Source: Candidatus Nanohalobium sp.
GTDB lineage: Archaea; Nanohalarchaeota; Nanosalinia; Nanosalinales; Nanosalinaceae
NCBI GenBank assembly: GCA_042217555.1
Contig: JBDGSL010000035.1
Coordinates: forward strand, 1-41,778
Length of the DNA: 41,778 bases
Direction of reading: 5' to 3'
Positions within the stretch are counted from its first letter, which is position 1; every line of letters begins with the position of its first letter. The notes under the pieces are model-generated. The model saw only the letters and a program-made list of their open reading frames with translations, did not search any database and had not been told where the DNA came from. Of this stretch, positions 1 through 41,778 are shown one piece after another. Made by a program: the position numbers and the translations under genes.

Positions 1-1
1 C

Positions 2-127
2 GCCGACAGCGATATTTTCTGGGACCAGGTGAAGTCGGTAGAGAAGGTCTCAGAGGAGGAAACAGTGTACGATATCTCCGTGCCGGGAGATGAGAACTTT
101 ATCACATCCAACATTCTCGCACATAAT
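2..127 (+). mobile_element. Intein C-terminal splicing region (blocks F/G) in the pilus ATPase
   Basis: SDIFWDQVKSVEKV...VYDISVPGDENFITSNILAHN followed by the extein Thr (TLELP). Confidence 0.9.
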
Positions 128-910
128 ACACTTGAGCTTCCTGTTCCTCAGATGCAGGATCTGGGGTACAACATTGAGAGGATGAAGTCACGGTCTGTTA
201 TCACGCAGGTTGAGAACGAGATGGGTGCGGACGAGGCTATCAGGACTTCTCTCAGACTGGGAGACTCAGCCCTTGTCATCGGTGAGGTACGTTCTGAGGA
301 GGCTCAGGCCCTGTACGAGGCTATGCGTGTCGGTGCTGTTGCTAACTTTGTCGGAGGAACAATCCACGGAGAAGACGCTTACTCCGTGTTTGACCGTGTT
401 GTCAACGACCTGAACGTTCCGAGAACGTCCTTCAAAGCTACGGACATCGTGGTGCAGGTTAACAAGATCCAGAGCCCGGGCGGTATGGAAACGTACAGAA
501 GGGTTACAGGTATTACAGAGGTGCGGAAGGACTGGGAGGAAGACCCTATGGAGGAAAACGCTTTTGTCGACCTGATGAGGTACGACAGCAACAAGGACAG
601 GCTTGTTCCTACCGACACACTGGTTAACGGCGAGTCTCTTATCCTGAACAGGATCGCTGAGAATATCAAGGAGTGGAAGAATAACTGGGAGGCAGTCTGG
701 AACAATATACAGCTACGTAAAGATGTTAAGAAGGCTATCGTTGAGAAGTACGAGGAGACAGGTAACGATGAGCTTCTGGAGGCAGAGTTCACGGTTAAGG
801 CCAACCAGCAGTTCCACATAATAGCTGAGAGAGTTAACGAGGAGTACGGCGAGCAGGACAGGGAACGCATCTTTGCCAGGTGGAAAGAATGGCTGGAGCA
901 GCAGGTGTAA
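2..910 (+). CDS. Type II/IV secretion (pilus assembly, CpaF/FlaI-like) ATPase, 5'-partial, containing the C-terminal end of an intein
   Basis: Motifs TLELP, SLRLGDSALVIGEVR (Walker B region), GTIHG and RRVTGITEV. The frame is open from base 2 and lies directly upstream of a TadC-like gene. Confidence 0.9.
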   Translation, partial: ADSDIFWDQVKSVEKVSEEETVYDISVPGDENFITSNILAHNTLELPVPQMQDLGYNIERMKSRSVITQVENEMGADEAIRTSLRLGDSALVIGEVRSEEAQALYEAMRVGAVANFVGGTIHGEDAYSVFDRVVNDLNVPRTSFKATDIVVQVNKIQSPGGMETYRRVTGITEVRKDWEEDPMEENAFVDLMRYDSNKDRLVPTDTLVNGESLILNRIAENIKEWKNNWEAVWNNIQLRKDVKKAIVEKYEETGNDELLEAEFTVKANQQFHIIAERVNEEYGEQDRERIFARWKEWLEQQV

Positions 911-914
911 CGTG

Positions 915-3059
915 ATGGACGAAGATGAGAGAAAGGAGAAGATAAAAGACATAGTGGACGACATACAGAGAGACGTGAAGCTTCCTCCGTACGACACTGA
1001 TTCAGGAAGCCAGTACTCCAGGACGTACAAAGAGTTCAAGGAAGAGGAGATAGAATCCAGGAAAAAAACAAAGTATGAAAGGCTCTGCAACTTCTTCGGC
1101 TCCATCTTCACCATAAAAGCCGGAGAAGAGACACATGAAAAGCTTACACCTCCAATCCTCCTTCTCGGCTGGAATATAACACCGGGCATGGTGCTGTCCG
1201 CTACCGTAGGCGTGTTCCTGGTCAGCATGTTTCTCTGGGCGTTCCTGTTCGCACTGAACTCCTTAGCCGGAGGCATAATACCGATGTCCCTGATGCTTCT
1301 GACAGTTTCCGTTCCCTTGACCGCCACTGCCTACACATACAAGAAACCGGTCTTTGCAGCTCAGGACAAGGTTATACACAGCAGTGGAGAGATGATACTG
1401 GCCGTGCTCTACATGGTTGTGTACATGCGTAAATCCCCTAACCTGGAGGGTGCGATAAGGTTCGCAGCGTTAAACCTGGAAGGCCCTATCGCCAGCGACC
1501 TGAAAAACATACTCTGGAACCTGGAAGTCGGAGAGTACAACCGTGTGGAAGAAGCACTGGAAGACTACACAAGAAGGTGGAAGGACTACAACGACGACTT
1601 CCTTGAATCACTTAACCTTCTCAGAGCCGCCATGAACCAGACCAACGCGGAACGCAGACAGAAGATGATGGACGACTCCATCGACACAATACTCGAAGGA
1701 ACACAGGAAAAGATGAAACACTACGCACAGTCACTTCAGACACCTGTAATGATAATAAACGCCATGGGCGCCATGCTACCGGTACTCGGCATGATCCTCC
1801 TCCCAATGATCTCAGCATTCCTCGGCGGACTAATAACGCCTATGCACCTTATAATACTGTTCAACCTGATGCTTCCAGGCTTCCTCTACTGGTTTATCCA
1901 GAGAGCGCTCAGCTCACGGCCACCAACAGTCAACACAGAAGCCGTAGACGAAGAAACAATGCCTGAGAGAGGTAAGTACCCTGTCGAACTTATGGGCCGA
2001 GAGTTCCAGATACCTACATGGAGCATCGGCCTCGGCATATTCCTCCTGATAGGAAGCTACGGCATGTGGGGATACCTTCAACTCCCGGCCTTCTACCCTA
2101 TTGAAAACTTCAACCCTGCCGGAGTACCCGGCCTCTTCATCGAAAACGGCAGTCCAGCACCTTTCCCCATGCTGATGAGAAGCGTCTCCCTCGTACTCGG
2201 CGCCGGCCTCGGAATAGGCGTGACAAAAGTACTCGGCACAGTAAAGAGAAAAGAAGCAGAAGACCACCTCGGAAAGATCGAAAGCCAGTTCCCCAGCGCA
2301 CTTTTCGAACTCGGAAACGAAATATCCGGAGGAACACCCATCGAAATAGCACTTCAGGACGCAGCAGAATCAACAGACGACCTGGAAATATCAGAACTGT
2401 TCTACGCAGCCAGCGAAAACATCCGCGACATGGGCATGACATTCAACCAGGCTATCTTCGACGAACAGTACGGCGCACTCAGACAGTTCCCCAGCCAGAT
2501 GATAAAAACAGTCATGAAAGTAGCCGCAGAATCCTCCAGAAAAGGAACCAAAGTCACATCCACCGCCATGACCACCATCTCCGAATACCTCAAAACAGTC
2601 CACCAGACACAGGAAAAACTCAACGACCTCATGGAAGACACCACAACCACCATAAAAATGCTTGCATACATGCTCGGCCCCGTCATCTCCGGCGTCGCAG
2701 TAGGCATGAGCCAAACCATCATCTCCGCACTATTCAAACTCTCAGAATCCTTCCAGCAAACCAAACAATCACTCCCACAAAGCCAGGCCTCAAACTTCAC
2801 AGGCATAGGAATACTCAAAGGCCTAGACCAAGCCATACCACCAGAACTACTTCAGTTCGTCGTAGGCATCTACCTCATAGAACTCCTCCACCTCCTAGGC
2901 ATCTTCTACATGAAAATCACAGAAGGAGACAACCCCACCTTCAAAAACCTCTTCACAGGAAAGATACTTATTTCAGGCATGATATTCTACACCATGACCC
3001 TCATGATAATCAGCCTCCTATTCGGAGGAATCATGAGCAACATAGGAGGAGCAGTATGA
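915..3059 (+). CDS. TadB/TadC (FlaJ-like, T2SSF) pilus membrane platform protein
   Basis: Multiple TM segments and two T2SSF-like repeats (NLEGAIRFAA; FPSALFELGNEISGGTPIEIAL). The ATG at 915 follows the ATPase stop. Confidence 0.85.
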   Translation: MDEDERKEKIKDIVDDIQRDVKLPPYDTDSGSQYSRTYKEFKEEEIESRKKTKYERLCNFFGSIFTIKAGEETHEKLTPPILLLGWNITPGMVLSATVGVFLVSMFLWAFLFALNSLAGGIIPMSLMLLTVSVPLTATAYTYKKPVFAAQDKVIHSSGEMILAVLYMVVYMRKSPNLEGAIRFAALNLEGPIASDLKNILWNLEVGEYNRVEEALEDYTRRWKDYNDDFLESLNLLRAAMNQTNAERRQKMMDDSIDTILEGTQEKMKHYAQSLQTPVMIINAMGAMLPVLGMILLPMISAFLGGLITPMHLIILFNLMLPGFLYWFIQRALSSRPPTVNTEAVDEETMPERGKYPVELMGREFQIPTWSIGLGIFLLIGSYGMWGYLQLPAFYPIENFNPAGVPGLFIENGSPAPFPMLMRSVSLVLGAGLGIGVTKVLGTVKRKEAEDHLGKIESQFPSALFELGNEISGGTPIEIALQDAAESTDDLEISELFYAASENIRDMGMTFNQAIFDEQYGALRQFPSQMIKTVMKVAAESSRKGTKVTSTAMTTISEYLKTVHQTQEKLNDLMEDTTTTIKMLAYMLGPVISGVAVGMSQTIISALFKLSESFQQTKQSLPQSQASNFTGIGILKGLDQAIPPELLQFVVGIYLIELLHLLGIFYMKITEGDNPTFKNLFTGKILISGMIFYTMTLMIISLLFGGIMSNIGGAV

Positions 3060-3199
3060 AAAGAAAAGGCATGGAACCACACTACATCATAGTATCCATC
3101 GCCATAACAGCCATACTAGCAGCGGCAGTCGCCCAAGTCATGAACGCCGGTATAGAAAAAGCACTAACACAGATTGCACAAGCACTGACAGCAAAATGA
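3056..3199 (+). CDS. Small type IV pilin-like protein (47 aa; not in ORF track)
   Basis: MKRKG|MEPHYIIVSIAITAILAAAVAQV: class III signal peptide. ATGA overlaps with both neighbouring genes. Confidence 0.75.
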   Translation: MKRKGMEPHYIIVSIAITAILAAAVAQVMNAGIEKALTQIAQALTAK

Positions 3200-3393
3200 A
3201 AAAAAGAAAAGGAGACATAGGACCGATAAGCACCACGCAAGCAATAGTACTATCCCTAATAATAGCCACAGTGCTTGCAAGCTTCATAATACCACTTATA
3301 CTAGGCGCCGTAGACGCAGCAGGATGCAGCGGAAATCTACAAGGCATCATGAGCATGCTGGCAGACGCAACCCAGAGTGAAGTACCATGCTGA
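3196..3393 (+). CDS. Small type IV pilin-like protein
   Basis: MKKRKG|DIG followed by a hydrophobic helix; two Cys; translationally coupled. Confidence 0.75.
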   Translation: MKKRKGDIGPISTTQAIVLSLIIATVLASFIIPLILGAVDAAGCSGNLQGIMSMLADATQSEVPC

Positions 3394-5009
3394 AAAGAAA
3401 AGGACTGGGCTTCCGCGCACTCGTAACCATGGCAGTAACCATGATCACAGTCACAGTTCTAGCCGCAACATGGACCACAGGACTGGTAAACGACACACTT
3501 ACACAGGGACAAAACAAAATAGAAAACCAGCAAAACACCCTCTCCGGACAGATACAGATAAAAAACAAGGAAACACTCGCAGACGCAGCACGATACGTAT
3601 GGGACCGCGCCACAGAATGCAGCAAAGTAAAAAAACAGAACAAAAAGGGAGGATACCCTGGCCTCAAAGACACCTACCTAGGGAAAAAACCCAAATGCTC
3701 AGGCATGTCAGTACTCAACCCAACAGACCCTGTCAAAGCCATAACAGGATCAGGCAACGACATGGAAGGAAAATTCAGCAAAATCAAATTCCAGATAAAA
3801 AAACCCATAAAACTCAACTCAACCACCCAATACGGCAACCCCGACCCACAAGGAAACAAATTCACCTACATCACCACCGCCCAAAAACACGAATACTACC
3901 AAATCACAACAGCACAATGCAACAGCGTAAAGGAAGATGGAAAGTTCTTCCCTCCCTTCCCAACTCGGCAGCAGAGTTCACAAAAACCATACGCATACAT
4001 TATAACATCTAGCACAGATGGAAGCAAGAGAGTTACCGCTACCAAAAGCTCATGGACCTGGGAACAGTTCAAACAGAAGTACTCTCAGGGACAACTACAA
4101 CAAACACCTCAGGGAATATACTGTAACAAAAATGCAGAGGGAAGGCCCTTAGTAGGCACAATTAAAGGACCTATTAATGAACTGTTTAAGAGAAATTCGA
4201 TGGAAGGTTCTGTAACTCTCCAGCTATGCCCAGGGGACAAGGGCTTTATACAGGTCAACAAGAAGAAGCCACAGAACGATGGTGAAGTTTCGGATTCTAT
4301 CGGAGGTACAACGTATGAGAAAAGATTCGGTTTCATACAGTTGACAAGTCTTGGTGAGAGCTGTAGCGGAGGAAGCGCCAAGCCTGCACCACCAGATATA
4401 CCTCCAAGTGCTACGACATCAGGAAGTATCTTGCGGGTAGAAGTAAACGTGGATAACTATCCTAAAACAGGTGAACGTTTCCGGTTATACGATGAGAGAA
4501 CACATATAGGAACAGGAAGTCGTGCTCCAGTGCTTACACCCCCCAATGACAAGAACTTGTGTAAACTGAGCCTTCGTGAAGTGGACTCTTTTGCTACTAT
4601 AGGCACTTACCATGACGATGGTAGAGTACTGTTCAATCAAGGAGCAAAAATCGAAAGGAATGGAGTATTCCCGGATAAAGACAGCAACAGTATAGTCAGA
4701 ACCAACTGGCAGATAGACTACAGAGACGGTGAAAACAAAAGAGGCGAACTCCTGGCAGAAGACTTATACGACGAACTGATGAGCACAGGCTTCACAAACG
4801 ACAGAATAGCCAGAGAATTCAAACTACTGGAAGACAGCAAGGAAGAAGGTAAAGATCTGTTCAACCTCTATGGCGACATGATATGTGGAACGTCAAATGG
4901 AGCGGCAAGAGCTAAGTGGCACGTCTGCAGCGATGATCGAGAAGGCATGGAAGTATCAGTAAACAGTCAGACCTGGATATGCCAGGACAACAACTGGAAA
5001 AAGAGATAA
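3387..5009 (+). CDS. Large pilin-like/adhesin protein with class III signal peptide
   Basis: MLKRKG|LGFRALVTMAVTMITVTVLAA; Cys-containing, Lys-rich extracellular-looking body. Confidence 0.75.
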   Translation: MLKRKGLGFRALVTMAVTMITVTVLAATWTTGLVNDTLTQGQNKIENQQNTLSGQIQIKNKETLADAARYVWDRATECSKVKKQNKKGGYPGLKDTYLGKKPKCSGMSVLNPTDPVKAITGSGNDMEGKFSKIKFQIKKPIKLNSTTQYGNPDPQGNKFTYITTAQKHEYYQITTAQCNSVKEDGKFFPPFPTRQQSSQKPYAYIITSSTDGSKRVTATKSSWTWEQFKQKYSQGQLQQTPQGIYCNKNAEGRPLVGTIKGPINELFKRNSMEGSVTLQLCPGDKGFIQVNKKKPQNDGEVSDSIGGTTYEKRFGFIQLTSLGESCSGGSAKPAPPDIPPSATTSGSILRVEVNVDNYPKTGERFRLYDERTHIGTGSRAPVLTPPNDKNLCKLSLREVDSFATIGTYHDDGRVLFNQGAKIERNGVFPDKDSNSIVRTNWQIDYRDGENKRGELLAEDLYDELMSTGFTNDRIAREFKLLEDSKEEGKDLFNLYGDMICGTSNGAARAKWHVCSDDREGMEVSVNSQTWICQDNNWKKR

Positions 5010-5019
5010 AGAAAGTAGT

Positions 5020-6030
5020 CTAATAGCCTTGTGCCCGTAGCACACCCTCCACTTCCTTAACATCTACTACTTCACCGTCTTTAACGAAATAGAAATTTCT
5101 CAAAGCACTTTTTTCCCTGTAATCCCCAGTAACTGCCTCCTCCTTAGTGAAGGGAGCTTCTAGAAAGGTGCCGAACGTGTCCTGAGGAGTAATCTCTTCC
5201 ATTATTGGACCCATCCTAGGATGTCTATCAACATATGTCCTTACGTCTCTGTTCTTGGCACCCATGATTTTCTCTGCTGCCTCTTCACGCGTGACATTCA
5301 TACTTCCAGCATGCATATGGATAAGACGGTTGTCTTCAACTACTGCAGCCAAGGGTACATTGTTTTCATTCAGGGTAAAGTCACCAGTGTAAAAAGGATT
5401 GCCATCTACTTCTCCCTGTTTCTCGTACCCTTCATCAGAAAGTCTTTCCTCCAGTTGATCTTCGGTGAGCTTGGTGTTAGCCACTCCTAGAGAACCGCTA
5501 CCCGCGGCGTCACGAGATTCCTTTGCCTTAATCAGAGGAACGGCTCCTATCGCAGCATCATCTTTCCATTTTTCTTCAAACGGATCCGATACATCCTCCA
5601 GTATCTTCTCATTATCTCTATAGACTACGTCAAGCGGTATTGCTGGGCCTCTACATGTGTCACAGTCAGGGTAAACCGCATCTTTATTGTATAGTTCTCC
5701 AACGGCAGGGACGTATTCCATGAACTCGTAGTTGTCCATAGGTTCAGGATCAACCGGGTACCCTTCATCTCCCTGTGTCCTATCCGTGTTTTCTGAGGTA
5801 CTGGTCTGAGTTGTTCCCTGTTCTGTAGAACTGACGTCAGTGTTCTCTTTGTTGGAGTTTCCGCCGAGGCATCCTGCAGTTACTCCCACGGTTGTTGCGC
5901 CTAGTGCTTTTAGCATGTCTCTCCTTGTCACGCCTCCTTCTTCTTGTTCTTGTTTTCCGTTCAGTACTCGTTTTGCGAAGCCTTCGCCTGAGCTGTCGTC
6001 GGTTGGCATGTTTCTTTGTTTGGAAACCAC
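5020..6030 (-). CDS. Putative Tat-exported lipoprotein
   Basis: TRRDMLKALGATTVGVTAGC twin-arginine plus lipobox, then a Ser/Thr-rich linker and an acidic domain with CxxC. Confidence 0.75.
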   Translation of the reverse strand: MVSKQRNMPTDDSSGEGFAKRVLNGKQEQEEGGVTRRDMLKALGATTVGVTAGCLGGNSNKENTDVSSTEQGTTQTSTSENTDRTQGDEGYPVDPEPMDNYEFMEYVPAVGELYNKDAVYPDCDTCRGPAIPLDVVYRDNEKILEDVSDPFEEKWKDDAAIGAVPLIKAKESRDAAGSGSLGVANTKLTEDQLEERLSDEGYEKQGEVDGNPFYTGDFTLNENNVPLAAVVEDNRLIHMHAGSMNVTREEAAEKIMGAKNRDVRTYVDRHPRMGPIMEEITPQDTFGTFLEAPFTKEEAVTGDYREKSALRNFYFVKDGEVVDVKEVEGVLRAQGY

Positions 6031-6097
6031 TTTTTATAAATGTTACTGTTTGGTGGCGACAGCAGTGTTTTTATTGTGGGGGTTCTCTTGTCTTATT

Positions 6098-6229
6098 ATG
6101 GATCCTATTGATTTGACAGGTAAGGCGGCTTTGGCGGTTGTAGTTATCCTGATTTTGGGCACTATTGCGGTTTTGGGGAAGGGTATGTTGAATGATTTTG
6201 TGTCTCAGGTGTCTTTTTCGGTGCCTTGA
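6098..6229 (+). CDS. Small single-TM pilin-like protein (43 aa)
   Basis: MDPIDLTGKAALAVVVILILGTIAVLG, the 3' part of track ORF 5840..6229. Confidence 0.55.
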   Translation: MDPIDLTGKAALAVVVILILGTIAVLGKGMLNDFVSQVSFSVP

Positions 6230-6265
6230 AAACTGATTTTAATGAGGGTGTGTAATTGTTTTGGT

Positions 6266-6418
6266 GTGAGCCGGAAAGGTATGACAAAAGCGGTCAGTGT
6301 GGTAGTGATGATAACCGTGTTAGTGATAATGGCTTTGGCCGTGTTGAGTATGGGTGTTGATACGAAGGATTCTTTTAGCGGTTTTCTGATGGATATAATA
6401 GGAGGGTTTGATGTCTGA
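6266..6418 (+). CDS. Small type IV pilin-like protein (50 aa; not in ORF track)
   Basis: GTG start, MSRKG|MTKAVSVVVMITVLVIMALAVL. The TGA overlaps the next ATG. Confidence 0.7.
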   Translation: MSRKGMTKAVSVVVMITVLVIMALAVLSMGVDTKDSFSGFLMDIIGGFDV

Positions 6419-6669
6419 TGGATGTACCTAAAGCAGTTATGTGGATTGCTATAGTTGTTTTCACAGTTTTTATAGGTTTAGCTGTGTTTACAACTGCTTC
6501 AGAAGGTTTCAAGTCTAATACAAGTAGTGGTGGGGAAAAATGGAATAGTATTTTTGACTGTGTTGCGGAGCAGAACTCATTGAATCAGTCGGAGTGCCAG
6601 GTGAAGTTCTGTGTGGAGGATGGAGGCAGTGAGAAAGAGTGCAAGGGTGAGGTCTATGGAGGTAGTTAG
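6418..6669 (+). CDS. Pilin-like membrane-anchored protein, Cys-rich
   Basis: N-terminal TM helix, four Cys, operon context. Confidence 0.65.
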   Translation: MDVPKAVMWIAIVVFTVFIGLAVFTTASEGFKSNTSSGGEKWNSIFDCVAEQNSLNQSECQVKFCVEDGGSEKECKGEVYGGS

Positions 6670-6672
6670 TCC

Positions 6673-7158
6673 GTGAGCAGTCCCTCTGTTCTTCCAAGAG
6701 TAATCGTAAGTTTGATGGGGGTTGGAGCTGCAATTTTTGTTGTTACCAGTGTGGCGGTCGGAACTACTTCGGCTGCTGTGGCTAATGCGGATAGGAAGAA
6801 GTTTAACGACATGATAAGTGAGTTCCGTACGAAGTGCGAGTCTTCACGTACCCGGACAACCAGTGGAAACAGCGGTACTTCTGCTGCAGAGTTCAGTGTA
6901 GGTTTCAAGAACGGCGAGAAGCTTTCTGTGAAGCAAAAGGATATCGGTGGTTTCAGCAAGAGCGTGGTTTCTTTGAGCCGGAGACATGAGAGTTCGTTGA
7001 GTGCCGATGTTAAGGATTGCAAGTTGAGGACAGAGAACGGACCTTTGAATGTTCAGTCTGAGGTGACTCTGAGGGTTTCCTGTGTTGGTTCTCAGTGCGG
7101 ATGTGAGAACACTGATCTGGAGAACTGTCATCCTGTGCTTGAGGTGAGTGTTAAGTGA
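6673..7158 (+). CDS. Minor pilin-like protein
   Basis: N-terminal hydrophobic helix, Cys-rich C-terminus, coupled to neighbours. Confidence 0.6.
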   Translation: MSSPSVLPRVIVSLMGVGAAIFVVTSVAVGTTSAAVANADRKKFNDMISEFRTKCESSRTRTTSGNSGTSAAEFSVGFKNGEKLSVKQKDIGGFSKSVVSLSRRHESSLSADVKDCKLRTENGPLNVQSEVTLRVSCVGSQCGCENTDLENCHPVLEVSVK

Positions 7159-7547
7159 ACGGAAGTGAGGTTATACTTGCGGCGATCTGGATGGTCAACG
7201 CAGTTATGATCCTAGGTGTTATAATACAGGGTCAGGGCTATACTGCCCAGTATCTGAAGGAACAGACTATCGATCTTCAGGCTAACAGGATAAAGAACGC
7301 GGCACTTGCTCTCTCCACTTATCCTCAAGGCTTCATAGAGATCGACTTGAAGGGCTACAGGTTCAGGAACGAGGGCGGAGGTAGAATAAACATCAGTTAC
7401 AAGGAAACGTCTAGGGAACGTGAAATCCCTCAGAGTACAGATTTCAAGGGTTACAAAGGTTTGAAAACTCAGACGTTGATAGAAGACACTCTATGCATTA
7501 ACCATAGCCAGGGAGGTTTCCTCAGGTTCAAGGAGGGGAAGTGTTAG
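7155..7547 (+). CDS. Minor pilin-like protein
   Basis: N-terminal TM helix; GTGA overlap with the upstream gene. Confidence 0.6.
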   Translation: MNGSEVILAAIWMVNAVMILGVIIQGQGYTAQYLKEQTIDLQANRIKNAALALSTYPQGFIEIDLKGYRFRNEGGGRINISYKETSREREIPQSTDFKGYKGLKTQTLIEDTLCINHSQGGFLRFKEGKC

Positions 7548-8098
7548 TGGGATGGGGTGACTGGACCCGGCCTATAGCAGTTACTACCAGCGTCCTTATC
7601 TCGCTTTTTCTTGTATACCAGATAAACACAGCAGGACTTAACAACATCGCTTTCGAGATAAATACCACACAGCAGGAGAATTACAGAAAGGCAGTAGTCC
7701 TGGAGAATCTGCTTTCTTTGGATGCTGATAAGGATGCCTTCAAGGACTCGGACAGTCTTTCCAGTATAAAAAAGATGGATGATCAGAGAGCGGTTATACC
7801 TCTTGAGTACTTTACCAATCCTCTGGACAGCGGCGACAAGTATCCGGATCTGGACTCGGCCGGTGTCGGCTACAGGAAAAAAGATAAGCACTGCTACATT
7901 CCCCAGGTCAACGGTCTGGACGGTGAGAACTTCGGCTACTACCTTCTGGACATACAGAGCTCCGGGCCCCAGTACTTCCCACCGTCCTGTCAAAAACCTC
8001 AAGGTAAAAACGCGTTTTCCAGTCCGGTCCTTCTTTCACAGGCAGCAACCGGTGAAAAACCTATAGCAGCAAGGGTGTACATCTATGAAATCAAGTAA
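7541..8098 (+). CDS. Minor pilin-like protein
   Basis: N-terminal TM helix; overlapping operon arrangement. Confidence 0.6.
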   Translation: MLVGWGDWTRPIAVTTSVLISLFLVYQINTAGLNNIAFEINTTQQENYRKAVVLENLLSLDADKDAFKDSDSLSSIKKMDDQRAVIPLEYFTNPLDSGDKYPDLDSAGVGYRKKDKHCYIPQVNGLDGENFGYYLLDIQSSGPQYFPPSCQKPQGKNAFSSPVLLSQAATGEKPIAARVYIYEIK

Positions 8099-8660
8099 AG
8101 GCCAGAGCCTGATAGCTATCGTGGTACTGACAAGTACTGCGTTCATGTATGCTCTTGTTATTATGATGTTGACCCTGGCTATAGGGAACCCTTTTGAAAC
8201 TCAGACAGATACACAGATAGCTAACAAGCTTGGAGAGGTCCGGAAACAGTCTCTGATCACTAGCACGTTACAGGACAGAATGTGGCGGGCTGACAGCATA
8301 TCAGAAGGAAAATATGACAGCAGGACTGCCTACAAGATAATATCTTACTACTACTCCACTCCAAGCGGTGAGAAAGTACACGTTGATGGAGAAAGTTACT
8401 CCAAGTCAACGGTGCGGAACGATATAAAGAACTACCTGCAGCAGAAGATGTCAAGAACTTGGACAGGAGTACAGGATGTCAAGTACCGTTTGACACTTGT
8501 AGACTACAGTAGTCCCAGAAGTGATAAGATATCTATAGGGGACTACCAGCCAGAGGGTACGGGCTACAAAACCAGCTTCCCTCTCGCACTGGTAGACGGA
8601 GATCAACTAACTCTAACTTTATGGACCTTGAACTCTGAAGGGGTGTACAGCAAGAGATGA
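8085..8660 (+). CDS. Type IV pilin-like protein
   Basis: MKSSKG|QSLIAIVVL class III signal peptide. Confidence 0.7.
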   Translation: MKSSKGQSLIAIVVLTSTAFMYALVIMMLTLAIGNPFETQTDTQIANKLGEVRKQSLITSTLQDRMWRADSISEGKYDSRTAYKIISYYYSTPSGEKVHVDGESYSKSTVRNDIKNYLQQKMSRTWTGVQDVKYRLTLVDYSSPRSDKISIGDYQPEGTGYKTSFPLALVDGDQLTLTLWTLNSEGVYSKR

Positions 8661-9745
8661 AAAAAGGAAACGTCGCAAGCATACTTCCAGCACTGGCAGT
8701 ATTCATATCAGCGTCAGCGCTCTCACTTCAATCCATGGGAGTAACCGAAGCCATGGCATCAGAAGTAGGTGAGTCAGTAGGAGATCTCTCCCTGACAGTA
8801 CACACCAGGGTAACGGCCGACAACTTCTTCTACAACTGGATGCCCTACGGCGGAGCATACTCAGTACACAACACAACATACAACCTGTCCAAAGTAGGCG
8901 GAGGAGCAGACATACACTGGCGGACAAAAAACGGTTACACCCCTCAAGACGCCTACGGAGACGCACTGGAAAACCTGCGTCTCAAATCTAAAAACTACTT
9001 CAATAAAAAATACGTGGAAGCACGTAAAGGACTGCAGTGTGACTCGGAAACAGGTCTAATACAACTACTCCCCAGCTACTCAGAGCCGTTAACTCAGTGG
9101 AACGACCTGGAATTCTGGATTTTAACCACAAGTCCCCTCAATGCAGAATGCGGGGACAGAAGAGAAACAAAGTACCAGGCCCAAGAAGAATACTTCAGAT
9201 CCTACGGCAACGCATCCGACAACAGATATATCTCTCTTGCCAACCGAACATCCAAGTTCTTCACGGACCTGAGCAACTCCTTTTCATCAAACGTTCAGGA
9301 CAAGTACTCCAACACGGAAAAAGCATGCGGATATGCCCCTACTGATGAAGCAGAGGCAGGTGCCTTAAACCAGGTTAATCCAGATGTAAGAGAAGCGTTT
9401 AACACAGTAAACAGTAACTACCCTTTGGATAACAAGTTCAAGAAGATAGAAAGCCAGATAGTTAACTCAGTCTTCACCTTAACGTATGGACACACTACTG
9501 ATCTATTCAAACCCTCCAGGGAATCCATGGACACATGGACGACGGAAAACTGCTGTGACTGCTGCGGTGAAAGCGATAGATGCAGCCCTTCTTACTGGCA
9601 TTACGCCAGGAAGGATATATGGCCAGGCATAACAAAAGTAAACTACACACTCAAAGACCCTAAATACCAGATCCCTACAGAAGAGGGTTGGAGGCATCTT
9701 GAGTTCCAGGTAGAGCCTTACACCCATTACTTCCAGAAGGACTGA
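8657..9745 (+). CDS. Large pilin-like protein
   Basis: MKKG|NVASILPALAVFISA; C-terminal CCDCC cluster. Confidence 0.65.
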   Translation: MKKGNVASILPALAVFISASALSLQSMGVTEAMASEVGESVGDLSLTVHTRVTADNFFYNWMPYGGAYSVHNTTYNLSKVGGGADIHWRTKNGYTPQDAYGDALENLRLKSKNYFNKKYVEARKGLQCDSETGLIQLLPSYSEPLTQWNDLEFWILTTSPLNAECGDRRETKYQAQEEYFRSYGNASDNRYISLANRTSKFFTDLSNSFSSNVQDKYSNTEKACGYAPTDEAEAGALNQVNPDVREAFNTVNSNYPLDNKFKKIESQIVNSVFTLTYGHTTDLFKPSRESMDTWTTENCCDCCGESDRCSPSYWHYARKDIWPGITKVNYTLKDPKYQIPTEEGWRHLEFQVEPYTHYFQKD

Positions 9746-9797
9746 ACATAAGGCCAAGTGTAATTATATAACTTTCAGCGGAAAAATGTTCTAACAG

Positions 9798-10100
9798 GTG
9801 ACTAAACTAGTGGCAGAACAAGTAGAAGAAGACGACAACACAGTATACGTCGGTTCAAAACCTGCGATGAGTTACGTTCTCGCTGTAGTAACACAGTTCA
9901 ACGAAGGGAATGATACAGTACACGTTAAGGCAAGAGGTAAAGCTATTTCACGTGCAGTAGACGTCGCAGAAATCGTCAGAGACAGGTTCATTGAAGATGC
10001 AGAAGTTGAAGATATCAACATCGGCACCGATCAGATTGAGACTGACGAAGGCGACGAGATCAACGTCTCATCAATCCAGATCGACCTCAACGCACCTTAA
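9798..10100 (+). CDS. albA: DNA/RNA-binding protein Alba
   Basis: [15 protein letters not shown] and [16 protein letters not shown] signature. The start may be the GTG at 9810. Confidence 0.95.
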
Positions 10101-10210
10101 AGAACCTTCTTCAAACCTTTTTCTCCACACCCTCTCCTTTTTTACTTTCCTCAACTCTAGGCGCCTCCGGATCAAAGCGTTTTTATACAACCCTATACAA
10201 CAGTTTCCAT

Positions 10211-10501
10211 ATGAACAGCAGAAAAGGTCTATCCCAGATACTATGGCTTATAATCGCAGGAGCAGTACTCATGATGACAGGACTATCACTAATCGTACTA
10301 AGCCAAGGCGGAATAACCAGCACAAGCAACCAAGCCAACACAGCAGCCTGTACAAACGCCGTGAACACAAAATGCCAGCTTACAGGAGCCAATTCAATCA
10401 ACCCTCCTGCCACCTGCATGAAAGACGGAAAACTTATACCAGAGGTAAAGTCTAAGTACGGTTCCGGAGAGGGCAAGATAAGTTGTCCTTCATCAGATTA
10501 A
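10211..10501 (+). CDS. Type IV pilin
   Basis: MNSRKG|LSQILWLIIAGAVLMM; four Cys; TTTTTATA promoter-like motif just upstream. Confidence 0.75.
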   Translation: MNSRKGLSQILWLIIAGAVLMMTGLSLIVLSQGGITSTSNQANTAACTNAVNTKCQLTGANSINPPATCMKDGKLIPEVKSKYGSGEGKISCPSSD

Positions 10502-10551
10502 ACCTTTGACTACATCAGACATACAAGTCCTACAGACCACGAGGAGTACAC

Positions 10552-11169
10552 ATGGAGCTAAAGAAACGGAAAGGATTTAACAGCATATGGGCAGTCCTAA
10601 TAGGGGCTTTAGTTATAATGGCTCTTGGACTAGCCTTTCTACCAATAATAACTAATGCTACAACAGGTTTGCAGGACACCACCGATAAGATAGAGTGTGG
10701 AGCACAGAGCGACTTTGGTTCAAATATTCCCGGTATAAGCGGAGATAACTGCGATACACGAAACAGCGATAGCCCAATGGGCGAAGATCCTGGTGACGGC
10801 AGTCCGGGAAGTGGAGGAGGTGATGTTGAGATAACGCAGGCACATATTTTGACGGGAACGAATAATAATTTGCGGGTAACTGCTTCTGCCAAAAATACCA
10901 GCGATCAGGTTCAACAGATAAATATCTCAGTCGGGAAACTACTTCGTGACGGTGATGATGGTTGGATAGAACAGAATTCCACACAGTGTCCTCCAAATTC
11001 TTGCACGGTAACGACCGATCCTATAACGAAAAAGAAAGATATGAAGATCGGTGTCTTCCTCGGAAAAAAGAAGGATCCTATAGCGAACGGACTGGAAAAG
11101 AGTGAGTTAAACGCGCACGTGGTTAAAACATTATTCTGGGAAGACGACGAGTGGAAGGTGAAAAAATAA
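10552..11169 (+). CDS. Type IV pilin-like protein
   Basis: KKRKG|FNSIWAVLIGALVIMALGLAFL followed by a Gly/Asp linker. Confidence 0.7.
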   Translation: MELKKRKGFNSIWAVLIGALVIMALGLAFLPIITNATTGLQDTTDKIECGAQSDFGSNIPGISGDNCDTRNSDSPMGEDPGDGSPGSGGGDVEITQAHILTGTNNNLRVTASAKNTSDQVQQINISVGKLLRDGDDGWIEQNSTQCPPNSCTVTTDPITKKKDMKIGVFLGKKKDPIANGLEKSELNAHVVKTLFWEDDEWKVKK

Positions 11170-11170
11170 G

Positions 11171-12268
11171 ATGAAGAAGACTAAACTGGCTTTCACGGTT
11201 CTTATCCTGTTATCAGGAGTTCAAATGACATCAGCTCAAACCGAGGCAATACCAATAGAGGCTGTAGACCTCCATCGTAACATACTTACTGAGTCAGAGA
11301 TCTACAAGCACGGGACTTACCGATTCACTACATTCGGGGACGATTACAATAGTTATAAGTGGTGGCATTATGAAGTTAACAGAAATGTAGATTCAGCGGA
11401 AACCTACTGCGAGAACAATTACAACAGGAACCAGGTAGAAAGCAGCGGCGATATGTTCAAGGCCAGTTTTGGAGACTCTGAGAAGGCCGTGATATGTGTA
11501 AACGGTTCTAAGAACGGAAACTCTCATATCAGTGGTAGAGTGTTTGATCTTAAGGATGTTGACTATATGAAAGACGAGTGGGGTGGCTGCTCTCAGCCGG
11601 GACAGGATCTAGTTTTTAATGCAGAACTGGTTGGTAGCGGCCCATTTGCGAGTTACGATGAGGCCACTGTTAAGGGGTGCTGGAGTGTAAAAGGAGTTTA
11701 TAAAGCAGCCGAAGGAATGTACAAGGAGAAACGTCTGCGAGGTGTGATGTTAAACGTGGGTTATACAGATAAAGTCAAGGGTGAAAAGAAGACGTCATGG
11801 ATAAGCGGTACAGTTAACACTAACACGATGGATAGATTAATTACTCCTTCCTGCGATAATGGTGACTGCAGCCTTCCTTCAAGCAGCATCACTGATATAG
11901 AGATTCAGGGAGATGGAGGCATTTTCAAAGTCGACTTGGCGAAAGGTAAGACGAACTATCCGGTAGACGTGCATATGGAAATGCTTGGCAGCTACAAGCA
12001 TGAGACCGGAGGAAAAGTAAAAGGAGGAGAAAACGGCCTTAGTGGCTCTGAACTACGAAAACAATGCGACACCCCAGGTACCTGTGATATAGTGAACCAG
12101 ATCGACTTTACCGTAGATCCTGATGCTGCAGGAGGCCAGTCGCCAAAAGACGGAGGCAGGGACAAGCCAGAGGGTAACCCTGATAACCCGGATTCAGATG
12201 TACCCTTTTCAGGCGGATGGGATGGATCCAGTTTAAAGCTTTTAGGAAAAGTTCTCAGTCTGCTGTAA
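11171..12268 (+). CDS. Secreted Cys-rich hypothetical protein
   Basis: Sec-type signal peptide MKKTKLAFTVLILLSGVQMTSA. Confidence 0.65.
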   Translation: MKKTKLAFTVLILLSGVQMTSAQTEAIPIEAVDLHRNILTESEIYKHGTYRFTTFGDDYNSYKWWHYEVNRNVDSAETYCENNYNRNQVESSGDMFKASFGDSEKAVICVNGSKNGNSHISGRVFDLKDVDYMKDEWGGCSQPGQDLVFNAELVGSGPFASYDEATVKGCWSVKGVYKAAEGMYKEKRLRGVMLNVGYTDKVKGEKKTSWISGTVNTNTMDRLITPSCDNGDCSLPSSSITDIEIQGDGGIFKVDLAKGKTNYPVDVHMEMLGSYKHETGGKVKGGENGLSGSELRKQCDTPGTCDIVNQIDFTVDPDAAGGQSPKDGGRDKPEGNPDNPDSDVPFSGGWDGSSLKLLGKVLSLL

Positions 12269-12273
12269 CTTAT

Positions 12274-13725
12274 CTAGATACCGAGGTTTTCTTCTATTAT
12301 TTTCTCTATTTCCCAGATCTGGTCTATTTTTTCTGGTTTTTTGTCGTTGTTGACGGTTATCAGTGGTACCGGGTTTAGTGTGTGGGATGTGTTGGGGTTT
12401 TCCGGTGTTCCCATGTCTTCGCAGTTTCCGTGGTCAGCGGTTATCAGCATGGTGTAGTTGGTTTCCTTTATTTTTTCTTCGAGTCTTCCGATGTTTCTGT
12501 CTACTGTTTCGACTGCGGTCTTTGCTGCTTCGAGGTCTCCTGTGTGTCCTACGAGGTCGCAGTTTGCGAAGTTCAGCAGTATAAACTCTTTCTCTCCCTC
12601 ATCCAGGGCTTCCAGGACCACGTCTGTGATGTCGTCGGCGTGCATCTCCGGTTTCTGGTCGTAGGCTTTGATCTTGTCTGATTCCACGAAGTGCCGCTCT
12701 TCATGGTCGAACTCGAGTTCTCTCTGGCCGTTGAAGAAGTACGTGACGTGCGGTCGTTTCTGTGACTCTGCTACGCGTAACTGGCTGAGACCTTCTTCTT
12801 CGATTTTTTCTCCCAGTGTGTTTTCGACTACCTGTTTTTCAAACATTACAGGGTTTTCAAAGTCCTTGCGGTAGCGGAACATGGAGACGAAGCCCGGCCT
12901 AACAGGGTTTCTGAACTCCTCAAAGTTTTCTTTCAGTAGCGCTTCGGCGATCTGTCGCTCCCTGTCTGCCCGGAAGTTGTAGAAGACAACCTGGTCATCG
13001 CTTTCTATGCCTTCAAAGTCTTTCCGTGCTGCAGGGACTGTGAAGTAGTCGTAGTCACCGTTGCTGTATGTCTCCTCCAGTGCTTTCCGTGGATCTGTGA
13101 ACTGGAGGCCTTCTCCCTCCGCCATGGTTCTGTATGCTTTTTCCGTACGGTCCCAGTTGTGGTCGCGGTCCATGCTGTAGTATCGGCCCATTACGGTGGC
13201 GATCTCGCCTCCGAATTTTTGTGTCCATTTCTCTATCCGGTCCAGGAACTTCTCCGCGCTTTTCGGAGCGACGTCTCTTCCATCGGTGAAGCAGTGGATC
13301 TTGACCTCTATTTCGTAGTCAGAGGCAATTTCAAGAAGTGCTTTGAGATGTTCTATGTGTCCGTGGATTCCGCCGTCGGAGATGATTCCGGCGAAGTGTA
13401 CCGTGGAGTCCTCTTCTTCGGCTTTCTCCAGCGCGTCTTTCAGGGCCTTTTTCTCTCCCAGTTTGTTGTTTTCGATCGCTTCGTTGATCCTGGTCAGTCG
13501 CTGCGGTATCTTTCGACCTGCTCCAAGATGTAGATGGCCGACCTCTGAGTTACCTGTGTATCCTTCGGGAAGGCCTACGGCAGGGCCGGATGCCTCTAAT
13601 TTGTCGAACCCTTGTCTTGTCATGAGTTTGCCGAGGTTGGGTGTCTGTCCCTGTTTGAATGCGTTTGCTTCTGTCTTTTCTCTGAGTCCGACGCCGTCCA
13701 TGACCACGAGGAGTACCGGTTTCAT
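12274..13725 (-). CDS. gpmI: 2,3-bisphosphoglycerate-independent phosphoglycerate mutase
   Basis: LVVMDGVG, GNSEVGH, FTDGRD, GRYYSMDRD, NFRADR, DLVGHTG, ITADHGN, TSHT. Start taken at MKPVLL. Confidence 0.95.
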   Translation of the reverse strand: MKPVLLVVMDGVGLREKTEANAFKQGQTPNLGKLMTRQGFDKLEASGPAVGLPEGYTGNSEVGHLHLGAGRKIPQRLTRINEAIENNKLGEKKALKDALEKAEEEDSTVHFAGIISDGGIHGHIEHLKALLEIASDYEIEVKIHCFTDGRDVAPKSAEKFLDRIEKWTQKFGGEIATVMGRYYSMDRDHNWDRTEKAYRTMAEGEGLQFTDPRKALEETYSNGDYDYFTVPAARKDFEGIESDDQVVFYNFRADRERQIAEALLKENFEEFRNPVRPGFVSMFRYRKDFENPVMFEKQVVENTLGEKIEEEGLSQLRVAESQKRPHVTYFFNGQRELEFDHEERHFVESDKIKAYDQKPEMHADDITDVVLEALDEGEKEFILLNFANCDLVGHTGDLEAAKTAVETVDRNIGRLEEKIKETNYTMLITADHGNCEDMGTPENPNTSHTLNPVPLITVNNDKKPEKIDQIWEIEKIIEENLGI

Positions 13726-13780
13726 AAACTGTTTTTGGGTTTCGGTAGATTTTATTAACTCGGATAGGGAATCTGTTTTC

Positions 13781-14152
13781 ATGGGTATTGAAGAGAATAT
13801 TGAGGATGCGCGGGGCCGTGTTGAGGAGGATGACATGGATGATTTGAGGTCCCGTCTGGAGAGCCTGGAGCTGGAGTTTCAGAACCGTGAGATACATGAC
13901 AGAGCAGCCCAGAAGAGGATAGAAAGGGTTGAAAGGAGCCTGGAGGATATTGATAGCTGTGAGGACCTGGAGCAGCGTATCGAGGAAGTTGAAAGGCAAC
14001 TGGTGGATCTTTCACGTGGTGTTGACGAGAGAATAGATAAGTCAGTGGAGAACCAGGTACGGGAGTTAAGAGATGATGTCGATGATGTGAAGAACGATAT
14101 GGAGAAGCTGGCCTCTGCTGTCATGGAGATTTCAGACATGCTAAGCCGGTAA
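13781..14152 (+). CDS. Acidic coiled-coil protein
   Basis: Heptad-rich E/D/R sequence, divergent from gpmI. Confidence 0.75.
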   Translation: MGIEENIEDARGRVEEDDMDDLRSRLESLELEFQNREIHDRAAQKRIERVERSLEDIDSCEDLEQRIEEVERQLVDLSRGVDERIDKSVENQVRELRDDVDDVKNDMEKLASAVMEISDMLSR

Positions 14153-14220
14153 GTGTGTTGTCACTTTGTATTCTACAAAGGCTTTTAACTTTTTGACAGG
14201 AAACCGGTACCAGAGGTAAG

Positions 14221-15840
14221 ATGGCTGAAGAAGTTATATTCGGGGGAGACGAAGAAGACGAAGGCGAGCAGGAAACCCTTCTGGAACAGGATGAAAGCAG
14301 TGAAGAAAGCGCTGAAGCCAGCGAGGAGGAAACCAGCGAAAACAGTACCGGGAAAGAAACAGATAGCTCAACTGAAGAACAACAGATGGAGGAAACTCAG
14401 GAAAACAAGGAACCGGAAGAACACGTGGAGAAGATCGAAGAACTGGAAGAAAAAGTAAGCAGCCTTGAAACAGAGATAGAAGAGTTCTCTGATCAGGAAG
14501 TATCTTACAACGTGGAAGAACTAAAGGAAGAGGTGAAACAGGATGATTCTATCCAGGAGCTGGAGGACCGACTGGAAGAGTTGAGAGATGACTTTGAAAG
14601 GATTGAAAGTCTTGAAAACGAGCTGGAAGAGCTTGACAGGGAAGATCCTGGCCTGGAAGACGAAATCAACAGGATTGAGGAAGAGTTCTCTGAAAAGTTC
14701 GAGGACTTCAGGTCGAGGATGAACGAAGTTGAGGAAAGCAGGGAACTGGAAGAGCTTGAAGAGGAAGTTGAGAAGGTTAAGGACCGTGTCGCGGAGAAGA
14801 CAGATCTGATCAACAGCTTGAAAGAAGATTACGACGAAAAGATAAGCAAGGTTTCCTCCCTTGAAGACGAAGAGCTTGGAAGCCTGAATGAAGACGTGGA
14901 CACACTTGAAGAAGACTTGAAGGAAGCGAAAGAAGACATAGACAGTATCAGAGATGAAGTTGAGGGGGAAAGTTCAGAAGTCGAAGAACTGAAGGAAAAA
15001 GTATCAGAGCTTGAAGAGAAAGAAGAGAAACTGGAAGATTTAGAGAACAGGCTGAGCGAAGTGGAAGACCTGGGAGAAGAGGTAGACAAGCTTGAGGAAG
15101 AAAGCAGAAAGTTAGAGGAGCTTCGTGAGGATGTAGAGGATCACAGGGAGAAAAGTTCGGAGAAACTGGATGAGCTTGAGGAGAACATAGATGACCTGGC
15201 AGCCATGATAGACAGTAAAGCCGATCTTGAAGAGTTTGAAGAGGTCAAGGCCCGGCTCTCAGAGGTTGAGGAGAGAAGCTTCGAGGATCTTCTGATAAAG
15301 GCTGAGAACCTGGAGAACAGGATCGAGAAGCTGAGAGACAACCAGGAGGAGATGGATATCTCCAAGCTACAGAAAGAGGTAGATCAGCTTAAAGGCATGG
15401 TATCGGACTTCAAGTGGATATTCAACGACTTCGACGACCTGGCAGAGCTTAAGCTGCTGTCAAAGGATGAGTACCGGAATCTGCAGAGCAAGATAGAGGA
15501 AGTGGAGAAGACAGCAGAAAAAGAAGAAGGGAGTTCACCTGATACGTCCGGAATGATAGAGGACCTGAACCAGAACCTGGAGAAAATACTGGAACAGGCT
15601 CAGAGAAGTGATAAAAAGGAGTTTACAGAAGTAAAAAGCCGTATCAGGTCGCTGGAAGAAAAGGTAGAATCAAGAGATGCTGAAGTCACACAGGAAGACC
15701 TTGAAACAGTAGTTGACGAGCTTGACCGGCAGGAAGAAGCTATAGAAGACATCAGGGAAGGCTACGAGGAACTTGGAGAGATGATGCAGCTGGTTCTGAA
15801 AGAACTCCGGGAGACAAGAGACATGGAGTTCTCAAACTAG
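14221..15840 (+). CDS. Long acidic coiled-coil protein
   Basis: About 470 aa of E/L/K heptads after a disordered N-terminus; GAGGT RBS-like motif upstream. Confidence 0.8.
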   Translation: MAEEVIFGGDEEDEGEQETLLEQDESSEESAEASEEETSENSTGKETDSSTEEQQMEETQENKEPEEHVEKIEELEEKVSSLETEIEEFSDQEVSYNVEELKEEVKQDDSIQELEDRLEELRDDFERIESLENELEELDREDPGLEDEINRIEEEFSEKFEDFRSRMNEVEESRELEELEEEVEKVKDRVAEKTDLINSLKEDYDEKISKVSSLEDEELGSLNEDVDTLEEDLKEAKEDIDSIRDEVEGESSEVEELKEKVSELEEKEEKLEDLENRLSEVEDLGEEVDKLEEESRKLEELREDVEDHREKSSEKLDELEENIDDLAAMIDSKADLEEFEEVKARLSEVEERSFEDLLIKAENLENRIEKLRDNQEEMDISKLQKEVDQLKGMVSDFKWIFNDFDDLAELKLLSKDEYRNLQSKIEEVEKTAEKEEGSSPDTSGMIEDLNQNLEKILEQAQRSDKKEFTEVKSRIRSLEEKVESRDAEVTQEDLETVVDELDRQEEAIEDIREGYEELGEMMQLVLKELRETRDMEFSN

Positions 15841-15865
15841 AAAAATACGTTACAGACACATTTTT

Positions 15866-16888
15866 TCAGGTGAAGCTGTCCAGCCCTGACTGCCTGGACT
15901 CAAGAGCTGCCTGCAGGTCGTTAAGACCTGAATCCACTCTTTCCTCCGAGAAATCGTGCTGTTTCACAAGCACGTCCTTTATATCTTCTCTTTCAGGCGT
16001 ACCGAACTTGAAGTCTACATCCTCTACAGGCGGGTTTCGGAAGAATTCAAGTATCTTCTCCGGGTCGTTGTCCGACTTCCATTCAACTTTCTCATCTTCC
16101 AGCAGTTCATTGAAGCTTCCATGTTTTTTGACAAGTTTCAAAGCTGTTTTAGGGCCTACACCGTAAACTCCGTCCGGGTTGAAGTCTGTACCTACCAGTA
16201 TACCCAGCCAGATAAGTTTTTCATGCGTTATATCCAGTTCTTCAAGCACCGACTTCAGCTCTATCCTCTCCGTGGAAACCTCTTTCCTGCCGCCGCCGGA
16301 ACTCTTCCTTGTCTTCCGGGAAGTAAGATTCCTTACCATGGTGTCAGCACCGAAGAGAAGACAGTCCCAGTCCTGAGAGCCAACAGCATACACGTCACTT
16401 CGGCTTACCATGTAGGCTGCCTGTGCCTCACCTTCGCTTGGAGCCACGATGTATGGAAGTCCCATAGCGTCAAGCAGTTTCTGAGCTTCCTCAATCATCT
16501 CGCCTGTCAGCTTAGAACTCTGTGTGGCTTTGGAGTACGCCTCTGAGATCTTACCCTCTTCCCTTAATCTTTCCCATTCCTTCCTTGCTTCCTCCCGTCT
16601 TTTCCTTCTCTCCTTGGCCTCCTTTGCCTTCAACTGAGGAGGCTTACCATCAAAAACGTAGACAGGCCGGATGTTATTCTCCAGCAGGTTTATACTGCGG
16701 TAGAAAAGTCCTGAAAGATGGGAAGTAACCTGACCGGACGAATCCTTCAGAGGAGTGCCATCCCTCTGTCTTATAATCGAGAGAAACTGGTACATAGTAT
16801 TCATAGCATCGACTGCGACAACCCTGTCATTCAGGTCAGCAAAACTGATCTCTTCCGGCTCCACCAGCTCTCCCAGATCTACTCCCAT
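15866..16888 (-). CDS. fen: Flap endonuclease 1
   Basis: AVDAMNTMYQFLSIIRQRDG, APSEGEAQAA, GTDFNPDG, and a C-terminal PIP-like QSGLDSF. Confidence 0.97.
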   Translation of the reverse strand: MGVDLGELVEPEEISFADLNDRVVAVDAMNTMYQFLSIIRQRDGTPLKDSSGQVTSHLSGLFYRSINLLENNIRPVYVFDGKPPQLKAKEAKERRKRREEARKEWERLREEGKISEAYSKATQSSKLTGEMIEEAQKLLDAMGLPYIVAPSEGEAQAAYMVSRSDVYAVGSQDWDCLLFGADTMVRNLTSRKTRKSSGGGRKEVSTERIELKSVLEELDITHEKLIWLGILVGTDFNPDGVYGVGPKTALKLVKKHGSFNELLEDEKVEWKSDNDPEKILEFFRNPPVEDVDFKFGTPEREDIKDVLVKQHDFSEERVDSGLNDLQAALESRQSGLDSFT

Positions 16889-16957
16889 AACAGTACTTAA
16901 CGTCCAGGAAACTTATAGAGATTAACAAAAAAGAGAATTTAGGAAAAGAAGATGATT

Positions 16958-17212
16958 TCAGAGCTTGTCGAAATGCTCCAGTTCAATGCTCTGAACGTTG
17001 TCCAGTTCCTCAAGTTTCTCTTCAACTGCATCCGTTCCTCCTTCCTCATCAGTCGTGATAGTAGACACTTTTACAGCCTTGAGGCCGAAAGCTACCTCTT
17101 CCTCTCCGAGATCCTCAACATCCAGTACCTCTCTGACCTGGTCCTTGACATCCTCTAAATCGGTTTCAGAGTCTTCCGGCATTACCTTGTAAACACACGA
17201 AATCTTTCCCAT
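16958..17212 (-). CDS. ef1b: Translation elongation factor 1-beta
   Basis: KVMPED, EEVAFGLKA, EGGTDAVEE. Confidence 0.93.
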   Translation of the reverse strand: MGKISCVYKVMPEDSETDLEDVKDQVREVLDVEDLGEEEVAFGLKAVKVSTITTDEEGGTDAVEEKLEELDNVQSIELEHFDKL

Positions 17213-17440
17213 AAGTTTTCCAACACCTACAAAAAAAAAGAAGACAAGAAAAAGTTATAACCAGTACGATTCAAGAGAGCAGAAGAGGAAAAACCTCCAT
17301 CACTAAAACGGAAGCTTCCCTCTAAGCTCCTTAAGCTTCTTCATAACATCCATAGACTAACTTTCACCTTACACAAGAACAGTATTTACAAGACGCATTT
17401 TTAAAACTACCAAGCCATCAACCCTATACACCATTAACAC

Positions 17441-17645
17441 GCCCTCATGGTCTAGCTGGAAAGACGGCACCTTGCGGAGGGACTCCTAACGCAGAGTAAC
17501 CGAAACTCTTCTGGAGTTTCTGGTGACGCACAAAATCGCATGAAGCGATTTTGGAGTCGCACACATTGAACCATTCTCAAAGAATGGCTCTTAGAAAGTC
17601 CTAGCAGATAGGTGCAGATCCGGGGTTCAAATCCCCGTGAGGGCG
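17441..17645 (+). tRNA. tRNA-Arg(GCG) with a 132-nt intron at 37/38 (17478..17609)
   Basis: Acceptor GCCCTCA/TGAGGGC, anticodon arm GCACC-TT-GCG-G|A-GGTGC, T arm TTCAAAT. Exon TTGC pairs with intron GCAG (BHB-like). Confidence 0.9.
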
Positions 17646-17669
17646 CTGGAGTTTCTGTTATAAACCCTA

Positions 17670-18205
17670 GAAACCCTTATGAGAGGGTGCGTCATGGGGG
17701 TTGTTTCACAGGGTTACGTCATGACAGCGTGGCTTCCACGGAGGGCACATTATGACCCCATGCTTCGCCCGTGGTTGAAGCAGGTATTCAGGTGTTTTCA
17801 GCCTCATAAGGCCTAAATCAGGCTGTAGATATGTCTGAATATGGTTTTTAGGTATAATTCAGATCTTACGAGGGGTCTTGAGATTAGGGGCCTCTAGAGA
17901 GGGCCTGAAAATAAGGGGTTCATGAGACCCTGGTTTAGGCTGCCCTCTCATGAGAGGTCTGCCTAGCCTCTGGTTATCTCATGAGATGTTGCTTTCAGCC
18001 CTCCCTCTATTTAGAGATGTCTGATCCTAGAGAGTCTAATTAGGTGTCTATAAGAGGTCATAGGCATCAGGGTATAGGCCCGGCCACACACCCCTCTTGA
18101 CACCGCCGTGACACAGGAGGAGGGGGTGTATAGGTGCTGATAGATACCTATAGGCGGTTTCTAGACCTCTCTTGACATTGGTGTGACATCTTTTGACACC
18201 TTTTG
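17670..18205. repeat. Array of CTCATGAG-like palindromes and TGACA direct repeats
   Basis: CCTCTCATGAGAGG, ATCTCATGAGAT, GGGTTCATGAGACCC and GTCATGAC; TGACA at about 11-bp spacing near 18098-18200. Confidence 0.65.
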
Positions 18206-19552
18206 TCATCTATTCTCGTTTAGTATGTAGTGAGTGTCACTGCCTTCTCCTCGCCTGTCTATCCATCTTTTTTCTATCAAGTTATTCAGGTCTCTTAAGG
18301 CTGTCTTCTTTGATATTTCTCCACTTACCAGTTCTTGATAATCGGAAGAAGTGATTTTTTCTGAGAAGTAGAGGTGTCTAATTGCCTTTCTCTGCCGTTG
18401 GTTGAGGTCCTGGGGTATTTCCCTGCCTATCAAGTTGACTACAAACTTCCCGTTATCGACAAAATCAGGCTTTGGATAATTCCTGTCAGTCATTTCTTTT
18501 GTTATTCTCTGTATTCCTGTCCCCATTTCTTCAGCAAGTTCCATTCTCTGCATTACACTTGCTATTGTTGGGTTTCTCTGTATTGATTCATCTTCCCAGA
18601 GGTCATCTATTGACATATTGCCTATGAGGCCTCCAGGGTTGCTTATTTCTACTCTATTAGGATATACCTTTACTTGAGTCTTTTGCCTCTGATTATGATA
18701 ATCTCTGTGCACAACTGCATTAACTAAGGCCTCTCTTAGAGCGTTGGTTGGGTACTGATTCACTGTTTCCCTACCCGTGTCTTTGACTCTTCTCTTAGAT
18801 CTGGTGTTGTCGTGGATAAAGTCTATAGCCTCAAAAACTGCTAATATAAGCGGAGAGTTAATCTCTTTCTTTTCTACCCATTCTATATCATCATCTTCTG
18901 ACTCAAAGGCTATACACTGGATTCCGGAGTTGGGAACGAATCTTTCCGGTTTAACTCCGAATAAGATAGCTCCTGCATTATTAACCTCTATTTTATCCTC
19001 CTCTGTATGTGCAAGACCTAAATGTCTAAGCATTGAATCGTTTTCAATCTCTTCTTCCGATATTTTTGCACGTTCCTGAAATCTGCTAACGGCCTCAGAG
19101 TCTATATCTTCTGGATATTGGAATCTTCTGCACTCGACTTGCTCAAAGTTTATATCTCCACTTTCTTCCATCAAGGCCCTTATTTGATCATGAGACATTG
19201 ATTGATCCACAGTGTCTTGCCTGATATAATAGCCAGAAGGGGCTTTATTCACTGCATCCTTATTTCCTTCTACATCCACGACCAACAAGCCGTCTATCGC
19301 ATCTATATTGGTGCTTAGAACACCCTCAACAGTATTTATTTCGTCTTGGACATCAGATCTTTTGTCGTTTAAATTCCATTTATCAAGTCCTGGCACTCTG
19401 CTACCATCATCTTCCAGACCAATAATAAGTTTACCTCCCTCTGCGTTAGCAAAAGAAGTAACTACCACAGCTACATCGCTTACAGAACGCTTAAACTCTG
19501 TTTTTTGATCTTCTCCAGTCTTAATAATAGCTCGTAGTTTCTCTTCATCCAT
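18206..19552 (-). CDS. AlbA_2 (Schlafen-like) + RecG_C/HATPase_c_4 + winged-helix protein
   Basis: GEDQKTEFK, SFANAEGGKLIIGLEDDG, ALREALVNAVVHRDY, RNPTIA...GTGI, TALRDLNNL...G.G. Confidence 0.9.
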   Translation of the reverse strand: MDEEKLRAIIKTGEDQKTEFKRSVSDVAVVVTSFANAEGGKLIIGLEDDGSRVPGLDKWNLNDKRSDVQDEINTVEGVLSTNIDAIDGLLVVDVEGNKDAVNKAPSGYYIRQDTVDQSMSHDQIRALMEESGDINFEQVECRRFQYPEDIDSEAVSRFQERAKISEEEIENDSMLRHLGLAHTEEDKIEVNNAGAILFGVKPERFVPNSGIQCIAFESEDDDIEWVEKKEINSPLILAVFEAIDFIHDNTRSKRRVKDTGRETVNQYPTNALREALVNAVVHRDYHNQRQKTQVKVYPNRVEISNPGGLIGNMSIDDLWEDESIQRNPTIASVMQRMELAEEMGTGIQRITKEMTDRNYPKPDFVDNGKFVVNLIGREIPQDLNQRQRKAIRHLYFSEKITSSDYQELVSGEISKKTALRDLNNLIEKRWIDRRGEGSDTHYILNENR

Positions 19553-19590
19553 ATTTCAGAACCCGTTAAAAGTTCTAAAGTATCTTTCGA

Positions 19591-19744
19591 CTATTCAGCT
19601 TCTTCCAGTTCTAAACTTCCTTTATCGGTGAGATGCCACTCCAGTTCTTCACCGTCTTCCCAACCTTTTGCATTTCTCATATTTTTTGGGAACTGTAATT
19701 GTGGCCTGATCTGTTGAGTCTTTGACTTGAAGCTTGTAACTCAT
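19591..19744 (-). pseudogene. AbrB/MazE/SpoVT-like DNA-binding protein with a +1 frameshift
   Basis: MSYKLQVKDSTDQATITVPK continues as NMRNAKGWEDGEELEW... only if one A is removed from the A6 run (19682-19687). Confidence 0.7.
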
Positions 19745-19896
19745 AACGTTATAAAGAACGTTAAAACTACTTAAATCTGGCGAGTTAATACCTATATAGC
19801 CCACTTTTGATAATAGACCGGATTAATCCCTGTGAGGGCGCTCCCGGTGTTCTTCCATCAGTTGATTTTTATTTCAGCAGGACTGGTTCTCTATTT

Positions 19897-20589
19897 ATGG
19901 CTGTGTTCAGTGTTTTGAGGGAGAGTTTTGAGTTTTTGAGTGAGCGGCCCCGTGTTTTTGTGCCTAAACTGTTTTCTACTTCTGTAAGCAGTTTTCTGAT
20001 AATCGGGTGGATGACCGGGAGGATCAGTCCTCTCACTTTTTTCCTGAGTTTTCCCTTTATAGCGGTTATCGGCAGTTTCAGCCCTGTGATGGTTTCTTCG
20101 ATGGTTGACAACGGGAGTTCTGTAAGAGGTGCGTTCCGTGATTCGTTGAAGCTATGGAGAAGCTTGCTGGGCCTCACTGCGTTGACTGTCTTACTTGCGT
20201 TTCTGAACAGTCTGCCTTTTTCCCTGGGCCTGACCGCGTACCTGTCTACCGGCGACAGTTTCTGGGTTTTACTGGGCGGAGGTGTAAGCCTTGTGTCCCT
20301 GGTGGCTATCGGTTTTGCTCTCTACTTCGTCCCCGTAACCCTCCTGAAGAAGAAGGATTTGATGGAGAGCCTTCAGGACTCTTTTAGTGTTTCCCGTCGG
20401 AACAGAGGTGAGGTACTGGGGCTTACAGTGTTCTCTATACTTGTGCTTTCCGCTGCTTCTCTGACAACCGGCTATCTCAGGGACCTGGGTCTTGCCGTGT
20501 TCTACATCGGCAGAGTGGTTTCTTCAGTGGTCGGAACGTACGTACTGGTGGTTTCACCCAGTTACTATCTTCACGGGGAAGATACATGA
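19897..20589 (+). CDS. Multi-pass membrane protein
   Basis: About six hydrophobic segments. Start placed at MAVFSVL, downstream of the att repeat. Confidence 0.75.
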   Translation: MAVFSVLRESFEFLSERPRVFVPKLFSTSVSSFLIIGWMTGRISPLTFFLSFPFIAVIGSFSPVMVSSMVDNGSSVRGAFRDSLKLWRSLLGLTALTVLLAFLNSLPFSLGLTAYLSTGDSFWVLLGGGVSLVSLVAIGFALYFVPVTLLKKKDLMESLQDSFSVSRRNRGEVLGLTVFSILVLSAASLTTGYLRDLGLAVFYIGRVVSSVVGTYVLVVSPSYYLHGEDT

Positions 20590-20927
20590 TGGAGATAGAG
20601 CTGTCAGACAGAGAGATAGAGGTGGAAGTCGCCAACACAGCTTTAAAACGTGGCCTGGGCCTCTCACTCAGGAGTAAAGGCAAGATGCTTTTCGTTTTTC
20701 CGTCGGATACACGGGCACCTATCGACATGATGCTGATGAGGAAAAGCCTCCACCTGTACTTCATGGACTCTAGTGGAGAGGTCATACATGTCAAGAAAGC
20801 GGAGCCCTGGTACCGGCTTCCAGAAAAGTTCTTTCACAGGCCTGAAGAGAAGTACAGGTACCTGCTGGAAAGCTTTGAAGATCTGGAGATAAGAGAAGGT
20901 GACCGACCGGATTTCAAGCTGATTTAA
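20586..20927 (+). CDS. DUF192 family protein
   Basis: VEVANT..KR..GL, MLFVF, YLLE pattern. Confidence 0.8.
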   Translation: MMEIELSDREIEVEVANTALKRGLGLSLRSKGKMLFVFPSDTRAPIDMMLMRKSLHLYFMDSSGEVIHVKKAEPWYRLPEKFFHRPEEKYRYLLESFEDLEIREGDRPDFKLI

Positions 20928-20950
20928 GCTTTTACTTTTCACTTAGTGAT

Positions 20951-21625
20951 ATGGAGCTTTCAAAATTCTGTCCAAGGTGCGGAGAGGAAACAGAGAAGCT
21001 TTACGGCGAGAAAAAGCAGCTGTGCGCCGAATGCTTCCCTGAGAAGAACAGTCTGCTCGACATCCCCGAAGAGGTAGAGATCAAGATCTGTTCGGTCTGC
21101 GGAAGAATGGCGCACCACGGAGAATGGGTTGAAGAGTACACAGTACAGGAACAGATCGGTCTCGCGTTCTCTGACTTCGCAGAGGAAGACGTGAGGATGG
21201 AGCTGCAGTACTGGGAAGAAGATGAGGACATGTTTGTACGCGTACACTCGTTCAGAGATGAGATACATGATGATGCCGATACCATGCTTGAATTCCAGGA
21301 AGTTCAGTGCACTGAATGCTCAAAGTTCAACGGAGGATTCTTCAAGGCCAAAATACAGCTGCGAGGCGACAACCTGGAACCTGTATCCGAAGCTATAGTG
21401 GACAAAGCCGCAGAACTTACAAATGAGAACAGGAAGGACTTCCTGTCCAACGTAGAGGAAAACGACCACGGCTACGACTTCTACCTGTCGACAGAGCCTA
21501 TGAACAAGAAAATACTCGGCATGCTCCGCGACCGGTTTGACCCTGAAATCCAGAGAAGCTACGAACTGATCGGAGAGGAGAACGGAGAAGAAGTCTACAG
21601 GAACGTCGTATCAGTAAGAGTCTAG
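20951..21625 (+). CDS. nmd3: NMD3 family ribosome biogenesis protein
   Basis: Four CxxC pairs (CPRC, CAEC, CSVC, CTEC), KIQLRG, and a C-terminal YRNVVSVRV. Confidence 0.88.
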   Translation: MELSKFCPRCGEETEKLYGEKKQLCAECFPEKNSLLDIPEEVEIKICSVCGRMAHHGEWVEEYTVQEQIGLAFSDFAEEDVRMELQYWEEDEDMFVRVHSFRDEIHDDADTMLEFQEVQCTECSKFNGGFFKAKIQLRGDNLEPVSEAIVDKAAELTNENRKDFLSNVEENDHGYDFYLSTEPMNKKILGMLRDRFDPEIQRSYELIGEENGEEVYRNVVSVRV

Positions 21626-21649
21626 AAACGTGCCTGGCCACCTTATTTT

Positions 21650-21977
21650 TTCTTCAAGACTGGCCGAATGTGACCTCCTCTCCTACCTAAGCCTTCGGCT
21701 GAGGAAGGAGCTTCCAACCCATTCACACAACCAGCATCCAAGATTAGTGCCATGTTACACAGTTGGTCTATCTTGGGAAAGCACGGCTTTCCACTCTTTG
21801 CAGGTTTCCAACTCGCTAAAAACCGACTTGCTACACAGAGGTCGGGGTTCAACACGTTGGATCTAGGGTTCGGTCACAGGAACCCTGTTCCGAACCTTGC
21901 CACATATTCAGAGCGACAAAATCTGTTGCCCGAACACTCGGCTGTCCGAACTTGGTATATAGGCTCGGAACCTATGG
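21650..21977 (-). ncRNA. Putative structured non-coding RNA (unassigned)
   Basis: End-to-end helix plus at least five hairpins with G-U pairs on the minus strand; TATA-like element upstream; no plausible acidic ORF. Confidence 0.6.
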
Positions 21978-21994
21978 TGATAATATAATGGTAA

Positions 21995-22010
21995 GAAAAA
22001 CTTATAAAAA
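21995..22010. promoter_or_regulatory. Bidirectional BRE/TATA-like promoter
   Basis: GAAAAACTTATAAAAA on plus, TTTTTATAAG on minus, between the putative ncRNA and eIF1A. Confidence 0.5.
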
Positions 22011-22098
22011 TAAAGCCAATTCATCCCCTACCTATCGGAGAAAGGAAGAGGACTTCTCGGCAACGAAAGTTAAAAAGGTTGCACGGGAAATCTCAGTT

Positions 22099-22413
22099 AT
22101 GAGCGATCAAGATGGAGAAGAAGATATAGGCCGTGTAAAAACACCGCGTGGAGACCAAGTACTCGGAATCGTACTGAGAAAGGAAGGCGGTGGAAAATAC
22201 AGAGTCTACTGCACAGACGGCAACAAAAGAATCTGCCGCATCCCAGGAAGCAAGAAGAGAGGCCTATGGGTCAAGAGAGACTCAGTAGTCCTGGTCGAGC
22301 CGTGGGATATCCAGGGCGACGAGAAAGGCGACATAGTAGAGAGCTATTCCCAGGCACAGACAGAATGGCTTGAAGACCGCGACTACCTCGACGAAATCTC
22401 AGAATTCCTCTAA
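22099..22413 (+). CDS. eif1a: Translation initiation factor aIF-1A
   Basis: VYCTDGNKRICRIPG, WVKRDSVVLVEPWDIQ..KGDI. Confidence 0.93.
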   Translation: MSDQDGEEDIGRVKTPRGDQVLGIVLRKEGGGKYRVYCTDGNKRICRIPGSKKRGLWVKRDSVVLVEPWDIQGDEKGDIVESYSQAQTEWLEDRDYLDEISEFL

Positions 22414-22530
22414 ATTTATGGATTGGAGAAGAGTTTATACGGAAAGTTTAACATCCTTTGTTCTTGTTTTCTAGTTTTGTAATCTTGAAACCAACAACTT
22501 ATTTGGCAGTTCTGTTCTAAACCAGATTGT

Positions 22531-23295
22531 GTGAAAGACTCAAACCGTGACTTTGAGGAGAGGTGGAAGGAAGAGAGCAGGAGGATGTTCGACAGTTCAG
22601 AGGCAAAGAAGGCGTTTGAGAACGTTTTCAACCATGAGACCTCGATGGCTTTGCTGAAATTGAAGGACAGAAACGTCATCGAGAAGATGTACGGCATTAT
22701 AGAGTCAGGTAAGGAGTCTGTTGTTTTCCTGGCGGATACATCTGAAGGTGAGAGAGTGATTGTCAAGATCTACATGAACCAGGCCGGTGGCTTCCGTGAT
22801 ATGTATCAGTATCTGAGAGGTGACAACCGTTTCAGAGGTGTGAAGAAGGATCGTAAATCAGTTATCGAAGAATGGTGTAAGAAAGAGTTCAAGAACCTGA
22901 AGAAAGCTTCAAAAGTCCTTGAATGTCCTGAAGCAATCGCTTTCCACGAAAATATACTTGTAATGGAGTTTATCGGTGAAGAGTTCTCCCCTTACCCCAA
23001 ATTGAAGGATGTAAACATCGAAAACCCGGAATCAGGTTTTCAAAGAGTTCTGGACGATGTAAAACGGTTGTGGCAGAGGGAAGAGCTTGTTCACGGTGAT
23101 CTTTCTGAGTATAATATCCTGCTGGACTCTGAAGGAGAGCTTTACTTCATTGATTTCTCCCAGGGCGTACACCGTTCTCATCCTGAGGCCGAGAAACTTC
23201 TGCGGCGTGACGTAGAAAACGTTGCAAAGTTTTTCGTGAAACAGGGCGCAGACATCGAGATCGAGAAAGCGTTTGGAGAAGTTTTAACGGCCTGA
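22531..23295 (+). CDS. rio1: RIO1 serine kinase
   Basis: SGKESVVF, VKIY, LVHGDLSEYNIL, IDFSQ. Confidence 0.95.
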   Translation: MKDSNRDFEERWKEESRRMFDSSEAKKAFENVFNHETSMALLKLKDRNVIEKMYGIIESGKESVVFLADTSEGERVIVKIYMNQAGGFRDMYQYLRGDNRFRGVKKDRKSVIEEWCKKEFKNLKKASKVLECPEAIAFHENILVMEFIGEEFSPYPKLKDVNIENPESGFQRVLDDVKRLWQREELVHGDLSEYNILLDSEGELYFIDFSQGVHRSHPEAEKLLRRDVENVAKFFVKQGADIEIEKAFGEVLTA

Positions 23296-23349
23296 GAGAA
23301 CCTCTATCCGGGATTTCAGGTATAAAAAGGTTGGGAAGATGTTTTGTAC

Positions 23350-23853
23350 ATGAAGCAGGTTAAAATCCCGGAGAAACGTGTCGGCGTACTGATCGGTGAA
23401 GGAGGAGAGACGAAGAGAGAGTTTGAAGAGTTGACAGACACCGATTTAACCATCGATGGAAACGTTGCCCGGATAGAGGGCGACACACTGGACGAAATGG
23501 ACGGTCAGAAAATAGTCAAGGCTATCGGGAGAGGTTTCAACCCGGAAAAAGCATTTAAGATTATAGAAAAAGATTTTACGTTTAACCAGCTTGACATAAA
23601 CCGTTTTGCGGACACGGAGAACGATAAAGAACGTTTGAAGGGTCGTGTGATCGGTAGGGACGGTGAGGCCAGGAAACATATCGAGAAGATGACTGAGACT
23701 GATATCTCGGTTTTTGGAAAAACTATAGGATTCATAGGTCTCCCTAGGAATATACAGGTGGCGCGTGAAGCTGTGAAACAGTTGTTGAACGGGAGTTCAC
23801 ATTCAACCGCGTACAACTACTTGGAGAAGAACCAGGACAAAATTAAAAGGTAA
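23350..23853 (+). CDS. KH-domain rRNA-processing protein (Dim2/Pno1)
   Basis: GVLIGEGG, KAIGRGF, KGRVIGRDG; conserved position after rio1. Confidence 0.92.
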   Translation: MKQVKIPEKRVGVLIGEGGETKREFEELTDTDLTIDGNVARIEGDTLDEMDGQKIVKAIGRGFNPEKAFKIIEKDFTFNQLDINRFADTENDKERLKGRVIGRDGEARKHIEKMTETDISVFGKTIGFIGLPRNIQVAREAVKQLLNGSSHSTAYNYLEKNQDKIKR

Positions 23854-23872
23854 CTGGAGGGAAAATTATACT

Positions 23873-26800
23873 ATGGCAAACGGAGTAGATCAAGGCATGG
23901 AGTCTGAAAGCGGAGATCACAGAGAGATCTCCGTTGCAGAGTTCTTCGAGAAGAACAAGCACCTTCTTGGATTTGAAAACGCTCAGAAATCAATTATAAC
24001 TGTTGTTAAGGAAGCTGTCGATAACTCACTTGACGCATGTGAGGAAGATGAGATCCTGCCTGAAGTACAGGTGATAGTAGACGAGTACGACGATGGAAAA
24101 TGCCGTGTGGAGATCAGGGATAATGCTATCGGCCTGGATAGAGAAACAATTCCAAAAGTATTCGGTAAACTGCTGTATGGAAGCAAATTTCATAAGCTGC
24201 AGCAGTCTCTTCTACCTGATCAAAAAGTTTTTGTCCGTAAGGATGGGGAAACGCAGCTAATTGAGATAGGACAGCTTTGCGATGAAATTATAGGGACTGA
24301 TGAAGGTGAGAAAACAGAAAAGATCAATCAGGATATTGAGGCGCCTTGTTTCAACAGAGAAAACGGTGACATCACATGGCAAAGTGTAACACATGCTATT
24401 AGGCACGAAAACAAGAATGAAACATTCAAGATTGAAACTTCAAGAGGAAGAGAAATAGAAGTTACTGGGAACCACAGCTTGTTTGGGCTAATAAATGACG
24501 GTGAGATAGAAGAAATAGAGGCATCCAACCTAGAAGAAGGGGACACAGTGCTTTCCCCTCAGAAACTTCCGAACAAAGGAGATAAGCACTCTCTCAATGT
24601 TCTTTCACAGTTCAAGGCTGATGAAGTTGAAGACTTACGGTGGTATGTATATGGCGTTTCAGAAGAAAAGCTTCAAATAATCAAGGATGAAGGAGAAAAG
24701 GTTAGGAAAAAGCCTTCACCAGATTCAAGGAAGAGAACCTATTACAGGTATAAAGGAGTAGATATTCTAAAGGATAGCCTAGAACAGAATTATTTAGATC
24801 AAGAATACTTGCCTGCTGAAAAAATTCTCAGGCTTGGATGGGAAAAAGAAATAGAGAATGGAAAATTGAGAACCTACAAAGTAGATGGAGATCAAACAGA
24901 GATACCTTTAGAAATCGACTTAGACTCAGAGTTTATGAGGTTCTTAGGGCTTTTCACAGCAGAAGGACATATAGACGAAAGACAGGTGGGATTTACCTTC
25001 GGAAGCCATGAGCAAGAGCTTGTCTCCGAAGTAAAACAAACCGCAGAACAAAAACTACAGATCTCAACCACTGTAAACCAAAGAGAAAGTAATTCCACCA
25101 GAGTCAAATTCTTCGGGAGCACTGTAGTCAAACTTATGGAGAAGCTCTGTGGCAGAGGTGCTCAGAACAAACATGTTCCAAACTTCGTATTTGATACAAC
25201 GGAACAAAACCAGAAATCATTCCTTAAAGGACTTATAGACGGTGACGGAAGCACATCACATCCTGGAAACGAAGTCACTCTTACCTCAACCAGTAAAAGA
25301 ATGGCTCAGCAAGCATCATACCTGTTTAACACTCTCGGCGTAGTCTCAAGTTGGAAGGAACGGAAAATCAATTCCAACATATCAAATGGAGAGACAGTTA
25401 CATACGATGTGCTTATCCACGGAGAAGACCTAGAGGAATTAGACTTTGAACATGATACAGAAAGAAAATCAAATTACAAAATGCTGCCAGCAGACCTAAT
25501 GGAAGATTTAGGAGTTAAAGAAGTAGATGCCACGAGAGTTAGACCTGACAAGGCAGGTCTCTATTATGCAGCAGGACTAGGCAGTCAACCACAGTTTGCA
25601 GAGAAATTTGTTATGAAGATTGAGAAAATTAAATCTGGCGAAAAAGTAGAAGAAGACTACTACCTTAAAGAACTCAAAGAAAGAAACCTCATTAGCAACC
25701 AAAACACCCTAACTAATAGAATGCAGAAAATAGAGGAAAGAGTCGAGAATCTGCTAGAATTCAGTGAATCAGACCTATGCCTACTGGACGTAAAAAACAT
25801 AGAAAAAACAAAATCACCAGAGTACGTCTACGATATATCCGTACCAGGAACAGGCACAGATGAAAACTTCATAGCAGGAAATCAAGGCGCACTATGCGTC
25901 AAAAACAGTAGAGGGCAACAGGGAATCGGTATCTCCGCTTCCGCAATGTATGCCCAGTTGACGACAGGTGAGCCTGTAACAGTCTACTCGAAGCAGGAGG
26001 GAGAGCCATGCCACAAGTTCGTTGTAAGAATCGACACGGAGGAGAACGAACCTGAGATCCTCGAAGATGAAGTCATAGAAGGTAGCGACGACAGATTTCC
26101 TGGCGAGAAAGACTACTACTTCGACCACGGTACCACTATTGAGATGAAGATAGAGGCCAAGTACACCCGTGGACACCACTCCGTACGCAACTATCTGAAG
26201 CATACGGCGATCATGAACCCGTACGCAAGGATAGTATTGAGAGAGCCAGACGGAAACAAGATCGAGTATCCACGTGTGTCGAAAGAGCTTCCCGAGAAAC
26301 CGAAGGAGATCAAACCTCACCTGCACGGAGTAGAGCTTGGAGTGGTTATGAGGATGCTGGACAACAGCAACGCAAGAACAATCTCCAGCTTCCTCCAGAA
26401 CGAGTTCACCCGTGTCGGAAGAACATCCGCAGAACAGATACTGGAAGAAGCAGAGATAGACACAGGTCGAAGACCTAACACGCTTGACAAAGATGAAATC
26501 GAGCAGATCCTGGACGCAGCACAGGAAGTCAAACTACAGTCACCGCCAACAGACTGCCTGTCACCGATAGGAGAAGACCTGATGGAGAAAGGACTGACAA
26601 AAGAGCTTAATCCAGAGTTTACAGAGACAATTACGCGTAAACCTACTGTTTACAAAGGTAATCCTTTCCAGGTAGAGGTTGGACTGGCCTGGGGAGGCGA
26701 CATAGAAGACGAAGGAAGCTACAACGAGCTGAGATACGCCAACAAAGTACCCCTACTTTACAAGAAGTCCGCGTGTGTTACAACAAAAGCTATCGAGAAC

Positions 26801-27166
26801 GTTTCCTGGAACCGTTACAACATTTCACAGACAGGAGACAGGCCGCAGGGACCGCTCTACATCTCCATCCACATCGCATCGGTCTGGGTACCGTTCACAT
26901 CAGAAGGAAAGGAGGCTGTCGCAAACTACGACCCGATAAGAAAGGAGATGAAGCTGGCACTGCAGGAAGCAGGCAGAAAGCTTGGAAGATACCTGAAGAG
27001 AAAAGAGAGAAAAGAGATTCAGGAGAAGAAGAAACGCCAGCTAACCTCCTACGCAAAAGAGATGGCACCGGCCATCGCCCAGCTAGCAGAAGAAGGAGAC
27101 GAAGAAGAGATGGAAGACAAAATCCAGCAACTCGTACAGAACGACTACAACCCGGAGCAACTATAG
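23873..27166 (+). CDS. top6B: DNA topoisomerase VI subunit B, intein-containing
   Basis: SVAEFFEKNKHLLGF, KEAVDNSLDACE, LYGSKFH|SRGQQGIGIS, RYANKVPLLY, VPFTSEGKEA. Confidence 0.97.
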   Translation: MANGVDQGMESESGDHREISVAEFFEKNKHLLGFENAQKSIITVVKEAVDNSLDACEEDEILPEVQVIVDEYDDGKCRVEIRDNAIGLDRETIPKVFGKLLYGSKFHKLQQSLLPDQKVFVRKDGETQLIEIGQLCDEIIGTDEGEKTEKINQDIEAPCFNRENGDITWQSVTHAIRHENKNETFKIETSRGREIEVTGNHSLFGLINDGEIEEIEASNLEEGDTVLSPQKLPNKGDKHSLNVLSQFKADEVEDLRWYVYGVSEEKLQIIKDEGEKVRKKPSPDSRKRTYYRYKGVDILKDSLEQNYLDQEYLPAEKILRLGWEKEIENGKLRTYKVDGDQTEIPLEIDLDSEFMRFLGLFTAEGHIDERQVGFTFGSHEQELVSEVKQTAEQKLQISTTVNQRESNSTRVKFFGSTVVKLMEKLCGRGAQNKHVPNFVFDTTEQNQKSFLKGLIDGDGSTSHPGNEVTLTSTSKRMAQQASYLFNTLGVVSSWKERKINSNISNGETVTYDVLIHGEDLEELDFEHDTERKSNYKMLPADLMEDLGVKEVDATRVRPDKAGLYYAAGLGSQPQFAEKFVMKIEKIKSGEKVEEDYYLKELKERNLISNQNTLTNRMQKIEERVENLLEFSESDLCLLDVKNIEKTKSPEYVYDISVPGTGTDENFIAGNQGALCVKNSRGQQGIGISASAMYAQLTTGEPVTVYSKQEGEPCHKFVVRIDTEENEPEILEDEVIEGSDDRFPGEKDYYFDHGTTIEMKIEAKYTRGHHSVRNYLKHTAIMNPYARIVLREPDGNKIEYPRVSKELPEKPKEIKPHLHGVELGVVMRMLDNSNARTISSFLQNEFTRVGRTSAEQILEEAEIDTGRRPNTLDKDEIEQILDAAQEVKLQSPPTDCLSPIGEDLMEKGLTKELNPEFTETITRKPTVYKGNPFQVEVGLAWGGDIEDEGSYNELRYANKVPLLYKKSACVTTKAIENVSWNRYNISQTGDRPQGPLYISIHIASVWVPFTSEGKEAVANYDPIRKEMKLALQEAGRKLGRYLKRKERKEIQEKKKRQLTSYAKEMAPAIAQLAEEGDEEEMEDKIQQLVQNDYNPEQL
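24206..25906 (+). mobile_element. 567-aa intein with a LAGLIDADG homing endonuclease in Top6B
   Basis: Starts SLLPDQ; block B VTGNHSLF; LGLFTAEG and FLKGLIDGDG; ends VYDISVPG..NF...CVKN before the extein Ser. Confidence 0.93.
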
Positions 27167-27222
27167 GTGATCCAAAAATGCAAGATTTTCTAAATTACAC
27201 GAACACCGAAGGTGATGAGTAA

Positions 27223-28353
27223 ATGCCAAAGAAAGAGTTTGAGAATGACGAGACGACTTACGAAAGATTGAAGCGGCTTGGAAAAAAGATTAAGGATCAG
27301 TTAGACGATCCTGATGAGGAAGACTTGACGTTTGAGACACAGGTTAGAAGCCGGAGCAACGTTAAATATGACGAGGAAAAAGGCCGGCTTGAACTAGGAG
27401 ACTCTTACTCCAAGAGAAAGTTCCTCAACATCTCCCACGCGAGGAAGTTCATGCAGACCTTGCTTGTTGCGTCCAAAGCCAAGGAACTGGTCGAATCAGG
27501 CAGGACTGCCTCCATCAGAGAGGTCTACTACCAGTTGAAACATACCGTGCCTGGCCTCGACGAAAACACGTTCGAGAATCAGGACGAATCCAACAACGTC
27601 GTAGTTGATATAGAAACTGCGACAGGAGCGATCAGAGAGGATTTACATCTTATCGCTGAGGCAAAAGGTTCTCTGTTCGGCCCGGTAGTCATCAACGATT
27701 CAGGCGACTCCATAGACTGTATGCAGATGGGAACATCAGGTTTGAACATTCCAAGTACAGTAGACCACTATGAGTTTGAAGAGTGCTCCGCTGACTTTAT
27801 CCTGGTCGTTGAGACTAACGCGATGGTCAACAGACTGGTCGAAGAGGACTTCCACAAGGACAACAACGCTATTATCCTGGGAACCAAGGGACAACCCGCG
27901 AGAGGAGCACGGAGACTCATCAATATCATGCACGACAGACTGGACCTGCCTGTCTACGTGTTCACTGACGGCGACCCTTACGGATACTACATTTACTCAG
28001 TCCTTAAGTCAGGGAGCATGTCACTAGCATTCCAGAGCGATAGATTAGCGACTCCGGACGCCAAGCTTATCGGCATGAACATGGAAGACATCGAAGAATA
28101 CGACCTCCACCATGTCACAGAAGACCTCAAAGGAAAGCCGGAGGACAACGGCGGGCCCTCCAAGGACTACAAGAGGATCCACGAAGTTATGGAATACGAC
28201 TGGATGCAGAACGAGCAGTGGCAGAAGCAGTTTGAGAAGATGCTGGACAAAGGAGTAAGAGTCGAACAGCAGGCCCTGGCAGCCAACAGCCTCGAGTTCG
28301 TGGCCAACACGTACCTTCCGGAGAAGATAGAGAACGAGGAGTTCTTGGACTAA
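27223..28353 (+). CDS. top6A: DNA topoisomerase VI subunit A
   Basis: SIREVYY, Q.ESN, ILVVET, KGQP, FTDGDPYG, EQQAL. Confidence 0.97.
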   Translation: MPKKEFENDETTYERLKRLGKKIKDQLDDPDEEDLTFETQVRSRSNVKYDEEKGRLELGDSYSKRKFLNISHARKFMQTLLVASKAKELVESGRTASIREVYYQLKHTVPGLDENTFENQDESNNVVVDIETATGAIREDLHLIAEAKGSLFGPVVINDSGDSIDCMQMGTSGLNIPSTVDHYEFEECSADFILVVETNAMVNRLVEEDFHKDNNAIILGTKGQPARGARRLINIMHDRLDLPVYVFTDGDPYGYYIYSVLKSGSMSLAFQSDRLATPDAKLIGMNMEDIEEYDLHHVTEDLKGKPEDNGGPSKDYKRIHEVMEYDWMQNEQWQKQFEKMLDKGVRVEQQALAANSLEFVANTYLPEKIENEEFLD

Positions 28354-28387
28354 ATAGGGTTGATAGCGGGTGAAAAACCCGCCTCCT

Positions 28388-28951
28388 CTAATCTATCTCC
28401 ATCCATTTATTGCCGTAAGCATCTTTTAGACCATCTACAGCAGCCCTCTGTTCACTGTCTCGTATACCCTGGTACTGCGAGCTTTTCCCTGCCGATACTA
28501 TTCCTGCTGTTGCGGAGATCCCCATTCCATGTATCGATCCTATTGCTACGGATCCACTGAAACCTGCTAAACCTGCTAAGACACCTATATCGGCTATTTT
28601 AGCCTTGGTGTCGTTAGTTTCTGTTTTTCCATTTAGGAGATCCATAACGTTACCGTGGTTACTATGGCGTCTTTCTATTTCATCAGCCTTATTCTCTCCT
28701 GACTCTCTTCCTGACTCGTATTTTCCGGAAAGCATTCCTCGAATCGGTGCTTCCACCATCTCCCGGGGGTTTGTAGAGTCGTTACCACCCATCTTTTCAA
28801 GTGCGTAATCTTCATCTACCACCACTCTGGAGCCTTCAATTCTTGAATTTTCAAATACTTCAAACGCTTCCTCAGGCACGTTCTTAAGTAGATCACCGAA
28901 TTTGACGTAGTCTCCGTTGTCGACCCGTTCCAGATAGTCTCCTGCATTCAT
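28388..28951 (-). CDS. Hypothetical protein with a Gly/Ala-rich hydrophobic hairpin
   Basis: Acidic 187-aa ORF with a GAGGT RBS-like motif upstream. Confidence 0.65.
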   Translation of the reverse strand: MNAGDYLERVDNGDYVKFGDLLKNVPEEAFEVFENSRIEGSRVVVDEDYALEKMGGNDSTNPREMVEAPIRGMLSGKYESGRESGENKADEIERRHSNHGNVMDLLNGKTETNDTKAKIADIGVLAGLAGFSGSVAIGSIHGMGISATAGIVSAGKSSQYQGIRDSEQRAAVDGLKDAYGNKWMEID

Positions 28952-29129
28952 TTTGATAACCTCTTGTTATTACATGGCAGTAACACAATTAAATACTTTT
29001 TGGATCTTCCGGCTTTGTTCAAGAACCTTTTTTGAACACGGACTTTTTGAACGCAGGACTATGTTTTTGAACAAATTACCTCGTCAATAAACCAAATATT
29101 TATAACTGTAACTTACTAGAAGTTGTAAC

Positions 29130-30297
29130 ATGGATGAGATGAGTTACGATACTTCCGTTATTTGGAAGGATGGTGTTACCGATGAGAATTTTGAATGAAC
29201 TAAAAAAGGATATTCAGACAGAAACTGAAGATTATCTTTCTCAGGAAGGGATAATGCCGGTAATGATGCCCGAGATAGATTTGGAGCTGACTCCGGCTAA
29301 ACGCGAACCAGTCTCACAACAGATAGATGGAAATCCCTATCAAGAAGCTCAGGAAGAACTGAAAGAAAAGAGTACAGATGAACTACTAGACGAAATCGAG
29401 GAACACGATTTTGATAACGCAGAATCAGACTGGGAGGAAGATGAAGAAGTATCTAGGAAAGGACATTTCTCTTCAGGAACTGCCGAAGATCCAACCGAAC
29501 TATCCGTAAATCTCACACCATTCGACCTCTTGACATACACCTTAAAGGGTAGCAACCCATACAAAGACTGGGTTGAAGATAACCTTAATCAGAAACCGGA
29601 ACAAGTAATTGACCGAATAGAAGAAACAGTCAATCTTTTCCCAGGAGATACACCAGCAGAGACAGTATTCCACACTATCCAGCAAAAAGCAGAACTAGCG
29701 CAAGACAACTTATCCCAACTTTCAGAGCCGGTAAGACAAGTTTACGAACAAGTTTTGAGAAATAGAAAAGAAGATGCAGTAGCCACAGGAGTCCATGAGG
29801 GAGCACATGCTAAGTTCAACGAACAGTACGACTTTGAAGTGCCGGATCTTTCAGAAGCTGAAATAGATCTTATTATAGATGATGTTCAAAGCCAGAGAGA
29901 AGGTTACGGCTTCACGGACGATACTATCCACAATCATTGGGAAGATGCGATAGAAAGAGTAGCCGGAGAAGAACAAGCACAGCAATACAGAGAATTTATC
30001 GGACTGAACGGTGTTAACGAAGTCTATGCTAGAATTGTCCAGAAAAGCTACGAACAAGGAGATATCTCCGAACTAGAACGAGATGACTTATACGAAGAAG
30101 GAAGTTTCTGGGGAGAAGCAAACTACGAAGGACAAAATCCATTCAGTGAAGAAGGCGGATCACCAGGGAAAGTCTCAGGAGTCAAAGTACAACAACTCAC
30201 TGAATATATGGCAGAAAATGGTCTAGACTCAGTACTGGATATGTCTTCGGATCAAATATTAGATCAATTTTACGACGAAGATAGTCAGATCATTTAA
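29130..30297 (+). CDS. Transposon cargo: acidic protein with an HExxH motif (possible zinc metalloprotease), apparently frameshifted near its 5' end
   Basis: GVHEGAHA and a downstream NEVYA. ATG 29130 lies about 26 nt after TTTATA and joins the 29170 frame if the A at about 29187 is removed. Confidence 0.6.
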
Positions 30298-30324
30298 CAG
30301 CCATTAAATTATAGACAGCGATTC

Positions 30325-31551
30325 CTAGAATTCTGGTTGTATTCCTTTTTCATGAATTTGATGTGCTGTGGCTACGATATTGTGGCATAGTATTTTGAGT
30401 AGTGTTTCGTTTAGTTGGCATCTGTGTTTTTTGCTGTTTATGTCTTCGCCGAACTTCTCCTTAATCATGTGGAATACTGTCTCCGAATTGCTTCTTTTGT
30501 GGTAGTGGTCTCTGAATTCCTCTTTATTGTACTGAAACTTGTGATACATTTTCTTCCAGGCTTTACAGCCTTTGCTTTTTCCTGTTGTGTTTTTTCTGAA
30601 TGGTATGTATGCTTCTCCGTCTAGGTCTTCTACTAGTTGATAATTTTCTCGGCTATTGTATGCTTTGTCAGCGCTGACTTCATCTATGTTAAATTGCTCT
30701 GCTGTTTTTTCTACAAGTGGCTTGAATTGTGGGCTGTCGTGCTTATTACCCTTTGTCAATTCAACTCCGGTCACAATATTAGTTTTTACACCTGAAATCA
30801 GGTGTGCTTTTATCCATTCTCTTACTTCTCTTTCTTCTCCGTGTTTGTGGTTAAAGTATTTGCCGAAAGTAGATGTGCTGAAACCTGAACTGTCTACTGC
30901 GAATTCAGTTTCTATGGTAGTTAGTGGTGAAGCTGACTTGTAGATTAGTTCTTCTAGTTTTTCTGTTATTTCTGGTTTTTGTAGGTAGTGGCTGATTGTG
31001 TTGTAGGCACAAGTGTCAGTTACTAAGTCTTGCTGTTCTGCTCTTTGTTGTAGTGATTCATATCTTCTTAGAGAGAAGCCTGTGTATACTTTGAGTGCTG
31101 AGTGGAATATCATGCTGCCTAAGTCTTTTCTAGGCCGTCCGTTGCTTTGTTTTTGGTTTTCTATGTTTTGTGTTAGGTCTGATAGTAGTTGTAGGAAGTG
31201 TTTGCGTTCTTTTGTTTGTGATTGGTTGTAGGCTGTCCAGTTTTGACTGTATGAATCTTCAGCTCTTTCTCTAATTTCTTGTTTGTCTTGTTTTTGTGCT
31301 TGTTGTGTTAGTATTAGTTCTACTGCCCAGATATGCTTACATTTTTCATTTTCTTTTGTATGGTCGTGGCATGTGCAGCTCCATTCTTTTCCGGTTTTTA
31401 CAGTGTATTCTTTGTTTTTTGTGGTTTGGCTTGGTACTTTGAAGCCGTCTGTGGTTCTGTTTATTTCGTTGTTTTGTGTTAGTAGGTGTCCTCGTTCTTT
31501 GCGGTTGAGTTTGGAGAGTATTTGTTTTTGTGTTACCACTTTGTTCGACAC
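30325..31551 (-). CDS. Transposase: SWIM zinc finger + IS4/IS5-like DDE domain
   Basis: CTCHDH...CKHIWA (SWIM); AVDSSGF, SADKAY, YHKRSNSETVF. Confidence 0.9.
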   Translation of the reverse strand: MSNKVVTQKQILSKLNRKERGHLLTQNNEINRTTDGFKVPSQTTKNKEYTVKTGKEWSCTCHDHTKENEKCKHIWAVELILTQQAQKQDKQEIRERAEDSYSQNWTAYNQSQTKERKHFLQLLSDLTQNIENQKQSNGRPRKDLGSMIFHSALKVYTGFSLRRYESLQQRAEQQDLVTDTCAYNTISHYLQKPEITEKLEELIYKSASPLTTIETEFAVDSSGFSTSTFGKYFNHKHGEEREVREWIKAHLISGVKTNIVTGVELTKGNKHDSPQFKPLVEKTAEQFNIDEVSADKAYNSRENYQLVEDLDGEAYIPFRKNTTGKSKGCKAWKKMYHKFQYNKEEFRDHYHKRSNSETVFHMIKEKFGEDINSKKHRCQLNETLLKILCHNIVATAHQIHEKGIQPEF

Positions 31552-31638
31552 CCTGTTGTGTATCGTTGTATATACAAATTGTTGGCTAAGCCTTATAAAG
31601 GTATCTAATGATATACTTGTATATCGGTGAATTGGGTT

Positions 31639-31773
31639 ATGTCAAAAAACGAAGACGAAAAACTAAAGCAGACTAGCATCAGGCTAAAACAAAAGCACTT
31701 CGACATAGTAGAAGAAAACGGATTAAACCTCTCTAAATGGGTTAGGAAGCAGTTAGAGAAGCAGTTCGACTAA
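31639..31773 (+). CDS. Small ribbon-helix-helix-like regulator (44 aa; not in ORF track)
   Basis: MSKNEDEKLKQTSIRLKQKHFDIVEENGLNLSKWVRKQLEKQFD; GGTGA RBS; divergent from the transposase. Confidence 0.7.
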   Translation: MSKNEDEKLKQTSIRLKQKHFDIVEENGLNLSKWVRKQLEKQFD

Positions 31774-31968
31774 AAAAGCTGTCTTTCTTAGCACCTTGTT
31801 TTAATTTTTTGGTTTTGCTGGGTTCTCTGAAGGTTGTTTTGGGCTTTTTGAACACAGAGTCAAGTTTTTGAACACGACCCGCTTTTTGAACAAAGCCGGA
31901 TCTTCCCTTTTCGAACCGGTCTCCAATCCATTAAAAACATTTTCTCCCCTCTTACATTACACGGCGTT

Positions 31969-32113
31969 GCCCAAGTAGCTCAGTAGGTAGAGCGCCACGC
32001 TGTTAGGGACTCCTGACGCGGAGATCCACACGCGTTAAACCATGCCTTCGGCATGGCTTCCAAATAATCCGACAGTTACGTGGTGGTCCCAGGTTCGAAT
32101 CCTGGCTTGGGCG
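31969..32113 (+). tRNA. tRNA-Asn(GTT) with a 72-nt intron at 37/38 (32006..32077)
   Basis: Acceptor GCCCAAG/CTTGGGC, CCACG-CT-GTT-A|A-CGTGG, TTCGAAT. CTGT/ACAG forms the BHB central helix. Confidence 0.92.
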
Positions 32114-32223
32114 TAGAAAGCCTTTTTCTACTTGTGCCTTGGTTTAGCTTTTTTTGGTGTCTCTGCTGTATTGTACCTGGTTTTTTTTATGTAAAGTGTT
32201 GGTAAGTTGTTTCTGTGGTGTCT

Positions 32224-32646
32224 ATGAAAGCTGAAGTTAAAGCGGAGAGTAAGAGTTCTACGAGGGTCGAGGTAAAAGCCAGGGATCACAGTTTTGAGAT
32301 TGATGAGCCGGAAGCTCACGGCGGTACAGGGGCCGCGCCTAACCCGGTAGAGTATGAACTGGGAGCGCTTACAGGATGTATAAACGTCACGCTTCATACG
32401 GTAGCGGATGAGATGGATGTAGAGGTAGAGGATTTAACTGTAGAAATTTCCGGAGAGTTAAATCCAGCGAAGTTTCAGGGCAAGGATACGGAGGAAAGAG
32501 CAGGTTTCAAGCAGATCGATGTAGAGGTAGATATCGAATCTGATGCCGATCAGGAGACCTTAGAGCGACTGGTTGAAGAAGTAGAGGAGAGATGTCCGGT
32601 AAGAGACAATCTCTGTAATGAAACACCTGTAAGGATGAAGATGTAA
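32224..32646 (+). CDS. OsmC/Ohr family protein
   Basis: IDEP..HGG.G.APNPVEY.LGALTGC ... RCPV. Confidence 0.9.
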   Translation: MKAEVKAESKSSTRVEVKARDHSFEIDEPEAHGGTGAAPNPVEYELGALTGCINVTLHTVADEMDVEVEDLTVEISGELNPAKFQGKDTEERAGFKQIDVEVDIESDADQETLERLVEEVEERCPVRDNLCNETPVRMKM

Positions 32647-32658
32647 AGAAGAGGTGTT

Positions 32659-33477
32659 TCAGTCCCATTCAGGGGCGAACGATGGGTCTATCTTCCTGTC
32701 TCCTCTTGCTAAACTATTTATCTCCTTCATTTCTTCTTCTGAAAGCTTGAAGTCGAAGATGTCAAAGTTTTGCCTGATATGTTCTTCCGAAGTGGCTTTA
32801 GGGATCGCGGCAACTTTTTCCTGCTGGATAAGCCATCTCAGGGCGACCTGGGCCTCGGTTTTACCGTGTTCTTCTCCGATCTGTTCCAATGTTTTATTGC
32901 CTATGACGTCGGCCCGGGCCAGTGGAGAGTAAGCTGTCAGCATCATGTCTTCGTCCCTGCATTTCTCAAGGACTGCTTCCTGAGATAGGAAAGGATGGTA
33001 TTCGACCTGGTTGGTGAGCAACGGTTTATCACAGATTTCCCGGGCTTCCTCCATTTGCTCTGTGTTAAAGTTGCTTACACCGATGTTCCTGACCTTGCCT
33101 TCATCGACAAGTTCAGACATTTCCTGCAGTGATTCCTCAAGCTCCATACCAGGGAAAGGCCAGTGGACCAACAGCAGGTTAACGTAGTCTGTCCCCAGTT
33201 TCCTCAGACTCTCCTCCACAGACTCTTTCAAGTTTTCCGCGTTAAGATTATCTTTCCAGACCTTTGTAGTAAGCCAGATATCATCTCTATCCACATCAGA
33301 TCTTTCAATTCCCTCACCAACCTGCTTCTCATTTCCATACCTCTGAGCAGTATCAATATGACGGTAACCTGTTTCAAGAGCTTTCTCAACCCCTTCAACA
33401 CAGTTTTTCCCTTTCAACTGGTATGTTCCAAAACCTAAAGCCGGAATCTTTTCACCTTGAACTTCAACAAACTTCAT
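32659..33477 (-). CDS. Aldo/keto reductase
   Basis: LGFGTY, GYRHIDTAQRYGNE, IGVSNF, NQVEYHP, AYSPLAR, IPKA. Confidence 0.95.
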   Translation of the reverse strand: MKFVEVQGEKIPALGFGTYQLKGKNCVEGVEKALETGYRHIDTAQRYGNEKQVGEGIERSDVDRDDIWLTTKVWKDNLNAENLKESVEESLRKLGTDYVNLLLVHWPFPGMELEESLQEMSELVDEGKVRNIGVSNFNTEQMEEAREICDKPLLTNQVEYHPFLSQEAVLEKCRDEDMMLTAYSPLARADVIGNKTLEQIGEEHGKTEAQVALRWLIQQEKVAAIPKATSEEHIRQNFDIFDFKLSEEEMKEINSLARGDRKIDPSFAPEWD

Positions 33478-33589
33478 TATTTCTTCACCTGTAGAAAAAA
33501 GTTCTGAAAACCAGCTTTTAATGATTGACATCACCTGACGGAAAAACCCGGCACCACTCATACTTCCTGAGACCTAGTCCTGTATAGGT

Positions 33590-34609
33590 TCACGAGACAT
33601 CATACTGTTTGAATGACGCGGCCACAAGCATAGGAAACACCAGAGTGGCCTCGGCCTCTACCTGCGTGTAGTTCTTCGAGTTCTCCTTGATCTTTCCCCA
33701 GGAAACAGCTTCTTTCGGAGGAGCACCACTTAGGCTTCCATCCCCTTCCATCCCTGTGGAGATGTATACAGCGTAATCGGTGCCGCCTCTGAACAGGTTC
33801 GACATGATCGCCTGGTGTTTTGGCACGCCGTCACCCACCGCTATGATCCCGGTCTTCTCGGCCTCGATAGCTTCATTAATTAGTGCGTCCCAGTCGTCAA
33901 GTATCTCGATACCTATCTCGGAGTCCTGTTCCTGCCTGTAGTAGAACATGAAGTCCCCGATCTCGGCGTCAATCATCGCAGGACAGTAAACAGGTATATC
34001 GTTGTCGTAGGCATGGTAGATAAAGGAATCTGACTCCTCAAGGCCTTCGTCTTCGCCAACAGCTTCTCCAAGCTCATAGGCCAGGTCTGAAGGAGTCCGG
34101 ATTTTCTCGTCCGAGAAAAAGTCCTGGAAGAAACCGTTGTTCAGCCAGGATTCAAGCCAGACATAGTGATCGGACTCGACGTAGATATTTCCAAGACGGT
34201 TGATACCGTTCTCACGTAGCTCGGCTTCATCCGCATCCCATTCACCCATCTTGAAATCATCATTAGTCTTTATGACATCCTCCGTGTGTGAACCGGCAGA
34301 GGTGATCATTACGTCCACAAAGTCTTTCCTGGCAAGATACGCTATGACTTCTCTCAGACCTGAAGAGATAATATTCGAGGTAAATGTCAGGAAAATCTTG
34401 CAGTCCTCGTCACGCATCTCTTTCACAAGGTCGATAGCCTCTTTCAGGTGTGTCGCCTGGAAACCGGTTGTCGAATACTTTTCCAGCATCTCGGTCATGT
34501 CAAACTCGCCGCGGAAATCGTATCCCTCGACATCTTCTCCCGCGTATTTCTTCTGTGTTCCAGGGATGACGTGTTCCCGTGTTTCGGAAGAGTCTTTTTC
34601 GTCAGTCAT
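33590..34609 (-). CDS. dys: Deoxyhypusine synthase
   Basis: TGFQAT, TSNIISSGLR, NRLGNI, GVPKH, DGSLSGA...EAVSWGK, EATLVFP. Confidence 0.95.
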   Translation of the reverse strand: MTDEKDSSETREHVIPGTQKKYAGEDVEGYDFRGEFDMTEMLEKYSTTGFQATHLKEAIDLVKEMRDEDCKIFLTFTSNIISSGLREVIAYLARKDFVDVMITSAGSHTEDVIKTNDDFKMGEWDADEAELRENGINRLGNIYVESDHYVWLESWLNNGFFQDFFSDEKIRTPSDLAYELGEAVGEDEGLEESDSFIYHAYDNDIPVYCPAMIDAEIGDFMFYYRQEQDSEIGIEILDDWDALINEAIEAEKTGIIAVGDGVPKHQAIMSNLFRGGTDYAVYISTGMEGDGSLSGAPPKEAVSWGKIKENSKNYTQVEAEATLVFPMLVAASFKQYDVS

Positions 34610-34794
34610 GGGAAAGGTATGGCGCCATATTTTTTATGGGTTTTACAGCAGGTCCGAGAAGTCTATGCGGCTGGACGCCTAGCACCAGGAGAGATAAGGT
34701 TGAACATCAGGCGCAGGGACGCTATTAAAAAGTTTCATAAGAACTTCAACATCACAGACGGAGAAATGTCCGAACATATAGGGAAATGAGCTGA

Positions 34795-34868
34795 GGACCG
34801 GTAGCTCAGCCTGGGAGAGCGCTTGACTGAAGATCAAGTTGTCCCCGGTTCAAATCCGGGCCGGTCCA
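34795..34868 (+). tRNA. tRNA-Phe(GAA), intronless
   Basis: GGACCGG/CCGGTCC acceptor, CTTGA-CT-GAA-GA-TCAAG anticodon arm, TTCAAAT. Confidence 0.95.
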
Positions 34869-34882
34869 AACAAATTTTTTCT

Positions 34883-34929
34883 GGAGAGCGCTTGACTGAA
34901 GATCAAGTTGTCCCCGGTTCAAATCCGGG
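34883..34929 (+). repeat. 47-bp duplicate of the 3' part of tRNA-Phe
   Basis: Identical to 34814-34860; lacks the 5' acceptor strand. Confidence 0.9.
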
Positions 34930-35085
34930 ATCGGCCATCTCTTCGAACTGACAATGCCCGTGATTTGAAGCAGCAGAAAACTGTCAGGTTTTCAAGTTCA
35001 AATCCAGGCATGTCATATCAGTTTTTCTTCTCAAAAACCCCTTCCTGCAAAGGGTTTTTATAGTTGTTATTTGTGAGTGGTGATT

Positions 35086-35400
35086 ATGATTGGGCCTGGG
35101 CGTACGTCTATAAGAAATGAGACGTATCTGGTAGAGTCGAATCTTGAAGAAGTAGAGGAAGCATTTGAGGGTTATCTTGAGGGGCTTGAGGACGAGATGG
35201 AAAATGTTGAAGCTGTCGAGTCAGAAGAGGATTACAGTTTCAATGCTGCAGGTTCTCGGGTCAATATCTCTTATGGCCTTGATGAGTTTAGAGAAGGTAC
35301 GAAGATAGAGATGGAGTTCTCCGGGGCCGGTCCTGTAGTTGACCGTTTTTACAACCATTTCTCAGATGCGTGGACCAGTGGTTCTCTCAGCGATATCTGA
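35086..35400 (+). CDS. Hypothetical acidic protein
   Basis: Acidic ORF with a GGTGA RBS and a TTTATA upstream. Confidence 0.6.
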   Translation: MIGPGRTSIRNETYLVESNLEEVEEAFEGYLEGLEDEMENVEAVESEEDYSFNAAGSRVNISYGLDEFREGTKIEMEFSGAGPVVDRFYNHFSDAWTSGSLSDI

Positions 35401-35607
35401 CTACCACGGGTCGTGTTCATAACCTTTTTCTTCGGCTCTTTCAATCATTTCTTCTTCGTCTGCTTCCTTGACCGGTGCTTTCTGCCAGTCCTCGAAGTCG
35501 TCGTTCATCTTTTCCGTGGCCTCCGCCTCCTCCTTACTCATGACAGAGACGTTGGCAGTTTCATCGTTGTAGATCTCAACTATCCAGTAGTTATCTTCCT
35601 CCCCCAT
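35401..35607 (-). CDS. Small acidic hypothetical protein
   Basis: 68 aa, halophilic composition, GAGGT RBS. Confidence 0.65.
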   Translation of the reverse strand: MGEEDNYWIVEIYNDETANVSVMSKEEAEATEKMNDDFEDWQKAPVKEADEEEMIERAEEKGYEHDPW

Positions 35608-35743
35608 AGCCAGTACCTCAACAGAAAACCAGTTAAACCTCGAGCTTTTTTAAACAGTCCACCGAACCAGAAAAACAACCCTCAGTAGTTTGTGACCAAA
35701 ACATACTCACACTTTAAAAAGTTTGTTATTTGTTGGTTGGATT

Positions 35744-36766
35744 ATGAGCACAGACAACGAAGAAGTCGGCAGTATAGGAGACAAACTTAAAGGAGTTTTT
35801 GGCCGTAATAATGGCTCTGAAAGGGTTGAAAATGTTGAAAATCTGGTTGAGGATCCTGAGAACTGGTTAAACCCTAGAGAAGATAGTGAAAAGATCTTCA
35901 GGAAAAATGTTTCTCCAATGGTCGGACAGGAGATAGATGAAGATGTTTTGAGGAAGAGAATAAGTGATCTGGAGGAAACAGCTGAGGATACTTACTCCCA
36001 GATGCTTAAAAAGAGTCCGTTGGATGCAGAGGTATATAGAGAGACGTTGGAAACAGCAGGGATTGGTTTTAACGCAGAGGATGCTGTTAAGTCACGTATA
36101 GATGAACTTGTGTCCAAGGGAAGCAAGAAAGATTTCAAGGACGCGCTTGCTGTTGCTGAGAGTGTTGAATATGAGATCACGCTGAGTGATCAGGACAAGG
36201 AAGTGTATGAGAGTTTGGATGAGTTCTCTGAGAACAGGGATCTGGTTCAGCAGCTTTCGGACAAAGTTTTCGAAGACCTGGAAGGTGAAGCAGCTGCTTT
36301 CTTCGACGCTGCAAGGGATGAGAGCCGGCCGGAAGGCATGCATAAGTCTTCAGCTATAGAAGATGCTGACCCGGCTGACGGGTACAGCAGTGAAGAAGCA
36401 GTCAGAGGGATGATAGAGGAAGCAATGGAAAGCTTTGAGAACCTGGAGCACGAAGACATTGAAGACATGGTTTACGACAGGGAAGATGATATTCCTGAAG
36501 CACTCAGCCTGAGAAACCAGGAAGAAGGCCCTGTTAAGGCCCATAATCTTGCATACAGGTTTGACCTGGATGAAAAGGAAGAATACCGGGACGAAGCTCT
36601 TGAAGCCCTTGAAGAAACATACAGAGAACTGGAAAACTTAAAGAAAGATGCAGAAGGGTTCGAAGAAACCGTGGAAACCGCTGTTGAGAAGTCGCCTGGC
36701 TTCCAGGGCCCTGATATTGGAGATTCAAGTGAAGTAATATCTAATCTAGAGGCAGGACAGGATTGA
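35744..36766 (+). CDS. Acidic helical hypothetical protein
   Basis: Long E/D-rich ORF; TTTAAAAA about 25 nt upstream. Confidence 0.7.
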   Translation: MSTDNEEVGSIGDKLKGVFGRNNGSERVENVENLVEDPENWLNPREDSEKIFRKNVSPMVGQEIDEDVLRKRISDLEETAEDTYSQMLKKSPLDAEVYRETLETAGIGFNAEDAVKSRIDELVSKGSKKDFKDALAVAESVEYEITLSDQDKEVYESLDEFSENRDLVQQLSDKVFEDLEGEAAAFFDAARDESRPEGMHKSSAIEDADPADGYSSEEAVRGMIEEAMESFENLEHEDIEDMVYDREDDIPEALSLRNQEEGPVKAHNLAYRFDLDEKEEYRDEALEALEETYRELENLKKDAEGFEETVETAVEKSPGFQGPDIGDSSEVISNLEAGQD

Positions 36767-36888
36767 GTACATTGAAGGACAGAAAGAAAATGTAGACAAG
36801 TTGGTGCAGGGAGTGAAGAGAAAGTATTCAGATGGTATACGGGAAAAACTCCCTGTATAATCTTTTCCTCCTGCATGTTATCTTTCTA

Positions 36889-38544
36889 CTACATTTCTTC
36901 CAGCGGTTCGAGACCCAGTAGTTCAAGGCCCTGGTCTGTAACCTGTACAAATGACCGGACAAGCTTCACTCTTCTCTTTTCCACGTTTTCTTCTACTCCT
37001 GTCACCTGGCAGCTGTGGTAGAAGCTGTTGAACTCTTCTGAAAGGTTTGAAAGGTAGTTAGCGATCTTGGAAGGGTCTCTCTTTCTTGATGCTGCTTCAA
37101 TTTTCTCAGGGAATTCGGAAAGCTTCTTGACCAGGCGGTACTCCTGTTCCTCAAACTCTCCGATCAGCTCTCCGGCTTTATCTGTTTCCTCCAGTATGCT
37201 CTTGGCTCTTACGTTCGTGTACTGTAGGTAGGGACCTGAATCTCCCTTGAATGAGAGGGCTGTATCCCAGTTGAACTCCATGTCTTTTTTCCTGGAAACC
37301 TTGAGGTTGCTGTATTTTACGGCGCCTATCCCTATCTCTTCAGTGTTTTCCAGTTTCCTGTCCATCTCTTCTTCTGCTTTTTCCTCTGCAAGTTCAATTG
37401 CTTTCTCAAATATCTCTGACTGCTCTATGATCAGGCCTTTACGTGTCGACATGCTGCCTTCGGGAAGGTTAAGCATGCCGTACGAGATATGTTCTGATCC
37501 TTCCGTGTCTATACCCATCTCGTCCGCTATTCTGAACAACTGTTTGAAGTGTAGTTCCTGTTCACTGGCCACTACGTACAGGTTGTAGTCGAATCCTTCC
37601 TCATTCCTCTTCTTCAGGTTGTAGAGGTCTCTTGTTATGTACAGAGTGGATCCATCGTCTTTCAGCAGGACTACACCCGGCATATCCTCTTCTTCAAACT
37701 CGTAGAACACTGATCCATCCTCATCTACCTCTATCCTGCCTTCTTCAACCCATTCCCTGACAAGCTGTCTGGCATCCTCATACACTTTGGATTCACCGGT
37801 AATCCTGTCAAACTCTATTCCCAAGCGGCTGTACTCATCCTTGTGGTACTCCAGCGTAGCTTCCCTGAACTTCTCCCATAATCTGACGGCTTCATCATCT
37901 CCTTCCTCAATCTTCCTCGCCCATTCCTGGGCCTCTTCCTCTATCTCAGGGTTTTCCTCAGCCAGTTCATGGAACTTTACGTAGATATCAAGCATGTATT
38001 CGACAGGTTCTTCTTCGAACTCACTATCTGAGTCAATGTTCTTGTGGCCGTAGATCACTTTTCCAAACTGTGTGCCGAGATCCCCGATGTAGTTCTCCGC
38101 CGTCACATCGTAACCTGTGAAGGACAGTATCCGGCGCAGAGAATCTCCCAGTACATTGTTCCTCAGATGCCCCACGTTCATAGGCTTGGCGATATTAGGC
38201 GAGGAAAACTCCACAAGCACCCTTCCCTGCTTCTGCTCCACCCCGAAACTGTCGGAATCAAGCATCCGAAAGACCTGTGAAGCATACTCCAGACGGTCAA
38301 GATGAAAGTTCAGGTATCCCGGTCCGGCCACGTCAACTTCCTCAACCAGTTCACTCTGTCCAAACTTTTCTGCAGTTTCCTCCGCCAGTTTACGTGGATT
38401 CTCTCCCAGCTCAGAAGCGGCCTTCATAACAGGGTATGCAAAGTCTCCGTGCTCCGGTTCAGGCCTCTCAATATCTTCAACTGTTACTTCTGTTCCAAGT
38501 TTTTCCGAGAGCCGGGAAGCCAGTTCCTTTTTGATCTGCTTCAT
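36889..38544 (-). CDS. argS: Arginine--tRNA ligase
   Basis: HGDFAYP, AGPGYLNF, EFSSPNIAKP, DGSTLYITRD, MSTRKG, GDSGPYLQY. Confidence 0.97.
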   Translation of the reverse strand: MKQIKKELASRLSEKLGTEVTVEDIERPEPEHGDFAYPVMKAASELGENPRKLAEETAEKFGQSELVEEVDVAGPGYLNFHLDRLEYASQVFRMLDSDSFGVEQKQGRVLVEFSSPNIAKPMNVGHLRNNVLGDSLRRILSFTGYDVTAENYIGDLGTQFGKVIYGHKNIDSDSEFEEEPVEYMLDIYVKFHELAEENPEIEEEAQEWARKIEEGDDEAVRLWEKFREATLEYHKDEYSRLGIEFDRITGESKVYEDARQLVREWVEEGRIEVDEDGSVFYEFEEEDMPGVVLLKDDGSTLYITRDLYNLKKRNEEGFDYNLYVVASEQELHFKQLFRIADEMGIDTEGSEHISYGMLNLPEGSMSTRKGLIIEQSEIFEKAIELAEEKAEEEMDRKLENTEEIGIGAVKYSNLKVSRKKDMEFNWDTALSFKGDSGPYLQYTNVRAKSILEETDKAGELIGEFEEQEYRLVKKLSEFPEKIEAASRKRDPSKIANYLSNLSEEFNSFYHSCQVTGVEENVEKRRVKLVRSFVQVTDQGLELLGLEPLEEM

Positions 38545-38598
38545 AGATGAGCTTTCCTGTAAAGCTTCAAAACAGTTAAACACCAAAAAAGTGAGAGT

Positions 38599-39372
38599 TC
38601 AGTCAGAGTCAACAACCTGTGTCAGTCTCTCCAGGATATTCCGTGCGTTCTCCACAGTCCTCCCACCCCTGTCAAACTCCGGCGCCACCTCCACCAGGTC
38701 AGCATGGCCCGGATGCACCTCTCTGATAACTTCGTACACCTGTTTCATAGATAGCCGGCCGTCCGGATAACCGGTACCAGGAGCTTCACCTCCTTCCAGG
38801 ACATCGATGTCCACAGTTAGATAAACAGGATGGCCGAAGTCATACTCCTCCAAGAACCCAGACACCTCGTCAGACCTGTACACCCTGAGATCATGTTCCC
38901 TCAGGAACTCCCTCTCATCTTCATCAATTCTGGTAACCCCAACAAAAACTATCTCATCCTCAGAAAAGTAGTTAAGAAGCTCCCTCACCACGACATCATG
39001 GCTTACATGGCCATCAACCTTCTCCTTCAAGTCCAGATGAGAATCAAGCCACACCAGCTTCAAGCCAGGATTTTCCTCCTTCAACGCCTTCAAAACTGGA
39101 AAACTAACTGAATGATCTCCACCGATCGAGATAACCGGTTTACCGTACTCAGTTAATCCTCCAGTATTATCGTAAATCCTGTCGTGCGTCTCCTCAAGAT
39201 CAAACTCATCGGGAAAAACTTCATCTATAAACAATGTTCTTCCAGGTTCGAACCCTTCCATTATCTCTTCTGGAGCGTTAAGCGTTCCTTTACGCGGATT
39301 GCGGTGTATACCCATGTCACAGGGAACTTTCTGGATTATTGCTTCGGCTTCTTTCGGACTATTAGTTTTCAT
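38599..39372 (-). CDS. Agmatinase/arginase (ureohydrolase) family protein
   Basis: GGDHS, DSHLD, TVDIDVL, APGTGYP, DLVEVAP. Confidence 0.9.
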   Translation of the reverse strand: MKTNSPKEAEAIIQKVPCDMGIHRNPRKGTLNAPEEIMEGFEPGRTLFIDEVFPDEFDLEETHDRIYDNTGGLTEYGKPVISIGGDHSVSFPVLKALKEENPGLKLVWLDSHLDLKEKVDGHVSHDVVVRELLNYFSEDEIVFVGVTRIDEDEREFLREHDLRVYRSDEVSGFLEEYDFGHPVYLTVDIDVLEGGEAPGTGYPDGRLSMKQVYEVIREVHPGHADLVEVAPEFDRGGRTVENARNILERLTQVVDSD

Positions 39373-39471
39373 TCTCTACCCCTGATATCTTTCAAATACA
39401 CTCACACACCCTATTTGGGGCATGCAATGCACGCCCTCCTTGCCGCTTCTCCGGAAGAGGAGAGACTTGCT

Positions 39472-39895
39472 GTCAACTACCCTGGCCTGAAGGACAGGGC
39501 TTGTGATTGAGGTGGAAACCAAATCCTATGCAAATACAACACAATTTAATTACCAGTCGGCTCGAAGAACTTGGAAACAGAACTTCTTTCCAGAGGTTCT
39601 TACTCATACGCCGCTGATTCAAAGGTCAGTTGACCGTGACCTTTGCGTTGAAAGAACAGAACAAGGTTTCAATCGTTCTGTCAACCCTCACGAGTATGCT
39701 TTTGCCTTCAACGCAGAATTTCAGGTTTTCAGATACGGAAGCGTATCTCCGAAAAGCTGTTTTCATCTGCTTCCGCAGATGTGCCTTTGTTCGGAAGCTA
39801 ACCGTTCAAACCTATTGACTGAAAACAAATACTCCGCAGAATTTAAAAAACTCAGCTCGTTTCCTCTCCAAGCTAAACCACGGAGTCTCCACGAG
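39472..39895. mobile_element. Non-autonomous IS200/IS605-like element with a hairpin-rich interior
   Basis: Left end GTCAACTACCCTGGCCTGAAGGACAGGGCTTG; degenerate right end CTCGTTTCCTCTCCAAGCTAAACCACGGAGTCTCCACGAG; no transposase or nuclease ORF. Confidence 0.6.
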
Positions 39896-39959
39896 ATAAA
39901 AGGATGAGCAGCAAACTCTACCGAGTATGCTGCGGCGTGTCGACCTGAGCGTAACGAGT

Positions 39960-40139
39960 CGGACCCAGAGGGATTTGAACCCTCGACAACGAGATATCTG
40001 TGGCGGTAAAAACTCTCCCAACATTGAAAACCATCGGAAGATGGTTTGTTGCGTTGGCGTAGCTTGAAACCACTTAGCGGTTTCTCTGCGTAACACGCCT
40101 TAGAAGTCTCGCGCTCTGTCCAGGCTGAGCTACGGGCCC
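39960..40139 (-). tRNA. tRNA-Arg(TCT) with a 105-nt intron at 37/38 (39996..40100)
   Basis: Reverse complement: GGGCCCG/TGGGTCC acceptor, CGAGA-CT-TCT-A|A-TCTCG, TTCAAAT. Confidence 0.9.
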
Positions 40140-40176
40140 TTTTCTTTCCTACTTTTACTGGTTGAGCTAATCTTTT

Positions 40177-40329
40177 TTATAGCATGTGCAGTGATGTGAC
40201 CAGTACTGAAACCATGAACCCCATGGCGATCACGGTCTTGGGATCAATCTTTATCCCTGTGTCTGCATCCATGTACTGGACAAGTCCTCCCTGACTGGAA
40301 GGCATCGAAACTTCGTTATCCTTAGCCAT
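40177..40329 (-). CDS. secG: Preprotein translocase Sec61beta/SecG
   Basis: MPSSQGGLVQYMD...IKIDPKTVI plus a C-terminal TM helix. Confidence 0.9.
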   Translation of the reverse strand: MAKDNEVSMPSSQGGLVQYMDADTGIKIDPKTVIAMGFMVSVLVTSLHML

Positions 40330-40405
40330 GAGAAAGATAGTACTTGTAAACTTCAAAAAGGTTCGAGAAAAAAAGAGAGAGGTAAGAAAAATTTGAAAAA
40401 GGAAA

Positions 40406-40846
40406 GGAGATGGCCGTAAGCCCGATTCTGTTGCTATGCCCGAAAACCTTTGCAGGTTTTCCAAGACGCCTCTTCTCAAGGAAAAGAGACGATGCTGCAT
40501 TTAACTCCATCCAGACTCAGGGTCTGGCCTTGCACCCGCTCTCTCAGGGCTTGCCACACGGTTCGAGCCACGTTTCAACGCTCCTCCAGCCTTCAAAACA
40601 CTCACCTAAAAACAGTTCATTGCTCCAGCCGGAGACGTGTCGTTTCTGATGCCCATGCCTCTCACTACACCGCTATTACACCGGTTTGTGCTTGAGGCCC
40701 GTTCCTCTCGGAAGACAGGTATTTCACCTGCTCCGCATATGTCCATCTGTGGGGTGGTCGGGACTTTCACTCACTCGGCGTTCTCACAGAATGCCGTGTA
40801 AAGCAAATCTGTGATTTGCGCCAGCGATGACAGCCACACCATCTCC
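40406..40846 (-). ncRNA. rnpB: RNase P RNA
   Basis: P1 GGAGATGG/CCATCTCC; P4 strands GAGTGAAAGTCCCG and AACAGAATCGGGCTTAC; CAGAAAC and GGTGCAAG motifs. Confidence 0.9.
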
Positions 40847-40902
40847 AAAGGTAAAATTACAATGAACGGAAAAATTTTTGAGCATAGGGATATGAAGAAC
40901 TA

Positions 40903-41373
40903 CTAAATCTCAATGTCTCCCTCAAATCTAACCTCAAGAGGGTTACTGCCAAGATTAAATATTTCTACTCTGTCATTAGATGGAATTATTGCAACATCAA
41001 AGCGAGACACAGTTCTACCTGCTTCCTCGCCACAATCCCTTCTCTCAAGTCCAGAATTAGTGACTTTGTAATATACAAGCTCTTTGTCGGTCCCAGGCTC
41101 TCTACCTATAATGTAAGCGCTTCCCTGAAGAGAAGGCTTCATTTTGCCTATAAACATTAACTTCTTTCCTCCTGGACTCTCTATGTATTTGCCTGAATAA
41201 CTCTTGCCAATCTCAAAGTGATCTCCAAGATGAATATCTACGCCCCCATTATTATCCAGATTTTGAAGGGCAGATTTGACTTTTTCGTCATCATGTTCCT
41301 GTTCATACTCTATTTTCTCAAGGCTGTCACGTATCAAGTTACGAACCTCCTGATTGGCATTGACTCGCTTCAT
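40903..41373 (-). CDS. Hypothetical protein with a degenerate FHA-like C-terminal domain
   Basis: YIIGREP ... TVSRFDVAI ... IFNLGSNP resemble the FHA GR, SRxH and DLGS motifs. Confidence 0.55.
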   Translation of the reverse strand: MKRVNANQEVRNLIRDSLEKIEYEQEHDDEKVKSALQNLDNNGGVDIHLGDHFEIGKSYSGKYIESPGGKKLMFIGKMKPSLQGSAYIIGREPGTDKELVYYKVTNSGLERRDCGEEAGRTVSRFDVAIIPSNDRVEIFNLGSNPLEVRFEGDIEI

Positions 41374-41534
41374 ACGTTAGTATAATTTTCTCTGGTATAT
41401 AAAAACAAGAATTCTGTAGAAGCTAAAGTGGTGAAAATATAGTAGGGTTCGAACACAGAGTGACGGTTCTATCCGGACACCAAAGTATGCTTGAACTGTT
41501 TTTAGAATAGAGCTCAAGCTGGTGTCTTCCACCG

Positions 41535-41778
41535 GATTAGAACCCGCGGTTAGTAGTGGTCGGCTGAAAGTCTCGTTGCCTTGACTCTTACACCGCCACT
41601 CTATCAACTTGTCTTGTATAAGAGCGGATGCGGTCTCTTTTTGAGGAGGCTTTCAAGCTTAGATGCTTTCAGCTCTTACACCTGTGAGGCGTGGCTACTC
41701 CGCATTCACCCTTTCGGATGACGGATACACCAGAGGCCTCAGTTCGGGGTTCCTTTCGTACTGTCCGAACTTTCCTCT
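41535..41778 (-). rRNA. rrl: 23S rRNA, 3' end (partial; exact end approximate)
   Basis: Sarcin-ricin loop AGTACGAAAGGAAC, CCTCTGGTGTA, GCTGAAAGCATCTAAG, GTTGATAG...GGTGTAAG, TACTAA. Confidence 0.97.

Follow-up and report, generated by a model that had tools for sequence, protein, structure and literature searches.

The window, a 41,778-nt stretch of a contig of Candidatus Nanohalobium sp., contains four tRNA genes as called by ARAGORN with introns allowed, three of which are interrupted. The tRNA-Arg(GCG) gene (17441–17646, + strand) has a 132-nt intron (17478–17609), the tRNA-Asn(GTT) gene (31968–32114, + strand; Rfam tRNA model, 59.8 bits) a 72-nt intron (32006–32077), and the tRNA-Arg(TCT) gene (39960–40139, − strand; Rfam tRNA model, 44 bits) a 105-nt intron (40100–39996). 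The tRNA-Phe gene (34795–34868) is intronless. Read against a position ruler, all three introns lie between nucleotides 37 and 38. Removal of each insert leaves a cloverleaf tRNA joined at 37/38 according to ARAGORN, which bears out the lengths and positions given in a first-pass annotation of this DNA, and the Rfam tRNA model spans two of the three genes. In the MFE structure, the Asn intron forms a near-canonical splice motif, in which bulges of 3 nt (UUA) and 2 nt (AG) accompany the helix CUGUU/GACAG, while the Arg-TCT intron forms only a relaxed motif with a 3-bp helix and 2-nt loops. Read by hand, nucleotides 32–35 of both Arg-GCG (UUGC/GCAG) and Asn (CUGU/ACAG) pair with positions −6 to −3 of the intron, with 3-nt bulges. 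Nucleotides 2–7 of the Arg-GCG intron (GGGACU) can pair with AGUCCU near its 3′-end, a helix that is present in the MFE structure and would constitute the outer helix of the splice motif. The Arg-GCG anticodon arm with its intron folds at −57.1 kcal/mol (z = −5.8), and the Arg-TCT fold has a z of −5.9. The genome encodes one EndA gene (PF01974, 91.7 bits; a 190-aa open frame, C3:54531–54812), and an RNase Z gene is present as well.

The similarity of the three introns exceeds that of shuffled introns. Pairwise local alignments gave z = 5.9, 4.1 and 4.0, scores that were reached by 0, 1 and 2 of 500 shuffles. The 5′ blocks of the Arg-GCG and Asn introns, earlier described as nearly identical, agree at 16 of 18 positions. 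The string quoted for Arg-TCT, GTTACGCAGAG, is present in that intron, and the block AACCAT-hairpin-ATGG(C/T)T, claimed to be common to all three, is found in each. Inserted hairpins had been proposed as the source of the size differences, and the alignments agree: both ends of the Arg-GCG intron have their counterpart in the Asn intron, separated by a single 58-column gap that corresponds to a nested double hairpin, and the Arg-TCT intron has one extra hairpin within its first block.

What the three introns have in common is a cassette of two hairpins that is not specific to introns. Its first hairpin (H1) has a 5–6 bp stem and the loop G-UUACGC-U; the linker ACGCAA connects H1 to a second hairpin (H2) of 8–10 bp, and other hairpins can be nested within the cassette. 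Copies were detected with a covariance model of H1 and the linker, here called R1. The Asn intron carries a compact, genus-variant H1 and linker (32005–32038, + strand; stem CUCC/GGAG, loop UGACGC, linker ACACGCGUU; R1 31.8 bits, E = 3e-5, genome-wide E = 2.6e-4), followed by the H2 hairpin AAACCATGCC-TTC-GGCATGGCTT (32037–32059, + strand; from sequence and fold). In the Arg-TCT intron, H1 (40046–40102, − strand; stem GGCGU/ACGCC, loop starting GUUACGC, linker AACGCAA) contains the inserted hairpin AAACCGC-UAA-GUGGUUU. With this insertion it scores 20.1 bits against R1 (E = 0.023) and aligns with the Val and Glu introns and a copy in another genome, G051; its H2, also from sequence and fold, is AAACCATC-TTCC-GATGGTTT (40028–40047, − strand). 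The H1 block of the Arg-GCG intron, GGGACTCC-TAACGC-AGAG (17479–17496, + strand), is degenerate and undetected by R1; it was identified from the sequence and by alignment to the Asn copy and that of a relative, G002. A nested double-hairpin cassette follows (17497–17553, + strand), composed of GAAACUC..GAGUUUC, the linker UGGUGACGCA and CAAAAUCGC..GCGAUUUUG, which fills the 58-column gap in the Asn row and accounts for most of the extra length over the Asn intron. Behind it, sequence and alignment place a degenerate linker, GCACACATTG, and the H2 AACCATTC-TCAAA-GAATGGCT (17559–17590, + strand), the latter paired in the MFE structure. This long form recurs in a Thr-CGT intron (C50) and in a Val trailer (C31); there, too, the nested double hairpin occupies the same position of the module. 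A fourth cassette in the window lies outside any intron, in the 3′ trailer of tRNA-Arg(TCT), and starts at the last bases of the tRNA (39902–39963, − strand; R1 match 39930–39963, 35.6 bits, E = 3.5e-6; fold z = −2.8). Its H1 loop GUUACGCU is followed by the linker ACACGCC, an H2 hairpin and then CCTTTTATC.

Across the phylum, the loop and linker are near-invariant while the remainder varies, with 13 of 14 counted positions conserved in 74–80 of 80 distinct rows, a degree of invariance that is inflated by the selection of hits with R1. All six H1 base pairs covary and 98.1% of cells are paired, values that none of 500 shuffles reached, and the non-Watson–Crick tally of H1 is 26 G·U against 4 A·C. 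An H2 hairpin follows H1 and the linker in 67 of 80 copies, compared with a background of 14.6%, and a T-run stands immediately after H2 in 10 non-intron copies. Each of these features would suit the main rival to a mobile element, a cis-acting host RNA signal through which a conserved protein would recognise introns of pre-tRNAs, trailers and 3′ UTRs by their UUACGC loop and ACGCAA linker, and whose copies would spread secondarily. Such a signal might tag or retain the piece to be discarded, serve as a boundary element or a chaperone, or fold into a 3′-end structure. We know of no protein that binds the cassette, and the Arg-GCG copy in the window persists despite having lost the consensus, which speaks against such a role; overall we treat a host signal as a tentative possibility.

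Long archaeal tRNA introns with a structured, conserved RNA element have a precedent in the tRNA-Trp intron of Euryarchaeota, which holds a box C/D guide in the portion of the literature consulted (PMC4090602). That the introns studied here likewise encode box C/D or H/ACA guide RNAs is suggested by their length and by C-box-like strings in the Trp and Met introns of the same genome. The three window introns, in contrast to the tRNA-Trp intron as described there, have no C/D boxes or K-turn signature; TGATGA occurs in none of them, in agreement with the earlier observation that a UGAUGA box C is not visible. Rfam searches of 17300–40300 at E ≤ 1 returned tRNA matches only, with no snoRNA-type family, and at E ≤ 5 none was found in seven copy loci, bar one chance-level sR5 row off the cassette. 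The same block is also not bound to one tRNA and occurs in trailers and 3′ UTRs. As far as the sequence can tell, guide RNAs are thereby excluded, and we regard this reading as extremely improbable. Known self-cleaving ribozymes were rejected as well, having no Rfam match in the window at gathering score, in 17300–40300 at E ≤ 1 or in the seven loci at E ≤ 5.

Among 81 distinct copies, 33 open tRNA introns and 48 lie outside introns. The latter comprise 17 trailers after called tRNA 3′-ends, 5 copies placed antisense against a tRNA 5′-end, 3 in leaders and 23 others, of which 7 are located at the ends of long ORFs, following the stop codon, and about 8 behind copied tRNA 3′-ends. The proposal of an intron family was therefore right in part: the family is real and has been copied between different tRNA genes, but it is specific neither to introns nor to anticodon loops, since the cassette is equally common elsewhere. 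It always adjoins the end of an RNA or gene, be it a 5′ splice site, a stop codon, the 3′-end of a tRNA or, in antisense, its 5′-end. The loop UU lies 3–7 nt from the last base of the tRNA in 17 of 17 trailers and 4–12 nt past the 5′ splice site in 32 of 33 introns. This regular spacing, together with the conserved unpaired linker next to the 5′ base of H1, is the positional argument for a cleavage site at that base, either in a self-cleaving RNA or as an endonuclease target, that would generate the 3′-ends of tRNAs and mRNAs as well as 5′ splice sites. In five copies (L007, L022, L028, L078 and L081), however, the stop codon of the gene is within the H1 stem, so that a cut at the base would strip the message of its stop codon. 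Since RNase Z and EndA genes are present, neither tRNA cut requires a new activity. The antisense leader copies do not fit, no ribozyme family matches, and the remaining elements of the hammerhead core are missing from the long form despite its CUGAUGA. Cleavage at H1 is thus very unlikely. All 33 intron copies and all 17 called trailers are in sense orientation, as a host RNA signal would have it, but the 8 antisense copies in tRNA leaders keep the motif equally well, although an RNA read from them would carry its complement.

Of 61 relatives, 36 gave R1 matches at E ≤ 0.01; of 70 genomes across the phylum, 38 did so at E ≤ 1e-4, with none shown in the other 32. There were none in 121 genomes of another archaeal phylum or in 101 of the class holding Halorubrum. 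This phylum-specific distribution would fit a lineage-specific host factor. Some tRNAs have the cassette in their introns across several genera (Lys-CTT, Ala-CGC, Trp and Val-GAC), which fits an RNA used by the host. A host signal is, on the other hand, hard to reconcile with only 1–11 copies per genome, with hosts that are different tRNAs in different genomes, and with the 32 of 70 genomes lacking any. The present genome holds 11 compact copies. Its intron members are Arg-GCG, Asn, Arg-TCT, Val, Thr-TGT, Thr-CGT, Gly-TCC and Glu-CTC, and its tRNA gene spans contain GTTACGC 9 times (8 in sense), against an expectation of 0.37.

Comparison with close relatives reveals turnover. The Arg-GCG intron of G002 has the same architecture as that in the present genome (G000) and is 87% identical to it, while the flanks do not align. 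G003 has a 184-nt version with different inserts, G007 a compact cassette, G001 an unrelated 72-nt intron, and G004 no intron in this gene. The Asn introns of the congeneric G001–G003 (about 26, 53 and 59 nt) are unrelated to that in the window, and G004 has none; the Arg-TCT introns of G001–G003 belong to another family, and the trailers of the same tRNA in these three genomes lack the cassette. Derived variants are shared between different tRNA genes. The loop UGACGC with the linker ACGCGTT is common to the Asn intron in the window and the Arg-GCG intron of G002, and two families have the stem variant GCCTC/GAGGC in their Ala-CGC introns; a Val-GAC intron has it too. Behind 12 of 79 copies, all outside introns, the host end is directly repeated over 14–37 nt, and in 2 of the 12 the repeat consists of a gene's final codons with the stop codon. 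Some copies are bordered by a directly repeated tRNA segment running from the T-loop to the 3′-end, and tandem arrays of host end plus cassette are stacked at tRNA ends in G051. The copies within the present genome are diverged and give no sign of a recent burst. This, the few insertion marks and the lack of a tracking enzyme stand against mobility.

No mobilising enzyme among Y1 transposases, TnpB and reverse transcriptases tracks the cassette. The Y1 transposase (PF01797) is found in 5 of 61 genomes, the TnpB domain over cut-off in 13 and reverse transcriptase in 6, compared with the cassette in 36. REP/BIME sequences are palindromic repeats of bacteria, of which REPs are associated with RAYT transposases. 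Like the cassette, they are short extragenic hairpins often located just past stop codons, are modular and nested, and conserve structure above stem sequence. The hairpins with conserved loops, the strand-specific structure and the extragenic positions would make sense if the cassette were a REP-like element or a palindromic one derived from IS200/IS605 (PATE), with a Y1 (HUH) transposase moving it as single-stranded DNA, and G000 does have one Y1 gene adjoining a TnpB-domain ORF on contig C11. Yet only 4 of the 36 cassette-holding genomes have Y1, seven single-contig genomes (G003, G004, G009, G017, G020, G021 and G033) hold the cassette with no Y1 match, C11 has no R1 match, and no fixed target motif was found upstream of the copies. 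Unlike REP/BIME, the cassette adjoins tRNA exon ends and sits in introns, is present in a handful of copies, and keeps its loop sequence phylum-wide rather than within one species. A miniature element of the REP/RAYT or IS200/IS605 type was accordingly rejected, and we give this already weakened reading very little chance. A MITE of a DDE transposon was likewise discarded, as no terminal inverted repeats were seen (the long-form ends, H1 and the hairpin CGAACUU..AAGUUCG, are not inverted copies) and the direct repeats are 14–37 nt long and follow few copies; a DDE transposase gene adjoining tRNA-Asn is without matching ends. Integrative elements that target tRNA genes duplicate the tRNA 3′-end at their borders, recalling the copied T-loop-to-3′-end stretches and the stacked arrays at tRNA ends. 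The cassette differs in its size (~65–130 nt), its lack of an encoded integrase, its repeats of variable length, and its presence at many different tRNAs and gene ends.

With a probability of roughly 0.55, we favour a small mobile cassette that is spliced out as intron cargo. The cassette likely spreads as a small mobile non-coding DNA element and likely leaves the pre-tRNA as passive cargo of a protein-spliced intron. Movement would take place at the DNA level and need no enzyme of its own, and the invariant loop and linker may be the site for some conserved host factor. A copy at 37/38 would survive only if the intron 3′-end pairs with nucleotides 32–35 as a splice motif. Such a rule would account for the transfer from Arg-GCG to Asn, since the anticodon loops of these two tRNAs call for nearly identical intron 3′-ends. 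Selection would presumably keep each inserted piece self-folded, so that folding of the pre-tRNA is preserved. Trailer copies always start at the tRNA end, which selection alone does not account for. Five signs of host use (the near-invariant loop and linker, sense orientation, G·U excess, same-tRNA recurrence and the Arg-GCG intron conserved between G000 and G002) are compatible with an RNA used by the host. If the cassette is mobile, its spread would show one route by which archaeal tRNA introns arise and grow. In a bolder version, which we consider doubtful, the tRNA introns of Nanohaloarchaeota would owe both their origin and their growth to the cassette. Host machinery acting on RNA or DNA ends would attach this enzyme-less element exactly where processed RNAs, or the genes for them, end (tRNA nucleotide 73, exon nucleotide 37, stop codons), and it would then be fixed in DNA. 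If true, this mobility would be of a previously undescribed kind, with intron birth caught in the act.

A close parallel to a mobile cassette carried as intron cargo is provided by the transposed tRNA introns of Thermoproteales, in which related introns occur in the genes of different isoacceptors (Fujishima et al. 2010, via PMC4090602 and 10.64898/2026.10.13.758758). As far as the accessible parts of these sources go, both systems have related introns across isoacceptors, gain and loss between close relatives, bulge-helix-bulge endonuclease splicing that limits where copies survive, and no established mechanism of movement. Similar introns in different isoacceptors within one genome are indeed found here, but the intron specificity of transposed introns is absent (48 of 81 distinct copies lie elsewhere). 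In comparison with the Thermoproteales introns as those parts present them, the shared unit is well defined, consisting of two hairpins whose loop and linker are invariant, and it occurs phylum-wide and is at least as frequent outside introns, in trailers, in leaders and after stop codons. The introns are also longer, at 72–132 nt in the window and up to 268 nt in the genome, against medians of 12–25 nt in the consulted part of PMC4090602.

The window corresponds to contig C29 of the Candidatus Nanohalobium sp. assembly (GCA_042217555.1, here G000), which comprises 1.31 Mb in 88 contigs and is 94% complete. Its deoxyhypusine synthase shares 97% identity with a Candidatus Nanohalobium MAG protein, the next best matches being Nanohaloarchaea records, and its DNA is found in salt-lake metagenome runs. 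Transfer RNA genes of the window and the genome were called by ARAGORN with introns allowed. Three of the four tRNA genes in the window are interrupted between nucleotides 37 and 38 (ARAGORN and ruler positions): tRNA-Arg(GCG) by 132 nt at 17478–17609 (+), tRNA-Asn(GTT) by 72 nt at 32006–32077 (+) and tRNA-Arg(TCT) by 105 nt at 40100–39996 (−). The fourth, tRNA-Phe, is uninterrupted. The first-pass annotation had described long, related introns at these sites; their positions and lengths are borne out, and all the strings that it quoted are present. Their relatedness is also upheld by local alignment (z = 5.9, 4.1 and 4.0, with 0, 1 and 2 of 500 shuffles scoring as high). Genome-wide, inserts of 33–268 nt are found in 35 of 42 tRNA calls, a few of which are doubtful. 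In the accessible text of a review (PMC4090602), archaeal intron lengths are given as 11–129 nt, with medians of 12–25 nt.

Placed side by side, the introns share one unit, hereafter the cassette. It comprises a hairpin (H1) with a stem of 5–6 bp and the loop G-UUACGC-U, two or three further bases, the linker ACGCAA, and a second hairpin (H2) that begins directly or one base after the linker. The AACCAT..ATGGYT blocks noticed earlier are H2, which often reads AAGCCAU(G/U)C..G(C/A)AUGGCUU. The Asn intron is a compact copy of a genus-level variant (loop UGACGC, linker ACGCGUU), and the Arg-GCG intron is a more decayed copy of the same variant. Extra hairpins do explain the size differences, as had been supposed: in Arg-GCG, H1 has a 55-nt double hairpin nested 3′ of its loop, ahead of the 3′ strand of the stem, and the Asn row matches both ends of that intron with a single 58-column gap exactly at the nested pair. 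The Arg-TCT copy holds one nested hairpin and belongs to a second stem class (GGCGU/ACGCC), common to the Val and Glu introns and to a copy in the relative G051. The Thr-CGT intron and the tRNA-Val trailer contain the nested pair of Arg-GCG too, at the same position and with the same internal linker, so this long form was itself copied. In the genus-level variant (window 32013–32038 (+); locus L155, the Arg-GCG intron of the same-genus genome G002), loop and linker have altered in concert, to UGACGCG and CGCGUUA respectively, and the two form 7 bp with each other in the minimum free energy fold of the Asn intron. Loop and linker of the phylum consensus lack such complementarity.

The anticodon arms with their introns fold more stably than shuffled sequences (z = −5.8, −2.5 and −5.9 for Arg-GCG, Asn and Arg-TCT, respectively). 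By hand, nucleotides 32–35 pair with intron positions −6 to −3 (UUGC/GCAG in Arg-GCG, CUGU/ACAG in Asn), with 3-nt bulges. In both introns the first bases, which form the 5′ strand of H1, can also pair just before the splice-motif helix, so that H1 and the outer splice-motif helix would compete for the same strand. The minimum free energy fold of Arg-TCT contains only a relaxed splice motif.

A covariance model of H1 and the linker (R1) was built from nine compact copies. A conserved structure had been proposed from the introns, and H1 does covary: on the model-fitted alignment 98.1% of cells are paired, all six pairs have changed on both sides (109 cells), none of 500 shuffles reaches the observed values, and slid controls are at most 44% paired. 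The pair types (432 Watson-Crick, 26 G.U, 4 A.C) indicate that the helix is selected in the strand given here, be it RNA or single-stranded DNA. In 67 of 80 copies a hairpin with 7 bp or more starts no further than 3 nt from the linker end, against 14.6% of random genome windows and 14.5% of shuffles. In H2, the orthologous Thr-TGT introns of G000 and G002 differ by a compensatory change from G-C to U-A.

In G000, R1 detects 11 copies at E ≤ 2.6e-4, namely the nine building copies and two new ones. Five lie at intron starts (Val, Thr-TGT, Gly-TCC, Glu-CTC and Asn), one in the tRNA-Ile leader, two in the trailers of tRNA-Arg(TCT) (window 39963–39930) and tRNA-Arg(TCG), and one antisense against the tRNA-Met 5′ end; another lies between a stop codon, which it closely follows, and a T-run (contig C46), and the last is between two ORFs (C7). 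Hairpins nested in H1 lower or abolish the score: Arg-TCT reaches 20.1 bits with its insert, and Arg-GCG is undetected. The idea of an intron family therefore holds for the blocks common to different tRNAs and is too narrow in its range, since copies in a leader, in trailers and 3′ of a stop codon place the family well beyond introns. Among relatives, R1 has matches in 36 of 61 genomes at E ≤ 0.01, and within the phylum in 38 of 70 at E ≤ 1e-4, with 1–11 copies per genome. By family, and leaving G000 aside, the relatives with matches number 24/36, 1/1, 4/10 and 6/8 in four families and 0/5 in five others. At E ≤ 0.01 there are none in 121 genomes of another archaeal phylum, nor in 101 genomes of the class of Halorubrum, the usual hosts, where part of the first-look candidates was scored. 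In viral contigs a loose pattern gave at least 120 stretches; the 80 listed loci were given to R1, which passed none at E ≤ 0.001, so these are regarded as chance matches, and a strict pattern had no match there. Rfam holds nothing for the cassette at gathering score, nor at E ≤ 1 over window positions 17300–40300, nor at E ≤ 5 in seven copy-bearing loci. A guide RNA, the role raised by known long archaeal introns, seems very improbable.

The surroundings of 70 matches in relatives and of those in G000 give 84 matches, or 81 distinct copies. Among these, 33 are in tRNA inserts, 17 follow a called tRNA 3′ end, five lie antisense against a tRNA 5′ end, three are in sense in leaders, and 23 are elsewhere; three more antisense and four more intron copies were seen beyond the 81. 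All 33 intron copies are in sense, and in 32 of them the loop UU lies 4–12 nt 3′ of the called 5′ splice site, the exception being a non-canonical Glu-CTC insert with doubtful borders. In the 17 trailers, 3–7 nt separate the last tRNA base from the loop UU, so the H1 stem begins at the final tRNA bases or takes them in. Two of the three sense leader copies follow partial tRNA copies. About 8 of the 23 other copies follow copied tRNA 3′ ends, and seven follow the stop codon of a long ORF or hold it in the H1 stem. In its outermost pairs, H1 recruits the terminal host bases (discriminator, nucleotides 36–37 or stop codon), to which its 3′ strand is matched.

Occupancy of the three intron sites differs among close relatives. 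For Arg-GCG, the same-genus genome G001 has an unrelated 72-nt intron, G002 the same architecture at 87% identity within unalignable flanks, and G003 a 184-nt cassette with other nested hairpins; of two other relatives, G004 has no intron and G007 a compact cassette. For Asn, the introns of G001, G002 and G003 are unrelated (about 26, 53 and 59 nt), with again no intron in G004 and a compact cassette in G007. The Arg-TCT introns of G001–G003 are of another family, and the trailer copy in the window is absent from all three. The derived variant is common to the Asn intron of the window and the Arg-GCG introns of G000 and G002, so the Asn intron was copied between two tRNA types in the lineage of G000; the anticodon loops of the two tRNAs need near-identical intron 3′ ends (ACAG and GCAG).

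Possible marks of insertion are also seen outside introns. Twelve of 79 copies, none of them in introns, are followed 43–95 nt after the linker by a direct repeat of the host end, 14–37 nt long. Where the host is a tRNA, the repeat extends from T-loop to 3′ end; in two genes it consists of the last codons and the stop codon. At L034:1330–1540 (−) and L036:1380–1540 (−), the cassette directly follows a stop codon, and the last 6–13 codons of the gene with the stop are repeated downstream, as with tRNA 3′ ends. Repeat-bearing long forms end in YUGAUGAU and a third hairpin, CGAACUU-UCAG-AAGUUCG. Tandem arrays with a period of about 100–116 nt occur in G051 (L173, L174–L177), each unit being a copied tRNA-like 3′ end, then the cassette and further hairpins.

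Differing occupancy, copying from tRNA to tRNA and from intron to trailer, nesting, host-end repeats and arrays argue for a small mobile cassette, carried as cargo, that survives where it can be discarded, a reading to which we give a probability of roughly 0.55. An intron copy would be removed by splicing (EndA is encoded in G000), a copy in a trailer, leader or 3′ UTR by end processing, and each inserted piece would be retained as a self-contained hairpin. The mobile reading does not account for the precise abutment of copies to the ends of RNAs and genes or for the variability of the repeats.

Alternatively, the cassette could be an RNA signal used by the host, a reading that we consider unlikely overall. 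Several observations argue for a conserved reader of the cassette, which may act on it as RNA: the loop and linker are invariant phylum-wide (near-invariance that is partly built in, because hits were chosen by R1), copies in introns and trailers are strictly in sense, G.U pairs are in excess in H1, and the cassette recurs on the same tRNAs across several genera. However, eight antisense leader copies are kept equally well, which argues for reading as DNA or for an orientation set by the insertion process. A signal for cleavage is a distinctly less probable role. A hammerhead reading of CUGAUGA and the hairpin in the long form was rejected, because what follows the hairpin is variable sequence of the host repeat. 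H1 as a mimic of the T-arm or anticodon arm, and a pseudoknot of the H1 loop with downstream sequence, were likewise rejected; no consistent complement for these readings was found among the copies examined.

No enzyme tracks the cassette among the 61 genomes: a Y1 transposase is found in 5, a TnpB domain over the cut-off in 13 and a reverse transcriptase in 6, and none of these genes lies at a cassette copy in G000. Movement by a Y1 transposase thus appears quite improbable. The single Y1 gene of G000 adjoins a TnpB-domain ORF in an IS200/IS605-type unit (C11:15334–16575 (+)), and its two reverse-transcriptase genes are at C75:52121–52726 (−) and C38:1357–1950 (+). Some 400 nt upstream of tRNA-Asn, at window 30325–31551 (−), is a DDE transposase ORF (PF01609, 408 aa), and inverted repeats around this ORF bear no resemblance to the cassette. 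LAGLIDADG_3 has 19 matches in G000, mostly in open frames of more than 600 aa, which look like inteins. Two of these matches (window 24929–25441 (+)) lie inside a 1097-aa ORF at 23873–27166 that probably holds an intein.

The closest case in the accessible published accounts is intron transposition in Thermoproteales, from which the present family differs in having a defined cassette as its unit, in ranging across an entire phylum and in occurring outside introns as often as inside. In the accessible part of a preprint (10.64898/2026.10.13.758758), the route of intron arrival is still open and no general route has been found. The accessible text of Kaneta et al. (2018) predicts tRNA genes in one nanohaloarchaeon and links DPANN endonucleases with an extra loop to disrupted tRNA genes, and makes no mention of a shared motif. 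The motif is likewise undescribed in titles and abstracts on Nanohaloarchaea tRNA introns or palindromes and on archaeal tRNA-intron MITEs, a search mostly outside subscription journals. The cassette also accounts for the failure of standard tRNA finders to recover most of the tRNA genes in these organisms. It is seen in four states, namely inside introns, at the intron 5′ edge, beside tRNA ends and beside gene ends, some with host-end repeats. Since close relatives differ in which sites are filled, it offers a traceable unit for intron gain, growth by nesting and replacement, and its invariant 14-nt signature provides a handle to fish for a binding partner.

Further features were observed near tRNA genes. 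In G000, the 136-nt insert of a tRNA call at C27:61643–61866 (−) starts and ends with inverted copies of one module, the hairpin GAACUU..AAGUUC plus AUCAU/AUGAUGAU, so that its ends could form one long helix. A T-run after tRNA-Phe is followed by a partial second tRNA-Phe copy (window 34869–34935 (+)) that spans the D-arm to the T-arm, with an altered acceptor end, and that the Rfam tRNA model scores under threshold, at 23.4 bits (34882–34929). Between the LSU rRNA 3′ end and tRNA-Arg(TCT) lies a candidate RNase P RNA (window 40405–40729 (−)), which matches the full RNaseP_arch model with 41.9 bits and E = 1.7e-10, below the gathering score of 84.
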